Shown here: piece by piece, positions 1-64,000 of the stretch
How positions within the stretch are numbered: the stretch's first letter is position 1
Layout of the letters: every line of letters begins with the position of its first letter
Assembly: GCA_002773415.1 (NCBI GenBank)
Contig: PFBD01000020.1
Coordinates: 25,667 to 89,666, forward strand
Source of the DNA: Candidatus Harrisonbacteria bacterium CG10_big_fil_rev_8_21_14_0_10_49_15
GTDB taxonomy: Bacteria; Patescibacteriota; Minisyncoccia; UBA6257; 1-14-0-10-44-23
Reading direction: 5' to 3'
DNA: 64,000 nucleotides
Made by a program: the position numbers and the translations under genes
Notes under the pieces: model-generated
What the model saw: the letters and a program-made list of their open reading frames with translations, nothing else
Database searches by the model: none
Told to the model about the DNA's origin: nothing

Positions 1-1
1 A

Positions 2-2182
2 AAGGGTGATGACTATGTCACTGTCTTGGCACCGGTAGTGCGCGGACGGAAAGGGGAGTATTTTCAACTTTTACAGGATTTGTTTAGAGAGGGCTTTAGT
101 GAGGCGCGGATAGACGGGGAGGTTGTGTCACTGCGCGACAAAGTGGAGTTGAAGCGGTACGGCATGCATGACATTGAGGTGGTTGTGGATAAGGTGTTGC
201 TGCGGGATATCGGCAAGAGTAAGGAAAATATGACCCGGTTGACTGAGGCGGTGGAGACAGCTCTTCATAAGGGCGGCGGGTTGCTGACGGTTATTTTCGG
301 TGATGCGAAGAAGCCCCGCGTCGCTCCTAAAGGAGCTATGCGGGACAATGAGCTGATGTTATCAGCTCATTGGACTTGTCCGCGAGATAGCTTTTCTTTT
401 CCAGAGATAGAGCCGAGGCTGTTTTCGTTTAACAGTCCGTATGGAGCGTGTGAAGAGTGTCATGGTATTGGCCGAGATATGGTGACTTCAACGCCGTGCC
501 CGGCTTGTAATGGTAAGCGGCTGAAGCCGGAGGTGCTTTCTATTAAAATTGAAGGGAAAAATATTGATGAGATAGTGGCGATGGCCATTGATAAGGCGTA
601 TGAGTTTTTTGGTACTTTGGAAAACCACTTAACCGAGAATGAGAATAAAATAGCGCGGAATGTTTTGAAAGAGCTGGTGGACAGGTTGGAGTTTTTGATG
701 CAAGTCGGACTTGATTATCTTTCTCTAAATAGAGAGAGTGGTACGCTTTCGGGCGGGGAGAGCCAGCGGATAAGGTTGGCTAGCCAGATTGGGTCAAAGC
801 TGTCGGGGACGCTGTATGTGCTGGACGAGCCGACAATTGGTTTGCACGAGCGGGATAACGAGCGGTTGATCGCTATTTTGAAAGAGTTGCGGGCACTTGG
901 AAATACGCTTATTGTGGTGGAGCATGACGAGCGAGTTATTAAAGAGTCAGACTTTTTTGTAGAGATAGGCCCCGGCCCGGGGAGGCATGGCGGCGAGATC
1001 GTGATTGCGGGAGCGACTTCCTCCTTTCTTAAAGGAGGTGGCGCGGAGCGCCGGAGGACTTCTAAAATCCCTCTCGCCTCCGGCGGACTCCCTTTAAAAA
1101 AGGGAGAATCCCTAACTCTCAAATATCTAAATGGAGAGCTTGAGATCGAGGTGCCGGAGAAGCGAAGGAATAAGGATAAGGGAGTGTTAAAAATTGTTGG
1201 CGCAACCAAACACAATGTCAAAAACCTGGATGTGAATGTTCCGCTGAACAGACTTGTTTGTGTGACCGGGGTAAGTGGTAGTGGGAAGAGCACACTGGTG
1301 CATTTGATCTATAAAAATCTGCAGAGAAAATTGCACGGCTTTGAAAGCCGGATAAAGGGGGTGAGCAAGATAATGGGGACAGAGTATGTTCGCAAGGTTA
1401 TTGAGATAAATCAGTCGCCTATCGGGCGGACACCAAGGTCAAACCCGGCGACGTATACCGGGGTGTTCACTCCTATCAGGGATCTGTTCGCGCTCACGGC
1501 AGACGCGCGAGAGCGGGGTTATAAACCAAGCCGGTTCAGTTTTAACGTGCCAACGGCTAAGGGTGGCGGCCGATGCGAGGAGTGTCAGGGAGCGGGATTT
1601 AAGGTGATTGAGATGCACTTTTTGCCGGATGTGCTAGTGAAGTGTGATATTTGCAATGGAAAGCGATTTAATAGAGAGACGTTAGAGGTGAAGCACAAGG
1701 GGAAGAGTATTGCAGATGTATTGGAGATGACGGTAGAGGAGGCGTTTGATCTTTTTGAGGATGTGTACACCATTTCGGATAAGCTGCGGGTGTTGCGGGA
1801 TGTGGGCTTGGAGTACATCAAGTTGGGCCAGGCGGCAACCACTCTATCGGGCGGAGAGGCGCAGCGAATAAAGCTATCTAAGGAGTTGGCGCGGCCGATG
1901 GCGCGCAACGACTTGTTTATTTTAGACGAGCCGACAACGGGTTTGCATTATCAGGACGTGAAGATGCTTTTGGCGGTTTTGGAAAGATTAATAGACAAGG
2001 GGAATACTGTTTTGCTGATAGAGCACAACATGCACGTTATTAAAACGGCGGATTACTTAATAGACATGGGGCCGGAAGCCGGGGATGGCGGCGGAAAGTT
2101 GCTGGTCGCCGGTACACCAGAGGAGGTGGCGCGGCATCCAAAGTCGCACACGGGAAGGTATTTGAAGGAGTATCTAAGTTAA
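2..2182 (+). CDS. uvrA: Excinuclease ABC subunit A (UvrA), 5'-truncated by the window edge. Carries an in-frame ~90-bp palindromic element at ~1018-1109
   Basis: The frame is open to the window start. Tandem ABC ATPase motifs (LSGGESQR, Walker B DEPT twice) and zinc-finger cysteines (CEECHG, CNGKR) are present. The inserted peptide SSFLKGGGAERRR...KKGES is encoded by the repeat element. Confidence 0.9.
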   Translation, partial: KGDDYVTVLAPVVRGRKGEYFQLLQDLFREGFSEARIDGEVVSLRDKVELKRYGMHDIEVVVDKVLLRDIGKSKENMTRLTEAVETALHKGGGLLTVIFGDAKKPRVAPKGAMRDNELMLSAHWTCPRDSFSFPEIEPRLFSFNSPYGACEECHGIGRDMVTSTPCPACNGKRLKPEVLSIKIEGKNIDEIVAMAIDKAYEFFGTLENHLTENENKIARNVLKELVDRLEFLMQVGLDYLSLNRESGTLSGGESQRIRLASQIGSKLSGTLYVLDEPTIGLHERDNERLIAILKELRALGNTLIVVEHDERVIKESDFFVEIGPGPGRHGGEIVIAGATSSFLKGGGAERRRTSKIPLASGGLPLKKGESLTLKYLNGELEIEVPEKRRNKDKGVLKIVGATKHNVKNLDVNVPLNRLVCVTGVSGSGKSTLVHLIYKNLQRKLHGFESRIKGVSKIMGTEYVRKVIEINQSPIGRTPRSNPATYTGVFTPIRDLFALTADARERGYKPSRFSFNVPTAKGGGRCEECQGAGFKVIEMHFLPDVLVKCDICNGKRFNRETLEVKHKGKSIADVLEMTVEEAFDLFEDVYTISDKLRVLRDVGLEYIKLGQAATTLSGGEAQRIKLSKELARPMARNDLFILDEPTTGLHYQDVKMLLAVLERLIDKGNTVLLIEHNMHVIKTADYLIDMGPEAGDGGGKLLVAGTPEEVARHPKSHTGRYLKEYLS
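1018..1109. repeat. In-frame nested-palindromic element (family A), copy 1, inside uvrA. Module order B-C-A
   Basis: Hairpin tcctccttt..aaaggagg, then ggcg.gag.gccggagga, then atccctc..cggactccctttaaaaaagggagaat. The same modules recur at 2596, 11411 and 14147. Confidence 0.8.
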
Positions 2183-2202
2183 TTTCCAATTTCCAATTTT
2201 CA

Positions 2203-3573
2203 ATGAGAACGGTATTGGAAAAACTAAAAAAGGTGGCGAAGGGGTTCCCGGATAAGCCAGGGGTCTATTTTTGGCGGGACGCGAAAGGCAAGCCGTTGTA
2301 CATTGGCCGGGCGGGGAGTTTGAAAAAGAGGGTGGCGAGTTATTTTATCGCGAAAGATGCTCGGATTGCGGAGATGGTGTCGCAGGCGCGGAAGTTAGAC
2401 TATCAGCAGACGGAGACCTTGTTGGAGGCTGTTATCTTGGAAGCGAATCTTATTAAGAAGCACTGGCCGAAGTACAATGTGCGGGAAAAGGATGATAAGA
2501 GTTTCATCTATCTCGTTATTACTAAAGATCCTTCGACAAGCTCAGGACAGGGAGAATTTCCGCGCCTAGTCATTGTGCGCGGGCGGGAGCTGGAGAAATC
2601 CCTCCCGGCTATGCCGGACTCCCTTTGTAAAAGGGAGAATTATTCCTCCTTTATTAAAGGAGGTGGCCGGAGGCCGGAGGATTTTTTGGCGGTGTTTGGT
2701 CCGTATCAAAGCTATCGGATGTTACGAAAGGTGTTAGAGATCGTGCGGAAGATATTTCCGTTCGCGACGTGCAAGCCGGGAGTAGGTAGGGCGTGTTTTC
2801 ATTATCAGATTGGGCTGTGTCCGGGCGTGTGTATCGGGGCTGCGGATAAAAAAGAGTATCAAAAGACAATAAAAAACTTAATCCTGTTTTTCCGGGGCGA
2901 TAAGAAACGGTTGCTGGCGAAGTTGAAAAAAGAGAATGTTGAGGCAGTGGTCGCGCTGAAGCATATTAACGATGTGGCACTGCTTGCGGAGTCGGATTCT
3001 TTTGTGCGTGGTTCGACTGCGCTTACCACAAGGCGGATTGAGGGCTATGACATTAGCCATTCGGCCGGGAAGGAGGCAGTGGGGGCGATGGTTGTTTTTG
3101 AGAATGGGGAGGCGGATACGTCTCAATATCGGCTATTTAAGATAAGGGGCGATATTGAGGAGGTAAGAGGTAAGAGCAAAGAGGTAAGAAGGGGGTATAC
3201 GCAGGACGATATCGCGATGTTGAAGGAGGTGGTGAGTCGGAGACTAAAGCATACCGAGTGGCCGGCGCCGGATATTGTGTTTGTGGATGGGGGAGCGAAT
3301 CAGGTGCGGGCGGTGGTGGCAGTGCTGAAACAGGCAAATGTGTATGTGCCGGTTGTGGGTTTATCAAAAGGCGGCAAGCACGCCGGAAGTGCATATGCGA
3401 CGGATAAGCTAGTAATTGCTAATGCTAAGCCGGTTGGTAGAGAACTGCTGGCCGGTTCGAAGAAGTTGTTTCAAGAAGTGCGGAACGAGGCGCATCGGTT
3501 TGCGATTAGTTTTCATAGAAAACGAACACGGATAAACACGGATAGGAAACGGATGAGCACGGATAAAAAATAG
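2203..3573 (+). CDS. uvrC: Excinuclease ABC subunit C (UvrC), short form (456 aa) lacking the C-terminal RNase H/HhH region. Contains family-A and family-B in-frame repeats
   Basis: GIY-YIG N-terminus (GVYFWRDAKGKPLYIGRAGSLKKRVASYF), a UvrC homology region, and EAHRFAISFHRKR near the end. Confidence 0.85.
   Translation: MRTVLEKLKKVAKGFPDKPGVYFWRDAKGKPLYIGRAGSLKKRVASYFIAKDARIAEMVSQARKLDYQQTETLLEAVILEANLIKKHWPKYNVREKDDKSFIYLVITKDPSTSSGQGEFPRLVIVRGRELEKSLPAMPDSLCKRENYSSFIKGGGRRPEDFLAVFGPYQSYRMLRKVLEIVRKIFPFATCKPGVGRACFHYQIGLCPGVCIGAADKKEYQKTIKNLILFFRGDKKRLLAKLKKENVEAVVALKHINDVALLAESDSFVRGSTALTTRRIEGYDISHSAGKEAVGAMVVFENGEADTSQYRLFKIRGDIEEVRGKSKEVRRGYTQDDIAMLKEVVSRRLKHTEWPAPDIVFVDGGANQVRAVVAVLKQANVYVPVVGLSKGGKHAGSAYATDKLVIANAKPVGRELLAGSKKLFQEVRNEAHRFAISFHRKRTRINTDRKRMSTDKK
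2530..2551. repeat. In-frame mini-repeat (family B), ccttcgacaagctcaggacagg, inside uvrC
   Basis: Near-identical 22-25-mers occur in nfo (6884-6908) and typA (28129-28153). All are in-frame and encode (T)RST(S/G)SGQ(A/G). Confidence 0.7.
2596..2687. repeat. In-frame nested-palindromic element (family A), copy 2, inside uvrC. Module order A-B-C with terminal inverted repeats aatccctcccgg / ccggaggatt
   Basis: Read directly from the sequence. Encodes SLPAMPDSLCKRENYSSFIKGGGRRPEDF. Confidence 0.8.
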
Positions 3574-3608
3574 CCCGAGCGCGAGGAGTGGTTACCTGCG
3601 CTCGGGCT
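3574..3608. terminator. Hairpin terminator after uvrC (gcccgagcgc...gcgctcgggc)
   Basis: 10-bp GC stem. Confidence 0.5.
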
Positions 3609-3715
3609 GCCAGTTGCTACTAGGCCTCTCCCAGTGTCTATGCGCTCTGTAGCGCAATCACAGGGATAGTAGCAGCTGCCCTTTGCGCCTCCGTAGGGGG
3701 CGCGGCCCGGCTTGG

Positions 3716-3859
3716 CTACCTGGCGTTGCGACGCAGCGAGCTGGAGTTGCTCACGACGCGCTTGGAATCGCTTCCGACGCCAGCGCGACCGGACTCGCTT
3801 CCGACTCCGGCGCGGCTGAACGTGTTGGCTCGGCGACTGTAGATGACTTTGTTGGTCAT
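3716..3859 (-). CDS. Gly/Ser-rich micro-ORF (47 aa), tandem copy 1. Preceded by the conserved leader caacccccacGgagttgggagaaaggagaa
   Basis: ATG with SD ggagaaaggag. Peptide MTNKVIYSRRANTFSRAGVGSESGRAGVGSDSKRVVSNSSSLRRNAR. Lies in a GC-rich islet. Confidence 0.45.
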   Translation of the reverse strand: MTNKVIYSRRANTFSRAGVGSESGRAGVGSDSKRVVSNSSSLRRNAR

Positions 3860-3949
3860 CTGGCTTCTCCTTTCTCCCAACTCCGTGGGGGTTGCGCCGT
3901 GAAAGGGAGTTCCACGGCTGTGCCTAGGTTCGTGACGTCAGCCGCGGGC

Positions 3950-4132
3950 TCACCCGTCCAGGGTGGTGCAGGCGCGACTGTACGTCGTCACGGCTCGGCG
4001 GAGGTTGTTGGTGTCGAGGCCGCGTCCCGAGTTGGACGAGCCACTCCGGTCGGAGTTCACGCCGCCGCTCTGGATCTTCCCGCCGTCCATGATCCCGCCC
4101 CGGGCGATGCCGTGGTCTTTGATCGGATTCAC
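3950..4132 (-). CDS. Gly/Ser-rich micro-ORF (60 aa), tandem copy 2, GTG start. Same conserved leader as copy 1
   Basis: Leader caacccccacAgagttgggagaaaggagaaagcaGTG. The C-terminal ..NNLRRA.. motif is shared with copy 1. Confidence 0.45.
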   Translation of the reverse strand: MNPIKDHGIARGGIMDGGKIQSGGVNSDRSGSSNSGRGLDTNNLRRAVTTYSRACTTLDG

Positions 4133-4261
4133 TGCTTTCTCCTTTCTCCCAACTCTGTGGGGGTTGTGCGGCTCTGGGAGCCGCGAGTCCAGTTTTTATG
4201 ATATAGGAAAAAAGCGTAGCTGGAAAGATAGTTCCGGAATTCTACGGACGCGCTTTGCGCG

Positions 4262-4738
4262 TTAGCCTTTGATGTCTACTTCGCCGTCAACTAGCGGACT
4301 GGTCGCGACTTGGAAGCGCATGGTGACTACGGCGCCGCTGGTGTCTTGGGCTGGGGCGTCGGTGGCGGCGGAGAAGATGCCATTGCCGTCGTCAACGTGG
4401 AGCATGGCGTGGTAGGAGGCGCCGGCAGTGGTGGACATGACGATAGAGACGTTTTGGTGAATGCCCGGTTGGAGAAGCTTGCTACTTGCGACGATGTCGT
4501 CAGGGGCGCCGTTGCTATCGGCGTGGATGACAACAAATCCTGGCTGGGTGAGCTCTACTTGGTCAACCACAACCGCGACTTTACTTGGGTCTTGCAGGCC
4601 GATGGTCAGGCTGTTGGCTTCGGCAGTCGTGGCTACCTCCTCAGTTGGTGCGCCGGAGCGGGTGAACATAAATATTAAAAGAGCGACGACTACGATGGCA
4701 ACGATTATCCAGAAGACTGTTTTATTTTTATTCTCCAT
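4262..4738 (-). CDS. Secreted/membrane-anchored hypothetical protein (N-terminal TM helix)
   Basis: N-terminus MENKNKTVFWIIVAIVVVALLIFMF. The ORF is followed by the hairpin cgcgcaaagcgcg. Confidence 0.6.
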   Translation of the reverse strand: MENKNKTVFWIIVAIVVVALLIFMFTRSGAPTEEVATTAEANSLTIGLQDPSKVAVVVDQVELTQPGFVVIHADSNGAPDDIVASSKLLQPGIHQNVSIVMSTTAGASYHAMLHVDDGNGIFSAATDAPAQDTSGAVVTMRFQVATSPLVDGEVDIKG

Positions 4739-4804
4739 ACATGTATTTAATTACTTATTTAAAGGTAGTATACCACTGCCCTGAGTGAAAAAGAAATGAA
4801 GAAT

Positions 4805-5743
4805 TTAGGGCTGAATGCGGAGGCGATAGGTGACTTCGCGAATATTGCGGAGCACAGAATCCTGTTCATAATCGTCGGTTATACGGATGTTTTGATTTCG
4901 GGATTTATCTTTAACGATCTCCTGGATGAGTGCTTTGAGGGTGCTGACTCGATCTAAGAGAAGTTGTTGATCTTTTGTGAGGGTGCGCTTGCTGAATACT
5001 TCTTCATAAAAATCGAGTTGGACCTCAATTTGTTTTAGGAAGACTATCTGGGCCGGGTGGTTCTCGATCGCGGTCCGACGTTCTAAAAATTTTTCTTGTA
5101 GTGCTGGTGTTCTATTCTTATTTTCTTGGAGACGGATAAGCTCTGAAAGGAGATCAATAAGTTCTTTGCAGTGCTGAGTATCAAGCCCGATCACTACAGG
5201 AACAATACCATCTAGTGATCCTCTGAAATCATCAGCCAAAGAGGCAAAGTATTTCACTCTAGTTTCGGGTTTCTCGTTTAGTATTTTGCGGAGGTTGCGC
5301 TCTATTTTTTTGGTGATTATGGTTTGATCGGCCGCGCGAGTAGCGTCAATTGCGAGCGCCATGCGTTCGAATATTTCTTCATTTGTGAATTCTGCGACCG
5401 CATCAACGCCATTTCGGATATCGTCATGTGCGGATGTGCGGACGATCTCTGTTGTAAGACCAAGCCAGGCACTTCTGCGGGTTTGATCTATGACTATTCC
5501 TTCCAGCGCTTTGCTTATCTGTTCGCTGTCTGCGATAACTTCTCTATCCTTGAATTGATGTTCAAGGTGATTGGCATCGGCTATGTCGCGTTCAATCTCT
5601 TCCGCGGGAAAGATGTCTGTAAAATCTCTTGGATCTAGTCTCGGATATTCTTTCTTTACGTATTGAGTGACAGCTTCGGCGTCCTTGAGGCGTTCGCGTT
5701 GCCTGTTTAAGCCGGGAAATTGATCTGGTTTCATATTACTCAT
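4805..5743 (-). CDS. Hypothetical protein (312 aa). Near-leaderless start behind a TACAAT box
   Basis: Long ORF at host-like GC. Upstream gctacaatgagtaatATG. Confidence 0.6.
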   Translation of the reverse strand: MSNMKPDQFPGLNRQRERLKDAEAVTQYVKKEYPRLDPRDFTDIFPAEEIERDIADANHLEHQFKDREVIADSEQISKALEGIVIDQTRRSAWLGLTTEIVRTSAHDDIRNGVDAVAEFTNEEIFERMALAIDATRAADQTIITKKIERNLRKILNEKPETRVKYFASLADDFRGSLDGIVPVVIGLDTQHCKELIDLLSELIRLQENKNRTPALQEKFLERRTAIENHPAQIVFLKQIEVQLDFYEEVFSKRTLTKDQQLLLDRVSTLKALIQEIVKDKSRNQNIRITDDYEQDSVLRNIREVTYRLRIQP

Positions 5744-5766
5744 TGTAGCTTTTTATATAGAAATGC

Positions 5767-5803
5767 AAAAGGCGCTTCCATGTCCGGCGGAAGCGCCCTT
5801 TCT
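5767..5803. terminator. Bidirectional rho-independent terminator (ggcgcttcc..ggaagcgcc with flanking T/A runs)
   Basis: 9-bp stem with U-runs on both strands. Confidence 0.6.
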
Positions 5804-5853
5804 GCGTGTGCTTGGCCTTAGCCAGGGGCACGAGCGGCGAGACCCCGCCTTTC

Positions 5854-6360
5854 TTATCGGGCTTTGGCGCCGCGTTTGCCAAGCTCGGAGAAGAGGTGGT
5901 GACTTATCTGAGCCCGACGCTCCTCGTTGCCCTTGCCATCCCAGTTGTAGTTGGAGAGGGTGTGATTGACGGCCTGGATGACATGGCTGTCGTGCGAGAC
6001 GTCGCTGCTTCTGAGGGCGTCTTGCTCACAGACCCAGGCCAGGAAACGAGCAGCCTGGTCGACGAGCTGGCGAGGCGAGAGGAAGGAGCCTCTTTTTGCC
6101 CAGTTGTCGTTTTTCCGCTGACCTCCCCGCTGCCGGACAAGGTACCCGATGGCGGCCTTGTAATCGTGGAAGGTATCGTCGTCGCTTGGCCCGAAGTGTT
6201 CGGAAACGACCTCTGTGATGATCGTGTCCATCGGGTTCTGGTCACGACCACGGACGGCGTACTTATCCAGTGCTGCGCGAGCAGCGTCCTGAACCCGTTG
6301 CTCGTTGATGAGCGGCGGCGGCTTCTTTCTTCTTGCGCTCACTTGGTTGCCCCCTGTCAA
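5854..6360 (-). CDS. Hypothetical protein in a GC-rich islet. Start is TTG at 6360 or the GTG 15 nt downstream (SD agggggc)
   Basis: 168-aa ORF in a ~63% GC segment. It has its own TATAAT box (rc of 6406-6411) and a downstream terminator. The overlapping plus-strand ORF 5806..7347 is a read-through artefact fused to nfo. Confidence 0.5.
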   Translation of the reverse strand: MTGGNQVSARRKKPPPLINEQRVQDAARAALDKYAVRGRDQNPMDTIITEVVSEHFGPSDDDTFHDYKAAIGYLVRQRGGQRKNDNWAKRGSFLSPRQLVDQAARFLAWVCEQDALRSSDVSHDSHVIQAVNHTLSNYNWDGKGNEERRAQISHHLFSELGKRGAKAR

Positions 6361-6427
6361 AAGACAGGAGTGTGCGCAGGTGAAGCAACCCAGTGCTACT
6401 TCTATCTATATTATAACATTTTTTTAT

Positions 6428-6459
6428 TTGAAAATCAAGGGTGGGACGTGTGGTACAAT
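6428..6459 (+). promoter_or_regulatory. nfo promoter: extended -10 (TGtgGTACAAT) with an upstream TTGAAA. Leader only ~6 nt
   Basis: Sequence ttgaaaatcaagggtgggacgtgtggtacaatggcgagATG. Confidence 0.5.
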
Positions 6460-6465
6460 GGCGAG

Positions 6466-7347
6466 ATGGCAAAGTTAGGCAAGCCACTTCTAGGCGCGCA
6501 TGTTTCTGTGGCCGGCGGATATGAAAACGGCATTACTGCGGGTGAAGCCATGGGCGCGGAAGTTATTCAGATCTTTGGCGCGAGCCCGCGGCAGTGGGCT
6601 GTTAAAGTTTCGAGTGAAACGAAGGTCGAGGCATTTAAAAAACAGTTTGCGACTAGTTCGCTGCAGGCGCTGTATTTACACGGCGCGTATTTGGTGAATT
6701 TAGGAGCGGCTAATCCGGAGGCGTGGCAAAAATCAGTAGCGAATCTGATCGCGCACTATCAGATCGCTACTCATCTGGGCGCGGATGGACTGATCTTTCA
6801 TGTGGGCAGCCCAAACGGAGACGATAAGCAGCAGGCTATGGACAGGGCTATTAAGGGTATGAAAGAGGTGCTGAAAAAAGTAACCCGTTCGACAAGCTCA
6901 GGGCAAGCCGGCAAAAGTTGGCTGATTATGGAGAACTCGGCGAGCCATAAAAAGCTGGGGGCGACGCCGGAAGAGATGCGGTATATGTGGGATGGCGTTG
7001 GCTCGGATCGGGTTAAGGTTTGTATTGATACGGCGCATGCGTTTGAGGCGGGGCTTATCATGGAGTACGCGCCGGCCAAGATCAAAGTATTTTTAGACGA
7101 GTGGGACGCGGCAGTTGGTTTGAAAGAAATTCCGGTGCTTCACGTCAATGATTCTAAGACCGCAGCCGGGTCTAATAATGATCGGCATGAGAATATCGGC
7201 GAGGGTTTGATTGGTAAGCAGGGGTTTGCGCATTTGGCTCGGGAGAAGAGGATGGCGGGCAAGCACTGGATATTAGAGGTGCCGGGATTTGACGGGAAGG
7301 GGCCGGATAAACGGAATTTGGATATTTTAAAGCGCTGTGTATACTAA
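6466..7347 (+). CDS. nfo: Endonuclease IV (Nfo, AP endonuclease family 2) with an in-frame family-B mini-repeat
   Basis: MAKLGKPLLGAHVSVAGGY..; the HVGSPNG and NDSKT..GSNNDRHENIGEG motifs. The inserted TRSTSSGQAG peptide is encoded by the repeat at 6884-6908. Confidence 0.85.
   Translation: MAKLGKPLLGAHVSVAGGYENGITAGEAMGAEVIQIFGASPRQWAVKVSSETKVEAFKKQFATSSLQALYLHGAYLVNLGAANPEAWQKSVANLIAHYQIATHLGADGLIFHVGSPNGDDKQQAMDRAIKGMKEVLKKVTRSTSSGQAGKSWLIMENSASHKKLGATPEEMRYMWDGVGSDRVKVCIDTAHAFEAGLIMEYAPAKIKVFLDEWDAAVGLKEIPVLHVNDSKTAAGSNNDRHENIGEGLIGKQGFAHLAREKRMAGKHWILEVPGFDGKGPDKRNLDILKRCVY
6884..6908. repeat. Family-B mini-repeat (cccgttcgacaagctcagggcaagc) in-frame in nfo
   Basis: See 2530 and 28129. 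Confidence 0.7.
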
Positions 7348-8197
7348 AAGCATGAATAAAAGGATTCTCTGGGTAGTGCTCATTATTATAGTAATCCTGG
7401 TTGTGGTCGGCTTTGTGTTGCCGGCTTCAGAGCGGGTGCCGGTTGAAGACCCGGCTGACGAAGAACCGCTTCTGCCGAGCGTGTCGGCAAATGGGAATAT
7501 GAAGGTGTGGTGGCCGTGGCCGGGAGTGGAGGTGATGCGCCCGCTACGCATCTTGGGCGAGGCGCGGGTATTTGAGAACGCGCTTAGTTATCGTGTTAGG
7601 AATAATTCCGGCGAAATAATTGCCGAGGGATTCACGACTGCGTCCGCGCCGGATATTGGTCAGTTTGGTCCGTTTGTCGTGAGTGTGCCATATGAGGCTC
7701 AGGCGGAACTCGCCGGTACGGTGGAGGTTTTCGCGCACAGTGCTAAAGACGGTTCAGTAATTGAGCTGGTGAGCATTCCGGTTAAACTGGCGCAAGTTGA
7801 GTCAACCGCCGTGGCCGTCTATTTTGGTAATGCAATTAGCGACCCGGAAGTGCAGGCATGTGAGCGAACTTATCCGTCCGTTCGGATAGTGCCGAAGACG
7901 ACCGCGGTGGCGCGTGAGGCGCTGGAGCAGTTGCTCTCCGGACCGACTGAAGTTGAGCAGGAGCTTGGATTTTTTACAAGTATTCAGGACACGAAAGCCG
8001 TGAAAATTCAATCCTTGACCATTAAGGACGGAGTTGCTACGGTTGATTTAAGTGCCGCCTTAAGCGCAAGTGCGGGCGGTAGTTGCCGAGTAGTCGCTGT
8101 CCGTTCACAGATCATAAATACCTTGCTACAATTTGAGACTGTAGACGAAGTAGTTATATCGGTTGAAGGCGAGACAGATGAAGTCTTACAGCCGTGA
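7337..8197 (+). CDS. GerMN-domain (spore-germination-like) lipoprotein/secreted protein
   Basis: N-terminal TM segment. The C-terminal region AREALEQLLSGPTEVEQELGFFTSI..VATVDLS is typical of the GerMN domain. Confidence 0.6.
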   Translation: MYTKSMNKRILWVVLIIIVILVVVGFVLPASERVPVEDPADEEPLLPSVSANGNMKVWWPWPGVEVMRPLRILGEARVFENALSYRVRNNSGEIIAEGFTTASAPDIGQFGPFVVSVPYEAQAELAGTVEVFAHSAKDGSVIELVSIPVKLAQVESTAVAVYFGNAISDPEVQACERTYPSVRIVPKTTAVAREALEQLLSGPTEVEQELGFFTSIQDTKAVKIQSLTIKDGVATVDLSAALSASAGGSCRVVAVRSQIINTLLQFETVDEVVISVEGETDEVLQP

Positions 8198-8273
8198 TAG
8201 TATTCGCTAATAATGCGAATAAACTCAAGTAATAATGCTAATGGTCGCTACATAAAGAAGAGTACGTAGAAGT

Positions 8274-9125
8274 TTGGTAATTATTAATTCATTAATTAAA
8301 ACTATTATGTTAAAGAATATTATTTTGAGTGTTGCCGCGCTTGCGATTGCTTTGCCGGTCGGTGCGCAGACGCCGCCGCCACTCCGGGTGCGAACTGAAG
8401 CGCAGGCAGAGATGCGCGCTGAGACACGTACAGATGTTCGTCCGGTTCAGATGCACGCGGGAGAAGAGGTGCGCGTACAGGTGCGCATGGAGGGCGAGGG
8501 CGAGCTTCGCGGTGAAGCTATGCGAGAGCACATGATGGAAGAGCGGGCTATGATTATGGAGAATCGTGAGGCTCGTCGGATGGAGCGCACTGAGTTGCGG
8601 GCCGAGCACCGTACAGAGTTACGAGCGCGTGTGGGGGATTTGCAAGACGAGAAGCGAGCAGAGCGCGTTTTGAAGATCGATGAGCGGTTGGCTGCAATTA
8701 ATGAGCGGATGACGACTCATTTTTCTGAGAAACTATCTAAGCTACAGGATCTAACCCTTAGGATTGCCGCTCGGGCAGATGCGGCCGAAGAGAATGGTGC
8801 TGATGTTTCGACGGTGCGCGAGGCCTTGGCAAACATTGATAAGCAGGTTGATATCGCCCAGGAAGCTGTTACTGCCCAAGTTGGCATGACCTACGAGATT
8901 ACCTTTGAGAGCAGTGACACTCTGCGGGCGGATATTCAGGCGGTTAAGGAGGAGTTGCGCTTAGAGTTGGTGGCTGTGAAAGAAGCTGTGCAGGCCGCGC
9001 AAAAGACGGTCCGAGACGCGCTGGTTGCTTTGGCCGCGGTTGTTGATGCTCGAGACGATGTAGAGGTAGAGGTGGAAGCTGAAGCAGAGGTTGAGGTCGA
9101 AGAAGAAGTGGAGTCGGAATCATAA
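8274..9125 (+). CDS. Secreted coiled-coil protein with a Glu/Val-rich acidic tail
   Basis: Signal peptide, Arg/Glu-rich heptad-like region, C-terminal EVEVEAEAEVEVEEEVESES. Confidence 0.6.
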   Translation: MVIINSLIKTIMLKNIILSVAALAIALPVGAQTPPPLRVRTEAQAEMRAETRTDVRPVQMHAGEEVRVQVRMEGEGELRGEAMREHMMEERAMIMENREARRMERTELRAEHRTELRARVGDLQDEKRAERVLKIDERLAAINERMTTHFSEKLSKLQDLTLRIAARADAAEENGADVSTVREALANIDKQVDIAQEAVTAQVGMTYEITFESSDTLRADIQAVKEELRLELVAVKEAVQAAQKTVRDALVALAAVVDARDDVEVEVEAEAEVEVEEEVESES

Positions 9126-9143
9126 TCAATAATCTAATTTGCT

Positions 9144-9392
9144 ATGAATAAACAAAAAGGTTCAGCGGGAGTTGTTTGGGTCATAATCATTGTTATCGTG
9201 GTGGCGCTACTGATCTGGTGGCTCGCCGGTACAGGTCCTGCAGAAGCACCTGCAGTTGAGGAGAACGAGACGCTTTCCGAGCAGATTGAAGATCAAGAGG
9301 CAGCTGAGATTGCGGCCGAGCTCGAGGGCCTGGGCGAGGCTGACTTGGAGGCAGAGTTTTCTGATGTTGAGACAGACTTAGAGCAACTGTAA
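9144..9392 (+). CDS. Small membrane-anchored acidic protein
   Basis: N-terminal TM segment VWVIIIVIVVALLIWWL, then an acidic tail. Confidence 0.5.
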   Translation: MNKQKGSAGVVWVIIIVIVVALLIWWLAGTGPAEAPAVEENETLSEQIEDQEAAEIAAELEGLGEADLEAEFSDVETDLEQL

Positions 9393-9418
9393 AAAATAGT
9401 AAGTAACAATTAGTAGAA

Positions 9419-9452
9419 ATCGGCTCCGACGTAGGTCGGAGCCGATTTCGTT
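9419..9452. terminator. Rho-independent terminator (atcggctccgacgtaggtcggagccgat + T-run). A TATAAT box follows directly
   Basis: 11-bp stem. Confidence 0.6.
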
Positions 9453-10494
9453 GTATAATGGAATAATGGAGAAGAAAGAAACTAGAAACTCGAATATAGA
9501 AACTGGAATAGCTGCCCGGGCTGCGATTTTGATTCTATTTTCTAGTTTTTATTTTCTAGTTTCTGCGCCTTTGGCGCATGCGCAGGAGTATGGTTTTTTG
9601 GAGCGGAATATTTGGTTTTCACAGGAGCTGCTTTTTGCCGGTGAGACAGTGCGGATCTACACAGTTGTTTTTAATGGTAGCGAAGAGGATGTTACCGGTA
9701 CTGTTGAGTTTTATGATCAGGCGGAGAAGCTCGGCGAAGCCAAGTTTTCTTTGGCAAAAGGAGAGCAGTTGCGCGATGTTTGGATAGATTGGTTGGCGAA
9801 AGAGGGCGAGCATGCAATTACCGCTCGCATAAATGGTGCTAGCTCAGCAATTTTGACTAAGGTCGTGGATGGCGATCGGGATGGTGATAAGATTGGCGAT
9901 AGGGAAGATCTGGATAATGATAATGATGGTATCTCTGATGCTCAAGAAAAAAAAGACGGCACAGATCCTTTTAAGGCGGATACAGATGGTGATGGTCTTA
10001 ACGACTTGGAAGATCCGGCACCACTTGTTTTTAATCTAAAAGAGGAAAAACAGGAACAAGTACAAAAAGAAGAAAAGCCGACTTTAAAAGATACGGCGGA
10101 GGTGGCAACTGCGAATGTTCTTGGGGTAATGGAGGGTTTTCGGGAGCGATACGAACAGGGGCTAGAAGATAAAAAACAGGAACTGCGGGGCGAGCTCGAT
10201 GCGTATAAAGAGGAGGATGCCTTGGCTCGGCAGGAGCAGTCAAATAGTCGCAATACTTCCGGTCAACGTCTTAATGAGGCGGCCGGAGAGGAGTTTGTGC
10301 GTTTGACTGACAGTGAAGATGGCCTGCCAAAGTTGTCCGGGGCGAGGATTGTTAAATTTTTGTATTACGGAGTTGTCTCTGTTGGATTGTTTATTTTTGA
10401 ACACAAGCCTGTGTTCTACGCGGTGCTGGGGTTGATATTCCTGAAGTTCATCTTTATTATCATCGGCAAATTTCGCAAGAAACGCTACGGGTAA
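9451..10494 (+). CDS. Secreted/membrane protein with thrombospondin-type-3-like Ca-binding Asp repeats and C-terminal TM helices
   Basis: Signal peptide, then DGDRDGDKIGDREDLDNDNDGISD..DTDGDGLNDLEDP, then C-terminal hydrophobic segments. Confidence 0.65.
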   Translation: MYNGIMEKKETRNSNIETGIAARAAILILFSSFYFLVSAPLAHAQEYGFLERNIWFSQELLFAGETVRIYTVVFNGSEEDVTGTVEFYDQAEKLGEAKFSLAKGEQLRDVWIDWLAKEGEHAITARINGASSAILTKVVDGDRDGDKIGDREDLDNDNDGISDAQEKKDGTDPFKADTDGDGLNDLEDPAPLVFNLKEEKQEQVQKEEKPTLKDTAEVATANVLGVMEGFRERYEQGLEDKKQELRGELDAYKEEDALARQEQSNSRNTSGQRLNEAAGEEFVRLTDSEDGLPKLSGARIVKFLYYGVVSVGLFIFEHKPVFYAVLGLIFLKFIFIIIGKFRKKRYG

Positions 10495-10560
10495 CATCAG
10501 ACGAATTACGAATTGGTTACGAATTTACGAATCAGGTCTTTTCCGCTACGCTAGAGCGAT

Positions 10561-11643
10561 ATGAACAGAGGGTTTTGGAGTGAATTAAAGAAGCCAATAA
10601 TGGTGCTGGCGCCGATGGCGAATGTCACGGATGCGGCTTTTCGGCGCATTATTGCCAAGTACGGTAAACCGGATGTTTTTTGGACAGAGTTTGTTTCGGT
10701 AGAGGGATTGTTGTCGGTAGGTCGGGAGAAGTTGCTGATAGATTTTTGGCATACAAAAGAGGAGAAACCGATTGTGGCGCAGATTTTCGGTGGGAAACCG
10801 GAGCAGTTTTACGAAGTGGCCAAGCTTTGCGTGGAGTTGGGTTTTGATGGGATTGATATCAATATGGGTTGCCCGGATAAGGGTGTAGAGAAAAGCGGCG
10901 GCGGCGCGGCTTTAATAAAAGATCCGGCGCGTGCGCAAGAGATAATTTTGGCGATTAAGGGCGGCGTGAGAGACGTGGGTAGTGCCATCCCTGTCTCGGT
11001 TAAAACTCGGCTGGGCTATAACAAAAATGAGCTGGAAACTTGGGTACAGGCGCTTTTAAAAGCTGAGCCGGCGGTGATAACCATGCACTTGCGCACGCGC
11101 AAAGAGATGAGCAAGGTTCCGGCGCACTGGGATCAGATGCGAACGATGGTGGAACTCGTTACACGTTATACGAATCGTGATACACGGCCATTGCTTTTTG
11201 GGAATGGTGATGTGATGAGCGTTGAGGAGGCGCGGATGAAAGTTGCGGAAACTGGCGCAGATGGAGTGATGCTTGGCAGGGCTATTTTTGGTAACCCCTG
11301 GTTATTCGCGAAAGATCCTTACTCCAATGTTCTTGAGAACATTGGAGTAAGTGAAAGGCTGCAAGTGATGGTAGAGCACACCAAGCTTTTTGAGGAGTTG
11401 TATGGATTGAATTCCTCCTTTTCTAAAGGAGGTGGCCGAAGGCCGGAGGATTTAAATCCCTCCCGGTTGCGCCGGACTCCCTTTACAAAAGGGAGAATTA
11501 AGCCGTTTGATCTTATGAAAAAGCACTATAAGGCGTATTGTAACGGGTTCGATGGCGCGAAAGAGTTGCGAGTGAAGTTAATGGAAGCGGAAACCGCGGC
11601 GGAGGTAGAGGAGTTGGTGAGCTTGTTTTTGAAAAAGAGCTAG
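10561..11643 (+). CDS. dus: tRNA-dihydrouridine synthase (Dus family) carrying an in-frame family-A element
   Basis: MVLAPMANVTDAAFRRI.., NMGCP, and the catalytic-region hallmarks. Insert NSSFSKGGGRRPEDLNPSRLRRTPFTKGRIKPF. Confidence 0.85.
   Translation: MNRGFWSELKKPIMVLAPMANVTDAAFRRIIAKYGKPDVFWTEFVSVEGLLSVGREKLLIDFWHTKEEKPIVAQIFGGKPEQFYEVAKLCVELGFDGIDINMGCPDKGVEKSGGGAALIKDPARAQEIILAIKGGVRDVGSAIPVSVKTRLGYNKNELETWVQALLKAEPAVITMHLRTRKEMSKVPAHWDQMRTMVELVTRYTNRDTRPLLFGNGDVMSVEEARMKVAETGADGVMLGRAIFGNPWLFAKDPYSNVLENIGVSERLQVMVEHTKLFEELYGLNSSFSKGGGRRPEDLNPSRLRRTPFTKGRIKPFDLMKKHYKAYCNGFDGAKELRVKLMEAETAAEVEELVSLFLKKS
11411..11498. repeat. Family-A element copy 3 (inside dus), module order B-C-A
   Basis: attcctccttttctaaaggaggtggccgaaggccggaggatttaaatccctcccggttgcgccggactccctttacaaaagggagaat. 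Confidence 0.8.
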
Positions 11644-11653
11644 GTGCGAATCG

Positions 11654-11684
11654 GACCCGCGCGACGCTGTGCGTTGCGCGGGTC
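11654..11684. terminator. Hairpin terminator (gacccgcgcg...cgcgcgggtc) serving dus and the minus-strand micro-operon
   Basis: 10-bp GC stem. Confidence 0.5.
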
Positions 11685-11704
11685 CGTAGTCCTTGTCCGG
11701 GCCT

Positions 11705-11863
11705 TTAGTGGGCCCGGACCGGAGACGATTCACCCGAGTTCGGCACGGGTGAGTCCGAGGAGTGTAGTAGCAGGCAAAGCCCTCCTACTACAACCACAAT
11801 CGTCCAGAACCAGACGAGCAGCTTCATATACATCTGGCCGTCTCTGGACTCTTCTGTCGTCAT
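11705..11863 (-). CDS. Unannotated 52-aa single-TM peptide
   Basis: SD ggagaactagATG sits 16 nt after the upstream stop. Hydrophobic core KLLVWFWTIVVVVGGLCLLL. GC-rich. Confidence 0.45.
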   Translation of the reverse strand: MTTEESRDGQMYMKLLVWFWTIVVVVGGLCLLLHSSDSPVPNSGESSPVRAH

Positions 11864-11879
11864 CTAGTTCTCCTTGGGG

Positions 11880-12221
11880 CTAGGCGAACTCGAGTCCGGC
11901 CTCAAGTTCCTCCCAGGACATCGACCCCCCTGACTCTTCGTCTCGGGGGTCGGCCTCCTTTACGGGTCGACCGGCCGGCCGCCCGGTGGGGGCGGAGTAG
12001 CGGCGGTCCGTTCTGGGATGGGGCTTCGAGTCCAGGATCCCGCTTGGTGTTCTCGGCTCTCGTACGGTGGCGCGTTGTGTTCGGGCCAAGGTACCCTCCT
12101 CTTCTTTTTGCCAGCTGATGTAGCCGGCACCTTTCTTTTTATAGCGCTTGCATAAGGAATAGTCAAATAGCCAGTTCATTTTAGATAGTGGTACACTGGG
12201 TAATATATGCAATTTGAGCAA
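11880..12221 (-). CDS. Hypothetical protein in a GC-rich islet. The true start is probably internal (MNWLFDY..). Co-oriented with the micro-peptide gene
   Basis: ORF with GC-rich, Arg/Pro-rich composition. Its stop is immediately followed by the SD of the next micro-ORF. Confidence 0.4.
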   Translation of the reverse strand: MLKLHILPSVPLSKMNWLFDYSLCKRYKKKGAGYISWQKEEEGTLARTQRATVREPRTPSGILDSKPHPRTDRRYSAPTGRPAGRPVKEADPRDEESGGSMSWEELEAGLEFA

Positions 12222-15200
12222 GAACTAAAAAGATTAAATCTGGCTCAGCGGCTGGCGGTGGAAACCATTGAAGGGCCGGTGATGGTCATTGCCGGGCCAG
12301 GTACGGGTAAGACGCAGATCTTGACGCTGAGAATTGCGAATATTTTGGCTACGACGGACACTGAGCCGGAGAATATCTTGGCCATCACCTTTACGGAGAG
12401 CGGTGTTGCGGCGATGCGCAAGCGTTTGGCGAGCATTATCGGAGCGCCGGCGTATCGTGTATGCATCACGACGTTTCACGCGTTTTGTAATTCGATAATC
12501 CAGGAGCACGCGGAGAGCTTTCCGCGAGTAATCGGCAGTACGGCGATGACTGAGGTGGATCAAGTTCTAGTTCTTCAGTCACTAGTCACTAGTCTTAAGT
12601 TAAAGGCCTTAAGGCCTTTTGGCAACCCTTTCCATTATCTGAAGGATATTTTAAATGCGATAAACGAGATGAAGAGGGAAAATGTCAGCCCGGAGAAGTT
12701 TGCCAAGATTGTGGCCGAGGAAGAGGCAGTTTATGAGCGACTTGATGAGAGCGAGACGCATCACCAAAAAGGCGCGCATCAAGGGAAAAAGAAGTTGGAG
12801 TATGTAAAAAAAGAAAAGCAGATAGCGAAGAGCAAAGAGTTGAGTGCTGTATATTCTCAATATCAAGACGAACTAGGCAAGCAAAAGCGCTATGACTACA
12901 CGGACATGATCATGGAGGTGGTGCGGGCGCTTGAGCAAGACAAGGATCTTTTATATGAGTTGCAGGAGCAGTATCAGTATGTGTTGGTGGATGAGCATCA
13001 GGATACGAATAACGCGCAGAACAAGTTGTTGGAGTTACTGCTAAGCTTTCACGATAATCCAAATTTGTTTGTGGTGGGGGATGCGAAGCAGGCTATTTTT
13101 CGTTTTCAGGGGGCGAGTTTGGAAAACTTTTTGTATTTTAAGAATTTGTATCCCGAGGCAAAGCTTATTGAGCTGGAGCATAACTATCGAAGTACTCAGA
13201 CTATTTTGGATTCGGCGCATGGTGTTCTACCAAGTCCAAAGCCGCTTCAAGCTCAGGCTCAGCATCCAAAGAAGCAGATTCTTTTGGCAGAGCTGACTAG
13301 CCCAGACGCGGAGCTGTATTGTGTCGCAAAACATATTCAAGAGCGAATTTCCGCTGGAGCAGCTAGAGAGGAAATAGCTGTTTTGTATCGGGACAACAAA
13401 GATGTTTTGGGGGTAGCTAAGATGCTGGAGCGGTTGGAGGTGCCGTTTGTGATTGAGTCTAACCAGAATTTGTTTGAAGATAAAGAAGTAAAAAAACTGC
13501 TTGGTTTGTTATACGCGACTCACCATCTTGGTAATCAGGAGTTGTTGACCGCCCTGTTGCATACGGATTTTTTGAACATTGATCCGCTGGACGCGTACAA
13601 GCTCGTTATTTTTGTAACCAGAAAAAAGAATGCGGAAAAAGGAAGGAGGTTGGGATTGTATGATGTGCTGCGGTCAGAAAAACTACTGAGCGCCGCGGGG
13701 GTGGGAGATCCAAAACCGTTTTTGGAGCTGTACGCGAAGTTGGCAGGCTGGCGAAAGTTGAGCGAGTACTCGAACGTGGCCGAGGTGTTTGAAGTAGTTG
13801 TGCGCGAGAGCGGCTTGTTGGCACATATTCTGGCGCTACCAAATGCGGTCGAGGCGCTGGCGAAGATCAATACTTTGTTTGACGAGGCAAAGAAGTTGCT
13901 GGAGGCTCACCCGCGCTACTCTTTGGCGCAGTTTGTGGAGTACTTGGATATGCTGCGCGAGCACGATCTACTAGTGAAAAACACCCGGCCCGGACGAGTG
14001 AGCCACGCGGTGCGGCTAATGACCGCGCACGGCTCTAAAGGTCAGGAGTTTGAGTATGTGTATATCGTCAATGCTTTTGACGGGCACTGGGGGAATAAGC
14101 GGCGGATAGAGAAGTTGAAGCTGCCAGTTGGTGTTTATACTCTAGGAGGATCCCTCCCGGCTACGCCGGACTCCCTTTACAAAATGGAGAATAATTCCTC
14201 CTTTACTAAAGGAGGTGGCCGTAGGCCGGAGGATTTTTTCAAGGATGACAAAGATGACAAAAACGCCGACGAACGAAATCTTTTTTATGTGGCGTTGACG
14301 CGGGCCAAGCGGGAGATTGTTATTTCGTACGCGCAGGCGCGCGCGGATGGTAAAGAGCAGTTGCCGAGTCAGTTTGTGGCAGAGATACCAGAGGGGTTGC
14401 TGGAAAAAATGGATGTGAGCGGTTATGAACGAGAGCTTAGCGAGCGACAGGAAATCGTTTGGACAGGACCCTCCTTCGCTAAAGCTACGGAAGGGCAAGG
14501 TAGGGTGGCGGAAAAAGAATTTGTGCGCGAATTATTTTTGGAGCGGGGACTAGCCGTTACGGCACTCAATAATTATCTGACCTGCCCGTGGCAGTGGTTT
14601 TATTCAAATCTGTTGCGTGTGCCCGAAGCGCAAAATAAGCATCTGTTGTATGGCACGGCGATTCACGCGGCGTTAAAAGATTTTCATGATTGGCGTCAGG
14701 CAGATAATAAAAAGGGGAAGGCCGAGGAGTTTTTGATTGGGGCTTTTGAAAATGCATTAACGCGACTCCCCTTTTCGGAGCGTGATTTAGCAGAGACTTT
14801 GGAAAAGGGTAAGCTGGCTTTAGCCGGATATTATGAGGAGTATAAAAAAACATGGAACTCTCCCCTGCTTTCAGAATTTGCCGTGGCCGGCGTGCATGTG
14901 CCGGTTAGTGGTGTAAAGGATGTTAAGGAGTTGCGTTTGACCGGAAAACTAGACGCGGTGGAGGTGTTAGCGAACGGGCGAGATGTAAGCGTGATAGATT
15001 ACAAAACCGGCAAGCCCAAGAGCCGGAACGAGCTTATGGGTAAGACAAAGAGTGCGGACGGAAACTACTACCGGCAGTTGGTTTTTTACAAATTATTGTT
15101 GGATAATTATCCAAGCGCCGGGAAGAAGAAGTATGAAATGGTCTCCGGCGTGATTGACTTCATAGAACCAAATGACCGCGGGAAGTACATTCGCGAGGAG

Positions 15201-15344
15201 TTTGAGATAGCTGACACCGAGGTGGAAGAGCTGCGAAGCCTTATCCAAGCCAAGGCCAAAGAGATTTTGAATCTGGACTTTTGGGACAACCGCTGCGACG
15301 CTCAGGATTGTCGCTACTGCGAATTAAGGAGCTTTATGAGATAA
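12207..15344 (+). CDS. UvrD/PcrA-like superfamily-1 helicase fused to a C-terminal PD-(D/E)XK (Cas4/AddB-like) nuclease domain. Carries an in-frame family-A element
   Basis: Walker A AGPGTGKT, VDEHQDTN, and the later VDEHQDT/GDAKQAIFRFQGA motifs. C-terminal VIDYKTGKPK..QLVFYKLL..CDAQDCRYC. Insert GGSLPATPDSLYKMENNSSFTKGGGRRPEDFF. Confidence 0.85.
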   Translation: MQFEQELKRLNLAQRLAVETIEGPVMVIAGPGTGKTQILTLRIANILATTDTEPENILAITFTESGVAAMRKRLASIIGAPAYRVCITTFHAFCNSIIQEHAESFPRVIGSTAMTEVDQVLVLQSLVTSLKLKALRPFGNPFHYLKDILNAINEMKRENVSPEKFAKIVAEEEAVYERLDESETHHQKGAHQGKKKLEYVKKEKQIAKSKELSAVYSQYQDELGKQKRYDYTDMIMEVVRALEQDKDLLYELQEQYQYVLVDEHQDTNNAQNKLLELLLSFHDNPNLFVVGDAKQAIFRFQGASLENFLYFKNLYPEAKLIELEHNYRSTQTILDSAHGVLPSPKPLQAQAQHPKKQILLAELTSPDAELYCVAKHIQERISAGAAREEIAVLYRDNKDVLGVAKMLERLEVPFVIESNQNLFEDKEVKKLLGLLYATHHLGNQELLTALLHTDFLNIDPLDAYKLVIFVTRKKNAEKGRRLGLYDVLRSEKLLSAAGVGDPKPFLELYAKLAGWRKLSEYSNVAEVFEVVVRESGLLAHILALPNAVEALAKINTLFDEAKKLLEAHPRYSLAQFVEYLDMLREHDLLVKNTRPGRVSHAVRLMTAHGSKGQEFEYVYIVNAFDGHWGNKRRIEKLKLPVGVYTLGGSLPATPDSLYKMENNSSFTKGGGRRPEDFFKDDKDDKNADERNLFYVALTRAKREIVISYAQARADGKEQLPSQFVAEIPEGLLEKMDVSGYERELSERQEIVWTGPSFAKATEGQGRVAEKEFVRELFLERGLAVTALNNYLTCPWQWFYSNLLRVPEAQNKHLLYGTAIHAALKDFHDWRQADNKKGKAEEFLIGAFENALTRLPFSERDLAETLEKGKLALAGYYEEYKKTWNSPLLSEFAVAGVHVPVSGVKDVKELRLTGKLDAVEVLANGRDVSVIDYKTGKPKSRNELMGKTKSADGNYYRQLVFYKLLLDNYPSAGKKKYEMVSGVIDFIEPNDRGKYIREEFEIADTEVEELRSLIQAKAKEILNLDFWDNRCDAQDCRYCELRSFMR
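14147..14238. repeat. Family-A element copy 4 (inside the helicase), module order A-B-C
   Basis: atccctcccggctacgccggactccctttacaaaatggagaataattcctcctttactaaaggaggtggccgtaggccggaggatttttt. Confidence 0.8.
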
Positions 15345-15345
15345 A

Positions 15346-15867
15346 ATGGAGAATTTGCTAGATATTGTAAACGAACAAGACGAGGTGATAGGGCGGGCGA
15401 CTGCTCAGGAGATCCATGCGAAGTTGCTGCATCATCGAGTGGCGGCAGTGTTTGTGTTTTGCGGAGATAAGCTGTTGGTGCAACAGCGGGCAAGGGTGAA
15501 AGATGGACTGCTGGATCACTCGGTTGGTGGCCACGTGGATGCCGGCGAGTTTTATGAAAAGGCGGCAGCACGGGAGATGCAAGAAGAGATCGGGCTAGAG
15601 GTGTCTTTACAGTTTGTTGGTCGAGTACCAGGTGCTGACAGAAGGAATCATGTTTTGAGTTTATTTGAAGTTGAGATTGACAATGTTCAGTTTGAATCCC
15701 TGGAAATTGATATGCGGGAGATGGAGGAGTTAATCCCGATGACTCTGGAAGAGGTGTCACAAAAGATGAACGAGAATCCGGCGGCATTTACGGACGGGTT
15801 TTTGAGTACGTTTAATTTTTATGTTACCAAGAAGGGGCTGTCGATCCCTCTGGTACCAAGAAAATAA
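15346..15867 (+). CDS. NUDIX hydrolase
   Basis: Nudix box GGHVDAGEFYEKAAAREMQEEIGLEV. Confidence 0.8.
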   Translation: MENLLDIVNEQDEVIGRATAQEIHAKLLHHRVAAVFVFCGDKLLVQQRARVKDGLLDHSVGGHVDAGEFYEKAAAREMQEEIGLEVSLQFVGRVPGADRRNHVLSLFEVEIDNVQFESLEIDMREMEELIPMTLEEVSQKMNENPAAFTDGFLSTFNFYVTKKGLSIPLVPRK

Positions 15868-15877
15868 ACGTACTAAC

Positions 15878-15909
15878 CTATTTCACAATTTGGTTAAATT
15901 GTGAAATAG
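15878..15909. promoter_or_regulatory. Perfect-armed 32-bp palindrome ctatttcacaatt-tggtta-aattgtgaaatag (putative operator), followed by a TATACT box
   Basis: 13-bp arms. A second copy lies downstream of the same regulator gene and a variant lies at 20602. Confidence 0.6.
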
Positions 15910-15923
15910 GGTATACTGGGATC

Positions 15924-16202
15924 ATGAACAATAAGGAGTGGGTGAGAGTGTTTAAGGCGTTGGCGAATCCGAATCGTTTGATGATCATTCGGATGCTAGC
16001 CGATGGTCGCGAGCGGCACGTGACTACCATCTCCTCGGAGATCCATGTGACTATGTCGGGAACATCACGACATCTACGGCAACTTACGAATTTAGACATT
16101 CTGCTTGAGTCGGGGAAGGCGAATCATGTTTTTTATTCGCTCAATCCGAGTATGCTGCCGGAAACGAAAAAGGCGGTTGAGCTGTTTTTAAAGTCGCACT
16201 AG
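15924..16202 (+). CDS. ArsR/SmtB-family winged-HTH transcriptional regulator
   Basis: ALANPNRLMIIRMLADGRERHVTTISSEIHVTMSGTSRHLRQL. Confidence 0.75.
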   Translation: MNNKEWVRVFKALANPNRLMIIRMLADGRERHVTTISSEIHVTMSGTSRHLRQLTNLDILLESGKANHVFYSLNPSMLPETKKAVELFLKSH

Positions 16203-16221
16203 TAATTTATTCTAGTTAAAC

Positions 16222-16253
16222 CTATTTCACAATTTAACCAAATTGTGAAATAG
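16222..16253. promoter_or_regulatory. Second copy (inverted orientation) of the 32-bp palindrome, downstream of the ArsR gene and upstream of the kinase gene
   Basis: ctatttcacaatttaaccaaattgtgaaatag. Confidence 0.6.
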
Positions 16254-16277
16254 GTTATGGTTTTTTTATGTTGTTTT

Positions 16278-16319
16278 TAACGGCTCACGTGGATATATTT
16301 CTCCACGTGAGCCGTTAAA
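16278..16319. repeat. Perfect 15-bp-arm inverted repeat (aacggctcacgtgga..tccacgtgagccgtt)
   Basis: Read directly. Function unknown; it could be a terminator, an insulator or a binding site. Confidence 0.5.
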
Positions 16320-16373
16320 TTTGAGCCGTTGCTAACTTGATTTTTCTCGAATTGGAACGCATGATAGAACAAT

Positions 16374-16931
16374 ATGAAACTAGTTGTATTATTTGGACCG
16401 CCGGCCGTGGGGAAGATGACGGTGGCGCAGGAGCTGGCCAAGATAACGGATATTAAGGTTTTTCATAATCACATGACCATCGACTTGCTGACCAAGTTTT
16501 TTGAGTTTGGCAGTGAGCCGTTTCGAAAACTGTCACGTACTTTTCGTCGTGGAGTGATTGAGGAGGCGGCCAAAAGCAAGGTGAGTATAGCTTTTTCTGT
16601 AGCCTGGGATTTCAGCCAGTCTAGCGATACTGAAGAGATGAGGCATATTAAGGGTTTGGTAGAGAGTAATGGTGGGAGTGTGTATTTCGTGGAGTTAGAA
16701 GCGCCGCTTGAGGTGCGGCTGGAGCGAAACACGACGCCAAACAGATTGATGCATAAAGATAAGGCGAACGTGGCGGCGACAGAGAAAAATATTAGAGAGT
16801 GGCACAAGGTGTATCAGTTGAATAGTGCGCTAGGGGAGTTTCCGTTTCCGGAGCACTACCTGCGTCTAAGTACGGAGCATATGAGCGCGGCCGAGGCGGC
16901 GGTTGAGATTAAAAAAAGATTTGGTTTTTAA
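16374..16931 (+). CDS. P-loop NTPase / small-molecule kinase-like protein (AAA_33-like)
   Basis: Walker A GPPAVGKMT at the N-terminus. Size is 185 aa. Confidence 0.6.
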   Translation: MKLVVLFGPPAVGKMTVAQELAKITDIKVFHNHMTIDLLTKFFEFGSEPFRKLSRTFRRGVIEEAAKSKVSIAFSVAWDFSQSSDTEEMRHIKGLVESNGGSVYFVELEAPLEVRLERNTTPNRLMHKDKANVAATEKNIREWHKVYQLNSALGEFPFPEHYLRLSTEHMSAAEAAVEIKKRFGF

Positions 16932-16939
16932 AATGTACA

Positions 16940-16972
16940 GCGCCCGCCGAGAGAAGGTCTCTCGACGGGCGC
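16940..16972. terminator. Hairpin terminator (gcgcccg-ccgagagaaggtctctcg-acgggcgc)
   Basis: Nested GC stem. Confidence 0.5.
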
Positions 16973-16991
16973 CTGATTTGCGGTCGGCGCG

Positions 16992-17228
16992 TTAGGCGCC
17001 GGTGATTGCGGTCTTCAGGAACTCTTGAAGACCGCCGAAGGTGGTGACGCGCTCGGGTACCGGAACGCGTATGGCGCAGGGTACGCAGATGAGAGCCCAT
17101 CCCCTGGTGCCACGTCGAGCCCAGACCTTCGCCTCACAGCCCTTGTGGTGGCCGAGGGCTGTGTTCGGTCCTGGCGAGATCAAGGCCGAGGTTGGGGTTG
17201 GGTTGTGGAAGACGAGAATTTCTGGCAT
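16992..17228 (-). CDS. Doubtful Cys-containing small ORF in a GC-rich 280-bp islet. Its ATG is supplied by the IS terminal inverted repeat
   Basis: Peptide ..GHHKGCEAKVWARRGTRGWALICVPCAIR... The start codon lies inside the IS TIR (17224-17253), so the ORF is either created by the insertion or spurious. The region also contains strong hairpins. Confidence 0.2.
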   Translation of the reverse strand: MPEILVFHNPTPTSALISPGPNTALGHHKGCEAKVWARRGTRGWALICVPCAIRVPVPERVTTFGGLQEFLKTAITGA

Positions 17229-18303
17229 AAGGTGGAAAAACGGTGGGCTGTTTTAGCCCTTTTTTGATTTTCGAAGCGCCGTGCTGGAGTTAAGCATAAT
17301 GAGGTGTAATATCTTTTCTTGTTGTTGCTTGGAAGCGCCCCGATGTACTCGTATCAGATCACGCACATGCGAAAAATGACCTTCTAAAGAGTTGGTGTTC
17401 TTGGGAATGGTTGGATTAGATTCGTAGGTGAAGAGATAGGGAAAGAGCTCGCGGAGCGAGCGCGCGGCTTTTCTGAGCTCCTTGTGCGTGTACGACCAGA
17501 AGCCGTCCGGATGAGTAGTGGTTTCTGAAAGAAACGAGCCATACTTTTTCCAGTATAAAGAGATGCGAAGTTGCAGTGTTTTTCGGTCAGTGGTGTGCAG
17601 GCTTTTGCCTAGAGCCAGCAGTACCTCGCCAGCCTCGGTCTTGGGGTTTCGGGTGGTGCCGCGGATGATCAACCGCTCCATGTGCACTAGGCACATCTGA
17701 AAGGGAATCTTGAAAAACGCTGATCTGATGCCGCTAAAGCCGTCTCCGGTGACCGAGAGGATGGTGTAGCCCAAGGACTCCAAAGCACCCTTGCCCTGGG
17801 CATACGCCCAGGTGGTTTCTGTGTCCGTGCAAGTCCACCACAGGTCTTCGTGAGTCTGCCCATCTCGAAACACTAAAATACACCAGCTGTCTCCGGTGGT
17901 GCGCTTGCCGAAATATAAGGCGTCCACGAGCAGATGGACAGGTCTGGGGTGGTGGATTTTCTCCGGTATGAGGTATTGAGCCATCAGCTCTCTGATGGTC
18001 TGCGGATCATGCCCGGAGGTGGTGGCTAATTGACGGACTGTCTGTTCGCCAAAGACGTACGCATACCAGAGATTTTTGCTTTCTCTGGTATGAGCGCGTT
18101 TGGAGTTTCGGAATTGCTGTTTGCAGTGGTGACAACGATATGTCTGAATGCTCCGAGCAATACCATCTTTCTTAGTTTTTAAAGAGCCACGCTTCGGACA
18201 TTTTTTTGTTTTTTTTAATCATATGAGTTAAAAAATACGGCTAAAGCCGCATGAATGCAAGGGAAAGTGGGCGAAACAGCCCACCGTTTTTCCACCTTAT
18301 GCC
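17224..18303 (-). mobile_element. IS1595-family-like insertion sequence (~1080 bp) with 30-bp perfect terminal inverted repeats and an 8-bp target-site duplication (gaatttct)
   Basis: Left end ggcataaggtggaaaaacggtgggctgttt (17224-17253) is the reverse complement of 18274-18303. The flanking direct repeat gaatttct sits at 17216-17223 and 18304-18311. Confidence 0.8.
17253..18222 (-). CDS. IS transposase (DDE, IS1595-like with an N-terminal zinc-ribbon). The ORF is continuous for ~315 codons, but the only ATG (MIKKNKK) is in the +1 frame across an A7 run, so it needs a -1 slip or a homopolymer correction
   Basis: In-frame upstream extension KKTKKCPKRGSLKTKKDGIARSIQTYRCHHCKQQF... of the track ORF 17253..17984, then MAQYLIPEK... 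The ATG at 18220-18222 reads MIKKNKK and stops soon after in its own frame. The sequence cannot distinguish programmed frameshifting from a homopolymer-length error. Confidence 0.6.
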
Positions 18304-18481
18304 GAATTTCTCCTTCTCTTGTGATTTCGAGCTCCCTGATCTTTTCCGTCGTGCGAATGGTATCGGTCACGAGCCCTTCCTTCCTTCAAGACACAGACCT
18401 CCCTGTTGGGTCCTACTCTATTGGTAACATGGTATCGCTTTTTGGGTCAAGGATTTTTTTGGCAGTGATATACTGAGGGGG

Positions 18482-19663
18482 ATGCGGATAGTTTTGCACG
18501 TGGATATGGACGCTTTTTTTGCGGCGGTGGAGGAGCGGGATAAGCTGCGTCTTCGTGGTCGGCCAATTGTAGTTGGCTCTGATCCAAAGGCCGGCAAAGG
18601 CAGAGGTGTGGTGTCTACAGCAAACTATGCGGCGCGCAAGTATGGAATTCATTCGGCGTTGCCGATTACGAAAGCTTGGCAGTTATCACAGCAAGCCAAA
18701 AAAGCCGGGAAACCGGAGGTGGTTTTTATGGGCGTGGATATGGCCAAATACGCGAGAGTATCTGCGAATATCATGCAATATTTAGAGTCGCTAGTAACAA
18801 GTGGCGAGTGGCAAGGTGGAGCATTTGAGCAGGCTAGCGTGGATGAGGCCTACTTAGAATTTCCAATTTCCAATTTCCAATTATCAAACAATGATGAAAT
18901 GTGGCAATGGGCTGCAGAAAAGGCGGGGGAGATTAAGGCGCATATTAAACATGAGTTTGGGTTGACGGCGTCTATTGGCGTGGGGCCGAATAAGCTGATT
19001 GCAAAGATTGCTAGCGATCGCCAAAAACCGGACGGGTTGACGGTCGTGCCGGAAGAAGCTGTGCAGGATTTTCTAGATCCTCTACCGGTGCGAGTTATCC
19101 CGGGGATTGGACCAAAGGCTGAGGCGCAGTTGATGAGTTTGGGAGTTAAGAGAGTTGGGGAGTTACGAGGAATGCCAAAGGAAAAATTGCTGGCTGAATT
19201 TGGGAAGCATGGTGAGGGGATGTATCGCCAGGCGCGCGGTATCAGCGATAGCGTGGTCGCCCCGGGCGGGCCGGCTAAGTCTATTGGTCTGCACCGAACG
19301 TTTGGAAAAGATACCCTGGACAGTGTGGTGCTTATGAGCGAGCTCAAGGATATGGCGGCGGAGATTGGGGCCGATGTGGCGCGCGACGGCCGGCTGTACC
19401 GAACAGTTGTGCTGACAGTACGATTTTCAAATTTTAAGACGCAGACGCGGTCGCATACTTTAGAGGCGCCGGATAAGGATGTGAAAACCTTGGAGACTGA
19501 AGGGCTAAAGCTATTGATGCCGTTTTTGGATAGTCGAGAGAATCCGGGGAGGCAGAAGATACGGTTGATTGGATTGAGGGTGGAGAAATTTGTCGCGCAC
19601 GGCAATGAAGAAAAAGGAAGCATGAAAAAGGAAAAAGGAAATGCTCAGCAAGGGCTTTTTTGA
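18482..19663 (+). CDS. dinB: DNA polymerase IV (DinB, Y-family) with an in-frame insertion of an intergenic-type repeat (ISNFQLSNNDEMWQW)
   Basis: MRIVLHVDMDAFFAAVEERD.., SVDEAYLE. The insert DNA ttccaatttccaattatcaaacaatgatgaaatgtggcaatgg matches the intergenic repeats at 23772 and 46985. Confidence 0.85.
   Translation: MRIVLHVDMDAFFAAVEERDKLRLRGRPIVVGSDPKAGKGRGVVSTANYAARKYGIHSALPITKAWQLSQQAKKAGKPEVVFMGVDMAKYARVSANIMQYLESLVTSGEWQGGAFEQASVDEAYLEFPISNFQLSNNDEMWQWAAEKAGEIKAHIKHEFGLTASIGVGPNKLIAKIASDRQKPDGLTVVPEEAVQDFLDPLPVRVIPGIGPKAEAQLMSLGVKRVGELRGMPKEKLLAEFGKHGEGMYRQARGISDSVVAPGGPAKSIGLHRTFGKDTLDSVVLMSELKDMAAEIGADVARDGRLYRTVVLTVRFSNFKTQTRSHTLEAPDKDVKTLETEGLKLLMPFLDSRENPGRQKIRLIGLRVEKFVAHGNEEKGSMKKEKGNAQQGLF
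18848..18900. repeat. In-frame copy of the ttYcaatt/caaacaatgaa intergenic repeat (family C) inside dinB
   Basis: Compare 2183-2205, 23772-23860, 46985-47115 and 62836-62912. Confidence 0.6.
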
Positions 19664-19673
19664 AATGCGAAAC

Positions 19674-19707
19674 CCCCTACCGGAAGACGGGTCTTCTGGT
19701 AGGGGGT
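19674..19707. terminator. Bidirectional terminator hairpin (ccccctaccggaagac..gtcttctggtaggggg)
   Basis: 14-bp stem with one mismatch, immediately after dinB. Confidence 0.6.
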
Positions 19708-19732
19708 GCGATTGGTTGCGCTTGGCCGACAG

Positions 19733-20497
19733 TTAGTCGGCGCGCAGGATCTGCAGTTGCTCGCTCAGCGTCATCAGGAGGAAGAAGCTGGCGCTGACCT
19801 GTTCCAGGAACAGCTGGCCGAGCCCGTGGCCACGCAGTTCGGGCTGGGGATCTTCTGCGAGCCATGCTCCTCCCGGGGTGAGGACGTGTGTCTGCACGGC
19901 CTTGATTCGCTCGGGTGGAGCGACGAACTCTACCCGGTGGAAGTTGTTGCCATAGTGGTCGCGGTGGTTTTCCGCGGGTGGGCGGAGCCAGGCGGTGACA
20001 GCATTGCTCAGTTCGCCGCGGAAGGTCTTCTCGTCGTCGCGGATGTAGAAGTGGGCGGAGCGGCACTTCGCGTTCCTGGCCAGGAGCCAGAGCGTGTGGC
20101 CGGCCCTTAACTCTGCGGGCGGCGTCAGTGTCCTGGCTTGGGGGCCATGTTCAGATTTTGCCTGCTTGAACTGGGCGAGATAGTCCAGTAGCGCCAGCAT
20201 GGTGCCGCCGGCGAACTCGTTACTGAACTCGTCCGCGGCCTTGGTCTCGATATTGGCATCGAGGTGAGTGACGCTGTGACCGTCGGTCTCCAGTAGCGCG
20301 CGGATGACGCGACGGATTGGGCGCCAGCCGGGGCTTCGCGCGCAAAGCCGTATGATCTCTTCGCGAGCATCCTGGTTGTTGCCGTGGTCGGCGATGATCA
20401 GGACGGACCGCCGAGTGAGCCAGTCGTCAGACCAGCCTTTGCTGAGGTGATCTCCGAATTGTTCAACGGTGCGCCGCTTTTCCGAGTCTTGCATGTT
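19733..20497 (-). CDS. Hypothetical protein in a GC-rich islet. Contains an ..LIIADHGNN.. motif reminiscent of alkaline-phosphatase-superfamily metal sites (not assigned)
   Basis: Strong SD aaggaggactcaacATG at 20497. The track ORF starts further upstream at 20602, inside the palindrome. GC ~64%. Confidence 0.5.
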   Translation of the reverse strand, partial: NMQDSEKRRTVEQFGDHLSKGWSDDWLTRRSVLIIADHGNNQDAREEIIRLCARSPGWRPIRRVIRALLETDGHSVTHLDANIETKAADEFSNEFAGGTMLALLDYLAQFKQAKSEHGPQARTLTPPAELRAGHTLWLLARNAKCRSAHFYIRDDEKTFRGELSNAVTAWLRPPAENHRDHYGNNFHRVEFVAPPERIKAVQTHVLTPGGAWLAEDPQPELRGHGLGQLFLEQVSASFFLLMTLSEQLQILRAD

Positions 20498-20601
20498 GAG
20501 TCCTCCTTTCAAAGGACAGCGCCCCTTGCAGGGCTTGTTGTGCGGGGCAATGAGCCCCGGGCTGTCTGTAGCATGCCATGGGCTTTTGGCGTGTGTCAAC
20601 A

Positions 20602-20633
20602 CTATTTCGCAATTTCGCGAAATTGCGAAATAG
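20602..20633. promoter_or_regulatory. Variant 32-bp perfect palindrome ctatttcgcaatt-tcgcga-aattgcgaaatag next to a TTGACA (-35) for the minus-strand GC-rich gene
   Basis: Same outer half-site ctatttc.caatt as the ArsR-flanking palindromes at 15878 and 16222. Confidence 0.55.
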
Positions 20634-20713
20634 GGATTTCGATATTGAGTGCTGGGTGTGGTAGGATAACTATGCTTCTTAACTCATAATTCTTAGTTCA
20701 TATCTTTTTTTTC

Positions 20714-21568
20714 ATGTCCAAATACTACAACCCACCGAAGAAAACTACGTATCAACCAGGCAGTGCAACTCCTTATCGGTTGAGTCGGTCTAAGATAGAC
20801 ATGTTTATGAACTGTGCACGCTGTTTTTATATGGATCAGCGTTTGGGGGTGGCGCAGCCGCCGGGGTACCCTTTTAGTTTGAATAGTGCCGTAGACGGTT
20901 TGTTGAAAAAAGAGTTTGATGTGCACCGCGCTAATGGAACGGCGCATCCGATGATGTCCGCTCATGGATTGGATGCCGTCCCCTTTCCGCATGAGAAGAT
21001 GAATAGGTGGCGCGAGGCGGACTTTGGTCGCGGCGGCATTCGAGCGATGCACGCGCCGACGAACTTTGATGTTGGTGGCGCGGTGGATGATGTTTGGGTT
21101 AATCCGGCTGGCGAGTTAATAATTGTGGATTACAAGGCGACGGCTAAACTGGGTGAGGTGAGTTTGGACGCGGATTGGCAGATAGGATACAAGCGGCAGA
21201 TGGAGGTGTATCAGTGGTTGTTTGAGCAGAACGACTTTTCGGTCTCAAAGACGGGTTACTTTGTATATGTGAATGGGAAGATGGACGCGGCGGCTTTTGA
21301 TGGGAAGCTGGAGTTTGACGTGAAGCTTATTCCGTATGAGGGTGATGGCAGCTGGATTGAGCCGACACTGATGCAGATCAAGCAGACGTTAGAGGCAGAG
21401 GAGATCCCGCCGGCGAATAAGGAGTGTGATTATTGTTTGTATAGAAACTGGGCGATTAAGGTGGTGCAACCCCTACTTCGCCAAGGCTCCGCAGGGCAAG
21501 CTTCAAAAAAAGAGGTTTCTTTGCCGAAAAAGCCGCTGGTAGAGCCGGAACAGGGGAGCTTACTTTAG
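20714..21568 (+). CDS. PD-(D/E)XK nuclease-family protein (Cas4/RecB-like, standalone) with N- and C-terminal Cys pairs
   Basis: Core GELIIVDYKAT..QMEVYQWL. Cysteines NCARC near the N-terminus and ECDYCLYRNW near the C-terminus. Confidence 0.65.
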   Translation: MSKYYNPPKKTTYQPGSATPYRLSRSKIDMFMNCARCFYMDQRLGVAQPPGYPFSLNSAVDGLLKKEFDVHRANGTAHPMMSAHGLDAVPFPHEKMNRWREADFGRGGIRAMHAPTNFDVGGAVDDVWVNPAGELIIVDYKATAKLGEVSLDADWQIGYKRQMEVYQWLFEQNDFSVSKTGYFVYVNGKMDAAAFDGKLEFDVKLIPYEGDGSWIEPTLMQIKQTLEAEEIPPANKECDYCLYRNWAIKVVQPLLRQGSAGQASKKEVSLPKKPLVEPEQGSLL

Positions 21569-21746
21569 AAAATTGGAAAATTAGGCGATTGGGCATCTGG
21601 AAAATTGTGTTTTTGACATCTGGATTGCCCGTGGTATCGTTGTATTACTGTTCGTAGGTATCCTTTGAGGAACGCGTTTTACGCGCCATCATAAGGAGGG
21701 TCTTTCTTCGTAACAGGATTACAAGTAGATTTTACAAATCCTTCTT

Positions 21747-22037
21747 ATGGATGGAGAGAACAAGAAGCGCCTGTTTGTAGGCAATCTTCCGTTTACTTCT
21801 ACTGAGGATGATCTGCGCAGTCATTTTGCCGTCGCTGGCACTGTGAAAGACGCGCACATTGTCTTGGACAAGTTCCGAGGCAACCGCCCGAAGGGCATCG
21901 CCTTTGTAGAGTTTGAGACAGAAGAGGAAGCCCAAAGGGCCATCGAGATGCTGGATGGTAAGGAGCTTGGTGGTCGTCCGCTGAAAGTGGACGTGAGCCG
22001 CCCGGCTGCAAGCCGCCCGGTTGGTGACCGCTTCTAA
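21747..22037 (+). CDS. RRM-type RNA-binding protein
   Basis: RNP motifs LFVGNLPF and KGIAFVEF. Terminator at 22049-22080. Confidence 0.8.
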   Translation: MDGENKKRLFVGNLPFTSTEDDLRSHFAVAGTVKDAHIVLDKFRGNRPKGIAFVEFETEEEAQRAIEMLDGKELGGRPLKVDVSRPAASRPVGDRF

Positions 22038-22048
22038 GAACAAAAAAC

Positions 22049-22080
22049 AAAAGACCCTTGTAACGGGGTCTTTTGTTTTT
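22049..22080. terminator. Rho-independent terminator (aaaagaccc..ggggtctttt)
   Basis: Stem plus T-run. Confidence 0.7.
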
Positions 22081-22097
22081 TGTGATATTATATTCAT

Positions 22098-23771
22098 ATG
22101 TTGAAAGAAGATCTGCAAAAGATTATCAAGGGCGAGGTGAAAGATGATCCGGAGACGCTGAAAAAATATAGTCGGGACGCCAGTATTTTTGATATCAAAC
22201 CAAAGGCGGTTGTTTTCCCGCGGGATAGCGCGGATATTGGAGAACTTGTGCGTTATGTGAGTGAGCATAAGGAAGCGGAGAGGGACTTAAGTTTGACGGT
22301 GCGGAGCGGCGGTACGGATATGAGCGGCGGTCCGCTTTCGGAATCTCTTGTGCTTGATGTGACGGCGCATTTAAACAAGATCCACGAGGTAACGAATGAG
22401 TACGCGATTATGGAGCCGGGGGTGTATTATCGCGATCTGGATAAAGAGACGCGGCAGAGAGATGTTTTTATGCCGGCGTATCCGGCGAGCCGAGATATCG
22501 CGACTGTGGGTGGGATGACTGCGAATAACTCCGGTGGGGAAAAGACGCCGGCTTATGGAAAAGTTGAAAAGTTTGTGGAGGAGCTTTCCGTCGTTCTTTC
22601 AGATGGGAATGAGTATGTTATAAAGCCGCTTACAAAGGCGGAGCTGGACGCGAAGATGAAGCTGGAGAGTTTTGAAGGGAAGTTGTATCGGGATTTGTAT
22701 AAGTTGTTGACGGAAAATGCTGATCTGATAAAAAAAGCAAAGCCGAATGTATCAAAGAATTCCGCCGGGTATTATCTGTGGAATGTCGTAGGCGCCAATT
22801 TTGGCGCCGGAGATCCCGCCAAAGGCGGGATTGATGACAAATTCGATCTTACACAGTTAATAGTTGGATCACAGGGAACTCTGGGAATAATTACAAAGGT
22901 AAAGTTTCGTTTGGTCCGAGTGAAGCCGGTCTCTAAAATGGCGGTGATGTTTTTGCATAAGTTGGATCACTTGGGCGAGGCAATTTTGGATGTTTCTAAG
23001 CTTGAGCCGGAGAGCTTGGAGTCTTATGACGACAAGACATTGCGACTGGCAATTCGTTTTTTCATGGATATTGTCCGGATTTTGAAGCCGAAGAATGTGC
23101 TTGTGTTGGCTTGGAAGGTCTTGCCGGAGATACTGCATATTATTTTCGGGGGGATGCCGAAGCTGGTGGTGATGGCAGAGTTTACCGGCGAGAATGAGGC
23201 GGAGGTGGATGCTAAGTTGGCACAAGTTGTTGAGCACATGAAGAAGTTTAAGGTGCGGGTGCATATTACGACCAGCCAGGAAGAGGCAAATGAGTATTGG
23301 ACTATTCGGCGGGAAAGTTTTGGTTTGTTGCGAGCGAAGGTTACAAGTAAGCTGGCGGCGCCGTTTATTGACGACTTTTGCGTGCGCCCGGAGGTCCTGC
23401 CCGAGTTTTTGCCGAAATTAACCGTGATCTTGGAAAGAGCGAAGATCCGGTACGCGATTCAGGGGCATCCGGGAGACGGCAATTTTCATATCTTCCCGCT
23501 TTTGGACGTGAAAGATCCGGCGCAGAGGGCGTTGATACCAAAGTTATCTGATGAAGTATATTCGCTGGTTTTGGAATATAAGGGTTCTATTACAGCCGAG
23601 CATAATGATGGGCTTATCCGCACGCCTTACTTGGAAAAGATGTATGGTCCGGATGTGATTCGTTTGTTTGAGAAAACAAAGCTTATCTTTGATCCAAAGA
23701 ATATCTTTAATCCGGGCAAAAAGGTTTGGGGGAATTTGGCGTACGCGATGGCGCATATCAAAAGGGGTTAA
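22098..23771 (+). CDS. FAD-binding oxidoreductase (FAD_binding_4; GlcD/D-lactate dehydrogenase-like)
   Basis: RSGGTDMSGGPL.., the C-terminal FAD-oxidase domain, 557 aa. Confidence 0.75.
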   Translation: MLKEDLQKIIKGEVKDDPETLKKYSRDASIFDIKPKAVVFPRDSADIGELVRYVSEHKEAERDLSLTVRSGGTDMSGGPLSESLVLDVTAHLNKIHEVTNEYAIMEPGVYYRDLDKETRQRDVFMPAYPASRDIATVGGMTANNSGGEKTPAYGKVEKFVEELSVVLSDGNEYVIKPLTKAELDAKMKLESFEGKLYRDLYKLLTENADLIKKAKPNVSKNSAGYYLWNVVGANFGAGDPAKGGIDDKFDLTQLIVGSQGTLGIITKVKFRLVRVKPVSKMAVMFLHKLDHLGEAILDVSKLEPESLESYDDKTLRLAIRFFMDIVRILKPKNVLVLAWKVLPEILHIIFGGMPKLVVMAEFTGENEAEVDAKLAQVVEHMKKFKVRVHITTSQEEANEYWTIRRESFGLLRAKVTSKLAAPFIDDFCVRPEVLPEFLPKLTVILERAKIRYAIQGHPGDGNFHIFPLLDVKDPAQRALIPKLSDEVYSLVLEYKGSITAEHNDGLIRTPYLEKMYGPDVIRLFEKTKLIFDPKNIFNPGKKVWGNLAYAMAHIKRG

Positions 23772-23860
23772 TTTTCAATTTACGAATTTTCAATTTTCAA
23801 ACAATGTACTAATGAAGCAATGTTTTAAACATTAAGAAATTGAGAATTGGAAATTATTCA
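23772..23860. repeat. Intergenic repeat family C (ttttcaatttacgaattttcaattttcaaacaatg..aatgttttaaacatt..gaaattggaaatt)
   Basis: Near-identical copy at 46985-47115; partial copies at 2183-2205, 18848-18900 and 62836-62912. Confidence 0.7.
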
Positions 23861-24896
23861 TTGGTATACTAAAGAAATGGAGATGTTGTATGAAGTAATT
23901 CCGCTGTTTGCCGCTTTTGGTGGGTTTTTAATAGCGGCGTATATTTATCACACCAAGCATAACAAGCGGGAGACATTGGTCTGCCCGATTGGGCACTCTT
24001 GCGACCCGGTGGTGCATAGCAAATACTCCCGGTTTCTTGGCATTCCGGTGGAGCTTATTGGAATGCTGTACTACGCACTGGTTGCTATCGCTTATGGATT
24101 ACTACTTGCGTATCCGATGGATGTAACTATGCTGGGGAGGTTTTTCTTGGTCGCGGTTACGACCGGGGCTATGTTTTTTTCAATTTATTTAACTTTTATC
24201 CAGGCGTTTAACTTGCGGGAGTTTTGCAGTTGGTGTTTGGCTTCGGCCGGGCTGTGTACGATTATTTTCCTGAGTACCATCTTTTCTTTAGAGAGCGGAC
24301 TCATCTTATTTTTAGCGGAGAGTCACTCTTTGCTGATTATTTTGCATACGATTGGGTTTGCGGTTGGAGTGGGCGCGGCTACGGCCACGGATATATTTTT
24401 CTTTAAGTTTTTGAAAGATTTTCGGATTTCAGAGCAAGAAGCCGGGACGCTACACACCTTAAGTCAGATTATCTGGGCGGCACTGGGGTTGGTTGCTTTG
24501 TCTGGTTTGGGTTTGTTTTGGCCAGAGGCGAGCACACTTTTGGCAACAGATAAGTTTTTAGTGAAGGTGTTAGTGGTAGGGGTGATAATTGTTAATGGAG
24601 CTTTATTAAATCTGCTGGTTGCGCCGCGGTTGGTGAATATCTCGTTTGGCGTAAAGCATGAGCATATGCGAGGTGAGTTGCATCGCATCCGGAAGTTGGC
24701 GTTTGCTTTGGGAGCTATCTCAATGGTTTCTTGGTACACGGCGCTTATTCTTGGATCGCTGCACGACCTGCAATTTGGTTTTGCGCAGATTCTTGGAACG
24801 TATTTGGTGGTTTTAGCGGTGGCGATTGCGGGAAGCCAGGTGGTGGAAGCAGCAGTGGCGAAGCGCGGGATCATTTTGGAAAATCCTAAATCCTAA
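23847..24896 (+). CDS. Polytopic membrane protein with an N-terminal VKOR-like domain (CxxC) fused to an extra TM domain
   Basis: C..C then CSWC in TM loops. About 9 hydrophobic segments. Confidence 0.55.
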   Translation: MEIIHWYTKEMEMLYEVIPLFAAFGGFLIAAYIYHTKHNKRETLVCPIGHSCDPVVHSKYSRFLGIPVELIGMLYYALVAIAYGLLLAYPMDVTMLGRFFLVAVTTGAMFFSIYLTFIQAFNLREFCSWCLASAGLCTIIFLSTIFSLESGLILFLAESHSLLIILHTIGFAVGVGAATATDIFFFKFLKDFRISEQEAGTLHTLSQIIWAALGLVALSGLGLFWPEASTLLATDKFLVKVLVVGVIIVNGALLNLLVAPRLVNISFGVKHEHMRGELHRIRKLAFALGAISMVSWYTALILGSLHDLQFGFAQILGTYLVVLAVAIAGSQVVEAAVAKRGIILENPKS

Positions 24897-25005
24897 GCAC
24901 TAAATCCTAAATAATATCCAAGCAAGGAAATTCTAAGTTATTAAAATTAGAATTTGAGATTTTGAATTTATTTAGAGTTTAGAATTTAGTGATTGGAGTT
25001 TAATA

Positions 25006-25233
25006 TTGATTATGCGTATCATCGTGCAAGTCCGGGCAAATGCTAAGCAAGCGAAAGTAGATTGCCTGGGAAACGACACTTACAAGGTCTGGGTGGACGC
25101 GCCGGCTAAGGAGAATAAGGCGAACTTGCGGCTGATAGAGATTATGTCGCGGCACCTGGGCGTGCCGTTTGGTGCGATTCGGTTTGTCTCGGGGATGACG
25201 AGTAAAATGAAGGTGCTGGAGGTTAGGGAGTAG
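25006..25233 (+). CDS. DUF167 (YggU-like) protein
   Basis: Small protein with the YggU-like pattern ..VWVDAPAKENKANLRLIEI.. Confidence 0.65.
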   Translation: MIMRIIVQVRANAKQAKVDCLGNDTYKVWVDAPAKENKANLRLIEIMSRHLGVPFGAIRFVSGMTSKMKVLEVRE

Positions 25234-25268
25234 AATAATGTACACAGATAGTGTAGGGTAGACAAACT

Positions 25269-26303
25269 ATGCTTATTGATGAAGTTGAAATAATTGCGCG
25301 GGCTGGCGATGGTGGCGCCGGCTTGGTTGCGTTTTCCAAACAGATGAAGATGCATGCCCCGACCGGCGGCGATGGTGGTGCGGGCGGTGACTTGTATGTG
25401 GAGGGAGTCTCGGATTTGAACGTGCTGAACCAGTATCGTAATCAAAAGGAGTTTAGCGCGGAAAAGGGAAAGCCGGGCGGGCAGAATCGTCGGCATGGTG
25501 CGGATGGCGAAGACGTTGTTTTAAAGGTGCCGGTCGGTACGATTGTGTATAAACTGGAGACTATTTTAGATGCTCCGGAGGAGTTTACTCGGAAGCAGGC
25601 CGAGGGGCGATTTCCGTTTGAGGTGACAGAGGTTGATCAGCGGATTTTGGTGGCGCGCGGTGGCAAGGGCGGAAAGGGAAATGCTGAGTTTCGCAGTAGT
25701 CGGAAGACTAGCCCGGAGTATGCACAGAAAGGTTTAGCGGGCGAGGCGTTTAAGGTTCGCTTGGAGTTGCGACTGATTGCGGATATTGGGTTGATTGGTT
25801 TGCCGAATGTGGGTAAGTCTAGTTTGCTGAATGAGCTGACGCCAAAAGCGGCGGCTAAGGTGGCTAATTATGAGTTTACGACGCTAGAGCCGAACTTAGG
25901 CGCGTACTGGGTTACGGGCGCGGATTGGGAGCGCGATAAGCCGGTTATTTTAGCTGACATTCCCGGGTTGATTGAGGGTGCGGCCGAGGGCAAGGGCTTG
26001 GGGCATAAATTTTTGCGGCATATTGAGCGAACTAAAGTATTGTTCCATTGTGTGGCCGCGGATAGCGCGGATCCGGTCGCGGATTACAAGGCGATACGAG
26101 CAGAGCTGACAAAATATAATCCGGAGTTGATGAAGAAAGAGGAGTATCTGTTTGTGACGCGGACGGATACGGTGTCGCCGGAGAGCGTCGCCAAGACAGT
26201 GAAGGCGATGATGAAGCTCAACAAACGAATAACAGCGATTTCTATCTATGACGATGAGTCTCTTGATAGTGTCCGAAGTTTGCTCGATGAAATAACCGAA
26301 TAA
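25269..26303 (+). CDS. obg: GTPase Obg/CgtA
   Basis: Gly-rich Obg fold (GGDGGAG, GGDGGAGGD) and G-domain motifs GLPNVGKSS, DIPGLIEGA. Confidence 0.9.
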   Translation: MLIDEVEIIARAGDGGAGLVAFSKQMKMHAPTGGDGGAGGDLYVEGVSDLNVLNQYRNQKEFSAEKGKPGGQNRRHGADGEDVVLKVPVGTIVYKLETILDAPEEFTRKQAEGRFPFEVTEVDQRILVARGGKGGKGNAEFRSSRKTSPEYAQKGLAGEAFKVRLELRLIADIGLIGLPNVGKSSLLNELTPKAAAKVANYEFTTLEPNLGAYWVTGADWERDKPVILADIPGLIEGAAEGKGLGHKFLRHIERTKVLFHCVAADSADPVADYKAIRAELTKYNPELMKKEEYLFVTRTDTVSPESVAKTVKAMMKLNKRITAISIYDDESLDSVRSLLDEITE

Positions 26304-26380
26304 GGATTTAAGTAAAAAGTATGCGGTCGCACCCTTTTTACTTATTTTGAAAATCGTAAAAAATTTGTTAGTATTTTTCA

Positions 26381-26884
26381 ATGAATATCAATAAAATAAT
26401 TGGGTTTGTTATTGTAGCTCTGGTGGTTTTGCTTGGAGCGCAGTGGTATGTTAAAAATAATGACTTGCCGGAGATTAGCCTTGAGGCTGATGAGCAAGTC
26501 GTTGTTTCTGAGGAAAGTGAACAAGAAGGGGAAGATCAACCTAATATTTTAACTATGGATAACGGATTACAAATTGAAGATGTGAAAGTTGGTGAGGGTG
26601 CGGAGGTGAAGGTTGGTGATAATATCACCGTGCATTATGTTGGTGCGTTGACTGACGGCACTGTGTTTGACAGCTCGCGCGAGCGGGGTACGCCGGCGAC
26701 TTTTGGTCTTAACCCGGGTGGTTTGATTGAAGGGTGGATCCAGGGAATCCCGGGCATGAAGGTTGGTGGCGTGCGAAAACTGGTCATCCCGTCGGAGCTT
26801 GGGTATGGCGCGGCTGGGGCCGGCGCGAGTATTCCGCCAAACGCGACTTTGTTGTTTGAAGTGGAGCTTGTAGACATTAAATAG
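26381..26884 (+). CDS. FKBP-type peptidyl-prolyl cis-trans isomerase, membrane-anchored
   Basis: FKBP domain VHYVGALTDGTVFDSS..G.LIEGW..GMKVGG.RKLVIP..GYG. Confidence 0.85.
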   Translation: MNINKIIGFVIVALVVLLGAQWYVKNNDLPEISLEADEQVVVSEESEQEGEDQPNILTMDNGLQIEDVKVGEGAEVKVGDNITVHYVGALTDGTVFDSSRERGTPATFGLNPGGLIEGWIQGIPGMKVGGVRKLVIPSELGYGAAGAGASIPPNATLLFEVELVDIK

Positions 26885-26951
26885 GAAATCGGGTATAATA
26901 TCTGACATGCTGACAAAGGTGGCAGTAAGCCGCTTTTGTCTTTGTTTAATT

Positions 26952-37732: not shown

Positions 37733-38932
37733 ATGGCAGAAAAGCAAAAATTTGAGCGGACTAAGCCGCACGTTAACGTCGGGACTATTGGTCACGTTGA
37801 CCACGGCAAGAGTACGCTGACCGCTGCCATTACCCACGTTCTGCATAAGAAGGGGCTGGCGGCGAAAGAGGTGAGTGTTGACGACCTGGACAAGAGTCCG
37901 GAAGAAAAGGCTCGTGGTATCACGATTGCCTTGCACCACTCTGAGTATGAGTCGGAGAATCGGCATTACGCGCACATTGACGCGCCGGGTCACGCTGATT
38001 ACATCAAGAACATGATTTCCGGTGCCGCCCAGATGGATGGCGCGGTTTTGGTTATCTCTGCCGCGGACGGTCCGATGCCGCAGACTCGCGAGCACATTTT
38101 GCTTGCCAGGCAGGTGGGCGTGCCTTCGATTATTGTTTTCCTAAACAAGGTAGATATGGTGGATGACCCAGAGCTCATTGACTTAGTGGAAGCTGAGGTT
38201 CGTGAGTTGCTGAAGAAGTACGAGTATCCTGGTGACGAGACTCCGATTATCCGCGGAAGTGCTTTGAAGGCGCTGGAAGCCTCGACTGCTGAAGACGATG
38301 CAGCGAAGCCTATTATTGAGTTGGTGGCCGCGATGGATAGCTTTATTCCGGAGCCGGTTCGTGATATTGAAAAGCCGTTTGCGATGCCGGTGGAGGACAT
38401 CTTCTCCATTGATGGACGCGGTACGGTTGTGACCGGTAAGATTGAGCGTGGTATCATCAAAGTTAACGATGAAATCGAGATCGTTGGTCTGCGCGACACG
38501 CAGAAGACGACTATCACCGGTGTGGAGATGTTTAACAAGTTGATGGACGAGGCGCAGGCCGGTGACAACGTCGGTTTGCTGCTACGTGGTCTCAAGAAGG
38601 AAGACGTTGAGCGAGGGCAGGTGTTGGCTAAGCCGGGAACCATTACTCCGCACACGGAGTTTGAAGCTGAAGTGTACGTGTTGAGTAAGGAGGAAGGCGG
38701 TCGGCACACTCCGTTCTTTAAGGGTTACAAGCCGCAGTTCTATATTGGTACGACTGACGTGACCGGCGAGGTTATATTGCCGGATGGAACTGAAATGGTC
38801 ATTCCGGGCGACACGGTGAACATCAATGTGAAGTTAATCGCGCCGATTGCGCTTGAAGAAAAACAGCGCTTTGCTATCCGTGAAGGTGGTAAGACTGTTG
38901 GTGCCGGTGTGGTAATCAAGATCACGAAATAG
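37733..38932 (+). CDS. tuf: Elongation factor Tu
   Basis: [21 protein letters not shown]. Confidence 0.95.
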
Positions 38933-38934
38933 TT

Positions 38935-39264
38935 ATGGCAACCAAGAAGAAGGAGACACAAGATCGCCTGCGCCTGCGCATCAAGGCTTACGACAGTAAG
39001 TTGATTGATACCAGTTGCAAGCAGATAGTAGAAACGGCTAAGCGGCACGACGCTGACGTTGTTGGTCCAACCCCGCTACCGACAGAGTTTCACAAGTACA
39101 CTGTCAACCGTTCTACTTTCATTGACAAAGATTCTCGGGAGCAGTTTGAGATGCGTGTGCATAAGCGATTGATCGACATCTTGAACCCGAATCACGGGAT
39201 CATTGAATCTCTCTCCTCTTTGAACTTGCCGGCTGGAGTAGACATCGAGATCAAGATGCTGTAA
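38935..39264 (+). CDS. rpsJ: 30S ribosomal protein S10
   Basis: 109 aa, conserved S10. Confidence 0.95.
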
Positions 39265-39288
39265 AGAGCAGATTGAGATGAAGCTAGC

Positions 39289-39312
39289 AAAAGACCCCGA
39301 AAGGGGTCTTTT
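39289..39312. terminator. Strong rho-independent terminator directly after rpsJ (aaaagaccccgaaaggggtctttt)
   Basis: Unusual position: in most bacteria rplC follows rpsJ directly in one operon. Confidence 0.7.
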
Positions 39313-39332
39313 GCGTATGGAAGAGGGTGTAT

Positions 39333-39360
39333 TGACAAATTAGTATAAATATGCATAATA
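39333..39360 (+). promoter_or_regulatory. Sigma-70-like promoter (TTGACA ... CATAATA) driving the inserted HTH gene
   Basis: Read directly. Confidence 0.5.
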
Positions 39361-39442
39361 AAGAAAGCTCGCTACTTGTCCAGCTGTGCTGGCGTAGACG
39401 GGAACGGTTCTTTGATTTGGGCTTAGGCCCAAGGAGCTCGGA

Positions 39443-39919
39443 ATGTCAGAGATTCTGCTCAAGGTCCCCAACGTCCGTCCCGGGTCCCTTGCCAAGCTGG
39501 CGGCTTTTCTCGAGAGTACCCAGAATAGGGTCTCTGAGCGGGACAAGAGCCCAATGGCTACGCTCGTGGTGGCGAAGCGGTACAGTGGCAACGACAACCG
39601 CTACGGCCTGACGCTCAAGGTGGAGTTCTGGTGCGATTCGGAGATCGGCGAGTACGTTTCCATCCCCGCAGCGCAGCTCCAGCAGATCTGGGACGCGCTC
39701 GGGCTGTATCCGAACCAGGGTACGGTGACGAGCGCTCCCGCGCAGATCGGCGATGGCACGCTTAATGTCGCTGTGGAGGCGGCCGAGAAGGCGGCGATCC
39801 GTGCGGCACTGGAGCAGACCGGTGGACACAAGGACGAGGCCGCAGCGTTCCTCGGAATCTCCCGGAAGATCCTGTGGGAGAAGTGCAAGGTCTACGAGAT
39901 CGATTTCGGGATCGAGTAG
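39443..39919 (+). CDS. GC-rich inserted gene encoding a protein with a C-terminal Fis-type HTH (HTH_8-like)
   Basis: SD aaggagctcggaATG. C-terminus AAIRAALEQTGGHKDEAAAFLGISRKILWEKCKVYEI. Inserted between rpsJ and rplC. Confidence 0.65.
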   Translation: MSEILLKVPNVRPGSLAKLAAFLESTQNRVSERDKSPMATLVVAKRYSGNDNRYGLTLKVEFWCDSEIGEYVSIPAAQLQQIWDALGLYPNQGTVTSAPAQIGDGTLNVAVEAAEKAAIRAALEQTGGHKDEAAAFLGISRKILWEKCKVYEIDFGIE

Positions 39920-40035
39920 TGCGAAGTACCCCATCGCTGACCGGGGAGAGAATAGGTCAGCAGCCACGCTGAAGCCCGCCAAAGGTGGGTGAAGCGGACG
40001 GGCTCGACAGTAGGAACACCCTACAGTCGAGCTCG

Positions 40036-40134
40036 TTTTTTGTTATTACGCGTGTAATAACATATGTAAGGACATTGTTACGTAGCATGTTACGTAACAC
40101 TTCTGATACTGTTAAAACATGAATGTTTTAACAG
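40036..40134. promoter_or_regulatory. Cluster of three perfect palindromes: gttattacgcgtgtaataac; tandem TTACGTA(g/a) palindromic boxes; ctgttaaaacat-ga-atgttttaacag
   Basis: Read directly. They lie downstream of the HTH gene terminator (39993-40034). Confidence 0.55.
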
Positions 40135-40184
40135 TTTTTTTGGGCCAAAGGGCTGCATTTGAACCGTTCTTGTCGGGGGCTTTA

Positions 40185-40253
40185 CCCCCACACCAATCGG
40201 CCAGGACTGGCTTTGCCAGCTGGGCCGCACCTGCTGGCCGATTGGTGTGGGGG
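40185..40253. repeat. Long hairpin with a 20-bp perfect stem (cccccacaccaatcggccag / ctggccgattggtgtggggg) and a structured loop
   Basis: Read directly. Immediately followed by a TTTACA-17-TATACT promoter for rplC. Confidence 0.6.
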
Positions 40254-40282
40254 TTTACAAATATGAAGAGCTTGTGTATACT
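40254..40282 (+). promoter_or_regulatory. Promoter (TTTACA-17 nt-TATACT) re-initiating the rplC..operon after the insertion
   Basis: Read directly. Confidence 0.5.
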
Positions 40283-40411
40283 AACCGGCATAGTTAGGTA
40301 AAGGTCTTGTGGAGCATGTTCTTCGCCGACCTGCAAAAACTAGTAATCAGCGTCTTATTGGAAGCTGAGCTAGGCTCAGTTTTTTAATTACTGGATTTCC
40401 GAATAAAAGCT

Positions 40412-40861
40412 ATGACAACCCTGAAGGGCACAAAACTAAAGATGACGAGTCTTTTCAAAGACGGACGCGCCTATGGTGTTACTCCGGTATCTTTGGATAC
40501 CAATGCTGATCTTTCCGTTCTGGAAGCAGGCTCTCTTATTCGAATTAGCGGCATTAGTAAGGGTAAGGGGTTTGCAGGCGTAGTAAAGCGACACAATTTT
40601 AGAGGGGGCCCGGCAACACACGGTCAGAAAGATAAGCACCGTAGCCCGGGCTCTATTGGTTCTACGGCGCCGCAACGCGTTTTGCCGGGTCGCCGGATGG
40701 CCGGCCGTATGGGTAATGAGCGAGTGACTATTAAGAATCTTCCGCTTGTTTCCGTTGATATTGAAAATAAGATCCTGATGCTGAACGGTTCAGTACCGGG
40801 TATTACTGGCCGAGAAGTCGAGATCGAATTACCGGTGGAGTTAGTAGAAGCTGGAAATTAG
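40412..40861 (+). CDS. rplC: 50S ribosomal protein L3 (short, 149 aa)
   Basis: L3 core KGKGFAGVVKRHNF.GGPATHG. Confidence 0.9.
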   Translation: MTTLKGTKLKMTSLFKDGRAYGVTPVSLDTNADLSVLEAGSLIRISGISKGKGFAGVVKRHNFRGGPATHGQKDKHRSPGSIGSTAPQRVLPGRRMAGRMGNERVTIKNLPLVSVDIENKILMLNGSVPGITGREVEIELPVELVEAGN

Positions 40862-40864
40862 AAT

Positions 40865-41500
40865 ATGGAAACCACCAGTATGAAAACGGATGTTTTAAAT
40901 CTGAAAGGCGAGAAGGTTGGCGACGTTGAGCTCAATGAGGCTATTTTTGGTCGCGCTTGGAACGGAGACTTGGTTCACCAGGCCGTTGTTACCGCGGCCG
41001 CCAATCGCCGGAAGCCTTGGGCGCATGCGAAGACTCGGGATGAGGTGTCTGGTGGTGGTAAGAAGCCTTGGAAGCAAAAAGGTACCGGCCGAGCTCGTCA
41101 TGGATCTACCAGAAGTCCTATCTGGGTTGGTGGTGGTGCCGCGCATGGCCCACGCAATGACCGCGATTATTCTAAAAAGTTGAACAAGAAGATGGCCAGA
41201 GCGGCTTTGTACTGCGCTCTTTCCAAAAAGCTTGCTGATGGTGAAATGCGTTTTGTTGACTCTTTAACAATTGAGAGCACGAAGACCAAAGACTTGGTTG
41301 GCGCCTTAAAGAATTTTTTCAAAGCTAATCAGCCGCCGTCAACCTTGCTTGTGTCCGCTGATGGTAATAACTCTTTGGTTCGGATCTCCAACAATGTCCC
41401 TAAGGTAGATACTATCCACGGTAGCTCTATTGGTATTTCGGACCTACTGAGCCATCAGAATGTATTAATCGAGAAGGAGGCGATTGAACAGATCCGATAG
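40865..41500 (+). CDS. rplD: 50S ribosomal protein L4
   Basis: Conserved L4. Confidence 0.9.
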   Translation: METTSMKTDVLNLKGEKVGDVELNEAIFGRAWNGDLVHQAVVTAAANRRKPWAHAKTRDEVSGGGKKPWKQKGTGRARHGSTRSPIWVGGGAAHGPRNDRDYSKKLNKKMARAALYCALSKKLADGEMRFVDSLTIESTKTKDLVGALKNFFKANQPPSTLLVSADGNNSLVRISNNVPKVDTIHGSSIGISDLLSHQNVLIEKEAIEQIR

Positions 41501-41529
41501 AAAATTGGGAAATTAGAAGATTAGGAAAC

Positions 41530-41808
41530 ATGAATAAGCTTTTAGTAAAACAACCTATACTGACTGAAAAGGCGACCAGCTTGACTGCCGGAAACACCTA
41601 TACTTTTTTGGTAGAAGGTCATGCGAATAAGTCCGAGGTGAGTAAGGCGATTGCCCAGCTATATAAAGTTAAAGTTGAGGCTGTGCGCATAATTAACGTC
41701 AAGCCGAAGAAGCGTCGTTTGGGGCGGACCGTTGGCACTAAGCCGGGTTATAAAAAGGCGATGATCACTTTGAAGGCCGGAGATACTATTGATATAGTGG
41801 GAGCGTGA
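41530..41808 (+). CDS. rplW: 50S ribosomal protein L23
   Basis: Conserved L23. Confidence 0.9.
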   Translation: MNKLLVKQPILTEKATSLTAGNTYTFLVEGHANKSEVSKAIAQLYKVKVEAVRIINVKPKKRRLGRTVGTKPGYKKAMITLKAGDTIDIVGA

Positions 41809-41909
41809 CGAGCTTTTTAGCTGATTAGCTTCTTAGGAAAGTAGCCGCACAGAGAAAATCGAAACCCTAATAAGCTAAACAGCTAATAAGCTAAACAGCT
41901 AATAAGCAT

Positions 41910-42752
41910 ATGAAAAAGTATAATCCAACAAGTCCAGGAAAGCGTCAGCAGGTCTCGGTTGAGTACCGGCAGGTTTTGTCGCGTGGTACAAAGAACAAGC
42001 CGAAGAAGTCTCTTTTGAAAACAATACACGCGGCCGCGGGGCGAAACCATCATGGCCGCATCACAACCCGACACCAGGGTGGTGGTCATAAGAAGCGTTA
42101 CCGGATGGTTGATTTTAAACAGCTGAAGCACGCTATTCCGGCAACTGTGAAAACGATTGAGTACGATCCATATCGGACTGCTTTTATCGCGCTTGTGGTG
42201 TTTGCTGACGGTGAGCAGAGATATATAATTGCGCCTCAGGATGTTGCTGTTGGTGACACTGTTATTGCCGCGGAAAAGACCGAAATAAAGCCGGGTAACC
42301 GGATGAAGCTTGAGAACATCCCGATTGGGCAGTTTGTGCACAATGTTGAGTTGAGGCCAAACGGTGGTGGAAAGCTGGCCAGAGCGGCCGGTTCTGCCCT
42401 TGAGGTGCTTGGTTCAAGCGAAGGAGTTACAGACTTAAAGATGCCTTCTAAAGAGGTGCGCCGAGTGCCGTCCGCTTGCTTTGCCTCTATTGGTAAGGTT
42501 TCTAATCCGGAGTATAACTTGACCAATATCGGAAAGGCCGGGCGCAGTCGCTGGCTTGGTATTCGCCCGACTGTTCGCGGTAGCGCGATGAACCCGGTTG
42601 ACCACAAATATGGTGGTGGTGAGGGTGTGCAGCCGCGTGGTACGAAGCGACCGAAGGATATTTTTGGTAATATCACTGGCGGCGTGCGTACTCGAAACAA
42701 GAAGAAATGGTCCAAGAAATTTATTGTTAAGCGTCGACCAACGAAACGATAA
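41910..42752 (+). CDS. rplB: 50S ribosomal protein L2
   Basis: Conserved L2. Confidence 0.95.
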
Positions 42753-42757
42753 AAACT

Positions 42758-43072
42758 ATGTCTAGATCACTAAAAAAAGGACCGTACGTTTACGATCGGT
42801 TGCTGAAAAAAATGGAAAAGACTAAGCCGGGCGGCGCCCCTATCAAGACTTGGGCGCGCGACTCTATGATTGCGCCGGAGATGGTTGGTTTTATTTTTTC
42901 CGTCCACAATGGTAAGGATTTTATTGATGTGAGTGTGAAGGAGGAGATGGTTGGTCACCGTTTTGGTGAGTTCGCGCCGACTAAGAAGTTCTTGCGCCAC
43001 GGTGGTAAGATGCAGAAGCAGTTGGAGGCTTCCGCCGCTCAAAAACAAGCACCTGCTAAATCGGGTAAATAA
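42758..43072 (+). CDS. rpsS: 30S ribosomal protein S19
   Basis: Conserved S19. Confidence 0.95.
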
Positions 43073-43077
43073 GGCAT

Positions 43078-43602
43078 ATGACAAAAACTCAAAAAGCACA
43101 ATTAAGATATTTGAATATCACTCCCCGAAAGGTGCGTTTAATCGCGGCGACTTTGCGAGGCTTGTCTACTCAGGAGGCTGAGGCACAGTTACTCTTGCGC
43201 AGTCAGCGAAGTTCAATGCCGCTGTTAAAGTTGTTGCGTAGCGCTGTTGCAAACGCAAAGAACAATGAGCTTGATACTGACCGTCTTGTTATTTCTGAGA
43301 TATTGGTCAATGGCGGTCCGGTGTTGAAGCGTTATCTGCCGCGTGCCCAGGGGCGAGCGAGTTTGCTGCTGAAGCGGACGTCTCACATCAGCTTGACCTT
43401 AACTGAGCTGGAGGCTGGTCCTCGGAAGCGATTTGCGATTGTGCCGAAGGCAAAGAAGGACAAGAAGAAAGACTCTGATAAGCCGGCAAAGGCGGCTGTG
43501 AAAAAGCCGGCTAGCGCGGTGAAGAGGGAAGATGATAGCAAAGCGGCGAAGGAGGCTAAGCCGGGCACGTTGAAAAAGATGTTCCAGCGGAAGTCAGTGT
43601 AA
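43078..43602 (+). CDS. rplV: 50S ribosomal protein L22 with a Lys/Asp-rich C-terminal extension
   Basis: L22 core plus a KKDKKKDSDKPAKAAVKK.. tail. Confidence 0.9.
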   Translation: MTKTQKAQLRYLNITPRKVRLIAATLRGLSTQEAEAQLLLRSQRSSMPLLKLLRSAVANAKNNELDTDRLVISEILVNGGPVLKRYLPRAQGRASLLLKRTSHISLTLTELEAGPRKRFAIVPKAKKDKKKDSDKPAKAAVKKPASAVKREDDSKAAKEAKPGTLKKMFQRKSV

Positions 43603-43683
43603 CATCAACGAACCGCGAACGAAGAGCGAAATTACGAAACATTGCAAATTAGATAAAAATACAGTAAAATATAGCGATTCATC

Positions 43684-44397
43684 ATGGGACAGAAGATAAG
43701 ACCAGATTCTTTCCGTCTTGGGATCACGCAGGGGTGGACCTCCCGCTGGTTCCCGAAGAGGGGATATAAAAACAAGCTTGAAGAGGATGTGCTCATCCGT
43801 CGGGTTATTAATGATCGCATTAAACTGGCGGGTATCGTTAGAATAGAGATAGAGCGCAACGCGAACAATCAGTACCGCTTGTTTATTAAGGCGGCTAAAC
43901 CCGGTATTATCATCGGACGAGGCGGTGCCGGTATTGAGGATCTGACAAAGATACTGACTAAAGAGTTGCAGGCTTTGCTCCGAAGCCGGGGAGTTACGGA
44001 TCCGAACGTGGCTATTAATTTGAATATTGAAGAGCTGAAGCGAACTGAAATAGCGTCAACTTATGTCGCGCAGACCATTGCTTGGGAGTTGGAGAAGCGT
44101 ATGCCGTTTCGGCGGACCATAAAGAAAACTCTGGAAGGAGTGCTTCAGAATCGGGATGTAAAAGGCGCGAAGATCCAGGTAGCCGGCCGTTTGGACGGAG
44201 GCGAGATAGCTCGCAGCGAATTTTTGTCTAAGGGTAAGTTGCCGCTACAGACCTTGCGCGCGAATATTGATTACGGTCGGGCAACTGCTTACACGACCTA
44301 CGGTACCATCGGGATCAAAGTTTGGGTTTATAAAGGTGATATTTTTTCCAAGGATGTTAAGGACGAAGCGACTGGTAAGTTTAAACAAGCCGTCTAG
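43684..44397 (+). CDS. rpsC: 30S ribosomal protein S3
   Basis: KH domain and S3 C-terminal domain. Confidence 0.95.
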   Translation: MGQKIRPDSFRLGITQGWTSRWFPKRGYKNKLEEDVLIRRVINDRIKLAGIVRIEIERNANNQYRLFIKAAKPGIIIGRGGAGIEDLTKILTKELQALLRSRGVTDPNVAINLNIEELKRTEIASTYVAQTIAWELEKRMPFRRTIKKTLEGVLQNRDVKGAKIQVAGRLDGGEIARSEFLSKGKLPLQTLRANIDYGRATAYTTYGTIGIKVWVYKGDIFSKDVKDEATGKFKQAV

Positions 44398-44506
44398 TCA
44401 CGAATCACTAATAAGCATTAATCAAACTAATCTAATACAAAAAATCTGAAAGCTATTCGTCTGATTCGTGATTATCCGTGATTAGTGAAAAATTTTACAA
44501 AGTAAA

Positions 44507-44917
44507 ATGTTAACTCCAAAGAAAGTAAAACATCGTAAGTGGCATAAGGGTCGTAACCGCGATCGCAAGTTTAGTTTTCGTGGAACGACTTTGAGCTATG
44601 GCAGTTGCGGTATCAAGGCAACTACTTCTTCTTGGGTTAACTCTCGTCAAATAGAGTCTGCGCGAAGAACGATTACCGGTTTTTTGAAACGTGAAGGAAA
44701 AGTGTTTATCCGTATCTTCCCGGATAAGCCGGTTACAAAGCGGCCGCCGGAGGTGACCATGGGTGGCGGTAAGGGTGCCGTTGATCACTATGTTTTCCCG
44801 GTGAAGCCAGGTAGGATTCTTTTTGAAGTTGATGGAGTGAAAGAGGACAAGGCAAAAGAGGCCTTGCGCCGAGCAAGTCATAAATTACCGGTAAAGACTC
44901 GATTTGTCAGCCGCTAG
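44507..44917 (+). CDS. rplP: 50S ribosomal protein L16
   Basis: Conserved L16. Confidence 0.95.
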   Translation: MLTPKKVKHRKWHKGRNRDRKFSFRGTTLSYGSCGIKATTSSWVNSRQIESARRTITGFLKREGKVFIRIFPDKPVTKRPPEVTMGGGKGAVDHYVFPVKPGRILFEVDGVKEDKAKEALRRASHKLPVKTRFVSR

Positions 44918-44940
44918 AAGAATCAAATGAATTTACGAAT

Positions 44941-45192
44941 ATGAAACGAAAAGAGGTTCAAAAAATCAAAGAAAAGTCTGTCAGCGAGTTGCAGAAAGAT
45001 GCGGCTTCTTTGAAGGTGAAGACTGGTGAGATGCGCCGGGATTTGGTTGTTGGTAAGCTGAAGAATCCGCGTTTGATTGGGCAGACCAGAAAAGATATTG
45101 CTCGCTTGCTGACTGTTATGAATGAGAAGAAAATGATGATAGAAAGCAATAATACAAAGGTCACGAAGAATGATGTCACGAATCACGAATAA
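44941..45192 (+). CDS. rpmC: 50S ribosomal protein L29
   Basis: Conserved L29. Confidence 0.85.
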   Translation: MKRKEVQKIKEKSVSELQKDAASLKVKTGEMRRDLVVGKLKNPRLIGQTRKDIARLLTVMNEKKMMIESNNTKVTKNDVTNHE

Positions 45193-45285
45193 TCACGAAT
45201 CAAACTAATCTAGTTAAAAATTCTGAGAGCTATTCGTGCGATTGGTGATGATTAGTGATTAGTGAAAACTTTTACGAAGTAAAAT

Positions 45286-45594
45286 ATGAAAAGAACTCTT
45301 CAAGGAACAATTGTTTCCGACAAAATGAATAAAACAGCGGTGGTTGCTGTGGCAACTAAGCAAAAGCACCCGAAGTATCTTAAGTACTACACGGTGACTC
45401 GGCGTTTTAAGGCTCATAATGAGGGCGACCAGTATAAAGTCGGTCAGGTTGTTGTTATTGAAGAAGCTCGACCAATGTCTAAAGATAAGCGGTGGGTTGT
45501 CACCGGTTTGGTTGAAGGGGCGCCGCAGCCGGAATTGTCTCCGAATAACGAATTACAAACCGAATCAACGAATGTAGAAAAAGATATTGGATAA
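45286..45594 (+). CDS. rpsQ: 30S ribosomal protein S17
   Basis: Conserved S17. Confidence 0.9.
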   Translation: MKRTLQGTIVSDKMNKTAVVAVATKQKHPKYLKYYTVTRRFKAHNEGDQYKVGQVVVIEEARPMSKDKRWVVTGLVEGAPQPELSPNNELQTESTNVEKDIG

Positions 45595-45639
45595 GGATTC
45601 GCTGATTCGTTATCCTATTCGATATTCGCAAACAAAAAT

Positions 45640-46017
45640 ATGTTGCAATTACGATCATTAGTAAAAGTTGCCGATAACAGCGGCGCGAAGAGCGTCAGGG
45701 TGTTTACTGTTCTTGGTGGTACCCGAAAGCGTTATGCGCAGATTGGTGATCTTGTGGTTGCGTCTGTGCAGACTGCTGAGCCGCGGCACGCTGGCAAGGC
45801 TATAAAGAAGAAGGACGTAGTTAAGTGTTTGGTTGTTCGTCAGCGTCACCCATTGCGTCGACCGGATGGTTCGGTTGTTCGCTTTGACGAGAACGCGGTG
45901 GTTATAATCGATGACAAAAAGCAGCCGCGCGCGACTCGTGTTTTCGGTCCGGTGCCGCGCGAGCTTAAGGAAAAAGGTTTTGACGCTGTATTTTCATTAG
46001 CCGAAGAGGTTGTGTAG
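45640..46017 (+). CDS. rplN: 50S ribosomal protein L14
   Basis: Conserved L14. Confidence 0.95.
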   Translation: MLQLRSLVKVADNSGAKSVRVFTVLGGTRKRYAQIGDLVVASVQTAEPRHAGKAIKKKDVVKCLVVRQRHPLRRPDGSVVRFDENAVVIIDDKKQPRATRVFGPVPRELKEKGFDAVFSLAEEVV

Positions 46018-46020
46018 AAT

Positions 46021-46248
46021 ATGAAACTTTTTAAACAGTTAAAAAAAGGCGTTACGGCTACCGTTATCGCCGGTAAAGATAAGGGAAAGAGTGGCAAGGT
46101 TATTGCGCTTGTACCGGAGAAGAATCGAGTATTGATCGATGGTGTGAACATGTTCAAAAAACACAAGCGACCGACCAAGCAGGGCGAGAAGGGGCAGGTC
46201 GTGAGCGTCGCTCGTTCAATTCACGTATCTAACGTTAAAGTAAAGTAG
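46021..46248 (+). CDS. rplX: 50S ribosomal protein L24
   Basis: KOW motif. Confidence 0.9.
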   Translation: MKLFKQLKKGVTATVIAGKDKGKSGKVIALVPEKNRVLIDGVNMFKKHKRPTKQGEKGQVVSVARSIHVSNVKVK

Positions 46249-46273
46249 AGATTAAAAAATTGGGAAATTAGGT

Positions 46274-46771
46274 ATGAAAAACAGTATTGAAAAAGTTGTT
46301 GTGAATACGAGCTTTGGTAAGCAGGCAACCGCCATGTCTGATTTTGAGTCTAAGGTACTGCCGGAGATCCGTACTGAGTTGGCTGCGATTATCGGGCAGA
46401 TGCCGCAAGTTCGGCCGGCGCGAAAATCAATTGCCGGTTTTAAGCTGCGCGAAGGTATGGCTGTAGGTATGCGGGCAACACTGCGCGGTGCTAAGGCGAG
46501 ACAGTTTGTTAGTAGGGTTGTGAACATTGTGTTGCCGCGTATCCGAGACTTCAGAGGGATTAAGTTAAGCGGGATAGATAGAGACGGTAACTTGACCTTT
46601 GGGATCAAAGAACATATTGTGTTCCCAGAGATCGTCCTGGAAGAATCAAAGGCCAACTTTGGCTTGCAGATAACGGTTGTGCCGCGTGAGCCAATGGAGA
46701 ACGAGGAGGCGATCGCCTTTTATCGCGAGTTAGGTATTCCATTTGAGAAAGAAGCAGTCGCGACTAGGTAA
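46274..46771 (+). CDS. rplE: 50S ribosomal protein L5
   Basis: Conserved L5. Confidence 0.95.
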   Translation: MKNSIEKVVVNTSFGKQATAMSDFESKVLPEIRTELAAIIGQMPQVRPARKSIAGFKLREGMAVGMRATLRGAKARQFVSRVVNIVLPRIRDFRGIKLSGIDRDGNLTFGIKEHIVFPEIVLEESKANFGLQITVVPREPMENEEAIAFYRELGIPFEKEAVATR

Positions 46772-46798
46772 TATTGAAACATTTAAACATTCATTCGT

Positions 46799-46984
46799 AT
46801 GGCTAGAAAAGCACTCATCGCAAAAGCAAATAAGACACCGAAATTTTCTTCGCGGATAATCAATCGTTGTTTTAAGTGTGGCCGGAAGCACGGTTACATG
46901 CGAAGATTTGGGCTTTGCCGAATTTGCTTTAGAGAGATGGCGAGCAGTGGTCAGCTGCCGGGAATTAAAAAATCAAGCTGGTAA
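46799..46984 (+). CDS. rpsN: 30S ribosomal protein S14 type Z (zinc-binding)
   Basis: [23 protein letters not shown]. Confidence 0.9.
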
Positions 46985-47115
46985 AGTAATGATCAATCAA
47001 TTTTCAATTTACGAATTTTCAATTTTCAAACAATGAATCAATGAATAAATGTTTTAAACATTGAGAAATTAAATCATTAAAAATTGTTTAGAAATTGAAA
47101 ATTGGAAATTAGACA
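46985..47115. repeat. Intergenic repeat family C, long copy (between rpsN and rpsH)
   Basis: Matches 23772-23860 over >60 nt. Confidence 0.7.
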
Positions 47116-47124
47116 TTCACTGAT

Positions 47125-47511
47125 ATGTATACAGATCTACTTATAAGAATAAAAAACGCGCAGCAAGCTAAGAAGCTTTCTTTGAAGATGCCGTATTCGC
47201 GGATGGATATGACCATAGCGGAGCAGCTCGTGAGCCACGGCTTTATTAAGTCCGCGAACAAGAAGGGAAGGATGCCAAAGCGAGCTATTGAGATCGAGTT
47301 GAAGTATGATGAAAGTGGTGAGGTCGGCGCTATTACTGATGTTCGTTTTTTGAGCAAGCCATCCCGTCGTTTGTATTCCGGTTATCGTGAACTGAAGCCA
47401 GTGAAGCAGGGGTATGGCTTGGCGATGGTCTCGACGCCAAATGGTGTTATGACCGCGAACCAGGCTCGCAAGGAAAAAATAGGCGGACAGCTTTTATTTG
47501 AGATCTGGTAA
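47125..47511 (+). CDS. rpsH: 30S ribosomal protein S8
   Basis: Conserved S8. Confidence 0.95.
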   Translation: MYTDLLIRIKNAQQAKKLSLKMPYSRMDMTIAEQLVSHGFIKSANKKGRMPKRAIEIELKYDESGEVGAITDVRFLSKPSRRLYSGYRELKPVKQGYGLAMVSTPNGVMTANQARKEKIGGQLLFEIW

Positions 47512-47697
47512 GGGCTTTGTATGAGCGAAGCGAATTTACAAAACCTTACCCAGCACCATTTTTGACAAATATGAAAATTTCAACTAAAATAATCCAACTA
47601 CGAATTAAAAGCTTGCAGAGTTATTCTGTTGCACTCAAAAATGGCGCTGGGTGCTCAGTTTTAGAATTACTCACTAGCGTTCGTAAATAAAACTGGC

Positions 47698-48273
47698 ATG
47701 TCAAAGATCGGAAGAAAACCAATTGAAATCCTTGAGGGCGTAACCGTCTCTATTGAAGACGGTAAGTTTAAGGTTGCCGGTAAGCTGGGTACTTTAGAGA
47801 CGCCTATTTTAGCCGGAGTAACCGCGGAGCAGTCTGACCCCGAAAAATCGCAGAGCGATCACGGGGCAAGTGGCACAATAGTACTCAAGATTAGTGACGA
47901 TAATAAACAAACTCGGGCTAACTGGGGTACGACAGCGGCTTTACTCCGCAATGCCATTACTGGAGTTTCAGAGGGCTTTAAAAAAGATTTAGAGATTCAG
48001 GGTGTTGGTTTTCGAGCCTCCATGGAAGGGAAGACCCTTGTGATGGGCCTTGGCTTTAGCCATCCGGTTCGCTACGAGACTCCGGAGGGAGTAACGATTG
48101 CGGTTGAAAAGAACGTTATTATTGTGACCGGTATTGATAGTGCGGTGGTGGGGCAGACAGCGGCTGAAATCAGGAAGTTTAAGAAGCCGGAGCCATACCA
48201 GGGTAAAGGGATCCGCTATGTTGGCGAGCATGTACGTCGTAAACAAGGCAAGAAGGTTGCAGGCTCCGCGTAG
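47698..48273 (+). CDS. rplF: 50S ribosomal protein L6
   Basis: Conserved L6. Confidence 0.95.
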   Translation: MSKIGRKPIEILEGVTVSIEDGKFKVAGKLGTLETPILAGVTAEQSDPEKSQSDHGASGTIVLKISDDNKQTRANWGTTAALLRNAITGVSEGFKKDLEIQGVGFRASMEGKTLVMGLGFSHPVRYETPEGVTIAVEKNVIIVTGIDSAVVGQTAAEIRKFKKPEPYQGKGIRYVGEHVRRKQGKKVAGSA

Positions 48274-48318
48274 CATCAGACGAATTACGAATCCATTACG
48301 AATTTACGAATAAAAGGT

Positions 48319-48690
48319 ATGCGAAGACACAAGAAACAACAAGTAGTTACCAAAAAGCGGACCGTTCGGACACGAGCTCGTATTTTGGGCACTTCAACTC
48401 GTCCGCGATTGTCTATATTCCGGAGCAATAAAGGATTGTATGTTCAGCTTATTGACGATGCTAGTGGCAAGACAGTTGTTTCAAGTTCTGTCCGAGACGC
48501 GGCTGCGGCTCCAAAGGGTATGGATTTAACACCTGGCCGAGCAAGGGCATTTGAATTAGGCAAACAGATTGCTGATAAGGCTGTAAAGGCTGGGGTGTCT
48601 GAAGTTGTTTTTGACAGGGGTAGCTATCGTTATCATGGTAGAGTGCAGTCATTTGCGGATGGCGCGCGTGATGGAGGCTTAAAATTCTAG
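48319..48690 (+). CDS. rplR: 50S ribosomal protein L18
   Basis: Conserved L18. Confidence 0.9.
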   Translation: MRRHKKQQVVTKKRTVRTRARILGTSTRPRLSIFRSNKGLYVQLIDDASGKTVVSSSVRDAAAAPKGMDLTPGRARAFELGKQIADKAVKAGVSEVVFDRGSYRYHGRVQSFADGARDGGLKF

Positions 48691-48703
48691 GTAATGACTG
48701 AAT

Positions 48704-49342
48704 ATGGAAAATAATAACAAACAACAGGGCGGGCAGGGATCGGTTAAGACCAAGACCGCTGAAGGAGTAAAGACTACGTTTCGCGGTGGGGCTCCAACTG
48801 GACCTCGAGGACGTCGGCCGGGGGGGGCACGTGGCAAAAAGCCATTTGTGCGAGCGAAGCAGGAGTTTAAAGAAAAAGTTATTGACCTGCGGCGCGTGAC
48901 TCGAGTTATGGCTGGTGGTAAGCGTTTTCGTTTCCGAACTACGATCATTATTGGTGATGAGCGCGGTCGGGTTGGCGTTGGTACCGGTAAAGGTGTAGAT
49001 GTTGTTCAGTCTATTGGAAAAGCCAAGAATGACGCAAAGAAGAACATGATTAAGGTTTCGCTAGAAAAGAACACTATCCCGCACGAGGTGGAGGCAAAGT
49101 TTTCGGCAGCGAGGGTTTTGTTGAAGCCTGCGAAGGAGGGGAATGGTTTGGTTGCCGGAGGCGCTGTGCGAACAGTTTTGACTTTAGCCGGCGTGAAAGA
49201 TATCACGGCAAAGTGTCTTGGTGGAACTACAAATAAGTTAACAAATGCATGGGCGACGATTGAGGCACTGAAGCGAATAAAACCAAAGACCGCGCGTGTT
49301 AAGTTCAGTAATAGATGGAAGCCAGAAGTGGAAAGTGAATAA
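48704..49342 (+). CDS. rpsE: 30S ribosomal protein S5 (with a Gly/Arg-rich N-terminal extension)
   Basis: S5 dsRBD and C-terminal domain. Confidence 0.95.
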   Translation: MENNNKQQGGQGSVKTKTAEGVKTTFRGGAPTGPRGRRPGGARGKKPFVRAKQEFKEKVIDLRRVTRVMAGGKRFRFRTTIIIGDERGRVGVGTGKGVDVVQSIGKAKNDAKKNMIKVSLEKNTIPHEVEAKFSAARVLLKPAKEGNGLVAGGAVRTVLTLAGVKDITAKCLGGTTNKLTNAWATIEALKRIKPKTARVKFSNRWKPEVESE

Positions 49343-49350
49343 TTTTACAT

Positions 49351-49770
49351 ATGCAACTGCACGAACTAAAACCAAAAAATAAAAGGATTGCCAAGCAGAC
49401 CAGGATCGGGCGTGGTGGTAAGCGTGGTACCACTTCCGGTCGCGGTCAGAAGGGACAGCGGGCTCGTTCCGGTCACCGGATTCGTCCGGCGGTGCGGGAT
49501 CTGTTGCAGCGCTTGCCAAAGTTGCGTGGATACAGCAACAACCCGAAATCCGCCTCTTTCCAGGTTCTTAATGTTGGCGATTTGAATCGTTTGGCGGGAT
49601 CAGAGATCTCTTTAAAGACTTTAGCCGAGGCTAGTTTGATTCGTGGAAAAAAGCCGGTGAAGATCTTGGGTTCGGGCGTTATCGACCGAAAGATGACTGT
49701 TACAGGTATTGTCGTTTCAAAGACAGCCAAGGAGAAGATTGAGGCCGCCGGCGGTACAGTCTCCGAATAA
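49351..49770 (+). CDS. rplO: 50S ribosomal protein L15
   Basis: Conserved L15. It follows rpsE by 8 nt, so there is no L30 gene. Confidence 0.9.
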   Translation: MQLHELKPKNKRIAKQTRIGRGGKRGTTSGRGQKGQRARSGHRIRPAVRDLLQRLPKLRGYSNNPKSASFQVLNVGDLNRLAGSEISLKTLAEASLIRGKKPVKILGSGVIDRKMTVTGIVVSKTAKEKIEAAGGTVSE

Positions 49771-49858
49771 CGAATTATAAATCGAATCAGCGAATGTAAA
49801 ATAAAGTGATGGATAAGGATTCGATGATTCGTTAATCTATTCGATATTCGCAAACAAT

Positions 49859-51136
49859 ATGATTGGAAATTTTTTCAAAGCATTCACTGTACCGGAGATT
49901 CGGAACAAGATCTTGGCGATCGCTGGCTTGATTATTGGTTTTCGGCTTTTGGCGACTATCCCGATTCCCGGCGTTGACCTTGCCAGCTTGCAACAGCTTT
50001 TTGGTTCTAATCAGTTACTGGGCTTTTTGAACTTATTTTCCGGTGGTGGTTTGAGTAATCTTTCCATCATGATGCTTGGTGTTGGTCCGTACATTACGGC
50101 GACGATTATCATGCAGCTGCTGACGATGATCAGCCCGCGAATAAAAGAGATTTATTATGAGTCTGGCGCGGCTGGCCGGGCTAAGTTTAACCAGATCTCT
50201 CGGTACCTAACCGTTCCTTTGGCAGCCTTGCAGGGATTTGGTTTTTTGAACTTACTGCGTAGCCAGGGCGTGCTGCCGGAGATGACCGCCATTGGCCTGA
50301 TTGAGAACATCGTCATTATTACCGCCGGTTCGCTTGTTTTGACCTGGATTGGTGAGCTTATCAGTGAATATAAAATAGGTAATGGTATTTCTATAATCAT
50401 TTTCGCGGGTATTGTCGCCGCCTTGCCGGGAACAGTTCGGAATTTGTTCGCGACTTATTCTCCGGAGCTTTTGCAGACGTACATTGTCTTCGCCTTGCTG
50501 GCGGTGGTTATTATTGCCGGTGTGGTCTTTGTTTCCGAGGGTGAGCGTAAAGTGCCGGTGACATATGCGAAACGAGTTAGAGGTAACAAAGTCTATGGGG
50601 GTGCGACCAGCTATCTGCCACTGAAGGTGAACCAGGCCGGTGTTATCCCGATTATCTTTGCTATCTCGATACTGCTCTTCCCGCAGTTTGTGGCTCAAAT
50701 AGCTGCTTTGTTTTCTCCAGACTTGTCACTTACGCTTCAAAACTGGGTAAATATTGTTTTCAATAACCAGATCATTTACATTCTTTTTTACTTTTTGCTT
50801 GTGGTTGTGTTCACTTACTTTTACACCGCGATCACTTTCAATCCGGAAGAGATCTCAAAGAGCTTGCAGCAGAGTGGCGGATTTGTGCCGGGTATTCGGC
50901 CGGGTCAGCCAACGACCGACTTTTTGAAGAGTACGACCGGCAGGATAACTCTTTTTGGCGCTATTTTCTTGGGTGTTGTCGCGGTTTTGCCGAACATTGT
51001 TCAGCTCTTTACCGGCGTTCAGGCTTTTGCTCTTGGCGGCACCGCGCTTTTGATCGTGGTTGCTGTGGCGCTGGAAATAGCTCGGCAGATATCTTCCCAG
51101 CTTACGGTTCGGGAGTATGAGGGGATTGGGTATTAG
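49859..51136 (+). CDS. secY: Preprotein translocase subunit SecY
   Basis: 10 TM helices and SecY signature regions. Confidence 0.95.
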   Translation: MIGNFFKAFTVPEIRNKILAIAGLIIGFRLLATIPIPGVDLASLQQLFGSNQLLGFLNLFSGGGLSNLSIMMLGVGPYITATIIMQLLTMISPRIKEIYYESGAAGRAKFNQISRYLTVPLAALQGFGFLNLLRSQGVLPEMTAIGLIENIVIITAGSLVLTWIGELISEYKIGNGISIIIFAGIVAALPGTVRNLFATYSPELLQTYIVFALLAVVIIAGVVFVSEGERKVPVTYAKRVRGNKVYGGATSYLPLKVNQAGVIPIIFAISILLFPQFVAQIAALFSPDLSLTLQNWVNIVFNNQIIYILFYFLLVVVFTYFYTAITFNPEEISKSLQQSGGFVPGIRPGQPTTDFLKSTTGRITLFGAIFLGVVAVLPNIVQLFTGVQAFALGGTALLIVVAVALEIARQISSQLTVREYEGIGY

Positions 51137-51276
51137 AAACTAGAAACTAGAAACAAGCGGAAGATGGAAAAAGGAAGAATGAAGGAGGAAGGAGGAAGGA
51201 GGAACTGGAAACCTAGATTAAAAATGGCTCACACGGTAAAAATGACCATGTGAGCCGTTTTTGGTATAATGAAAGT

Positions 51277-52404
51277 ATGCAATTTCTTAAGGATATTCAG
51301 GAGGAGCTGGCCGGCAAGACGGTTCTTTTGAGGACCGACCTAAACGCTGAGTCTGCGGAGGATTCTTTTAAGATTGAAAAATCTATTGGGACCCTGCGTT
51401 TTTTGTTGGAACGGGGGGCGAAGGTGGTGGTGATGAGCCATCGTGGCCGGCCTACTGAGGACCAGGTTTCTCCGAGGCGACCTGAAAATATCCCGGAAGA
51501 ATTTAGTTTGCGGTTTGTACTGCCTTTTTTAGAAGAGCATTTGAAAGTAGTTCCCAAGTTTTTACCGGATTTTGATTTTGGGGCGCATAAGCAGTCTGTC
51601 GCCGCGGTGCCAGCCGGGTCTTTGTTTGTTTTAGAGAACGTCCGTCTGCATTCGGGAGAGAACTCTGGTGACCTTGAGTATGCCAAGCAGATGGCGAGCT
51701 TGGGAGATATTTACGTTAATGACGCTTTTGGTTCTTGGCATCCGGGTGCTAGTGTCACGGAGCTGCCAAAGCTTTTACCGGCATATGCGGGCTTGCTGAT
51801 GGAGGCGGAGCTGGAGCATTTGAATCATGTTATGGATGGCGCGCCAACGCCGCGAATAGTTATTTTAGGCGGTGGAAAGGCGGCGGATAAGTTCTCGGTC
51901 ATCAAAAATCTGTATGACCGCACGGACGCCTTTTTAATTGGTGGTATTTTAGCCAACACGTTTTTAAAAGCTCGGGGTATGGATGTTGGTAGTTCTGTGA
52001 TTGATGAAGAGATAGTAGAGCAGGTGAATAGTTTTTCATCTGACGCGAAAATAATTCTGCCGATTGATTTTATAAAAGATGCTGAAGGTAAGATATTGGA
52101 TATTGGCCCAGAGAGCCGAAAATTATTTAGTGAGCATGTCGCGGTCAGCAAGACGGTTATTTGGAACGGTCCGTTAGGTTACTTTGAGGATCCGGCCTTC
52201 CGGGCGGGTTCAGAGCGGATAGCAAAGGTGATCGCGGATACGAGTAATTGTGCCGTTGTTGGCGGCGGTGAGACTACGCAGCTTATCTTAGAGATGGGCA
52301 TGAGTAATGCCTTTACCTGGCTTTCGACGGGCGGCGGTGCTATGCTGGCGTTTCTAGCCGGAAAACGTTTAGCTGGGTTGGAGGCCCTTGGATATTATGA
52401 ATAA
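51277..52404 (+). CDS. pgk: Phosphoglycerate kinase (leaderless start overlapping a TATAAT box)
   Basis: PGK N- and C-domains and the GGGA.L motif. ATG lies right after tggtataatgaaagt. Confidence 0.85.
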   Translation: MQFLKDIQEELAGKTVLLRTDLNAESAEDSFKIEKSIGTLRFLLERGAKVVVMSHRGRPTEDQVSPRRPENIPEEFSLRFVLPFLEEHLKVVPKFLPDFDFGAHKQSVAAVPAGSLFVLENVRLHSGENSGDLEYAKQMASLGDIYVNDAFGSWHPGASVTELPKLLPAYAGLLMEAELEHLNHVMDGAPTPRIVILGGGKAADKFSVIKNLYDRTDAFLIGGILANTFLKARGMDVGSSVIDEEIVEQVNSFSSDAKIILPIDFIKDAEGKILDIGPESRKLFSEHVAVSKTVIWNGPLGYFEDPAFRAGSERIAKVIADTSNCAVVGGGETTQLILEMGMSNAFTWLSTGGGAMLAFLAGKRLAGLEALGYYE

Positions 52405-52458
52405 GTTTTGGAGGTTTTATCTTAGGTAAATTAGAACAATTAGTATAATTAGAAATTC

Positions 52459-53055
52459 TTGGATATGGACACCGATAATGTAATGAGTACAGAGGACGTA
52501 AAGCAGTTTTTTGTTCAGGATGCTGATTTGGTTGTCGTTGATACTGAGTTTACGAGTTTGGAATTTATGAAGAGCGAGCTTGTGGAGATTGGTTTAGTGA
52601 AGCTTAAGGCGAAGACTTACGAGGTTATTGGCGAGGAGGATATTAAAATAAAGCCGACGAGGATTGAAACTGCTTCGCCGAAGTCGCTGGAAATAATTGG
52701 CTATTCGCAGGAAGAGTGGGATCGGGATGGTGTATCGCTAACTGAAGGCTTGCAGCGATTTTTGAACTATACTGACCAATGCATGCTGGTGGCGCATAAC
52801 CTACCGGCGGACTGGATGGTCTTGCGGCGCGCATTTGAAGAGGTGGGGCTGAAAGAGAATTTTTACTATAAGGGTTTAGATACTTTTTCGTTGGCGTTTG
52901 CGAAGTTGGGCGGAGTCAGTAGCTCCACGGGGTTTGAGCGTTACTCGCTTGGAGAGTTGGCAAAACACTTTGGAGTTGACGAAGGGCAGAAGCACCGGGC
53001 AATAGATGACGCCAGGGCGACAGCGGAGATATTTAAGAAGTTAATGGCACTATGA
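52459..53055 (+). CDS. DEDDh 3'-5' exonuclease (DnaQ-like)
   Basis: Exo I VVDTEFT, Exo II AHN, Exo III H....DA. Confidence 0.75.
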   Translation: MDMDTDNVMSTEDVKQFFVQDADLVVVDTEFTSLEFMKSELVEIGLVKLKAKTYEVIGEEDIKIKPTRIETASPKSLEIIGYSQEEWDRDGVSLTEGLQRFLNYTDQCMLVAHNLPADWMVLRRAFEEVGLKENFYYKGLDTFSLAFAKLGGVSSSTGFERYSLGELAKHFGVDEGQKHRAIDDARATAEIFKKLMAL

Positions 53056-53465
53056 GTAATAAGTTAATTATTTACACGGACGGGGGGTCGCGTGGCAATC
53101 CCGGTCCGGCGGCGGCTGGCTGGGTTATTGATGGCAAGGGGTATGGAGCATATCTTGGCACAGAGACGAATAACATCGCGGAGTACACGGCCATTGTGCT
53201 GGCGCTGGAGAAGGCGAGGGCACTGCTTGGAAAAACAAAGGCAAAAGCGACAGAGGTAGAGATGCGGATGGATAGCGAGTTGGCTGTGAAGCAGTTAAAT
53301 GGAGAGTATCGAATAAAGAACGAGGGGATTCAACCGCTGTTCTTTAAGATCTGGAACCTGAAGTTTGATTTTAAATCGGTTGAGTTTGTACATGTGCGTC
53401 GCGAGCTAAACAAAGAAGCGGATGCGATGGTGAATAAGGCGTTGGATGAGAAATTAGGAAATTAG
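53052..53465 (+). CDS. rnhA: Ribonuclease HI
   Basis: IYTDGGSRGNPGPAAAGWV, NNIAEYTAIVLALE. Confidence 0.85.
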   Translation: MSNKLIIYTDGGSRGNPGPAAAGWVIDGKGYGAYLGTETNNIAEYTAIVLALEKARALLGKTKAKATEVEMRMDSELAVKQLNGEYRIKNEGIQPLFFKIWNLKFDFKSVEFVHVRRELNKEADAMVNKALDEKLGN

Positions 53466-53484
53466 GAAATTGGGAAATTGAACC

Positions 53485-53508
53485 AAAAAAGGCCCGAAGG
53501 CCTTTTTT
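53485..53508. terminator. Bidirectional terminator (aaaaaaggcccgaaggcctttttt)
   Basis: Perfect stem with A/T runs on both sides. Confidence 0.7.
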
Positions 53509-53510
53509 GG

Positions 53511-53912
53511 TTGGTAGCGATAAGCCGGATTCTGTTACCCAGCCCCACTTTTTCAATGAATTTTTACCATTCATTGAAAAAGTGGGGCTGGGTGACAGCG
53601 ATTTATCTAGGTCAGTAATTACTTACTGACTCAAGCGACTCTTCCACGATCTTGCGATCGGGACGCGGTCTTGCACCCCGTAAGAATTTAGCCGTTTCAC
53701 CCCAGCTTTTCTATCTCTATAGCTGGATTAGACCTTTTGGCCTGAGATTAGGTCTTCTTTGGCTTTCGCCTCAGACGTCACTGCTCGCATCTCTTGGTTG
53801 CCCATGGCGGCTGTTAGCCGCTACGTTTTTGACCCCGGCAAAAGCCGGAGAAATGGAGTCCGGACTTTCCTCCCCTTGGTTTTATCCAAAGAGTAGCTGT
53901 CCTGCTACCGAA
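53511..53912 (-). ncRNA. rnpB: RNase P RNA (bacterial type A), ~400 nt
   Basis: Minus strand contains GGGAGGAAAGUCCGGACUCC (P4 5' strand), GGGGUGAAACGGC, and ACAGAAUCCGGCUUAUCGCUACC (P4 3' strand) pairing with the 5' GGUAGC (P1). It overlaps the spurious ORF 53652..53993. Confidence 0.8.
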
Positions 53913-54140
53913 GGCAATTATACCAGCATTTTTATTTTTTGCAATTGTCTATATTTGACCACATGTGCAATAGCCTGGGCACGGATTTCTTGACACGTTT
54001 GCCGACTTATTAAGAACACATGAAGAAGGCATTGACAAGACCACTAGACAATGCTAGGTTGATTGTTGCCTGGTTTTCTGGGCGTTTCTGATTTTTTTCT
54101 TTGGTTTTTCCGCCCTGGTGGCGGAGGAAGGAGCGGTGCG

Positions 54141-55073
54141 ATGAGCACTCGCTTTCTCGCCGCCTTGATGGCGGTTCTGGCTCTGGCTGCGATTAGCGTG
54201 GCTGGGCAGAGGATTCGGGCGGAGATCGAACTCCGGAATCCGAACGGGGCGGACTTGATCTTCAAGGTCGTCGTCGTGAACGCAGAGGATGGAAATGCCA
54301 AGCGAAAGCTGGCCAAGACTCGCATTCGCGGCGAGGGCGAGACTGAGCTCCGTCTTCGGGGCCGCGACTACTCCGAGAATTCTCGGCTTGTCGCCAAGGT
54401 TTCGGTGCGGCGCCGTGGTAAGTACTGGGATGCAGAGCTCGGGGAGATGCGTCGGCGGAACTGGTGGCCGGTCGCTGAGGCGGCGGTCCACGCTACCAAC
54501 GAAACCGGATCTGAGAGGATCCGATTCGTGATGGACATCCCTCTGCTTACGCAGATGCCGTTTGCCGATTTCGACGGCGACGGCGTGGCGGACGAAGACG
54601 ATGCCTGCCCGACTGAAGCCGGACCGGCCTCGAACCAGGGCTGCCCGGTGGACGATCCGGAGCCGAATCCGGCTCGTTCCGGCATCGTCTTGCACAACAT
54701 GACGACCGCCGGCACCATCTGGAACACGCCTGACGGGAGCAATCCCGCACGGTGTTTCCAGATAACGGAGGCCGGACACCCCGGTGTTCGGTGGACCTTC
54801 CGGCTGACCTCCGTCTCGGAGTTGCTGCCGGAGGACCTGACCTCGACGGATTCTCGTCGATGGCCGGTCCTGTTCAGCGAACAATCCCTTCGGGGGGCGA
54901 TGGGGGCGACGTTCCCGTCGTCCACTTCGTACCGGGAGATTTTCCGGCCGGAGAGCCCTCTTCTCTGGGAGTTCCAGGCCTTCGGCACCGATGTCGGTGA
55001 CGGGTGGAGCAACCTGGACTTCCACTGGGAGGAAGACACAGAGAAGTGGCTGCTGCACATCTACGTGCGGTAG
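54141..55073 (+). CDS. GC-rich secreted protein with a thrombospondin-type-3/OmpA-like Ca-binding motif
   Basis: SD ggaggaaggag, signal peptide MSTRFLAALMAVLALAAISVAG, then DFDGDGVADEDDACP. About 65% GC. Confidence 0.6.
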   Translation: MSTRFLAALMAVLALAAISVAGQRIRAEIELRNPNGADLIFKVVVVNAEDGNAKRKLAKTRIRGEGETELRLRGRDYSENSRLVAKVSVRRRGKYWDAELGEMRRRNWWPVAEAAVHATNETGSERIRFVMDIPLLTQMPFADFDGDGVADEDDACPTEAGPASNQGCPVDDPEPNPARSGIVLHNMTTAGTIWNTPDGSNPARCFQITEAGHPGVRWTFRLTSVSELLPEDLTSTDSRRWPVLFSEQSLRGAMGATFPSSTSYREIFRPESPLLWEFQAFGTDVGDGWSNLDFHWEEDTEKWLLHIYVR

Positions 55074-55160
55074 CCAGAGGTCTGCTTGAGCCTTGGCTCG
55101 GGCGGACAGCATGAGAGGGTCGGCAAGTTGCTCACGCGCTTGCCGGCCCCCTCGGAAACA

Positions 55161-55189
55161 TTGACAATTTTTAAAAAATATTCTATACT
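55161..55189 (+). promoter_or_regulatory. Sigma-70-like promoter TTGACA-17-TATACT for the surface-protein gene
   Basis: Read directly. Confidence 0.55.
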
Positions 55190-55198
55190 TAATTTAAC

Positions 55199-57118
55199 TT
55201 GAAAAATATGAAAATGAAATTCAAAAAACTTTTTGCATTTTCTTTGGCGCTGGCGATGGTTTTCCAGTATGCGCCGGCTTTGGCGGCTTATAATACCGGC
55301 ACCGGTTCTGCGGTTGATACCAGTTATAATACTGGCTCCGGTACTCAGAACACTACCTATAACACCGGCAGTGGTTCTTCGGTAACCGATTCTAGCTATA
55401 ATGTCGGCTCCGGTTCTGCTGTGAGTTCGAGTTATAACACTGGTAGTGGCTCTGCTGTTCAGGATGATTCTACCTATAACACTGGCAGTGGCTCTGCTGT
55501 TCAGGATGATTCTACCTATAACACTGGCAGTGGCTCTGCTGTAACTACAACCTATAACACCGGTGCTGGTAGCGCGGTTAACTCCGATTATAACACCGGT
55601 ACTGGAACGGAGGTAACGACCAATTACAACACGGGCTCGGGTTCGGCTGTGACTACGACTTACAATACAGGCACCGGTACGGCTATTTATGCTTGTAATG
55701 ATGGTATTGATAACGACGGGGACGGTTTGGTTGATTTAAATGACCCGGGCTGCGTTAGTAGCACTGATACCAGTGAGCAGAATGTGGTTGTGCAAAACAA
55801 TCCGCCTATCTGGAATCAGGTCAGTAACCGGACGGTGAATGTTGGCCAGGGTTTGAACATCAATGTTTCCGCTTTTGATCCGGACGGCGACGCGCTGACT
55901 TACAGCAGTGTTACTTTGCCGGCGAACTCTAGCTTTAACGCAACCACTCGTTTATTTAGTTTTACTCCTTCTAGTGGCCAGGCTGGCAACACCTATCAGG
56001 TTACTCTGCGAGTTAGTGATGGCGTGAACTCGCCGGTGCAGATGAGCTTTACTGTGTTTGTGAATCAAAATCAACAGCCGCCGTTTGATGATAATGACGC
56101 GCCTCTGTGTACGTTTGTGAATAGCCGAACCGTTGACGTGAATGACACGGTAAGTTTCTTTGTGAATGCGTTTGACCCGGATGGCGATAACCTGACCTTT
56201 AGCGTCAGCGACCGGCCGTCTAACTCAAGCCTGAATAGCAGTACCGGATTTTTCAGTTTTTCACCGAGTCGCAGTCAGGAGGGGAATACTTACTTCTTGC
56301 AGTTTACGGCACGGGACCCGGAGGGCTTGAGCTGTACGACCTCTGCTCAGATCAGGGTGTTTGAGGATGATGACGACGATGATTTTGACTTTGATGATGA
56401 CGACCTGGAGTGGCCGTTCTTTAGCACTCAGCGGTTAGATGTTGGGGAGAATTTTGATAGGACTTTTAGGGTGCGTGATCATAACTCCCGTGTTGACTAC
56501 GACGCTTCTAACCTCCCTTCCGGAGCGGATTATGATGATAATGGGCGCTTTGAATGGAGGCCGCGTAGCAACCAAGAGGGTACTTGGTTTATCACCTTCC
56601 GAGCGGAGCGAGACGGCGATAGAGCAACTCGTACGGTGCGCTTTGAAGTTGGCGATGATGACTTTGACGACGATGATGACTTTAATCGCCGACCGGTCTT
56701 TATTTCAAGTCCGCAGACAGCCGCGGTTGTAAATCGGGTTTACCAGTATGACGCGAACGCGTTTGACCAAGATGGAGATACTCTTCGTTACAGTCTGGCC
56801 AGGGCGCCATCTGGTGCATCCATAGATCAGAACACAGGCTTTGTGACTTGGGTGCCGACACTTTCTGATGCTGGTCGGAGTTTCCAGTTCACTGTTCAGG
56901 TGACAGATAGACGGACAAGTCCGGTGGATCAGTCTTTTACAGTCTTTGTGCAGCCGCAGGGGCAGGTCTTGGGTACCAGCGACACACCTGGTTTTCCAAA
57001 CACCGGTGCCGGTGGTTCAGCGATGAACAGAATGCTTTTGCCGCTTAGCCTTGTGGCTGCCTTGAGCGCGCTTGGACTATTCTTGCTTCGCCGGATGAAT
57101 GCTTCGCGAGTACGATAA
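55199..57118 (+). CDS. Cell-surface protein and predicted sortase substrate. Has 11 tandem YNTG(S/T)GSAV-type repeats, a Cys-bracketed Ca-binding Asp-rich module, three cadherin-like/putative-Ig domains, and a C-terminal FPNTGAGG sorting signal with TM and basic tail
   Basis: Signal peptide. Repeats span 55290-55700. DPDGD(A/N)LT(Y/F)S repeats are typical of the putative-Ig domain. C-terminus ..GFPNTGAGGSAMNRMLLPLSLVAALSALGLFLLRRMNASR. Confidence 0.75.
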   Translation: MKNMKMKFKKLFAFSLALAMVFQYAPALAAYNTGTGSAVDTSYNTGSGTQNTTYNTGSGSSVTDSSYNVGSGSAVSSSYNTGSGSAVQDDSTYNTGSGSAVQDDSTYNTGSGSAVTTTYNTGAGSAVNSDYNTGTGTEVTTNYNTGSGSAVTTTYNTGTGTAIYACNDGIDNDGDGLVDLNDPGCVSSTDTSEQNVVVQNNPPIWNQVSNRTVNVGQGLNINVSAFDPDGDALTYSSVTLPANSSFNATTRLFSFTPSSGQAGNTYQVTLRVSDGVNSPVQMSFTVFVNQNQQPPFDDNDAPLCTFVNSRTVDVNDTVSFFVNAFDPDGDNLTFSVSDRPSNSSLNSSTGFFSFSPSRSQEGNTYFLQFTARDPEGLSCTTSAQIRVFEDDDDDDFDFDDDDLEWPFFSTQRLDVGENFDRTFRVRDHNSRVDYDASNLPSGADYDDNGRFEWRPRSNQEGTWFITFRAERDGDRATRTVRFEVGDDDFDDDDDFNRRPVFISSPQTAAVVNRVYQYDANAFDQDGDTLRYSLARAPSGASIDQNTGFVTWVPTLSDAGRSFQFTVQVTDRRTSPVDQSFTVFVQPQGQVLGTSDTPGFPNTGAGGSAMNRMLLPLSLVAALSALGLFLLRRMNASRVR

Positions 57119-57134
57119 GTTTAATAATCTTATT

Positions 57135-57809
57135 ATGCAAACGACAGGACCGCAAAAATTCGTTGCCGGCTGTACCTTAGTATTAGCCATGGGCGGCGTA
57201 GCACTGGCGATAGTGTATCTTTCACTGCTACTAACTTCGCCGCGAGAGAGCGAGGCTCAAGACCTTAGCGCTTTGACTGTTTCTAACAGAGTGGCATTTG
57301 CAAAGATGCTGGAGCGATCTGGGACAGCGACTAGGTTTCCTGTCTCAGCCGTTCTTGTTGATCCGGTACAGATTGTTATTCCGGCTTTAGGAGTTGATAC
57401 GAAGATCCAGGCGGTTGGTTTGACCGCCTCAGGTAAGATGGGTACCCCGAAGGGGGACCGGAAGTACAAAGACGTAGCCTGGTATAAAGATGGCTTTAAA
57501 CCGGGCGAGAAGGGAGCCGCAGTCATTGCCGGCCACTTAGACAATGGTTATGGGCTTGCGGCTGTGTTTAAAGAGTTGCAGAGTCTGAAGCTCGGTGACT
57601 CTATATTTGTTTCTGATGCTGACGGTAAGACGCTGCATTTTAAGGTGAGTAAAAAGGTTTTGTATCCGGCAGGTAATGAGCCGGTGAGTGATGTGTTTGG
57701 GGAGAGTGATGAACCGCGCTTGAATTTGATAACTTGTGATGGTGATTGGATAGAGAATGAGAGGGGGTACAGTCAGAGACTAGTGGTGTATACAGAGCTA
57801 GTTCGGTAG
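57135..57809 (+). CDS. Sortase-family transpeptidase
   Basis: N-terminal TM segment, catalytic His region (AVIAGHLD), LITCDG (Cys), downstream Arg. Confidence 0.75.
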   Translation: MQTTGPQKFVAGCTLVLAMGGVALAIVYLSLLLTSPRESEAQDLSALTVSNRVAFAKMLERSGTATRFPVSAVLVDPVQIVIPALGVDTKIQAVGLTASGKMGTPKGDRKYKDVAWYKDGFKPGEKGAAVIAGHLDNGYGLAAVFKELQSLKLGDSIFVSDADGKTLHFKVSKKVLYPAGNEPVSDVFGESDEPRLNLITCDGDWIENERGYSQRLVVYTELVR

Positions 57810-57836
57810 GCGTTTTTGTGAGTGGAAAAAAGGAAT

Positions 57837-57865
57837 TCGCGCTCTATTGACAGAGTGTTTTTTGT
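57837..57865 (+). promoter_or_regulatory. Consensus promoter TTGACA-17-TATAAT
   Basis: Read directly. Confidence 0.6.
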
Positions 57866-57882
57866 ATGCTATAATTTAACTT

Positions 57883-58860
57883 ATGAACGATAAAAAACTA
57901 GCTACATATCGAGTTTTGCGCGTGCTTGGGGCCGGTTTTTTGGCTCTAGGACTGGTTTTTATTGAGATCCCGACTACAGAGGCGGCTTTGCGCACAGTTT
58001 CTTTTGATTCGTATGCTGCTCGGGAAAGGGCACAGTCGCAGAGAAACAGCTCTTTTAATGATTACTACAGTGGCTCTGGATATAGCTATTACTACGGGCC
58101 GAATTATCAGCCTTTGCCGGTAGTGGACTTTGCGAGCACACGCCCGCCGACTATCGTACGTCAGACAAAGACCGTAGCTTTCGCGGATGCATTTAGCCGG
58201 GATGCTGATGAAAGTGACTCGTCTTCTGGTTCTGTGGCTGGTATTTCTGAATCTTCGTTTGTTGTATCTGACATAAAGATAGATGCCAGTTTGGCGACTA
58301 TTCGAGCGGCCGGTGAAGCCGGGACTGAGATCTGTGGGATTCAGGTAACTTGGAGAACAGATGAGCCGACTGCCGGCCAGGTGCTCTACGGTACTAAGTC
58401 GCAGGCGGATCTTAGCTTGGAAGAGATGAGCTACCCTTTCTCTGTTCAAACCAGTCCGAGTTTTAGTCGGGTGCATGGAGTAACTTTTGACTGTCTGCAA
58501 AACCAGACCTATTACTTTCGGATTGTTGCTTTGAGCCAGATAGATAGGGCTGTGAGCGACGAACGGATTTTGGTTCCGTTTACACCAGAGGCCGGAGTTG
58601 CCGCCGCGGTTGACTCTGACGAGGTAGATACGGACAGGGATGGCGCTTCGGTGCTTGGAACGATTGGTCGCTTTGGTATTCCGATTGCGTTTATTATCTT
58701 CTTGATCGTTATTGGTTATTATGTGGTTCGGTGGATCCGCGGTCAGATGGGCGGCGGTGAAAGAGTTCTTTTGAGTAGAGGCGAGGCAGACGCGGAAGAA
58801 CCGCTTTTGAACATTCCCGGTTTGCCTAAGAACGGTGATGATTTAGAAGAAAGTAATTAG
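57883..58860 (+). CDS. Secreted protein with a C-terminal TM anchor
   Basis: Signal peptide and C-terminal IPIAFIIFLIVIGYYVV. Confidence 0.6.
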   Translation: MNDKKLATYRVLRVLGAGFLALGLVFIEIPTTEAALRTVSFDSYAARERAQSQRNSSFNDYYSGSGYSYYYGPNYQPLPVVDFASTRPPTIVRQTKTVAFADAFSRDADESDSSSGSVAGISESSFVVSDIKIDASLATIRAAGEAGTEICGIQVTWRTDEPTAGQVLYGTKSQADLSLEEMSYPFSVQTSPSFSRVHGVTFDCLQNQTYYFRIVALSQIDRAVSDERILVPFTPEAGVAAAVDSDEVDTDRDGASVLGTIGRFGIPIAFIIFLIVIGYYVVRWIRGQMGGGERVLLSRGEADAEEPLLNIPGLPKNGDDLEESN

Positions 58861-58922
58861 CAGGTAGCTAGTAACAAAATCTCCGTAAGTACGGAGATTT
58901 TGTGCTATGATTCCCAGGTATT

Positions 58923-59651
58923 ATGAATATGAGCAATGAACAGTTCCCGATGAGGATAAATAAGTATTTGGCCCATAAGGGTATTTGTACTCGTCGTCAG
59001 GCTGATGATTGGATCGCACAAGGCCGGGTGATGGTGGGTGGCGAGCCGGCGGTCATTGGTCAGCAGATTCAAGCTGAGGATGAGGTGGTTGTGCGCTCAA
59101 AAGATCTGGCAAAAGCCGCTTCTGATAGAGTGTATTTTGCATTCAATAAGCCGATTGGCTTGGCAACGGAAGATGTTTTAGAAAAGTTGGTACCGACTCT
59201 GCCTAAAAAAGCCAAAGACGTATTTCCGGTCGGCCGCTTGGACAAAGTGTCGCATGGCCTACTTGTTTTAACTAATGACGGGAGGGTGACCGATCGATTG
59301 TTGAATCCAAAATATGTGCATGACAAGGAGTACGTTGTCCGGACTGATAAACCGATTACGCAGAATTTTTTGACTCGGATGGGTAAGGGTGTGAAGTTAG
59401 AGGATGGCTATATTACAAAGACGGCGATGCTGGCCGGTGAAGTTGGCGCCAAGCGCTTTTCTATTATATTGACTGAGGGGCGGAAGCATCAGATCCGACG
59501 TATGTGTACTGTTCTTGGCTTTGCGGTTAAGGACTTGCGCCGAGTGCGGGTGATGAACTTAAAGCTCTCCGGATTGGAGCCGGGTGAGTATCGGGAGGTT
59601 ATTGGTAAAGAACTGAAGGTATTTTTGAAGTCGCTGGGGATGGTTAAGTAG
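58923..59651 (+). CDS. RsuA/RluB-family pseudouridine synthase (S4 domain + PsuS)
   Basis: S4 motif. GRLDKVSHGLLVLTNDG (catalytic Asp). Confidence 0.8.
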   Translation: MNMSNEQFPMRINKYLAHKGICTRRQADDWIAQGRVMVGGEPAVIGQQIQAEDEVVVRSKDLAKAASDRVYFAFNKPIGLATEDVLEKLVPTLPKKAKDVFPVGRLDKVSHGLLVLTNDGRVTDRLLNPKYVHDKEYVVRTDKPITQNFLTRMGKGVKLEDGYITKTAMLAGEVGAKRFSIILTEGRKHQIRRMCTVLGFAVKDLRRVRVMNLKLSGLEPGEYREVIGKELKVFLKSLGMVK

Positions 59652-59762
59652 TATTAGCTTATTAGCTTATTAGCTTCTTAGCTGTTTAGGGAAATGGGTC
59701 ACGGCCCAAAACAGCCTGTTTAGCCGCGGCAGTAGCTAATCAGCTAGCCTTCTTTTCTTTGT

Positions 59763-60233
59763 TTAAACTATGGCACGGTCACTTCTGTTTTGAACCCAGA
59801 GGTATGAGCTCAGAATGAAGAGGGTCGTGCTGGTGAGTGCGGAATACATACACCACTCACAGATGGCTTTGAGAAGCACGAGCTGAACAAATACAAACCA
59901 AGCGGAGAAAAGGAAGCCAAAAATAGTGAGTAGCGCGGCGATGTTAAAGAGGCGGGGGTTGCGTCGGTCCAGGTATGCTAGAGAGAGGATGAAGACGGCC
60001 AGATAGTAGATTGCGCCGCCAAGGGCGACCGGAATGCCGAATATTTGCGAATAGGCGCTAGTCGTCACGGCTTCGCAGCCGCTGGCGATATTGCACGGCG
60101 GAACAGAGCCCCGGAAGTGTTCTATAGTCAGGAAGCCGGCGTCAATAAAGCCAATGAAGCTTAAAACAAGGAAGGCGATGACGATGCCGTTAGGAATTCT
60201 GGTCAGTTGTGGTAGTCGCATTGTCGTTGTCAC
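59763..60233 (-). CDS. Vitamin K epoxide reductase (VKOR) family membrane protein
   Basis: Loop cysteines CNIASGC and active-site CEWC in a TM helix. Confidence 0.7.
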   Translation of the reverse strand: MTTTMRLPQLTRIPNGIVIAFLVLSFIGFIDAGFLTIEHFRGSVPPCNIASGCEAVTTSAYSQIFGIPVALGGAIYYLAVFILSLAYLDRRNPRLFNIAALLTIFGFLFSAWFVFVQLVLLKAICEWCMYSALTSTTLFILSSYLWVQNRSDRAIV

Positions 60234-60981
60234 TGTTATTTTCCTTAATTATCTGCAGGGCGCCGTCTATTAGAAGTTTGAAGGTGTCGAGGCTGCGCGG
60301 GTTGCTTATTTGTTGACCATTGATAAAGAAGGTTGGTGTGCCGGTTATTCTGGCGCGCTGGCCGCTGTTTATGTCAGTGGCAACCTTGTTGCGTACTGCT
60401 TCTGATTCGTAGTCAGAGGTGAACTGAGTGGTGTCTAGGCCAAGGGATTCGGCATATTCGGTGAAAAGGTCCTCAGCTCTTGGGTTAGTGGCCCATTTGT
60501 TTTGATTAGCAAAAATCAGGTCGTGCATTTCCCAAAACTTTCCTTGTTGACCTGCCGCCTCGCTTGCCCAGGCAGCCGGGCGGGCGTTTGGGTGAATGGA
60601 CATGAGTGGGAAGTGACGATAGACAAAGGCGATGCGGTCGCCGTATATATCGGCCAGCTCTTCAACTATGGGCGCGTAAAAAGCGCAGGCCGGGCATTGA
60701 AAATCGCTGTACTCAACAAGTAGTAGTTGGGCATCGCGATTACCTTTGACCTGATCTTGTTCATTAATAGCGTCTGTGAGCGCGTTATTCGGGGTTTGGG
60801 AATTGCCACCTGAGAGCATGGCGATGGCGACGATGGCGCCAATGATAACAATAATGCCCATAGTCCAGATAAGCACACTCTTGCTCTTGCGTGCGGTACG
60901 GGCACTATCGCGGGACTGCTCTTTGCTGGCTTTTTGTTGGTCGTACTGCTCTTTTTTTGAAAGTTGTTCGTTGTTGTCCAT
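60190..60981 (-). CDS. DsbA-like thiol:disulfide oxidoreductase (membrane-anchored)
   Basis: Thioredoxin fold, active site CPAC. Confidence 0.8.
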   Translation of the reverse strand: MDNNEQLSKKEQYDQQKASKEQSRDSARTARKSKSVLIWTMGIIVIIGAIVAIAMLSGGNSQTPNNALTDAINEQDQVKGNRDAQLLLVEYSDFQCPACAFYAPIVEELADIYGDRIAFVYRHFPLMSIHPNARPAAWASEAAGQQGKFWEMHDLIFANQNKWATNPRAEDLFTEYAESLGLDTTQFTSDYESEAVRNKVATDINSGQRARITGTPTFFINGQQISNPRSLDTFKLLIDGALQIIKENNSDNDNATTTTDQNS

Positions 60982-61057
60982 ATTTTTTATAGCTTTATTA
61001 CTATTAATTATGCCGGGATTATAGCAGTTTTGGTCTGATTTTGCTATCCTGTAAGGA

Positions 61058-61414
61058 ATGAGGTTATTGAGAAAAGTGAGTCATCCACTGCGTGGGATTA
61101 TGGCTACTACTAAGCGTGATCTGAGTTTTCGTTTGGAAATTTTTGGTGGTTTTTTGCTTGTGCTTATTTTGGGTTGGCTTTGGCCGGTCAGTCAGGTGGA
61201 GCTCTTTGCGATTTTAATTACTTACGGGCTGGTGCTTGTTGCAGAGTTGACTAATACAGCTCTGGAAGCAGCGCTTGATAAACTGCATCCGGAACAGCAT
61301 GAGTCTATTCGAATAAGTAAAGACGCCGCGGCCGGAGCGGTTTTGATAGCTGTTTGCTTGAACGTGACCGTAGTGGCACTAGTTATTTTGGCGCGTTTCG
61401 GTGTGAGCCAATAA
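61058..61414 (+). CDS. dgkA: Diacylglycerol kinase (DgkA family)
   Basis: VAELTNTALEAALD and three TM helices. Confidence 0.8.
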   Translation: MRLLRKVSHPLRGIMATTKRDLSFRLEIFGGFLLVLILGWLWPVSQVELFAILITYGLVLVAELTNTALEAALDKLHPEQHESIRISKDAAAGAVLIAVCLNVTVVALVILARFGVSQ

Positions 61415-61447
61415 AAATAGCTCAAAGTGAATTTTTTTTCATTTAAT

Positions 61448-61473
61448 AAAAAAATGGGCGGCCGCCCATTTTT
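61448..61473. terminator. Bidirectional terminator (aaaaaatgggcggccgcccatttttt)
   Basis: Perfect palindrome with A/T runs. Confidence 0.7.
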
Positions 61474-61573
61474 TAATTAAATGAGAATTTAAGTGATATG
61501 TCGATCTTTGAGAAACCTACGACGAGGCTGCGTGCGACGAGGCTGAACCTCGTAACTTTCGTTTCGGGGTTGT

Positions 61574-61692
61574 TTAGTGTTTGACTGGATGGCTGGGCAT
61601 GACGAGAGCCGCTAAAATGTAGATAATAATACTGGGAACGACTCCGGTGAAGACGAGGATGAAGATCCAGATGACGCGTAGTAGCGTTGGGT
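61574..61692 (-). CDS. Unannotated PspC-domain micro-protein (39 aa)
   Basis: SD aggtgg, then MNVDPTLLRVIWIFILVFTGVVPSIIIYILAALVMPSHPVKH (DPTL.R..F.L.....G...Y...W...P pattern). Confidence 0.55.
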
Positions 61693-61720
61693 CTACGTTC
61701 ATGTATTCGGCTAAGCCACC

Positions 61721-62000
61721 TAAGACCCTGGGTTGCGATATTCGCGCGACGCGTTCTTAGCCAGCTTCGTCAAGCGCAAGGCTTGCCGAGCGAGCGGTAG
61801 CCTGTGTGCTACCGCGACTGAGGCATAACGCCGCGATTGGCGAAGCTGGCCAGAACCATTCGGGATACGGCAAATTGCTTCAGGAGCTTCGTTGCTTCGT
61901 CCTCGGAGTATCACAACAGGATACACCTTCGGACTCGCGCCTTGCTCCTGAAGCAATTTACCAGTATCGCGACCGGCGAATATCGCAACTCAGGGTCTAG
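61721..62000 (-). ncRNA. Candidate structured GC-rich RNA / long 5' leader (~280 nt). It has a closing stem that pairs its two ends and at least five internal helices
   Basis: Pairings: 61726-61746 with 61972-61992; 61764-61773 with 61836-61845; 61870-61888 with 61940-61958 (19 bp); hairpins gcggtagc..gctaccgc and gcaagg..cttgc. A TATAAT box (rc) lies at ~62012-62017. Confidence 0.4.
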
Positions 62001-62081
62001 ACTCCAGCGAAGAATTTATTATAGTTGCTTTTATATAAACGTTTCATGGTTTTAGTTTAGCTCAGGTGTATTAAATTTTCA

Positions 62082-62834
62082 TTAAATCTGAATCTTCTTA
62101 AAAAGCCAGCTACCAATAATGAGTAGGACGAGCGTGACTCCGGCAACTACTGTTAGGTCTAGCCAGATGGGGTGCTCGGCTGAGCCGACCAGGCCGCCGC
62201 GGATGGCGTCTACGCCATAGCTGAACGGGTTGAGTTTGGTGATAAGCTCTAAGGCAGGGGGAATATTGGTTAGTGGAAAAAGCGCGCCGGAGAGGAAGAA
62301 AATAGGGAACATGACAAAGTTGATGATGAGAGGAAAGGCAGAGGTGTCTTGCATGTGACTGGCAATAACCAGTCCCATGGCCGCGAACAGTAAGCCGATG
62401 AGCGCGGCCGCTGTAAGGGCGATGAGCGCGCCGCCAAGAGTAACCTGGGAGATATCAAAGCCGATGAAGATAGCCAAAAAGAAAACAATGATACCTTGAA
62501 AAACGGCGACTGTGGCTCCGCCGAGTGCTTTGCCGAGCATGATATAAAAACGAGGGACGGGCGCGACCAGGGTTTCTTTTAAAAATCCAAACATGCGGTC
62601 GCCGATAAGCTCGATGCCGATAAAAGTAGAAGTGAAGAGGATGGTCATGCCCACGATGCCGGGTACGAGGAAAGAGATGTAGTCGGTAATACCGCTTTGT
62701 TCAACGGTCGGGCCTAGACCATAGCCGAGAGCGATTAGAAAAAGCAGTGGCTGCCCAACAGCGCCCACGATACGGGCTTTATTGCGAAAGTATTTTTTTA
62801 TTTGGCGGAGCCAGAGAATGTATAAGGCGGACAT
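62082..62834 (-). CDS. ABC-2 family transporter permease
   Basis: 6 TM segments, ABC-2 type. Confidence 0.75.
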   Translation of the reverse strand: MSALYILWLRQIKKYFRNKARIVGAVGQPLLFLIALGYGLGPTVEQSGITDYISFLVPGIVGMTILFTSTFIGIELIGDRMFGFLKETLVAPVPRFYIMLGKALGGATVAVFQGIIVFFLAIFIGFDISQVTLGGALIALTAAALIGLLFAAMGLVIASHMQDTSAFPLIINFVMFPIFFLSGALFPLTNIPPALELITKLNPFSYGVDAIRGGLVGSAEHPIWLDLTVVAGVTLVLLIIGSWLFKKIQI

Positions 62835-62912
62835 GGAGAATTTTCAATTTACATTTTTCAATTCCTGCCTGCCGGCAGGCAGGTTCAAACAATTTTCGAA
62901 TTTCCTATTTTT

Positions 62913-63707
62913 CTAAAATCTGCCCATTTTTTTACTACGTTTGATGGAGGCATGGGGGTCGGGTTTTTCTTCGCGGATCTGGTGGCCGGTTAGAGAAATA
63001 AAAGCATCTTGGAGGTTGGAGGTCTTGGTTTGAGCTTTGAGTTCAGTTGGTGTGCCAATGGCAATTATCTTGCCATAGTCAATTACGCCGACGCGGTCGG
63101 CGTAGCGCTCTGCTTCTTCCATGTAGTGGGTCGTGAAGAAGACGGTCATGTTTTCGGTGGTAGATAGTTTTTGGATGTAGTCCCAGATGTAGTTTCGGGT
63201 TTGTGGGTCAAGCCCCAGGGTTGGTTCGTCTAAAAAAAGAATTTTGGGGTGGTGAAGCAGGCCTCGGGCTATCTCCATGCGCCGGCGCATGCCGCCACTG
63301 AATTCTTTAACTAGGCTGTCTTTGCGCTCCCAGAGGTCAACATAGGTAAGCATGTCTTTTATTCGCTTGGTGCGGGTCGGTTTATCTATTCCGTACAATA
63401 CGGCGTGGAACTCCATGTTTTCGTAGCAGGTGAGATCGTCGTCGTGGCTTTGCTCCTGAAAAATAATGCCGAAGTTGTGGCGAACATCGTTGGAGTTAGT
63501 GGCGGGATCGGCTCCGGCGACTAGAACCTCGCCCCCTGTGCGGTGTAGAAGAGTGGTTAGAATCTTGATGGTTGTAGTCTTGCCGGCGCCGTTTGGGCCG
63601 AGAAACGCGAAAATTTCACCGGCGTTCACGTGGAAGGAGGCGTTATCCACGGCGATAAGCTCGCCGTAACTTTTAGTGAGATTAGAAACGGAAATAATTG
63701 TTGGCAT
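62913..63707 (-). CDS. ABC transporter ATP-binding protein
   Basis: Walker A GPNGAGKTT, signature SGGMRRR, Walker B LFLDEPT. Confidence 0.9.
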   Translation of the reverse strand: MPTIISVSNLTKSYGELIAVDNASFHVNAGEIFAFLGPNGAGKTTTIKILTTLLHRTGGEVLVAGADPATNSNDVRHNFGIIFQEQSHDDDLTCYENMEFHAVLYGIDKPTRTKRIKDMLTYVDLWERKDSLVKEFSGGMRRRMEIARGLLHHPKILFLDEPTLGLDPQTRNYIWDYIQKLSTTENMTVFFTTHYMEEAERYADRVGVIDYGKIIAIGTPTELKAQTKTSNLQDAFISLTGHQIREEKPDPHASIKRSKKMGRF

Positions 63708-64000
63708 GGCGCTTAGGGCTCCCGCCTATCAGCGGGTAGGTAGTTTTCAGTGAGTTGAATTATGTTAGTGTACCAGAACGATTGGTGAAAAAACAATGAT
63801 TCGCGGGAGAAATCTTGAGACTTTTTTCGTCTTTACGTGAACTTCATGCGTGATCTGTATAGTTGGGATTGCGAAAGGTCGGTCTGTTTAAAGATCGGTT
63901 TATGCGTATATATGGATGATGCAGAGATAATGATCAAAGACCTTGTCTGTGGCATGGAGATAGCTAAGGGCGGAGCGCCGTCTGCATCGCACATGGGAGA

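Follow-up and report, generated by a model that had tools for sequence, protein, structure and literature searches.

Paired hairpin repeats inserted in-frame in four genes of a Candidatus Harrisonbacteria MAG belong to a family that brackets a DUF559 nuclease gene

Four repeats of ~90 nt, all in-frame and free of stop codons, lie in uvrA, uvrC, dus and a UvrD/PD-(D/E)XK helicase-nuclease gene of a Candidatus Harrisonbacteria MAG, within the 64-kb stretch of DNA that we analysed as a whole (the window). Each copy consists of two ~44-nt units, termed R, inverted relative to one another. In many related genomes the same units bracket the gene for a 115-aa DUF559 endonuclease, a Vsr-like PD-(D/E)XK enzyme. 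We consider it probable that all four segments are non-autonomous, gene-less representatives of a family of repeats whose R units form the inverted ends of this DUF559 cassette, and the family seems to be a kind of selfish DNA, so far undescribed, by which proteins gain extra peptides. The original prediction, which had seen a selfish palindromic element in housekeeping genes, is partly supported, and the identification of the cassette ends is the main point that goes beyond it.

The R unit (~44 nt) starts with a long hairpin, pyrimidine in its 5′ arm and purine in its 3′ arm, followed by a short GC hairpin of free, hypervariable sequence that nevertheless still pairs, and then by the tail GGAGGATTT (GGAGGRATTT). 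Unit X is R on the forward strand in a CCTCC flavour, and unit Y a second, CTCCC flavour, with the same order of hairpin, hairpin and tail on the reverse strand. The three modules predicted for the element, A, B and C, are indeed shared by the copies, but A-B is X and C, which is Y, is the reverse complement of A-B in diverged form. The hairpin-1 pattern matched eight times in the 64 kb (four sites, both strands) where 0.07 matches were expected by chance, and the hairpin-2 pattern four times against an expectation of 0.00, placing the four predicted copies far above the chance control. Using nhmmer and a covariance model, built on X and run with filters off, we found exactly four X units on the forward strand (52-55 bits) and four Y units as full-length matches on the reverse strand (14-26 bits), the X-built model recovering every Y on the opposite strand. 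Neither search gave a further significant match in the 64 kb. The short hairpin bears out the unit as well: among 94 distinct sequences (474 Watson-Crick positions) compensatory changes occur at five of six pairs, and the covariation score of 0.102, compared with 0.043 for shuffled sequences, was reached in 0 of 500 shuffles. Of 102 X short hairpins, 36 have a tandem G.A motif, with covarying outer stems, while none has its complement; in Y the ratio is reversed, a strand asymmetry to which shared ancestry, rather than selection, may have contributed.

All four host genes are long forward-strand ORFs identified with Pfam, and the copies lie at the predicted coordinates and keep the frame. In uvrA (26-2182, 5′-truncated by the window start) X occupies 1018-1060 (forward; model match 1019-1060, 52.2 bits) and Y 1066-1109 (reverse; 1066-1107, 24.5 bits, E=1e-5). 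This X has the long hairpin CCTCCTTT/AAAGGAGG, the short hairpin GGCGC-gga-GCGCC and the tail GGAGGAC; where its short hairpin differs from those of the other copies, the changes are compensated. In uvrC (2203-3573) Y lies at 2597-2640 (reverse; 2597-2638, 22.2 bits) and X at 2643-2685 (forward; 2644-2683, 54.4 bits). In dus (tRNA-dihydrouridine synthase, 10561-11643) X lies at 11412-11454 (forward; 11413-11452, 55.1 bits) and Y at 11455-11498 (reverse; 11455-11496, 26.2 bits). The gene for the UvrD-type helicase fused to a PD-(D/E)XK nuclease (12207-15344) carries Y at 14149-14192 (reverse; 14150-14190, 14 bits, E=0.03), with a single mismatch in its long hairpin (AAAATGGAG), and X at 14195-14237 (forward; 14196-14235, 54 bits). 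The helicase and uvrC copies are 92% identical across 90 nt, and nucleotide identity among the copies is ~90%, while neither the four host genes nor the flanks are related to one another. The uvrA and dus copies are ordered X-Y and the uvrC and helicase copies are divergent, Y-X, the two possible pairings of inverted R units. The predicted permuted order, B-C-A, needs correction to C-A-B, and the placement of the inverted-repeat halves is the reverse of that proposed: they abut (ccggaggatttaaatccctcccgg) in the A-B-C copies of uvrA and dus and are terminal in the permuted copies.

Comparison with orthologues shows that all four segments are insertions, which supports the reading predicted by analogy with Rickettsia. 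In UvrA the insert follows the first ATPase module and precedes the SLTxxYL segment; query residues about 333-359 stand opposite a gap in PDB 9gxk, at chain residues 603/604. In the helicase, query residues 636-681 are unmatched in PDB 1pjr, between chain (PcrA) residues 592 and 593. The UvrC insert sits in a variable linker after the GIY-YIG domain and is absent from most of the 26 homologues aligned; its residues 135-156 are modelled by AlphaFold2 as coil with pLDDT<50. The Dus insert lies within the C-terminal helical domain; it is an X-Y insertion of exactly 87 nt (29 codons) relative to the Dus of L066, which has inserts of its own at other sites, so that presence and absence are reciprocal. 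One orthologue, the L075 UvrA, does carry a segment at the same site as the window's, in this case a Y-X pair. Neither a target-site duplication nor an empty allele was found, and thus no direct sign of a transposition event.

The translations also speak for insertion. The X half is read in the same frame in all four copies (SSFxKGGG; SSFIKGGGRRPED in uvrC, SSFSKGGGRRPED in dus, SSFTKGGGRRPED in the helicase), and RRPED is present in three, being lost from the uvrA copy because its short hairpin is 2 nt longer. Translation of the Y half uses three frames, giving IPLASGGLPLKKGE in uvrA, SLPAMPDSLCKREN and SLPATPDSLYKMEN in uvrC and the helicase, and NPSRLRRTPFTKGRI in dus. The predicted motif LP..PDSL.K is therefore limited to the uvrC and helicase copies, and conservation is at the DNA level. 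The inserted peptides are rich in Gly, Ser and Pro.

In L003, L067 and L078 the cargo between X and Y is PF04480 (E=1.7e-28), and a bracketed DUF559 gene is present at 10 of the loci selected by X. In a protein search, at least 73 of 120 DUF559 homologues end in EILRLASSPPPLxKEE, which is the in-frame reading of the X reverse complement, and at independent DUF559 loci units lie on both sides of the gene in the DNA, flanking it also in tandem. In the full cassette one R stands immediately 5′ of the ATG, its tail GGGAGGGATTT looking like a ribosome-binding site, and the closing codons of the gene, stop included, overlap an inverted R. Distant DUF559 subfamilies have hairpins of the same kind but of different sequence. 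The source genome carries its own DUF559 gene (P0150 / COU11_01435) in an array of U-D, U-gene-D and U. P0150 is similar to the DUF559 structure 3HRL (6e-11) and, weakly, to the EDxHD / Vsr-like homing endonuclease I-Bth0305I (3R3P, E=0.005; PMC3239194). Whole cassettes also occur in-frame within Mur ligase, iPGM, methylases and Type ISP enzymes.

The X-Y doublets have the appearance of MITE-like derivatives of this cassette that lack the gene. Removal of the DUF559 gene would leave the two tails abutting, giving the doublet of the uvrA and dus copies, and the Y-X pairs of uvrC and the helicase correspond to the junction seen in arrays, where one cassette ends and the next begins. We propose, by inference, that R units are recognised or cut by the nuclease, most likely while folded as single strands or cruciforms, and that repair or recombination then copies the R-bounded DNA to new sites. 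Insertions into genes would mostly be purged, the survivors being those in surface loops that kept the frame, brought no stop codon and would be translated into disordered peptides of ~30 residues. Several observations count against this explanation, besides the failure to find target-site duplications or an empty allele. The DUF559 gene is absent from the 64-kb window, and each exact DUF559 protein has one conserved context per genome, a behaviour that suits a stable, single-copy gene and not a mobile one. The Y-X pairs are not empty cassettes and require an extra assumption, whether independent units, junction fragments or trimming. Finally, the short hairpin differs among copies within one genome and yet keeps its pairing, which simple copy-and-decay does not predict.

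The reverse relationship, which we regard as unlikely, is that the X-Y doublets are landing sites: a free-standing, homing-type DUF559 would cut their palindromic centre, GGAGGATTT/AAATCCCTCC, and copy itself in, the doublets having spread otherwise. The position of the gene exactly between two tails in full cassettes would fit, as would the single DUF559 per genome against many doublets and the likeness of P0150 to I-Bth0305I, which has a pseudopalindromic target (PMC3239194). EDxHD / Vsr-like homing endonucleases share the nuclease fold of DUF559 and are selfish genes able to interrupt host genes, as the in-frame cassettes in Mur ligase, iPGM and restriction-modification enzymes do; unlike them, DUF559 here has no intron, intein or NUMOD/HTH DNA-binding region and is bounded by structured repeats that exist also without the gene. 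The landing-site account leaves unexplained how doublets and solo units reached dozens of unrelated sites, coding loops included. Moreover, the overlap of the downstream unit with the conserved C-terminal codons (EIL) makes gene and unit look co-adapted rather than like a gene in its target, and tandem units flank the gene as well.

The repeat family comprises at least 117 loci, in many Patescibacteria and in some Bacteroidota and Elusimicrobiota MAGs; the source organism of the window is a tiny groundwater bacterium. Our literature search found no paper describing such repeats in CPR, in line with the predicted novelty, but the family extends beyond a single reduced genome. Other genomes contain solo units, X-Y and Y-X pairs and Y-X-Y arrays, favouring two half-elements as the origin of the permuted form; the circular intermediate proposed alongside is possible but not needed. 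Nor is the element typically intragenic: outside the window, ORFs contain only about 19 of 122 units, a depletion given a coding density of 0.81, and ~84% are intergenic. In-frame copies elsewhere are found in UvrA (same site), MurD, Dus and AtpG, among others, and hosts also include Lgt, RmuC, TatD, M24 peptidase and glycosyltransferases, so the suggested link to DNA repair (three of the four hosts in the window) does not hold family-wide.

A conventional MITE, moved by an unseen transposase (DDE or HUH), with DUF559 as a frequent passenger or merely sharing regulatory hairpins, seems to us distinctly improbable. Like IS-derived MITEs (Correia/NEMIS, ERIC, BOX), which occasionally form in-frame fusions (PMC10969869), the repeats are small, non-autonomous, numerous and mostly intergenic, with inverted ends, and their contigs are often fragmented. 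However, no target-site duplication was seen, nor any parent element that encodes a transposase, and the larger relative codes only for the 115-aa nuclease; in the neighbourhoods viewed, non-systematically, no transposase adjoined the units. DUF559 was the sole cargo found between units across several phyla. The overlap of the unit with the ORF end in most homologues, and the similar hairpins of distant subfamilies, also argue against a passenger.

About equally improbable is that these are host-maintained structural elements, not currently mobile, which, as hairpins of RNA or single-stranded DNA, would act on the stability of mRNA, on termination or on pausing of the ribosome, the in-gene copies being tolerated or useful relics. 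All copies fold well (-37 to -44 kcal/mol, z-scores -2.4 to -4.4), and a perfect Shine-Dalgarno-like AAAGGAGGTG lies within a hairpin. The compensatory changes described above maintain the pairing of every short hairpin, the tandem G.A motif is retained, and units lie near gene ends, in every orientation. Against this reading, their position relative to neighbouring genes is inconsistent (65 tandem, 20 convergent, 14 divergent). The unit has no match in Rfam, copies occur in unrelated coding loops in both orientations, and a cellular role would leave the tight link to a nuclease gene unexplained. That the segments are ancestral low-complexity loops, for all their Gly/Ser/Pro-rich composition in variable linkers, or an assembly artefact is contradicted by their nucleotide identity across unrelated genes, the three Y frames, the orthologues without them and the recovery of the uvrC copy in an independent JGI assembly (99.97% identity; the UvrC protein is recorded on three contigs), and can hardly be correct.

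Several known systems share features with these repeats. Rickettsia palindromic elements, according to Ogata et al. in 2000, are reportedly inserted in-frame in protein genes. Such RPE are short palindromic repeats, in-frame and stop-free in unrelated housekeeping genes (PMC10969869), and the likeness extends to many copies per reduced genome, some between genes, and to peptides added at tolerated sites. There are differences, too: the hosts are Patescibacteria rather than Alphaproteobacteria, the repeats measure about 90 nt against about 100-150 nt, and each is composed of a pair of inverted ~44-nt units, which are found alone and in arrays as well. Furthermore, the peptide is conserved for one half only, most members are intergenic, and the units bracket a DUF559 gene, where RPE have no known partner gene. 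REP/REPIN/BIME elements are likewise hairpin units of a few tens of nucleotides in two flavours, forming singlets, inverted doublets and alternating arrays, and they flank a single-copy RAYT gene in inverted orientation (PMC3116915, PMC3337134), at a site that differs between genomes. RAYT, however, is a Y1 HUH transposase, not a Vsr-like PD-(D/E)XK nuclease (PF04480), and the units here have two hairpins and a conserved tail with no GTAG-type head, enter coding regions, and belong to CPR and Bacteroidota rather than Proteobacteria. Integron cassettes resemble them in that small cassettes stand in arrays, with imperfect palindromes between them that conserve structure more than sequence; strand-specific folding is implied in both. 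Unlike attC, the R units have no integrase and no R''/L''-L'/R' core, keep the sequence of long hairpin and tail, and are dispersed over the genome rather than gathered in one array.

Besides the four predicted copies, a segment of uvrC at 2527-2560 (gatCCTTCGACAAGCTCAGGACAGGGAGAAT, encoding PSTSSGQG) is a probable decayed fifth unit. It ends in the long-hairpin 3′ arm AGGGAGAAT. It is extra relative to most UvrC homologues and common to P0017 and P0008, and the corresponding residues 112-117 have pLDDT<50 in the AlphaFold2 model. The same string is found within the short hairpins of Y units in L038.

The four in-gene segments, in uvrA (1018-1109), uvrC (2596-2687), dus (11411-11498) and a helicase-nuclease gene (14147-14238), were recovered as the original prediction had described them, with the first-hairpin pattern matching eight times in the window (four sites, both strands) against 0.07 expected and the second-hairpin pattern four times against 0.00 expected. 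Neither nhmmer profiles nor a covariance model run without filters revealed a fifth significant copy in the 64 kb, and all four lie inside the first 14.2 kb. Their position within genes also held, the long plus-strand ORFs being identified through Pfam as UvrA, UvrC (COU11_02200), Dus and a UvrD-type helicase/PD-(D/E)XK nuclease fusion, and the translations of all four copies stay open across every segment, with zero stop codons. The proposed division into three modules, A, B and C, stood only in part. Modules A and B form a single unit, X, with the structure TTCCTCCTTTnnTAAAGGAGG-TGGCCGnAGGCC-GGAGGATTT, and module C, Y, read as its reverse complement, is that unit in a second flavour, with the long hairpin CTCCCTTT/AAAGGGAG. 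A covariance model trained solely on X units from other genomes matched all four Y units in full length on the minus strand (14-26 bits), and this sets the polarity of the ~44-nt repeat unit, which we term R, as a long hairpin with its pyrimidine arm first, a short hairpin and a tail. In uvrA and dus the order is X-Y, with the tails facing, and in uvrC and the helicase gene it is Y-X, with the heads facing, the pairs measuring 87-92 nt. The uvrC, dus and helicase copies are ~90% alike, the first and last reaching 92% over 90 nt. In the uvrA copy both short hairpins have different sequences with the pairing retained (GGCGC/GCGCC; CGCC/GGCG), and this copy is older, or separate in origin. The folding check that had been suggested found all copies stable on both strands (folding energies from -37 to -44 kcal/mol, z-scores between -2.4 and -4.4). 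We also observed a probable decayed fifth unit in uvrC at 2527-2560 (CCTTCGACAAGCTCAGGACAGGGAGAAT), encoding PSTSSGQG. The same segment is extra in the UvrC homologues P0017 and P0008 and its string is nested in Y short hairpins at locus L038 of another genome, which suggests that very old insertions persist.

The exact long-hairpin sequence of X occurs at at least 117 loci when one genome per species is scanned, and since the scan demanded an exact match the diversity of the family is under-sampled. Among the matches listed, most are from Patescibacteria (Saccharibacteria, Taylor-, Lipton-, Nomura- and Jacksonbacteria, and others) and a few from Bacteroidota and Elusimicrobiota MAGs. The commonest arrangement among them is X then Y on the same strand with 3-21 nt spacing, followed by solo X and Y-X, with arrays such as Y-X-Y also present, and the relative orientation of the units is fixed in every arrangement. 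Arrays were also seen at L118 and L124. A metagenome scan using a Y pattern specific to the uvrC, dus and helicase copies returned only the uvrC region of the window in a JGI assembly (99.97% identical) and one unrelated solo Y. The X pattern gave zero matches in the IMG/VR viral contigs and thus no indication that phages carry the repeat. Other small palindromic families are nested in the short-hairpin loop of R units at L016, L025, L019, L070, L038 and L093, for example ...GTCCTGAGCGAAGTCGAAGGAC... and ...CGTCGCGTAGCCGCTATGGCGGAGCACGG..., and this loop looks like a hot spot for insertion.

Outside the window, ~19 of 122 units (about 16%) lie within ORFs, as judged from crude ORF calls, against ~81% coding DNA (binomial p about 1e-54). 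The four out of four in the window depart from the family pattern elsewhere (Fisher p=9e-4) and equal the expectation for random insertion into 87.5% coding DNA. In-frame copies in other genomes are found in UvrA (L075), MurD (L113, L022), Dus, AtpG, Lgt, RmuC, TatD, an M24 peptidase and glycosyltransferases. The predominance of DNA-repair genes among the hosts in the window is therefore incidental, the initial 20 kb of this DNA being a repair-gene neighbourhood. The UvrA insertion site is identical in the window and in L075, just before SLTLxYL, with the order X-Y in the former and Y-X in the latter (1621-1715). L113 (3500-3597) and L022 (1020-1111) likewise share a site in the interdomain loop of MurD, in opposite orientations. 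These shared sites were hit independently in different genomes, and the resemblance of the native UvrA codons AAA TCC CTN to the tail of the unit hints at a target preference.

At three of the loci, L003, L067 and L078, X and Y stand ~340 nt apart and the opposite strand encodes a 115-aa protein with a DUF559 domain (PF04480; Pfam E=1.7e-28). In total, ten loci selected through X contain a DUF559 gene bracketed by the units, with two further remnants detected using tblastn. In the reciprocal test, starting from protein similarity, the C-terminus EILRLASSPPPLxKEE, which is an in-frame reading of the X reverse complement, was present in at least 73 of 120 DUF559 homologues (~90 by eye). At independent DUF559 loci a unit ending GGGAGGGATTT sits directly 5' of the ATG and an inverted unit overlaps the stop codon. 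The source genome itself carries a DUF559 gene outside the window, P0150 (COU11_01435, with the same COU11 prefix as the UvrC of the window), within an array of the form U-D / U-gene-D / U. R units thus form both ends of DUF559 cassettes, so that a cassette minus its gene is an X-Y doublet and a cassette-to-cassette junction is Y-X. More distant DUF559 members are flanked by peptides such as TPPxEGN, PPAPFKKGE and SPLRRG, which are translations of pyrimidine/purine hairpins of other sequence. Entire cassettes are also found in-frame within host proteins, including a Mur ligase, iPGM, DNA methylases and Type ISP restriction enzymes (P0284, P0336, P0349, P0366, P0376, P0385 and P0386), in the order hairpin peptide, nuclease domain, hairpin peptide, which resembles an intein-less endonuclease insertion. 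The full cassette in the Mur ligase P0366 sits at a different site from the gene-less doublet of the L113 MurD. The family is very large, with 19,098 clusters at 50% identity (E<=0.001), and the proteins seen here comprise 115-130 aa with the nuclease domain alone.

From this arrangement, we infer that the DUF559 nuclease probably mobilises DNA bounded by R units. P0150 matches the DUF559 crystal structure 3HRL (5.9e-11), the PADLOC 'homing endonuclease' model (2.3e-5) and, weakly (0.005), the catalytic domain (3R3P) of I-Bth0305I, a homing endonuclease whose fold is Vsr-like (PMC3239194). In the main rival reading the doublets exist beforehand and DUF559 homes into them. Each exact DUF559 protein has one context per genome, following secA, atpC or lepB in different genomes, and this behaviour as a single-copy gene weakens the case for mobilisation. 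So do the Y-X pairs, which require an extra step, and the short hairpin, which varies within one genome yet keeps its pairing. Neither a target-site duplication nor an empty allele was found; no duplication was clear at the in-gene copies or in a filled/empty dus pair, where the empty site comes from L066, which is not a close strain, and the ends at both carry only an A/T-rich palindromic AATT. A conventional MITE moved by an unseen transposase is also possible. The small size of the element and its inverted ends, X and Y being inverted copies of one unit, are MITE-like, but unlike in an IS-derived MITE no parent IS encoding a transposase and having R-unit ends was seen among the unit-selected loci, where DUF559 is the only cargo found between units.

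It is also possible that the repeat is a structural element maintained by the host. The 94 distinct short-hairpin sequences contain 474 Watson-Crick positions, 115 G.A, 28 G.T, 14 C.T and 13 A.C, and in an ungapped alignment of 33 units five of six pairs show changes in both partners. This gives a covariation score of 0.102, compared with 0.043 in shuffles, a value that none of 500 shuffles attained and that collapses in slid controls. A frequent form, GGC-GA-G-yyyG-C-GA-GCC, corresponds to tandem sheared G.A beside a CUUG/UCYG-type loop and is conserved across covarying outer stems. Of 102 X short hairpins, 36 contain the purine version of the G.A motif and none its complement, with the ratio inverted in Y; this strand bias points to a strand-specific folded form, either RNA or single-stranded DNA, and shared ancestry may contribute to it. 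No Rfam 15 covariance model matched window positions 1-16000 at E<=1.

The remaining explanations did not hold. As predicted for lineage-specific insertions, the UvrA segment aligns to a gap in a solved UvrA (residues 603/604), that of the helicase between PcrA residues 592 and 593, that of UvrC is missing from most of 27 aligned sequences, and the Dus of L066 (48% identical) is uninterrupted exactly at the 29 extra codons of the window, which excludes ancestral loops. The L066 protein carries two inserts of its own, both absent from the Dus of the window. An assembly artefact is excluded by the presence of the uvrC copy in the independent JGI assembly. The window segments are therefore inserted copies of a dispersed repeat made of inverted R units. 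In an AlphaFold2 model on the UvrC alignment, residues 135-156 have pLDDT<50 and no secondary structure, and in-gene copies would survive only if in-frame, stop-free and in loops. The shared peptide that had been proposed holds for X, which reads SSFxKGGG in all four genes, and fails for Y, which is read in three different frames. In-gene X units in sense orientation are invariably read as SSFxKGG despite a second open frame, and antisense in-gene units mostly read ATSFxKGGI, with PPPLxKEE also occurring; this suggests, on small numbers, selection on the encoded peptide. A peptide such as ...ENYSSFIKGGGR... would span an insert junction if translated, and a protein search with a 62-aa chimeric query for the insert peptide returned no candidate. 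An element excised as an intron, intein or RNA was dropped because its length is insufficient and the constraints on frame and stop codons favour translation, CRISPR or DGR repeats because the anatomy does not fit, and an internal ribosome-binding site as the main function because there is no consistent downstream start codon.

The likeness to Rickettsia palindromic elements (RPEs) raised in the original prediction applies to the in-gene behaviour, palindromic repeated DNA standing in-frame and stop-free in unrelated genes, with four copies in the window and more in other genomes. It does not extend to the single conserved peptide per family that is an RPE feature, as Y is read in three frames, and the host is a Candidatus Harrisonbacteria MAG of the CG10 sample rather than Rickettsia, the resemblance to RPE-1 to RPE-10 being drawn from behaviour. 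RPEs were still singled out as unusual in a 2024 review (PMC10969869). The hairpin units in inverted doublets and alternating arrays recall the REP/REPIN-RAYT systems (PMC3116915, PMC3337134), but the flanked gene encodes a PF04480 Vsr-like PD-(D/E)XK protein and not a Y1 (HUH) transposase, and REP/REPIN sequences are extragenic, unlike the four window copies and the about 16% elsewhere. The Vsr-type domain of P0150 is shared with the Vsr-like (EDxHD) homing endonucleases, although here the N-terminal NUMOD/HTH modules are missing, the partner gene lies outside the window and hairpin units, not an intron or intein, flank the gene. The R-unit element fails defining features of each of these families and is therefore placed among the non-autonomous palindromic repeat elements. 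Literature searches, incomplete in coverage, on in-frame palindromic elements in CPR bacteria, DUF559 as a mobile element and the motif strings returned nothing relevant.

It is quite possible, though we lean slightly against it, that the DUF559 proteins, a very large family without assigned function, are nucleases of an unrecognised class of selfish element, in which inverted two-hairpin units bound the gene and proliferate without it in REPIN style, both cassette and gene-less form can settle in-frame in essential genes, and this process is a general origin of lineage-specific inserted peptides in CPR proteins. DUF559, among the larger domains of unknown function, would then gain a testable role as the nuclease of a repeat-bounded selfish cassette, and the system may be a second, independent gene/repeat partnership of the REPIN-RAYT type on a different nuclease fold. 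The phenomenon seen in RPEs, so far a curiosity of Rickettsia, reaches a very different reduced-genome lineage, and the repeat provides a nucleotide-level source for the unexplained lineage-specific insertions abundant in CPR/Patescibacteria proteins. In MAGs, R repeats break up assemblies, raise the number of 'hypothetical protein' calls and skew both the alignments and the predicted structures of housekeeping proteins. At least five of the 27 aligned UvrC sequences contain R-family inserts, and in others the inserts belong to different repeat families. Many such lineage-specific inserts of other families occur at several positions in Parcubacteria UvrC homologues, with peptides such as VIASxxRSNPG, LPRRxRLAMT and SGQGxFP, so in-frame repeat insertion seems general in Parcubacteria.

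Several other features were observed in the window. The dus coding sequence contains a perfect inverted repeat of 16 bp around a 2-nt loop (11318-11351), 60 nt upstream of the third copy, and uvrA a 12-bp inverted repeat (346-372), both far above chance for coding DNA. The DNA-repair neighbourhood at 1-20000 comprises uvrA, uvrC, an AP_endonuc_2 protein extended at its N-terminus by 246 aa (5806-7347), the helicase-nuclease, a NUDIX protein and DinB (18482-19663). An intergenic palindrome family, AACCTATTTCACAATTT / AAATTGTGAAATAGG, has three copies (15874-15913, 16219-16256 and 20599-20638), which may be operator or terminator sites. Perfect palindromes of 34-40 nt (TTCATTCTCTATTTCTGCAGAAATAGAGAATGAA) at 31604-31637 and 31937-31976 flank a ~300-nt intergenic stretch. 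AT-rich intergenic repeats (AATTTCCAATTT...) occur at 2181-2204, 18857-18928, 23770-23841, 46999-47070 and 62839-62915, the 72-nt copies at 23770 and 46999 being 92% alike, and a 114-nt direct repeat links 45522-45635 and 49744-49857 (85% alike). Finally, positions 55199-57118 encode a surface protein bearing Big_9 and He_PIG Ig-like domains, with tandem repeats of 36 and 42 nt at 55289-55624.

Follow-up and report, generated by a model that had tools for sequence, protein, structure and literature searches.

Two minus-strand small ORFs behind a duplicated 38-nt leader in a GC-rich islet of a Candidatus Harrisonbacteria genome

Results

A GC-rich insert of 640 bases was located between uvrC and a DUF7282 gene of a Candidatus Harrisonbacteria (CPR) genome, at position 3620-4260 of the window (the whole 64-kb stretch of DNA that was analyzed). 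The minus strand of this islet contains two small ORFs, pepA (3950..4132; 60 aa, GTG start at 4132) and pepB (3716..3859; 47 aa, ATG start at 3859), each preceded by one copy of a 38-nt direct repeat bearing an SD. These ORFs and the duplicated leader had been proposed in a first-pass annotation, and both were confirmed. In the mechanical ORF listing, pepB starts further out, with a TTG at 3880 inside the leader. NCBI instead annotates the plus strand, with the 172-aa hypothetical protein COU11_02205 / PIR87020.1 (3683..4201, TTG start).

The GC content of the islet was 0.624 (0.646 for 3609-4190) compared with 0.493 for the whole window; the compositional contrast noted earlier therefore held, although the host value of about 47% given with it did not. 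No stretch in the window was higher in GC than the islet, and at least eight other stretches still reached 0.60 or more. GC3 in the cassette rose to 0.90, in comparison with about 0.57 for host genes. The genes within ±5 kb were uvrA, uvrC, DUF7282, an unknown 312-aa protein, AP_endonuc_2 (AP-endonuclease-2 fold), Gmad2/Germane, and TSP3_bac. In relatives, the uvrA-uvrC-[variable]-DUF7282 synteny was kept, and the gap was filled by a methyltransferase, an fn3 protein, or other orphans; no remnant of the methyltransferase gene was found in the window. The closest UvrC was just 62-63% identical, so that no relative was close enough for a dN/dS or covariation comparison. The islet sequence was identical or one SNP apart in at least nine contigs from several samples; the contigs are from ERZ272933xx and from JGI 3300025018, 3300025150, and 3300004210. 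The sole variant, a SNP at window position 3825 (N12S in pepB), lies at the second codon position on both strands.

The two leader copies (copy A, 4132..4169; copy B, 3860..3897; both on the minus strand) were identical at 34 of 38 positions (89%), with a spacing of 272 nt. The near-identical 30-mer described earlier was present exactly twice in the 64 kb, both times on the minus strand, whereas 100 shuffles gave no match even with three mismatches. The hairpin within it was not the CCCAAC/GTTGGG pair originally reported, whose arms do not stand in hairpin order, but CAACC..GG(A)GUUG, with 5 bp and a bulge. In copy A, this small hairpin (CAACC..G(A)GUUG) is followed by GGGAGAAAGGAGAA with a perfect AAGGAG SD (4139-4144), and the GTG start of pepA lies 6 nt past the SD. 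In copy B, AAGGAG lies at 3867-3872, with 7 nt to the ATG of pepB, which is predicted to sit inside a 7-bp hairpin (AGAUGAC/GUCAUCU). The SD of leader B was predicted to be mostly paired (mean P(unpaired) 0.12), with an anti-SD tract, UCCCUUUC (3901..3908, minus strand), as its predicted partner (pair probabilities 0.4-0.98). Over 10 to 45 °C, unit B was predicted to open only negligibly (P unpaired 0.08 to 0.15); a half-open state was predicted for leader A. Between units A and B, likeness was confined to the leader and, weakly, the first approximately six codons.

Further signals were found on the minus strand. A consensus scan placed a promoter-like site, TTTCCA-17 nt-TATCAT (9/12 match), at 4198..4226, in the sole AT-rich patch of the islet, with a predicted transcript start near 4190. 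The same type of scan, which cannot exclude such a site, gave no sigma-70-like site on the plus strand in 3400-4900. The upstream GC hairpin mentioned in the first-pass annotation was present in unit A as the 5′ UTR hairpin GCGGCUC-CCA-GAGCCGC (4168..4184), which appeared in both the MFE and the centroid fold of the leader A segment (z = −2.65) and holds CUCCC, an anti-SD-like pentamer. An intercistronic 9-bp hairpin without a U-tract, CCGCGGCUG..CAGCCGUGG (3912..3947), was predicted directly 3′ of the pepA stop. The GC-rich 3′ UTR (3609..3715) was predicted to be structured (MFE −49 kcal/mol, z = −3.0), and its GC was flat by codon position. It is followed by an intrinsic terminator (3565..3608), a 100% complementary inverted repeat (fold −28.3 kcal/mol, z = −5.5) with an 11-bp perfect stem (3572-3582 / 3598-3608) and then UAUUUUUUA. 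The terminator adjoins the uvrC stop codon at 3571-3573, and its U-tract is on the minus strand only. The whole transcript folded unusually well (z = −6.1), and the pepB ORF had a z of −4.0.

The predicted products are MNPIKDHGIARGGIMDGGKIQSGGVNSDRSGSSNSGRGLDTNNLRRAVTTYSRACTTLDG for pepA (pI 9.8, hydrophilic) and MTNKVIYSRRANTFSRAGVGSESGRAGVGSDSKRVVSNSSSLRRNAR for pepB (pI 12.0, without Cys). The GC1/2/3 values were 0.56/0.57/0.90 for pepA and 0.50/0.62/0.79 for pepB, and these GC3 values were matched by 0/20000 and 119/20000 shuffles, respectively. The third codon positions held 37 C versus 3 T in pepA and 29 C versus 5 T in pepB. The GC3 periodicity began and ended with pepA and pepB, and the spacer and both UTRs were flat. 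Both ORFs thus show what is generally expected of a protein-coding sequence, namely ORF-bounded codon-position periodicity together with an SD and a start at proper spacing. ORFs of 47-60 codons are, however, not rare in 65% GC DNA (about 0.2-0.3 each, as estimated from base composition), and periodicity alone does not distinguish a functioning gene from one that has only recently died.

Both peptides were hydrophilic, with GRAVY values of −0.72 (pepA) and −0.77 (pepB) and no hydrophobic or membrane segment. The AlphaFold single-sequence model of pepA showed coil and a C-terminal helix at residues 41-59 (pLDDT 68), and that of pepB showed coil and a short C-terminal helix. A 27-nt tandem repeat in pepB (3757-3810) is translated as AGVGSESGR/AGVGSDSKR. 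The two peptides had been described as paralogous, a relationship that the comparison did not support: BLASTP aligned nothing at E ≤ 100, a Smith-Waterman score of 26 fell short of the shuffle mean of 28, and the common features were only a Gly/Ser/Arg/Asn-rich composition, a basic pI, and the tripeptide LRR. pepA and pepB lie in one frame and are parted only by two TGA codons. A fusion by UGA read-through was rejected because the long genes of the host are intact under code 11, and the lineage is therefore not a UGA-recoding one.

In the word-indexed search of 5.8 billion proteins, pepA and pepB each found themselves only, as did pepA in a full HMMER search of 1.84 billion proteins. pepA had no match in IMG/VR. 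Neither peptide matched a Pfam or NCBIfam model at E ≤ 10, PF10685 (KGG-repeat) and related Pfam models included, and neither they nor the plus-strand ORF matched PHROGs or PADLOC. No islet-like DNA, leader, or peptide match was present in the syntenic loci of 80 relatives or in two contigs fetched via UvrC homologues, and comparison of the whole-islet DNA with phage and plasmid records gave chance matches of 30-40 nt only. No Rfam 15 family was matched at the gathering score in the whole window; at E ≤ 10, the region 3400-4400 gave only chance eukaryotic or viral matches of 9-17 bits. tRNA and tmRNA genes were not found. The search for a RiPP maturation enzyme was negative within ±5 kb and among the 25 listed of 70 Pfam families (49 window ORFs), and these 25 were all of housekeeping types.

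The first-pass annotation had named two outcomes that would count against it, conservation of the plus-strand ORF in relatives lacking the minus-strand ORFs and a leader that does not recur. The minus-strand ORFs were indeed unconserved in relatives, but the plus-strand ORF was equally so (nothing by tblastn in 80 related loci for pepA, pepB, and the plus-strand ORF; UniRef100 n = 1 and a 90% cluster of its own variants only). The leader did not recur outside the locus. A 22-nt leader pattern had 0 matches in 596 Gb of GTDB species representatives and 0 matches in IMG/VR, and in JGI metagenomes it matched the same locus only, a weak negative in that the scan missed known positive contigs. The covariance model R1 recovered just its two training copies (63 bits for copy A, 66 bits for copy B) in 960 kb comprising the window and 82 related loci, with the next best match at E = 0.55. 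Neither the recurrence nor the covariation by which a new conserved cis-regulatory RNA family is recognized was observed for the leader.

Several candidate identities were tried and rejected. ACAACCCC in leader A resembles the ACANCCCC motif of the NAD+-I (nadA) riboswitch. This family is in Rfam yet gave no match, the corresponding sequence in copy B is GCAACCCC, and the units, at a distance of 272 nt, are not adjacent domains. For CsrA-type GGA sites, the loop GGA is absent from copy A (ACAGAG). The inverted-repeat pair 3685-3696 / 4242-4253 (11/12 match), considered as mobile-element termini, was judged to be at chance level because ten such pairs exist in the region and the right arm is off the islet boundary.

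Other GC-rich islets of the window also carry high-GC3 ORFs with a perfect AAGGAG ahead, and one of these ORFs is a recognizable gene with a Fis-type HTH (Pfam E = 1e-11). Other candidate GC-rich small-ORF cassettes, all on the minus strand, lie at window positions 11705..11863 (52 aa, with a TM segment) and 16992..17228, at 9007..9096 of locus L015, and at 2941..3054 of locus L092, where the candidate adjoins DUF7282 genes. A likeness to the leader (hairpin, AACCC, SD) in the small ORFs of L015 and L092 was unsupported by the covariance model or MAFFT and was treated as generic.

Discussion

These results lead us to favor, with somewhat better than even confidence, a bicistronic operon for small proteins that is specific to the lineage, was possibly acquired, and has its translation-initiation module in duplicate. 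Most likely, the products of the islet are two very small basic proteins that are largely unstructured, with a separate leader copy for the translation of each. Because nothing like the locus was found in any database searched, we regard it as a real but ordinary orphan and not as a recognizable peptide-antibiotic or toxin cassette.

In such an operon, a self-contained minus-strand transcription unit of approximately 625 nt would run from the promoter near 4226-4198 to the terminator at 3608-3565 and would yield two basic and hydrophilic products of 60 aa (pepA) and 47 aa (pepB), for which a short C-terminal helix in an otherwise mainly disordered chain is predicted. The two cistrons would be translated from separate copies of the module, which would comprise, in order, a C-rich anti-SD tract (CUCCC), the hairpin CAACC..GGAGUUG, the G-rich SD GGGAGAAAGGAGAA, a 6-7-nt spacer, and the start codon. 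Its likely role would be to provide the same strong ribosome-binding site to both cistrons. In unit B, local pairing would occlude the SD and the AUG, so that translation could be tuned posttranscriptionally. Outside the module, the two units either have diverged so far that no relationship can be recognized or never had one, whereas the module itself is near-identical, which suggests that it is maintained as RNA. Given the hypervariable uvrC-DUF7282 spot and the foreign-like composition, the cassette is most likely either an acquisition specific to the lineage or a pair of young genes. Our best guess from composition is that pepA and pepB are small nucleic-acid-binding or ribosome-associated basic proteins.

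It is unlikely, in our judgment, that the islet instead specifies a structured noncoding or dual-function RNA of approximately 625 nt, in which the 38-nt element would be a repeated module (e.g., a protein- or RNA-binding site) and the ORFs would be incidental or secondary. A GC-rich island against a genomic background of 49% GC classically points to structured RNA; the whole transcript, the 3′ UTR, the pepB body, and the terminator are above shuffles in structure; and the noncoding leader is the sole part conserved between both units. However, the pepA body showed no excess structure (z = +0.13), no Rfam family was matched at the gathering score and none meaningfully at E ≤ 10, and no second sequence was found for covariation. 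Furthermore, a perfect, correctly spaced SD occurs twice, and the ORF-confined three-base GC periodicity with C-ending codons would be unexpected for a pure ncRNA.

To a similar degree, we doubt that the islet is a nonfunctional relic, that is, foreign or decaying DNA (e.g., the remains of a mobile element or a high-GC gene) with leftover signals. The promoter-like site, two SDs, two starts, both frames, and the terminator are each intact and follow one another in the correct order, and the sequence is identical or one SNP apart in at least nine contigs from several samples. A leader that is 89% identical between unalignable flanks is also difficult to account for unless selection or a very recent conversion is assumed. 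The points consistent with a relic are that nothing is conserved anywhere searched, that the locus is hypervariable among relatives, that its composition is foreign-like, and that the window has many further GC-rich patches.

A bolder version of the favored operon, which we regard as a long shot, is that the 38-nt module is an undescribed translational switch (anti-SD/hairpin/double-SD, responsive to a protein, small RNA, or ligand) that coregulates two orphan disordered basic microproteins, and that the locus is one of an unrecognized class of GC-rich small-ORF cassettes. Cassettes of this class would occupy variable sites in CPR genomes of the Harrisonbacteria-like type, and each would comprise a promoter of its own, a small ORF of high GC3 behind a perfect SD, and a GC-rich, structured 3′ UTR with a terminator.

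With regard to the annotated strand, gene callers disagree at the locus: NCBI and several assemblies call the plus-strand ORF, and some callers give a 93-aa version (3920..4201) whose GTG start at 3920 has an SD-like AAGGGAG 10 nt ahead. Either form as the real gene, with the minus-strand ORFs as antisense shadows, seems very improbable to us. The 172 open codons are unlikely by chance even at 65% GC, and G at codon position 1 reaches 0.50. However, the plus-strand ORF is the exactly complementary frame, in the same codon register as pepA and pepB, and the frame exactly complementary to a C-ending GC-rich gene stays open, since a stop in it would require one of the rare codons TTA, CTA, or TCA in the gene; this openness is thus expected. 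Its GC1/2/3 values of 0.76/0.60/0.58, with GC3 below GC1, are atypical for a GC-rich gene, and the periodicity is lost in two parts of this ORF, 3860-3949 and beyond 3716. The TTG start at 3683 has no SD, the consensus scan gave no plus-strand promoter-like site, the terminator U-tract is on the opposite strand, and no family match (Pfam, NCBIfam, PHROGs, PADLOC) or relative at the syntenic loci was found. The leader copies, being 272 nt apart, fall in frames 0 and 2 of the plus-strand ORF and are read as LASPFSQLRGGCA and CFLLSPNSVGVV, so the repeat is not conserved for a plus-strand protein, an argument that it is conserved as nucleic acid. On the basis of the exactly complementary frame and these different readings, the plus-strand ORF is probably a shadow ORF; the GC3 periodicity and the frame difference make the minus strand more likely to be coding than 3683..4201.

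Finally, the suggestion of a precursor-peptide or toxin-like cassette fared worst, and we set aside as highly improbable a RiPP precursor, bacteriocin, or toxin locus with pepA and pepB as precursors (enzymes elsewhere) or small toxins: tandem small ORFs with a common leader recall multiprecursor loci and the E. coli tandem type I toxin loci, the ORFs are Gly/Ser-rich, and the pepA C terminus (TTYSRACTTLDG) has Ser/Thr/Cys, but pepB has no Cys, the neighbors (uvrA, uvrC, DUF7282, AP-endonuclease-2 fold, Gmad2/Germane) and the 25 listed of 70 Pfam families include no maturation enzyme, both peptides are hydrophilic without a membrane segment, and no Pfam, NCBIfam, PHROGs, or PADLOC match, known precursor family, double-glycine or other recognizable leader or core, transporter, or antisense promoter-like site was found at the locus.

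If the microproteins of the favored operon are real, the public MAG annotation is wrong at this locus, with a 172-aa antisense shadow ORF called in their place, and the locus would be a clean case in which GC3 periodicity and a frame-shifted repeat settle the strand of orphan small genes. The genomes of CPR bacteria are tiny and their lifestyle is host-dependent; small proteins that are specific to a lineage and encoded at variable loci could plausibly mediate such a lifestyle. The locus itself is of low to moderate interest and adds little beyond a reannotation and a curiosity, the duplicated initiation module before unrelated coding sequences.

Among known systems, the E. coli tandem type I toxin-antitoxin loci ldr, ibs/sib, and zor/orz likewise have tandem units, each with a structured conserved 5′ leader and a very small ORF, and a predicted occlusion of the SD by upstream sequence. 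The toxins of such loci are small hydrophobic membrane peptides, whereas pepA and pepB are hydrophilic, basic, and predicted to be disordered, with coil and a short helix of amphipathic length in the AlphaFold models; moreover, no antisense promoter or RNA was evident at the present locus, the coding parts of the units are dissimilar, and there was no sequence match. Unit B also has the layout and logic of a translational on/off leader, as in the fourU/ROSE thermometers and translational riboswitches, in that the predicted fold pairs the upstream pyrimidine tract UCCCUUUC with GAAAGGAG and places the AUG inside a hairpin. In contrast to those leaders, it has no Rfam match and is predicted to open only negligibly from 10 to 45 °C, leader A is predicted to be half open, and two copies define no aptamer-like conserved core. 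The peptides resemble bacterial hydrophilins and small, stress-induced Gly-rich proteins (KGG-repeat/YciG/GsiB) and the small basic proteins of the ribosome-associated SRA/RpsV type in being small, Gly/Ser-rich, highly hydrophilic, basic, and predicted to be disordered, a likeness of composition without a Pfam or NCBIfam match at E ≤ 10. The features held in common with orphan small-protein genes in variable islets are ORFs of <70 aa that annotation pipelines miss or place on the wrong strand, no homologues, an atypical composition, a hypervariable spot between conserved genes, and an own promoter-like site, SD, and terminator. The present locus differs from those genes in its CPR/Parcubacteria host, in the several GC-rich small-ORF islets within 64 kb, and in the near-identical 38-nt initiation module that stands before two unrelated coding parts.

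Two small minus-strand ORFs with a duplicated upstream element

Reading of the minus strand at 3300-4600, together with the ORF listing, identified two small ORFs, pepA (3950..4132(-), 60 aa, GTG start) and pepB (3716..3859(-), 47 aa counted from the ATG), in a GC-rich islet (about 3620-4260) between uvrC and a DUF7282 gene. Upstream of each lies one copy (leader A or leader B) of a 38-nt direct repeat (4132-4169 and 3860-3897; 89% identity, spacing 272 nt), and a 30-mer of this leader occurred twice in the window but in none of 100 shuffles with three mismatches permitted. The repeat search, ORF listing, and strand reading thus bore out the pair of micro-ORFs with a near-identical upstream element described in the first-pass annotation, and the feature is real. 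The GC content of the islet was 0.62-0.65, compared with 0.493 for the window (SD 0.054, 300-nt windows); it was the highest-GC stretch, with at least eight further stretches at 0.60 or above. Similarity between the two 272-nt units was limited to the leader, apart from a weak resemblance over the first few codons. The peptides had been taken for paralogs, but BLASTP gave no alignment at E ≤ 100 and the Smith-Waterman score (26) was below the shuffle mean (28.3). The proposed CCCAAC/GTTGGG leader hairpin also failed, since folding gave CAACC..GG(A)GUUG instead (5 bp plus a bulge).

Expression signals and RNA structure

A perfect AAGGAG was located 6 nt upstream of the pepA start and 7 nt upstream of that of pepB. 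The sole AT-rich patch contained a promoter-like TTTCCA-17-TATCAT (4226-4198(-)), and a perfect 11-bp stem at 3572-3608(-) (-28.3 kcal/mol, z = -5.5) formed a terminator together with the UAUUUUUUA after it, with no U-tract after the stem in the plus orientation. On balance, we lean toward a minus-strand bicistronic operon of orphan small proteins, which may have been acquired and in which the two cistrons share a duplicated translation-initiation module. In single-sequence predictions, the SD of unit B pairs with the upstream UCCCUUUC tract (probability of being unpaired, 0.12) and its AUG lies within a 7-bp hairpin, whereas the SD of unit A is about half open; the temperature dependence of the predicted leader pairing was negligible.

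The whole RNA of about 640 nt folded better than shuffles (z = -6.1), as a structured or dual-function RNA might. This excess came from the terminator, together with the 3' UTR (z = -3.0) and the body of pepB (z = -4.0), and the fold of the pepA body was ordinary (z = +0.13). No Rfam family reached its gathering score, matches at E ≤ 10 were noise only, no tRNA or tmRNA was found, and we regard an RNA function as unlikely. Near-palindromic GCGCAAAG(C/G)GC hairpins were also observed at 3678-3696 and 4242-4260, each joined to CCGUAG/CUACGG; the pair forms an 11/12 inverted repeat near the islet edges that encloses both cistrons and the promoter, at the chance level for this GC-rich region.

Conservation and genomic neighborhood

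pepA matched only itself in a word-indexed search (5.8 billion) and a full HMMER pass (1.84 billion representatives), as did pepB in the word-indexed protein search, and islet DNA had no real match among phage and plasmid records. The leader pattern had no matches in GTDB species genomes or IMG/VR and only the same locus in JGI metagenomes (one contig; L010 identical), the JGI negative being weak because at least three JGI contigs carrying the pattern (L003, L004, and L005) were missed by the scan. A covariance model of both leaders recovered only its training copies in 960 kb (the window plus 82 related loci); the search for the leader motif outside the locus yielded no new locus.

The host belongs to Parcubacteria/Patescibacteria (NCBI UvrC protein name, Candidatus Harrisonbacteria bacterium CG10_big_fil_rev_8...), and the nearest UvrC elsewhere was 62-63% identical, leaving no close relative to compare. 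The order uvrA-uvrC-[X]-DUF7282(-)-...-AP_endonuc_2 was kept in about eight relatives, in which X, the uvrC-DUF7282 interval, held a plus-strand SAM-methyltransferase-like gene, an fn3 protein, unknown 128-aa and 438-aa proteins, or an additional copy of DUF7282; the islet takes the place of X in the window, where no methyltransferase remnant was found. A variable X between conserved genes indicates a hypervariable spot. Copies of the locus on at least nine contigs from several samples were identical or one SNP apart, and the sole islet SNP (3825, N12S in pepB) hits the second position of a codon whichever strand is read and was uninformative. A break within pepA splits the assembly of JGI sample 3300025150, with one contig running to 4052 and another beginning at 4044, and three ENA samples gave only contigs of 586-944 nt, which span the islet and nothing more; the locus may have been thinly covered or heterogeneous among strains. 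A non-functional relic, to which the self-only matches might point and against which the intact initiation signals speak, appears as unlikely as the RNA reading.

Coding strand

NCBI annotates 3683..4201(+) as a hypothetical protein (COU11_02205, PIR87020.1, UniRef100_A0A2H0UKV9; 172 aa; one UniRef100 member), and gene calls differ in strand between assemblies of this sequence, several giving a 93-aa version of this plus ORF and others both minus ORFs. pepA, pepB, and the plus ORF share one codon register in exactly complementary frames, so one side shadows the other. GC at codon positions 1/2/3 was 0.56/0.57/0.90 in pepA, 0.50/0.62/0.79 in pepB, and 0.76/0.60/0.58 in the plus ORF; the GC3 values of pepA and pepB were attained by 0 and 119 of 20,000 shuffles, respectively, and C outnumbered T at their third positions (37 vs 3 and 29 vs 5). 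GC periodicity began at each minus-strand start and ended at each stop, with none in the 90-nt spacer, 5' UTR, or 3' UTR, all inside or beside the plus ORF. The 272-nt repeat spacing is not a multiple of 3, so the plus ORF reads the copies in different frames (LASPFSQLRGGCA and CFLLSPNSVGVV); by this comparison, the repeat appears conserved as nucleic acid. The starts are 273 nt apart owing to a 1-nt indel between SD and start on the minus strand. Codon-position GC, ORF-bounded periodicity, and the differing plus-ORF frames of the repeat favor the minus strand as coding. Despite its annotation, the plus-strand ORF is very unlikely to be a real gene, and the public call of an antisense 172-aa ORF at 3683-4201(+) is probably a mis-call; the practical value of the locus lies in strand re-annotation.

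Returning to the proposed minus-strand operon, both peptides are Gly/Ser/Arg-rich (pI 9.8 and 12) and predicted to be disordered, and single-sequence AlphaFold models gave coil with a short C-terminal helix (pLDDT 68 and 71); from composition, we would guess at nucleic-acid or ribosome association. The earlier interpretation stood for the micro-ORFs and shared leader and fell for paralogy and for the likeness to a RiPP or toxin cassette, the least probable reading, as none of the three ORFs, plus-strand or minus-strand, had a match in Pfam, NCBIfam, PHROGs, or PADLOC, and no peptide-maturation enzyme was found within 5 kb or among the 25 of 70 matched families listed (49 window ORFs), where neighbors and families were all of housekeeping types.

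Other GC-rich islets and comparison with known systems

Further patches at 0.60 or above (window average 0.49) were located at 5801-6350, 8351-8650, 19651-20600, 30601-30900, 39401-40000, and 54101-55150. Some GC-rich patches held high-GC3 ORFs with a perfect AAGGAG, namely a Fis-type HTH protein (39443..39919(+)), a 253-aa ORF of no family (19733..20494(-)), and an ORF with a weak TSP_3 match (54141..55073(+)), whereas no perfect AAGGAG preceded core genes (uvrA and uvrC, for example). The AP_endonuc_2 protein (5806..7347) begins with a GC-rich stretch of ~200 residues that is missing from relatives' orthologs. A 78-aa orphan ORF (16992..17228(-), GC3 0.71), in a GC-rich stretch at 16940-17240, is followed by a strong hairpin (about 16940-16975) that also closes the convergent 16374..16931(+).

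Relatives with UvrC 59-62% identical carried unrelated GC-rich insertions near DUF7282 genes: a 37-aa ORF in L092 (2941..3054(-), region 2810-3170, GC3 0.92) with a promoter-like region, 5' hairpin, AACCCACAGGAGGG SD, and terminator; a 29-aa ORF in L015 (9007..9096(-), region 8830-9130, GC3 0.93) preceded by GGGGAGAGGAGGA; and an islet of 63-68% GC in L091 (7000-7400). The leaders looked loosely alike (hairpin, AACCC, SD), a likeness without statistical support.

A second self-contained small-ORF islet (11650-12170(-)) has a sigma-70-like TTGACT-17-TATAAA (near 12165-12135), a GC-rich 5' UTR of ~270 nt, a 52-aa ORF (MTTEESRDGQMYMKLLVWFWTIVVVVGGLCLLLHSSDSPVPNSGESSPVRAH; 11705..11863(-), ATG at 11863, perfect AAGGAG 6 nt upstream) with one hydrophobic TM-like segment and no family match, and a GC hairpin after it (about 11650-11683); it resembles a type I toxin more than the pepA/pepB locus does. 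The pepA/pepB locus, itself new and unplaceable, belongs with the lineage-specific small ORFs, a well-known class.

Follow-up and report, generated by a model that had tools for sequence, protein, structure and literature searches.

In a window of 64,000 nt from the chromosome of a Candidatus Harrisonbacteria bacterium (Parcubacteria/CPR), the whole stretch of DNA analysed here, we found eight GC-rich islets in the intervals between housekeeping genes that are conserved and syntenic. Each islet is an accessory transcription unit independent of the others; two of them carry two genes, and most carry one. In such a unit, an AT-rich sigma-70-type promoter and a leader of 40-260 nt with a strong Shine-Dalgarno site (SD) precede an orphan gene of high GC3, and a GC-rich hairpin usually follows. 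This anatomy resembles that of phage morons, although the islets sit in a cellular chromosome. Three independent features mark the units as foreign relative to the core genome: their composition, the weak imprint of the host's strong strand-specific mutation bias, and their SD-led translation. With moderate confidence, we interpret them as accessory cassettes of the moron type, with turnover in variable slots.

Composition and translation signals of the islets

The GC content of the window is 49.3% (sd 0.062 for 200-nt segments), while the cores of the eight islets, which are 0.3-1.1 kb long, reach 0.60-0.63. Merged runs of at least 60% GC are located at 3526-4665, 5757-6330, 11544-12173, 16882-17262, 19636-20584, 30565-30909, 39414-40036 and 54098-55174, and they coincide with the islets proposed earlier by a reader who had only the letters and the open reading frames (the sequence-only reading). 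At the islet borders the GC content changes abruptly, with no gradient into the flanks. GC3 is 0.68-0.89 in the islet ORFs compared to 0.534±0.046 in host genes, and the order GC3>GC1>GC2 is the pattern of real genes. Host genes on the plus strand have G3 of 0.37 and C3 of 0.16 at third codon positions, and those on the minus strand show the reverse. This strand skew is attenuated in most islet genes, whose A3+T3 is only 0.12-0.32, so that GC3 and skew set the islet ORFs apart from host genes in the compositional comparison that the sequence-only reading had proposed. The pooled contrast in codon usage (C-ending codons) is partly a strand effect, since six of nine islet genes are on the minus strand.

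The difference in translation start signals was even stronger than the earlier claim of strong islet SDs against an often leaderless host. An AAGGAG or longer SD precedes 8/9 islet genes, whereas an SD of at least 5 nt was found for 2/56 host genes (Fisher p=8e-8), and 47/56 host genes have no SD. In an unbiased scan of the window, all combinations of SD and start codon outside host ORFs fell into islets. In 7 host genes, 6-11 nt separate the ATG from the end of an upstream extended -10 box (TGnTAnnnT), and plain TAnnnT boxes at 6-11 nt from the start were detected by eye in several further ones. Judged by these motifs, the host genes are SD-less or leaderless. Taken together, composition, coding signal and SD confirm the islet observation.

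Gene content and transcription signals

Islet 1 (3574..4261, minus strand, 62.8% GC) is a cassette of two genes with a promoter-like site at 4226-4198. Gene B (4132..3950, 60 aa, GTG start) and gene A (3859..3716, 47 aa) are each preceded by a copy of a 33-nt leader with AAGGAG (4137-4169 and 3865-3897, respectively), and the hairpin at 3574-3606 is common to the convergent uvrC. Islet 2 (5744..6499, minus strand) is the least extreme one. Its promoter TTGATT-17-TATAAT (6438-6410) precedes gene C (6342..5854, 162 aa, GTG start, GC3 0.73), which has a weak GGGGG SD and is followed by a terminator at 5801-5767. Islet 3 (11644..12166, minus strand) harbours gene D2 (12089..11880), encoding an Arg/Pro-rich product of 69 aa and preceded by an AGGAGG SD, and gene D1 (11863..11705), encoding a membrane peptide of 52 aa and preceded by AAGGAG; its hairpin at 11652-11686 is common to the convergent dus.

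Islet 4 (16932..17223, minus strand, 63% GC) is the 3' part of gene E, which is split by an IS256-like element (17224-18303) with an intact 8-bp target duplication, GAATTTCT. The 5' part (18304..18440) comprises the target duplication, the start codon at 18370-18368, the SD and the upstream region. The reconstructed minus-strand CDS (18370..18312 plus 17223..16992) has 96 codons for amino acids and a GAAGGAAGG SD, and a hairpin is present at 16939-16973. The interruption by the IS counts toward the cassettes being dispensable.

Gene F (20494..19733, 253 aa, AAGGAGG SD, GC3 0.78) occupies islet 5 (19664..20600, minus strand, 62.3% GC) together with a weak promoter-like site at 20599-20570 and a hairpin at 19672-19707, which is common to the convergent dinB. 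In islet 6 (30575..30894, plus strand), which is without its own terminator, gene G (30594..30869, 91 aa, AAGGAGGT SD, GC3 0.71) is flanked by a Sua5/YrdC-like and a HAD-like gene.

Islet 7 (39265..40411, plus strand) lies between rpsJ (S10) and rplC (L3). The S10 terminator (39289-39312) is followed by the promoter TTGACA-16-CATAAT (39332-39359), gene H (39443..39919, 158 aa, GC3 0.82) and the terminator of H (40000-40041). As had been proposed, H encodes a protein with a C-terminal Fis-type HTH (Pfam HTH_8, E=1e-11). The tail of the islet is AT-richer (45% GC). It contains a second terminator (40108-40135) and a perfect inverted repeat of 21 bp (40184-40254), and it provides rplC with a new promoter (40254-40282) and a leader.

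In islet 8 (53994..55198, plus strand, 62.5% GC), the promoter TTGACA-N17-(TG)TAGGTT (54032-54060), conserved in the contig L006 with a homologue of gene I, precedes gene I itself (54141..55073, AAGGAG SD, GC3 0.77), and a weak hairpin follows at 55115-55153. The product has 310 aa, a signal-peptide-like N-terminus and one TSP3 motif. Its earlier description as a secreted TSP3 protein agrees with strong matches to OmpA/TSP3 proteins over a short stretch covering the motif, although the Pfam hit itself is weak (E=5e-4, below the cut-off). The small Arg/Gly-rich proteins listed earlier among the islet products were also confirmed, as Arg/Gly/Ser-rich peptides.

The islets had been described as bracketed by hairpin terminators and equipped with promoters of their own, and both descriptions hold for a part of the units. 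Strong 3' hairpins (dG -24 to -32 kcal/mol, z -4.4 to -6.8) are located behind A, C, D1, E, F and H, but the hairpin behind I is weak (z -2.5) and the same analysis gave no 3' hairpin for G. Of the strong ones, four are situated between convergent genes, where they are probably shared with the host gene upstream. A promoter scan revealed consensus sigma-70-like sites 5' of B, C and H, and a candidate for the D genes (12166-12138, TTGACT-17-TATAAA) was found by eye; the site of F is weak, that of I is below the scan threshold, and none was assigned to G.

The region 61700-62000, listed earlier as a further islet, has 57% GC and contains no gene. It harbours a non-coding nested palindrome of 276 nt (61723..61998), in which an outer stem is combined with two long hairpins; the neighbouring genes encode a PspC-domain protein and an ABC-2 permease. 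That the islets as a whole are GC-rich spacer or structural DNA with chance open frames would be in line with this palindrome. Chance open frames are common in GC-rich DNA because stop codons are AT-rich, and the two strands of the GC-rich islets both show long ORFs, as with 54054..55112 (minus) opposite 54063..55073 (plus). Moreover, most islet products have no match in Pfam, PHROG, NCBIfam or PADLOC, and the AlphaFold models of H and F are of low confidence. We nevertheless consider this explanation very improbable, as the chosen frames show the codon-position periodicity, 8/9 genes have a correctly spaced SD ahead of their first start codon, H has a known domain, I has its signal-peptide-like N-terminus, and the proteins are conserved over the full length in I and over 121 aa in C.

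Linkage of the islets to the chromosome

The GC jumps at the islet borders could also arise if high-GC fragments of other organisms had been chimerically joined to, or binned into, a CPR contig, and two short contigs from other assemblies end at most 40 nt from the start of H (39406 and 39469). However, junctions with both host flanks were assembled independently in contigs from ENA, Logan and JGI samples: S10/H/L3 in 7, DinB/F/PD-(D/E)XK in 10 and RNaseH/I/surface protein in 6 contigs. Three other assemblies contain islet 7 at 100% identity. Misassembly is thus excluded for the three islets tested (5, 7 and 8), for which the artefact explanation is close to refuted. For the islets in general it is extremely improbable, since one of them carries an IS with intact target duplication, and the islets are linked to their flanks by AT-rich promoters of the host type and by bidirectional terminators used in common.

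The same slots in related genomes

The relatives L003 and L004 have gene order in common with the window and contain GC-rich islets in the slots Dus/helicase, upstream of DinB and DinB/PD-(D/E)XK. No similarity was detected between these islets and those of the window. The slot contents of L003 and L004 are also dissimilar to each other, and gene number, size and strand differ, whereas the flanking genes are approximately 70-90% identical (tblastx segments). All four SD-led gene starts in L004 belong to GC-rich slot genes, two such starts are present in L003 and further ones in L099, while an SD is almost never found before long ORFs in 44 loci from relatives. L099 has slot genes that are missing from its closer relatives L003 and L004. 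In shuffle tests, pairs from the same slot gained no higher scores than unmatched ones, with C and P0123 as the sole exception. A truly empty slot was not found among close relatives, the nearest case being the DinB slot of L003, with 680 nt and no ORF of at least 60 aa. The synteny comparison suggested by the sequence-only reading therefore revealed absence of the window's islet genes and unrelated SD-led genes in some slots, but a homologue of C in place. Horizontal gene transfer and genomic islands have been reported in Patescibacteria, including the nzgw genome set (PMC12455944), to which L004 belongs by its name.

The recurrence at equivalent slots, and the position of several islets next to GC-rich hairpins that directly follow the stop codon of the host gene upstream, could point to copies of one small integrating element family inserted at specific sites such as terminator hairpins, comparable to integron cassettes, MITEs or IS-borne cargo. 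This suggestion of the sequence-only reading was not supported. Except for the 33-nt leader repeat within islet 1, the islets have no common sequence (blastn, tblastx), and their longest flanking direct or inverted repeats (7-10 nt) are no longer than those seen in shuffled controls. Genes for an integrase, a recombinase or a tRNA are absent, and the sole transposase belongs to the separate IS256-like element. Phage hits and terminal repeats were not found in the islets, and they differ from integron cassettes in carrying their own promoters. We judge a common element family to be highly unlikely.

Homologues and origin of the cassettes

A word-indexed search of 5.8e9 proteins, in which relatives below about 40% identity can be missed, gave no homologue of F and H. 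The product of gene I aligns over its full length with P0003 at 43% identity; the gene of P0003 has GC3 of 0.82 and lies behind an AT-rich promoter that looks homologous to that of I (L006). For gene C, P0123 turned up in the exhaustive search alone, with 36% identity over 121 aa (z=20.9 against shuffles). It occupies the same DUF7282/nfo slot in L099, where the flanking proteins (DUF7282, Gmad2, nfo, UvrC) are 44-57% identical to those of the window. Its presence in the equivalent slot of so distant a relative speaks against C having been imported recently; the position of the homologue fits vertical descent as well as exchange, the L099 relative being approximately 55% diverged. For this one islet, the result comes near to the situation named beforehand as speaking against acquisition, namely the same GC-rich genes, with host-like codon usage, at the same loci in relatives. 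The sequence-only reading had named a high-GC host organism as a possible donor. The sole homologues of I and C are located in lower-GC or CPR-like contexts and not in high-GC genomes, and the homologue searches gave no donor for any cassette. Moreover, the GC3 of the I homologue indicates that GC richness can persist for a long time in AT-richer genomes, which is awkward for a simple recent import followed by amelioration.

These findings leave some room for the possibility that the GC-rich, SD-led genes are not foreign but vertically inherited in Harrisonbacteria, with orthology mostly undetectable through fast evolution. Composition and SD would then be maintained either by selection, since leaders that are GC-rich and structured would need an SD in a system otherwise independent of it, or by GC-biased gene conversion where slots are prone to recombination. 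In line with this, C is scarcely more diverged than the proteins flanking its homologue, and the I homologue retains its high GC3 and an apparently homologous promoter. Further, GC-rich, SD-led genes in the same slots of relatives resemble those of the window in size and orientation; F, for example, matches in position a 230-aa minus-strand gene of L004. Long ORFs in higher-GC Parcubacteria loci are also without SD, so the core-gene style of a parcubacterial donor fails to explain the SD. We regard vertical inheritance as unlikely, though worth serious consideration, because slot contents lack similarity between the well-conserved flanks of L003 and L004, L099 has slot genes that these closer relatives do not carry, and matched pairs other than C/P0123 do not stand out. 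In addition, the GC change at the borders is sharp rather than graded, and the host strand skew is weaker in islet than in host genes.

Based on our observations, cassettes turning over in variable slots would be gained, lost and replaced through horizontal transfer, with recombination at intergenic sites that tolerate insertion. The likely route would be DNA uptake followed by illegitimate or flank-homology-assisted recombination, which we liken to that of the minimal mobile elements of Neisseria. Their source would be a scarcely sampled pool of genes that are richer in GC and use SDs, and residence times probably differ, with C old and partly ameliorated and A, B, F, H and I younger. The cassettes would be expressed as separate units and supply the cell with regulators, with secreted or membrane proteins and with small peptides of basic character. 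The sequence-only reading is thus partly supported: repeated acquisition is supported, as repeated gain or turnover, by GC3, skew, SD, absence from syntenic relatives and the recurrent junctions. Finally, the region 4805..5743 is AT-rich and leaderless and likewise missing from relatives, so GC-richness is not universal among the accessory genes.

Composition of the host genes and of the GC-rich islets

The window has an overall GC content of 49.3% and a strongly positive GC skew, and its plus strand carries almost all genes. The gene set is of the housekeeping type (uvrA/uvrC, nfo, dus, a UvrD/AddA-like helicase gene, dinB, fusA, tuf, the S10-spc ribosomal block, pgk and an RNase H gene), and a surface protein with a sortase is also encoded. 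At the third codon position, the host genes on the plus strand show G3, C3 and T3 values of 0.37, 0.16 and 0.31, respectively, while those on the minus strand show G3 of about 0.14 and C3 of 0.31-0.53. This opposite bias reveals that the third-position composition tracks the DNA strand and not the direction of transcription, and it confounds naive codon-usage comparisons. An SD match is absent from 47 of the 56 host gene starts, and a match of at least 5 nt was detected at two of the 56. Several host starts are preceded by an extended -10 box at a distance of 6-11 nt, which implies that their transcripts are leaderless.

The sequence-only reading had proposed that small GC-rich islets are inserted between such host genes. 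Indeed, 200-nt windows with at least 60% GC merged into eight segments matching the proposed islets 1 to 8. Their cores have 60-63% GC versus 49.3% for the window, their sizes range from 0.3 to 1.2 kb, and together they make up 9.7% of the window. This part of the observation was upheld; the region 61700-62000, which had been counted as a further islet, has 57% GC, contains no gene and harbours a nested palindrome.

The islet ORFs have a GC3 of 0.68-0.89 as compared to 0.534±0.046 in 39 host genes. Their GC content by codon position follows the order GC3>GC1>GC2, as in real genes, and it is unlikely that they are spurious. Since A3+T3 is 0.12-0.32 in the islet genes and about 0.4-0.57 in the host genes, whichever strand they are on, the third-position G+C excess is no strand effect. 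Moreover, the host skew is much attenuated in most islet genes, and the three islet genes on the plus strand have C3 values of 0.29-0.37 (0.16±0.04 in host plus-strand genes). The preference for C-ending codons in the pooled islet genes is a different matter: it is partly a strand effect, as the minus strand carries six of the nine islet genes and host minus-strand genes are likewise C3-rich. We therefore rejected it as an islet signature and based the comparison of islets and host on GC3, A3+T3 and the attenuation of the skew instead of pooled codon usage.

Anatomy of the islets

Islet 1 harbours two small genes in tandem, B (60 aa) and A (47 aa), which encode Arg/Gly/Ser-rich proteins and are each preceded by a repeated 33-nt leader including the SD. 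Islet 2 contains gene C (162 aa) and is the least extreme, with a GC3 of 0.73 and GGGGG in place of a proper SD. In islet 3, a long GC-rich leader precedes the 69-aa Arg/Pro-rich ORF D2 and D1, which encodes a 52-aa membrane peptide. Islets 5 and 6 correspond to the genes F (253 aa) and G (91 aa). Islet 7 separates rpsJ from rplC; its gene H (158 aa), equipped with a promoter and a terminator of its own, encodes a protein with a Fis-type HTH at its C-terminus (HTH_8, E=1e-11). Islet 8 contains gene I, which encodes a protein of 310 aa, counted from an SD-led ATG at 54141, whose N-terminus resembles a signal peptide and which has a single thrombospondin type 3 (TSP3) motif. The Fis-HTH, TSP3-motif and small Arg/Gly-rich products anticipated from the sequence were thus all found, namely in H, I and A/B.

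Islet 4 represents the 3' part of the 96-aa gene E, which is split by an IS256-family element. This element (17224-18303, also noted as 17216-18311) ends in perfect inverted repeats of 30 bp and is flanked by a target duplication of 8 bp, GAATTTCT; its transposase is encoded at 17984..17253 (NCBIfam IS256_Zn_var, E=8e-47). Since the element with its target duplication splits the gene, cassette E predates the insertion, and the organism can do without this cassette.

The presence of strong SDs at the islet genes was confirmed: eight of the nine genes start 5-8 nt past AAGGAG, AAGGAGG or AAGGAGGT (Fisher p=8e-8). In a blind scan for an SD followed by a start codon and an ORF of at least 40 aa, all matches outside the islets were internal to long host ORFs. 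The translation signal is the sharpest element of the three-way contrast between the islets and the core genome.

Own promoters and hairpin terminators had been claimed for each islet, and this was borne out for most of them. Consensus promoter-like sites precede B, C and H, and also D (TTGACT-17-TATAAA, recognized by eye) and I (TTGACA-17-(TG)TAGGTT, conserved with L006, the contig carrying a homologue of I); F has a weak match. Strong 3' hairpins with dG of -24 to -32 kcal/mol and z of -4.4 to -6.8 follow A, C, D1, E, F and H, while that of I is weak and G has none. Four hairpins are located between convergent genes and probably serve the termination of the upstream host gene, too.

Comparison of the islet proteins with PHROGs, PADLOC and NCBIfam revealed no phage, defence or curated bacterial family beyond the HTH and TSP3 motifs; the PHROG scan gave a weak HTH match for H (E=0.003) and no clear match otherwise. 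The AlphaFold single-sequence models of H and F reached a pLDDT of 48 and 40, respectively. The possibility that the islets are RNA genes was rejected, since Rfam at gathering thresholds (whole window) and ARAGORN gave empty results; Rfam E-value scans of 61400-62100 and 11600-12250 yielded chance hairpin matches or nothing.

Reproducible junctions and absence of mobility features

Chimeric assembly had been named as an explanation that would refute the islets. For the three islets tested, the junctions recur in contigs assembled independently from different samples in ENA, Logan and JGI (among them SRR6053076, SRR6240789, JGI 3300004208/3300004210 and ERZ272933xx): S10|H|L3 in 7 contigs, DinB|F|PD-(D/E)XK in 10 and RNaseH|I|surface-protein in 6. 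Islet 7 is 100% identical in three of these contigs, and exact-protein look-ups with S10, H, F and I returned the same population with the same context and nothing else. An assembly artefact is therefore unlikely. As a side observation, dinB is intact in the window (18482-19663, 393 aa) and in other assemblies, and in the ERZ27293386 assembly (contig L089, 3832-5006) it is called as separate ORFs of 227 and 158 aa, which is a frameshift polymorphism or an assembly error.

A family of small integrating elements had also been suggested, and it did not hold up. All-against-all blastn and tblastx revealed no sequence common to the islets, and the islet proteins are not mutually related according to blastp and shuffle-calibrated local alignment. 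Direct or inverted repeats and target duplications at the islet borders are at chance level when compared to shuffled sequence, the window contains no tRNA, and no integrase was detected among the islet and nearby ORFs scanned. An integrating element family is thus an unlikely source of the islets. Among viral contigs, no relatives of F, H, C or the A/B leader motif were detected, and tblastn against plasmids with F and C gave no match.

Homologues and variable slots in related genomes

No homologue of F and H was found in a word-indexed search of 5.8 billion proteins, a result that means no relative above roughly 40% identity and not total absence. For I, one full-length homologue (P0003, 43% identity) is encoded on the 1.1-kb contig L006. 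The P0003 gene has 64% GC and a GC3 of 0.82, its upstream region has 44% GC and contains an SD, and its promoter aligns to the promoter of I in the window (ATTGACAA...ATGnTAGnTTGA). C is not present as a called gene in the protein collection, and an exhaustive HMMER pass over 1.84 billion representatives gave P0123 as the single match (E=1e-4 library-wide, 36% identity over 121 aa, z=20.9 versus shuffles). P0123 is encoded on contig L099, which is syntenic with the window (70%, 57%, 53% and 48% identity for the UvrA, UvrC, nfo and DUF7282 proteins) and is nearer to the related contigs L003 and L004 than to the window. It occupies the same intergenic place, or slot, between the conserved DUF7282 and nfo genes as C does, beside another SD-led gene with a GC3 of 0.93. 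This implies that one cassette or more has either been in the lineage for long or is exchanged slot for slot; the GC3 of C and its GGGGG motif fit a longer residence. The contexts of P0003 and P0123 also indicate that the existing homologues sit in CPR-like surroundings and not in high-GC genomes. The C homologue kept in its slot and the GC richness long held in the I family speak for the main alternative, namely endogenous, very fast-evolving genes of the lineage, in which GC content and SDs would be maintained by selection or biased gene conversion.

The contigs L003 and L004 (Harrisonbacteria nzgw427) were found by scanning genome collections with the helicase. Their proteins are about 55% identical to those of the window and their gene order is syntenic. 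GC-rich islets are present there as well, in the Dus|helicase slot of both contigs and, in L004, upstream of DinB and in the DinB|PD-(D/E)XK slot. These islets hold high-GC3 genes, one of them ECF-sigma-like, one with a MOSC domain and the others orphans, and the SD-led gene starts of L004, four in total, are those of the slot genes and no others. The cassettes of the window show no similarity to those of L003 and L004 in blastn, tblastx, blastp and shuffle-calibrated Smith-Waterman comparisons, and C/P0123 was the sole related pair among all islets and slot-mates; the DUF7282|nfo slot of L003 and L004 contains no homologue of C. Searches with the MOSC cassette of L004 gave matches at 25-31% identity only, which carry no information on the donor.

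The slot contents differ even between L003 and L004, though their flanks match at roughly 70-90% identity (tblastx segments). Slots differing in content among the window, L003, L004 and L099 are Dus|helicase, upstream of DinB, DinB|PD-(D/E)XK, UvrC|DUF7282 and DUF7282|nfo; the flanking genes are syntenic in the three relatives, and the slots there are mostly filled by other cassettes. Nearest to an empty site is the DinB slot of L003, with 680 nt and no ORF of at least 60 aa. Such presence/absence and unrelated contents among L003, L004 and L099, though their flanks are mutually much closer than to the window, argue against fast-evolving endogenous genes, as do the sharp GC borders and the weak imprint of the host skew on the islets. 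We consider that explanation possible but less likely than a turnover of cassettes.

Variable genes are not all GC-rich or SD-led, since the 312-aa orphan gene at 4805-5743 (minus strand), which shares the DUF7282|nfo slot with C, has 44-47% GC, a GC3 of 0.43 and no SD. Its counterpart is absent from L003, L004 and L099.

A metagenome scan gave only relatives whose identity was 59% at most. A GC-window survey of 80 metagenome loci was discarded as too unspecific, because Dus itself was flagged. In 44 loci of at least 10 kb from Parcubacteria relatives, SDs were almost never found on long ORFs, and SD-led small genes with raised GC3 and without Pfam match occurred sporadically. SD-led orphans with raised GC3 and without Pfam match were found at equivalent places in L099, as two small genes after uvrC and as the gene with GC3 0.93 adjoining nfo (3389-3901 and 6587-6989), in L051 directly after dus (11195-11890, 231 aa), and in L049 (9355-9825). 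Thus, the lineage repeatedly shows this style and uses these slots, while the contents differ.

The insertion between rpsJ and rplC

The S10 operon is among the most conserved operons in bacteria, and the site between rpsJ and rplC is a surprising one for the insertion of a regulator cassette that brings along both promoter and terminator. The operon is split by the H cassette, and rplC is then preceded by a separate promoter, TTTACA-17-TATACT (40254-40282). In the rplC leader, which measures about 130 nt, a hairpin resembling a terminator is followed by a T-run (40364-40385) and could act as an attenuator. A 21-bp perfect inverted repeat is located at 40184-40254, just 5' of the rplC promoter. 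We also noted that two independently assembled contigs matching the window (L002 and L008) stop at 39406 and 39469, at most 40 nt from the start codon of H, where their ends coincide with the AT-to-GC transition. This could reflect chance, a coverage/GC effect or strain heterogeneity at the slot.

Possible origin of the islets and comparison with known systems

On balance, we lean towards the view that the islets are moron-like accessory transcription units, which are gained, lost and replaced over time in variable chromosomal slots. Phage morons are defined by an own promoter and terminator, deviant GC content and insertion between genes that are adjacent in relatives, and their cargo is often functionally unknown (PMC3594210). 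Like morons of the HK97/HK022 type, the islets comprise one or few genes with own promoter/terminator, deviant GC and diverse cargo. Unlike them, they are set in a CPR chromosome, flanked by uvrC, dus, the helicase gene, dinB, rpsJ/rplC and the RNase H gene, and they differ from the host in the mode of translation initiation. Since this is a cellular chromosome without phage genes, they are not morons in the strict sense.

Minimal mobile elements of Neisseria, in the definition quoted in PMC3787668, are variable cassettes that occupy a given slot, lack own mobility genes and repeats, and have a deviant composition. The islet slots likewise hold differing cassettes among relatives, without mobility genes or terminal repeats. 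However, a given Neisseria cassette recurs in the same slot even among strains that are only distantly related, and its transfer by transformation has been documented, whereas a same-slot homologue was found here for C alone, at 36% identity, and the relatives are different species or genera and not strains. The slot sharing of C and P0123 would fit exchange or retention via flanking homology, and vertical descent would fit equally well; slot-for-slot exchange of the same cassette is indicated weakly, by C. If the islets are moron-like units, they probably entered by DNA uptake followed by illegitimate or flank-assisted recombination, as proposed for the minimal mobile elements (PMC3787668). 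They may originate from a GC-richer, SD-using pool, and they may differ in residence time.

For Patescibacteria, the phylum of the genome studied here, horizontal gene transfer was reported to account for up to 13% of the genome length and to occur mostly within the phylum, based on genomes including the nzgw set to which the name of L004 assigns it (PMC12455944); the islets take up 9.7% of the window. There, islands were predicted by IslandViewer and transfers by MetaCHIP, which needs the donor in the data set; as the islet cassettes have no identifiable donor, donor-based detection would probably miss them. The passages of that report consulted here do not mention a contrast between SD-led and SD-less genes, and our literature search on SD/leaderless usage in CPR found nothing relevant.

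The islets also resemble gene cassettes of integrons, which are likewise small, mostly single-gene and rich in orphans, and whose composition may deviate from that of the host. Unlike these, the islets have no attC-like common ends, their border hairpins differ in sequence and resemble terminators, and they are scattered over 50 kb instead of being arrayed, with own promoters and without an intI integrase. Classical genomic islands are larger than about 10 kb and tRNA-adjacent, with an integrase and flanking direct repeats. This class was rejected for the islets in view of their size of 0.3-1.2 kb, a window without tRNA, and flanking repeats at chance level. Likewise, we rejected MITEs or IS elements, since the islets lack terminal inverted repeats and target duplication, both of which are present only in the separate IS256-like element. 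New here are the sub-kilobase scale and the orphan content without identifiable donor, the strict tie of the cassettes to SD-led translation in an SD-less/leaderless genome, and the repeated use of slots, one of which is located within the S10 operon.

The genomes of CPR bacteria are tiny and these organisms presumably live on other cells, so that the way in which they gain new functions is an open question. Orphan cassettes of less than one kilobase escape standard tools, and island predictors are likely to overlook such small units. A strong SD together with high GC3, in a genome otherwise without both, could mark gene turnover across thousands of CPR genomes. It also raises the question how a ribosome which mostly starts on leaderless or SD-less mRNAs handles the SD-led ones. 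If the ordinary reading of scattered horizontal transfer holds, our results would be a useful but modest refinement of the known picture.

A more far-reaching reading, to which we give little credence, is a two-tier genome in Harrisonbacteria and the wider Parcubacteria, with an SD-less/leaderless core and a circulating pool of GC-rich, SD-dependent cassettes in recurrent slots. The composition of the core would be set by the host mutation bias, while the pool would consist of lineage-endemic orphans, each with a CPR-type promoter, that are swapped in and out of intergenic slots. Such swapping would reach even the S10 ribosomal operon and would proceed without leaving repeats behind. In that case, the SD-led class would represent a separately controlled translation regime for surface proteins, regulators, small peptides and similar accessory functions, and not the mere trace of a foreign donor.

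Repeats and palindromes in the window

The 276-nt nested palindrome at 61723-61998 is non-coding and consists of two long hairpins enclosed by an outer stem of about 27 bp; for both strands, the MFE is between -160 and -166 kcal/mol (z about -12). It is flanked by a mini-gene with a PspC domain and by an ABC-2 permease gene, has no Rfam match and is single-copy in all sequence examined. A MITE-like element and a structured RNA are both conceivable.

At 1016-1111, 2596-2687, 11410-11500 and 14148-14239, we found a palindromic repeat of modular build (about 92 nt, four small hairpins), the two halves of which occur in either order. It is located within four long ORFs (uvrA, uvrC, dus and helicase), where it is read in frame as ...SSF(I/S/T)KGGGRRPEDF..., and it resembles the palindromic elements of Rickettsia. 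The insertion in Dus is missing or different in relatives, and no copy of the repeat was detected in any examined locus outside this genome.

A further family of 40-nt palindromes, TATTTCNCAATTT-N4-AAATTGNGAAATA, was found in this population only. The copies at 15875-15914 and 16219-16258 flank an ArsR-type HTH gene (15924..16202), and the third (20599-20638) is located at the border of islet 5, by the -35 region of the weak promoter of F and upstream of the gene at 20714. These palindromes look operator-like.

Short AT-rich oligomer repeats (for instance AATTTCCAATTTCC, CGAATTACGAATT, TAGCTTATTAGCTT and TCACGAATCACTAAT) are present in and around intergenic spacers, chiefly in the ribosomal protein block, and often form inverted pairs around genes (for example at 2181-2204, 23771-23841, 37557-37647, 41811-41907, 44397-44513, 45176-45290, 47000-47118 and 59648-59691). 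Finally, the repeat (A/G)TTCGACA(A/G)GCTCAGG(A/G)CA is located in coding regions at 2527-2552, 6883-6908 and 28128-28153, where it reads ...TSSGQG/A... in uvrC, nfo and a third gene.

Follow-up and report, generated by a model that had tools for sequence, protein, structure and literature searches.

Matching palindromes on both sides of a small ArsR-fold regulator gene: putative operators in uncultivated groundwater bacteria

SmtB, CzrA and CadC are ArsR/SmtB autorepressors with 12-2-12 inverted-repeat operators, and the same family has non-metal members, including HlyU, BigR/SqrR, NolR, PagR and SdpR. LacI (O1/O2/O3), GalR (OE/OI) and DeoR are repressors that employ auxiliary operators and looping. 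In IS1, the 91-aa HTH protein InsA binds the repeat on either side and is a repressor of its own promoter, and a REPtron consists of a RAYT gene flanked by inverted REP palindromes. The regulator described here, ArsR1 of a Candidatus Harrisonbacteria (CPR) genome, is encoded between two matching palindromes. It resembles the ArsR/SmtB autorepressors in its fold, its small size and a palindromic putative operator that overlaps the promoter of the regulator itself and whose half-sites are spaced by roughly one turn of the helix, so that autoregulation would be expected; unlike them, ArsR1 is without any cysteine or metal site, and its putative operator is a 13-6-13 element of 32-34 bp. A further difference from the known ArsR/SmtB systems is a second, near-identical putative operator conserved just past the stop codon of the regulator. 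With LacI, GalR and DeoR the locus shares a set of two or more identical sites separated by a few hundred bp, of which one occupies the promoter and another lies within or after a gene, and cooperative repression or a roadblock would be the expected consequence. Here, however, the putative operators enclose the repressor's own gene, the distances from site to site (322-402 bp across loci) show no helical phasing (Rayleigh p 0.65), and we know of no ArsR tetramerisation module.

Within the window, by which we mean the whole 64-kb stretch of DNA that was analysed, the pattern CTATTTCNCAATT-N6-AATTGNGAAATAG has exactly three matches (15878-15909, 16222-16253 and 20602-20633), and no match occurred in any of 100 shuffled windows, which excludes a chance origin of the palindromes. 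As the preliminary description had stated, the first two copies, each of 32 bp, lie on both sides of the ArsR-like reading frame (arsR1, 15924-16202, plus strand), and the second is inverted relative to the first, being its exact reverse complement (TGGTTA against TAACCA at the centre). When the flanking bases are included, the arms reach 15874-15913 and 16219-16256. The third copy, CTATTTCGCAATTTCGCGAAATTGCGAAATAG, is also a perfect 32-bp palindrome, and departs from the other two at a symmetric pair of positions (A>G / T>C, with G at position 9) and in its centre, TCGCGA. All copies, if transcribed, are predicted to fold stably (-16 to -34 kcal/mol, z -3.8 to -10). The operator-like upstream copy begins 11 nt past the stop codon of a NUDIX gene and ends 2 nt ahead of a putative -10 box, TATACT (15912-15917, plus strand), which is located 6 nt ahead of the arsR1 ATG and, as far as can be read from the sequence, implies a leaderless or near-leaderless arsR1 mRNA. 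The downstream copy starts 17 nt past the arsR1 stop codon and contains an AT-rich 17-bp stem, followed 5 nt on by a T7 run (16262-16268), and was classed as terminator-like. A separate strong hairpin (16276-16319, plus strand), with 18-nt arms that contain CACGTG, lies between this cassette and the next gene; it is terminator-like and outside the repeat family.

Profile matches and the modelled fold place ArsR1 in the ArsR/SmtB family. The 92-aa protein, whose start codon is backed by an alignment with orthologues beginning MKRW, scores 33.4 bits against Pfam HTH_5 (cut-off 22), 33.6 bits against HTH_20 (cut-off 27) and 62.9 bits against NCBIfam HTH_metalloreg NF033788 (cut-off 55). The SdpR-type autorepressor subfamily was considered and rejected, with 45.2 bits against NF033789 (cut-off 100). 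The AF2 model (pLDDT 92.3) has the element order a1-a2-a3-a4(recognition)-b1-b2(wing)-a5, and Foldseek matched it to HlyU (TM 0.81), then SqrR, NolR, CzrA and SmtB, with TM values of 0.7-0.83 across these proteins and CadC; HlyU is the best match in both structure and sequence and the closest solved structure. ArsR1 contains no cysteine, and thus not the Cys pair of BigR, HlyU and SqrR, and it has neither an alpha3 CXC motif nor an alpha5 Asp/His/Glu metal site; the short a5 (ETKKAVELFLKSH) has no D-x-H...H-x-x-E pattern, and the family alignment has no conserved His, Asp or Cys outside the HTH; hence no known ArsR sensing chemistry applies to ArsR1.

To assess how far the layout is maintained in relatives, we compared 38 non-redundant homologous loci (47-63% identity and below). 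Flanking sites are present on both sides in 27 of these; among the remainder, five run into contig ends, in three the upstream site is 157-215 bp distant, and three are without one copy. Counted singly, the equivalent upstream site occurs in 33 loci and the equivalent downstream site in 31. The ArsR1 family was found only in CPR-type MAGs and in groundwater or sediment metagenome contigs, and the layout is present around relatives of ArsR1 and of a second regulator in the window, ArsR2, in dozens of uncultivated groundwater bacteria. The sites have the core CAATT-N6-AATTG in common, in which ATT-N6-AAT is invariant and C occupies position 8 in 64 of 65 sites, and this invariant core is paralleled by an invariant recognition helix (GTSRHL) in the family alignment. 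The outer arms are lineage-specific and matched inside each pair, with 76% identity within pairs and 44% between loci, and paralogues that share a genome (L013 and L040; L033) each have their own site variant. Site position 9 varies together with wing residues 67 and 72, and position 11 with residue 45, located at the recognition-helix N-cap, both without correction for phylogeny. The conserved sandwich, the shared core and the co-varying arms thus bear out the proposal that the palindromes belong with the winged-helix genes, and the recurrence of the layout around relatives makes it most likely that each regulator binds its own pair, and not that the pairs are chance repeats or mere terminators. 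Genome-wide abundance of the palindromes, which the preliminary description had named as a contrary outcome, was not observed: with three copies in the window, a search of one genome for each of 185,579 species recovered the exact pattern at three loci, of which just one belongs to a related genome. There are 2-7 copies per locus, and most of the 10-kb loci, as well as the window, have few or no additional sites.

The position of the sites relative to promoters and genes agrees with the autoregulation that had been proposed for arsR1, the upstream copy bordering or overlapping a putative -10 box. A conserved palindromic site by such a box in 33 of the 38 loci bears indirectly on operator binding by a homodimer at its own promoter. 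A strict TAYAHT box follows 16 of the 33 upstream sites, mostly 2-18 nt past the site (15 within 18 nt, and one, in L019, at 52 nt), in many cases with a TG extension, and the spacing between -10 box and ATG is mostly 6-15 nt. The distance from the stop codon to the downstream copy is 0-71 nt overall and 1-17 nt for the window, L001 and L003. In at least ten loci the next ATG lies 2-13 nt beyond the downstream site; in others (the gene after arsR2, and loci L025, L038 and L027) the next gene has its own -10 box beyond it. As an observation against the operator reading, the downstream genes have no common function across loci.

From the observed anatomy, fold, conserved layout, co-variation and positions we infer binding, the sign of the regulation and a roadblock or cooperative action, and we regard it as reasonably probable that each palindrome is an operator, bound by the ArsR-fold protein whose gene the two copies enclose. 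The binding form of ArsR1 is probably a symmetric dimer, whose recognition helices would read the two CAATT half-sites, with centres 11 bp apart, and whose beta-wings would reach the outer arms of the palindrome. The upstream copy appears to cover the -35 and spacer region, directly before TATACT, and because of this position the bound protein would shut its own promoter (negative autoregulation). The downstream copy may add another high-affinity site at a distance of about 350 bp. If the next gene begins 2-13 nt on, this intercistronic copy could act as a roadblock or as a co-repressing operator for it; if that gene has a -10 box of its own beyond the site, the copy could serve as the operator of that promoter. 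In the window its surroundings are also terminator-like. A few further targets may come from additional copies like the third site. Against this, a single ArsR dimer does not, to our knowledge, require perfect symmetry over 32-46 bp, no case of tetramerisation by ArsR dimers is known, and the distances between the copies lack helical phasing.

The preliminary description had also placed the downstream neighbour of arsR1, a P-loop kinase-like gene (AAA_33-like; 16374-16931, plus strand), under its control. This claim is weakened because 118 nt, which include the T-run and the second strong hairpin, separate the downstream copy from the kinase ATG, and because in a sister genome (L001) the kinase orthologue, 72% identical, is found upstream of the cassette instead of downstream. 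The third site (20602-20633) occupies the divergent spacer between a foreign, GC-rich ORFan of 254 aa (19733-20497, minus strand; ribosome-binding site AAGGAGG) and a PD-(D/E)XK / Cas4-like nuclease gene (20714-21568, plus strand). The GC content of the ORFan by codon position is 0.67/0.44/0.78, compared to about 0.55/0.37/0.56 in host genes, and its database matches consist only of itself, in Ca. Harrisonbacteria CG10. The third site does sit beside a candidate -35 of the ORFan, with TTGACA (20599-20594, minus strand) 2 nt from the palindrome, but the matching -10, CATGCT after an 18-nt spacer, is weak; the ORFan is a possible, unproven target. The nuclease gene may be the target instead, given an extended -10-like box, TGgTAGGAT (20659-20667), 25 nt past the site. 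The proposed link between the regulator and the foreign islet gene is not established, as the equivalent third site of the sister genome contradicts a promoter-operator role there. It lies in the same dinB-nuclease interval, 6 nt past the dinB stop and with convergent genes around it, and the adjacent GC-rich gene is non-homologous to the ORFan and on the opposite side of the site (directly right, compared with left in the window). Since it is on the other side and between convergent genes, this site cannot be the promoter operator of its GC-rich gene. The third site probably predates both islets. The absence of a promoter at the sister site is a further observation against the operator reading, and the same genome carries an identical 28-bp site inside its fpg gene.

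The palindromes might, alternatively, be mainly nucleic-acid structures, such as terminators working in both directions, insulators, or hairpins for mRNA stabilisation or processing, which would shield the small gene from its neighbours without being specifically bound by the protein it encodes; this we consider unlikely. Their stable predicted folding, the T-run and terminator-like call at the window's downstream copy, the position of the sister third site just past dinB between convergent genes and the intercistronic location of sites in many loci would all suit such a role. So would arms that in some loci exceed 32 bp and differences between upstream and downstream copies that are often compensatory (15 cases); these differences, with arms of up to 23 nt (L023, L020), hint that self-complementarity is selected for or is driven by mutation. 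A hairpin needs no conserved sequence, yet the half-site consensus is maintained over 65 sites. Furthermore, at 42 arm positions neither copy of a pair is self-complementary, and at these hybrid sites the half-site sequence is kept while self-complementarity is lost. Like Rho-independent terminators, the elements have a stable stem, which in the window is followed downstream by a T-run; unlike them, they have an AT-rich stem, a conserved sequence and no T-run in 29 of 31 downstream copies, so that the criterion of a G+C-rich stem with a U-tract rejects them as intrinsic terminators. The window's upstream copy has no T-run either, and by lying before the -10 box it would be outside the transcript of that promoter. 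Of the mismatches at downstream sites, 9 are G·U, 10 are A·C and 41 are of other kinds; the sense strand is not enriched in wobble pairs. Judged from sequence, the rarity of T-runs and the absence of a G·U bias argue against a purely terminator or RNA-hairpin role, and the T-run survey indicates that the palindromes are not the generic terminators that the preliminary description had allowed for. No Rfam 15 covariance model scored above its gathering threshold (best 22.5 bits, threshold 100), and the tight link to one protein family would be left unexplained by structure.

It is similarly improbable that the protein binds the sites as a HlyU-like activator or anti-silencer, or in a purely architectural role, and is not an autorepressor. 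This possibility draws on HlyU being the top structural and sequence match, on the window's third site lying just upstream of a minus-strand TTGACA, and on loci in which the upstream site ends 18 nt ahead of the -10 box (L001, L003, L049) or has no -10 box near it (L019, L024, L028, L041). The 18-nt distance in L001 and L003 puts the site centre near -45, which would also suit an activator. In many other loci, however, the site ends 2-6 nt ahead of the -10 box or 6-12 nt ahead of the ATG, where RNA polymerase would be occluded, and most characterised ArsR/SmtB members are repressors.

More doubtful still is that palindrome, gene and palindrome form a mobile or recombining cassette, with the 13-6-13 sites as recombination sites or terminal inverted repeats. 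Such a cassette would be lox/dif-, pdif-, REPtron- or IS1/InsA-like, recombination or gene conversion would keep its sites identical, and these would be hot spots for the capture of foreign genes. In a related proposal, to which we likewise assign little probability, the winged-helix gene and its two palindromes are a portable REPtron- or pdif-like module, in which a regulator replaces the transposase and the sites are hot spots of recombination or insertion; if true, this would explain the changed order of cassette and kinase between the two Harrisonbacteria, the differing neighbours in almost every lineage, the GC-rich foreign genes on either side of the third site and the 28 bp within fpg. 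These same observations favour a cassette, as do the concerted evolution of site pairs, the inverted orientation seen in the window and for 9 of 26 pairs, and the 13-6-13 geometry, reminiscent of lox/FRT/dif sites, with an asymmetric centre in the window, L001, L014, L027 and L045. Most loci, however, have palindromic centres (CGCGCG, CCATGG) that confer no directionality, and equal numbers of direct and inverted pairs are the expectation for interchangeable palindromes. The inspected loci and their flanks have no recombinase or transposase with the cassettes, the IS256 fragment at 17253-17984 lies about 1 kb off and has no relation to them, no target-site duplication was seen at the window cassette, copy number is low, and no homologues were found in viral contigs. 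REPtrons, IS1 InsA and pdif modules do resemble the locus in placing a small gene between matching palindromic or inverted repeats, with further copies elsewhere, but the gene here encodes a conserved ArsR-fold regulator, no HUH, DDE or tyrosine recombinase is seen in the inspected loci, and there are 2-7 copies per locus against tens to hundreds. REP elements proper were rejected on the flanked gene, which is ArsR-fold and not RAYT, and on three copies in 64 kb without high-copy dispersal, and integron attC sites or gene cassettes on the lack of RYYYAAC...GTTRRRY boxes at the window site ends and of an integrase in the region.

The operator reading extends to the second ArsR-like gene (arsR2, 31649-31927, plus strand), which, as described before, is bracketed by a palindrome different from that of arsR1, with a common 30 bp at 31606-31635 and 31942-31971. 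ArsR2 is a 92-aa winged-helix protein that scores 26.7 bits against HTH_5 (cut-off 22) and 41.1 bits against NF033788, below the cut-off of 55; the sequence comparison (hhalign probability 97%, no BLASTP similarity) makes it a distant homologue of ArsR1, and its family repeats the sandwich layout with a related 32-bp site. The full upstream palindrome (TTCATTCTCTATTTCTG/CAGAAATAGAGAATGAA; 31604-31637) has 17-nt arms and lies 11 nt before the ATG, the downstream one (31937-31976) has 20-nt arms, and both are conserved in L051. The next gene, which starts at 32000 and not at 32001 as previously noted, encodes a trxB-like pyridine-nucleotide-disulphide oxidoreductase (32000-33013, plus strand; Pyr_redox_2, E 1e-34). 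The control of this gene by the second regulator, also proposed earlier, gains weight, for the downstream palindrome ends 8 nt ahead of its TATACT box (31985-31990) and the arrangement is kept in a 74%-identical relative; the trxB-like gene is a likely target of the putative downstream operator of arsR2.

The pattern CTATTTCNCAATT-N6-AATTGNGAAATAG has exactly three matches in the window (15878-15909, 16222-16253 and 20602-20633), and shuffling the window gave zero matches in any shuffle. The first two lie on either side of arsR1, the open reading frame of an ArsR-like regulator (15924-16202, plus strand), and the downstream copy is the exact reverse complement of the upstream copy, with the same arms and a 6-bp centre that differs accordingly (TGGTTA versus TAACCA); counted with their flanks, the arms of these two copies reach up to 17-18 nt. 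The third copy is a perfect palindrome of 32 bp with the centre TCGCGA, and differs from the other two by a symmetric A>G / T>C exchange at position 9 from the centre. A second regulator gene, arsR2 (31649-31927, plus strand), stands between a palindrome composed of TTCATTCTCTATTTCTG and CAGAAATAGAGAATGAA (31604-31637) and a 40-bp version of it downstream (31937-31976). Pattern matching and reading of the sequence bear out the positions and features reported in the preliminary description for both palindrome pairs and for the third site.

ArsR1 is 92 aa long and passes the curated cut-offs of Pfam HTH_5, Pfam HTH_20 and NCBIfam HTH_metalloreg, and its top sequence match in the PDB is HlyU (5e-6). 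In its AlphaFold model (pLDDT 92) the elements follow the canonical order a1-a2-a3-a4-wing-a5, and the model superposes on HlyU, SqrR, NolR, CzrA, SmtB and CadC with TM 0.7-0.83. By sequence and fold, ArsR1 is a member of the ArsR/SmtB family. Its sequence contains neither a cysteine nor the alpha5 metal-ligand pattern, and therefore no known ArsR/SmtB sensing chemistry applies. The family alignment shows a near-invariant recognition helix (G/A-T-S-R/K-H-L) and a near-invariant wing (G-H-V-F/Y-Y). ArsR2 is also ArsR-like (HTH_5, 26.7 bits); BLASTP detects no similarity between ArsR2 and ArsR1, and the two families match when compared profile to profile (hhalign 97%, E 2e-11).

Homologues of ArsR1 were taken together with their flanks from the sister MAG Ca. 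Harrisonbacteria nzgw427 (locus L001), which is syntenic with the window from the AddA-like helicase gene through the RRM and FAD-oxidase genes, and from metagenome contigs. In the first four loci the regulator is sandwiched in every case (4/4) by a palindrome that is specific to the lineage (TTACTTTACAATTTAACCGAATTGTAAAGT in L001, CACTTAACAATTCAATTGAATTGTTAAGT in L003 and CTATCATACAATTATCGATAATTGTATGATAG in L005). Both flanking sites are present in 27 of the 38 non-redundant ArsR1-family loci; the upstream site is 157-215 bp off in three, one copy is missing in three, and in five a contig end is too near the gene for a decision. The centres of the upstream and downstream sites are 322-402 bp apart (median 350). 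Outer-arm identity is 76% between the two copies of a pair versus 44% across loci, and paralogues within one genome each have their own arm variant (L013 and L040, which share a contig, and the two in L033). Paired copies are direct in nine cases, inverted in nine and undecidable in eight, and therefore the inverted orientation found in the window is no family rule. Genome-scan matches in Clostridium and Methylophilus were set aside as chance: they are imperfect, AT-rich or lie within genes, and no ArsR gene is near them. At 4942-9008 of locus L033, seven sites of the wider superfamily are spread over about 4 kb that hold two ArsR1 paralogues, one ArsR2-family gene, ribF and an EamA transporter gene; a site is found at nearly every gene boundary, and hybrids between two types of arm also occur.

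The half-site consensus of 65 aligned ArsR1-family sites reads C-Y-A-Y-T-n-n-[A/C]-C-A-A-T-T-C-G-C towards the dyad, with ATT invariant at positions 4-6, C at position 8 in 64/65, T at position 12 in 50/65 and A at position 14 in 57/65. At the variable positions 9-14 the self-complementarity is near 0.9, and past position 17 it drops to background (about 0.3), indicating an element with defined ends, 32-34 bp long. A second set of sites, selected solely by their position beside a regulator gene, has an arm complementarity of 0.72 at positions 9-16, versus 0.43 +/- 0.02 in a control with arms paired across loci. Mutual information, which is confounded by phylogeny, couples position 9 of the site with residues 67 and 72 of the wing, and position 11 with residue 45 at the N-cap, where the recognition helix starts; as a signal of protein-DNA specificity pointing to the wing and the recognition-helix N-cap, this is only a hint.

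In our assessment each regulator likely binds the palindromes that flank it as its cognate sites, with the upstream copy mediating autoregulation, as the preliminary description had proposed. In the window, a TATACT box lies 2 nt past the end of the upstream copy and 6 nt before the arsR1 ATG, a placement that predicts a leaderless transcript and a site over the -35/spacer region. Of 33 loci with an upstream site, 16 have a strict TAYAHT box after it, mostly at a distance of 2-18 nt (52 nt in L019) and often preceded by TG, and looser TAnnnT boxes are found at most of the upstream sites without a strict one. The distance from the -10 box to the ATG is just 6-8 nt in the window (15912-15926) and in several other loci (L012, L017, L034, L039), which suggests that the regulator mRNAs of these loci are leaderless.

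Control of the neighbouring gene, also proposed previously, bears on the downstream copy. This copy begins 0-71 nt after the stop codon across the family, and 1-17 nt after it in the window, L001 and L003. In at least ten loci the ATG of the next gene follows 2-13 nt past the site, too near for a separate promoter, and the site is then intercistronic; a TATAAT-type box follows the downstream copy in L025, L027, L030 and L038, and at the junction of arsR2 with the trxB-like gene in the window. We tentatively propose that the downstream copy would be a second operator, serving as a roadblock, as the operator of the next gene's promoter or as a cooperative partner. A palindromic operator on the regulator's own promoter is standard in the ArsR/SmtB family and is predicted for ArsR1 likewise, whereas a second operator directly 3' of the stop codon is non-standard for ArsR-type autoregulation; this layout is conserved in the ArsR1 family. 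Binding, like the sign of regulation and the signal, is a prediction, and our confidence in the operator reading as a whole is moderate. Helical phasing of the two operators was sought as evidence of looping and not found. The genes 3' of the cassettes are varied, encoding a P-loop kinase, an MFS transporter, ComEC, a Zn-ribbon protein, RibF, FtsW, TraG-like and pilin-like proteins. A DNA-repair (SOS-like) regulon was considered, with dinB, a PD-(D/E)XK nuclease gene, fpg, nth, ruvA, rarA and comEC among the neighbours, and was dropped because FtsW, RibF, MFS, pilin and TraG-like genes are also neighbours and no consistent theme emerges.

The palindromes might instead act only as nucleic-acid structures, as terminators or RNA hairpins, which we regard as improbable. 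If transcribed, the sites would fold at -16 to -34 kcal/mol, and the downstream copy of arsR1 is followed by T7 and is terminator-like by prediction, but a T-run is found in just 2 of 31 downstream copies of the family. Sense-strand G·U pairs, sought as evidence of RNA-level selection, are not in excess at mismatched arm positions (9 G·U, 10 A·C, 41 other); an Rfam search with the palindromes returned no known RNA family. Some sites are asymmetric, of a hybrid type: at 42 arm positions neither copy of a pair is complementary, and therefore self-complementarity is not kept there. On the other side, there are 15 compensatory differences between upstream and downstream copies, and some arms are as long as 20-23 nt; hence some pressure or mutational process symmetrises the palindromes, beyond what the specificity of a single protein explains.

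Also improbable is a mobile or recombining cassette with the palindromes as recombinase sites or terminal repeats, which the 13-6-13 geometry and inverted copies resemble: neighbours change in nearly every locus, and the P-loop kinase-like gene (16374-16931, plus strand; 72% identical) is 3' of the cassette in the window and 5' of it in L001, but site centres are mostly palindromic, no recombinase or transposase adjoins the cassettes in the loci inspected, no target-site duplication is seen at the window cassette, copy number is low, and viral contigs hold no homologue, which also led us to reject a phage or mobile-element origin.

The predicted operators extend to the ArsR2 family. A 74%-identical relative (L051) keeps both palindromes and the trxB-like neighbour; a 43% relative (L053) has copies containing ACATTCTTAAGAATGT on both sides, differing by one compensatory pair; for a 38% relative from L033, the upstream site is accompanied by a partial downstream copy over the last codons of the gene; and two others (L054, L056) have the upstream site only. 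ArsR1-type and ArsR2-type sites have the 32-bp architecture and the outer arm CATTCTC in common, and the half-sites of L054 and L018 are identical at 13/16 positions. Judged by their sequence, the two types form a single putative operator superfamily that two distantly related families of proteins would recognise.

The third site adjoins a GC-rich minus-strand gene (19733-20497), a genuine coding sequence whose composition is foreign (GC3 0.78) and an ORFan, with no match in Pfam, NCBIfam or PADLOC and no homologue but itself. That single database match places the window in Candidatus Harrisonbacteria bacterium CG10, a CPR bacterium. A possible link between this gene and the first regulator had been suggested. 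In the window, a minus-strand TTGACA with a weak -10 lies 2 nt from the site, and the site is 25 nt 5' of the TGgTAGGAT box of the nuclease gene. The third site may control the GC-rich gene, the nuclease gene or neither. No paralogue able to fit the variant site was found in the window. L001 also has a third site (CTACTTAACAATTCTGACTAATTGTTAAGT, 9682-9713) in the same dinB-to-nuclease interval, 6 nt past the dinB stop and between convergent genes, and compared with the window it lies on the opposite side of a different GC-rich gene; homology of the two genes was looked for and not found. The most economical history has the site already present in an ancestral dinB/PD-(D/E)XK spacer, with foreign genes inserted beside it independently. 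A stretch of 28 bp identical to part of the third site of the window (ATTTCGCAATTTCGCGAAATTGCGAAAT) also occurs in frame within an fpg/nei gene of the sister genome (L006, contig JAHFLF010000001.1, 280-307), encoding the peptide TISQFREIAK with no indel relative to other Fpg proteins. A simple fpg remnant was rejected as the origin of the third site: tblastn around 20602-20633 gave no further Fpg similarity (E 0.1 or worse), and the outer bases of the two copies differ symmetrically.

CPR/Patescibacteria are uncultivated, and to our knowledge almost nothing is known of their transcription regulation. We found no paper with the motif CAATTCGCGCGAATTG or with the combination of CPR, ArsR and palindrome. 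As far as the literature searched shows, four features are undescribed: a predicted second operator conserved 3' of the stop codon, a 13-6-13 element with a defined length of 32 bp, arms that vary in concert and specifically for each pair, and the spread of the layout over two wHTH families of CPR bacteria. The window supplies two defined regulators, each with a predicted operator that can be put to the test, and the half-site consensus of the ArsR1 family, with lineage-specific arm variants from about 40 genomes, can be used for EMSA, DAP-seq and heterologous reporters. If real, the second operator would be a compact means for very small genomes to join autoregulation with control of the next gene, by roadblock or cooperatively. 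Arm variants particular to pairs suggest that the repressors and their operators are a mutually orthogonal family, a possible source of parts for synthetic biology.

Other repeats and variable segments are present in the window. Between the arsR1 cassette and the kinase gene, there is a separate hairpin (16276-16319; 18-nt arms TTTAACGGCTCACGTGGA and TCCACGTGAGCCGTTAAA) of about -35 kcal/mol in context, possibly a terminator or a site of another factor. The region from the kinase gene to dinB (16940-18400) is variable. In the window it has a GC-rich hairpin at 16939-16973 and, on the minus strand, a GC-rich ORF of 78 aa (16992-17228) and an IS256 Zn-variant transposase truncated at its N terminus (17253-17984; NF048019, 160 bits); in its place the sister genome has an MFS gene and a GC-rich MOSC gene. 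Long inverted repeats with 21-30-nt arms (40184-40254, 53532-53598 and 61436-61487) are unrelated in sequence to the arsR1 and arsR2 palindrome families. A perfect 34-bp palindrome (CTTACTCCAATGTTCT-TG-AGAACATTGGAGTAAG, 11318-11351), with one copy in the window, lies within a Dus-like ORF (10561-11643). A multi-hairpin repeat of about 85 bp, containing CCCTCCCGGCTAYGCCGGACTCCCTTT and AAAGGAGGTGGCCGNAGGCCGGAGGATTT, occurs three times (about 2600-2685, 11405-11500 and 14152-14237), twice in frame within coding regions, in the AddA-like helicase gene and, in a permuted form, in the Dus-like gene. The helicase copy encodes the peptide NNSSFTKGGGRRPEDFF, which the L001 orthologue does not have, and the repeat looks like a MITE-like intragenic insertion.
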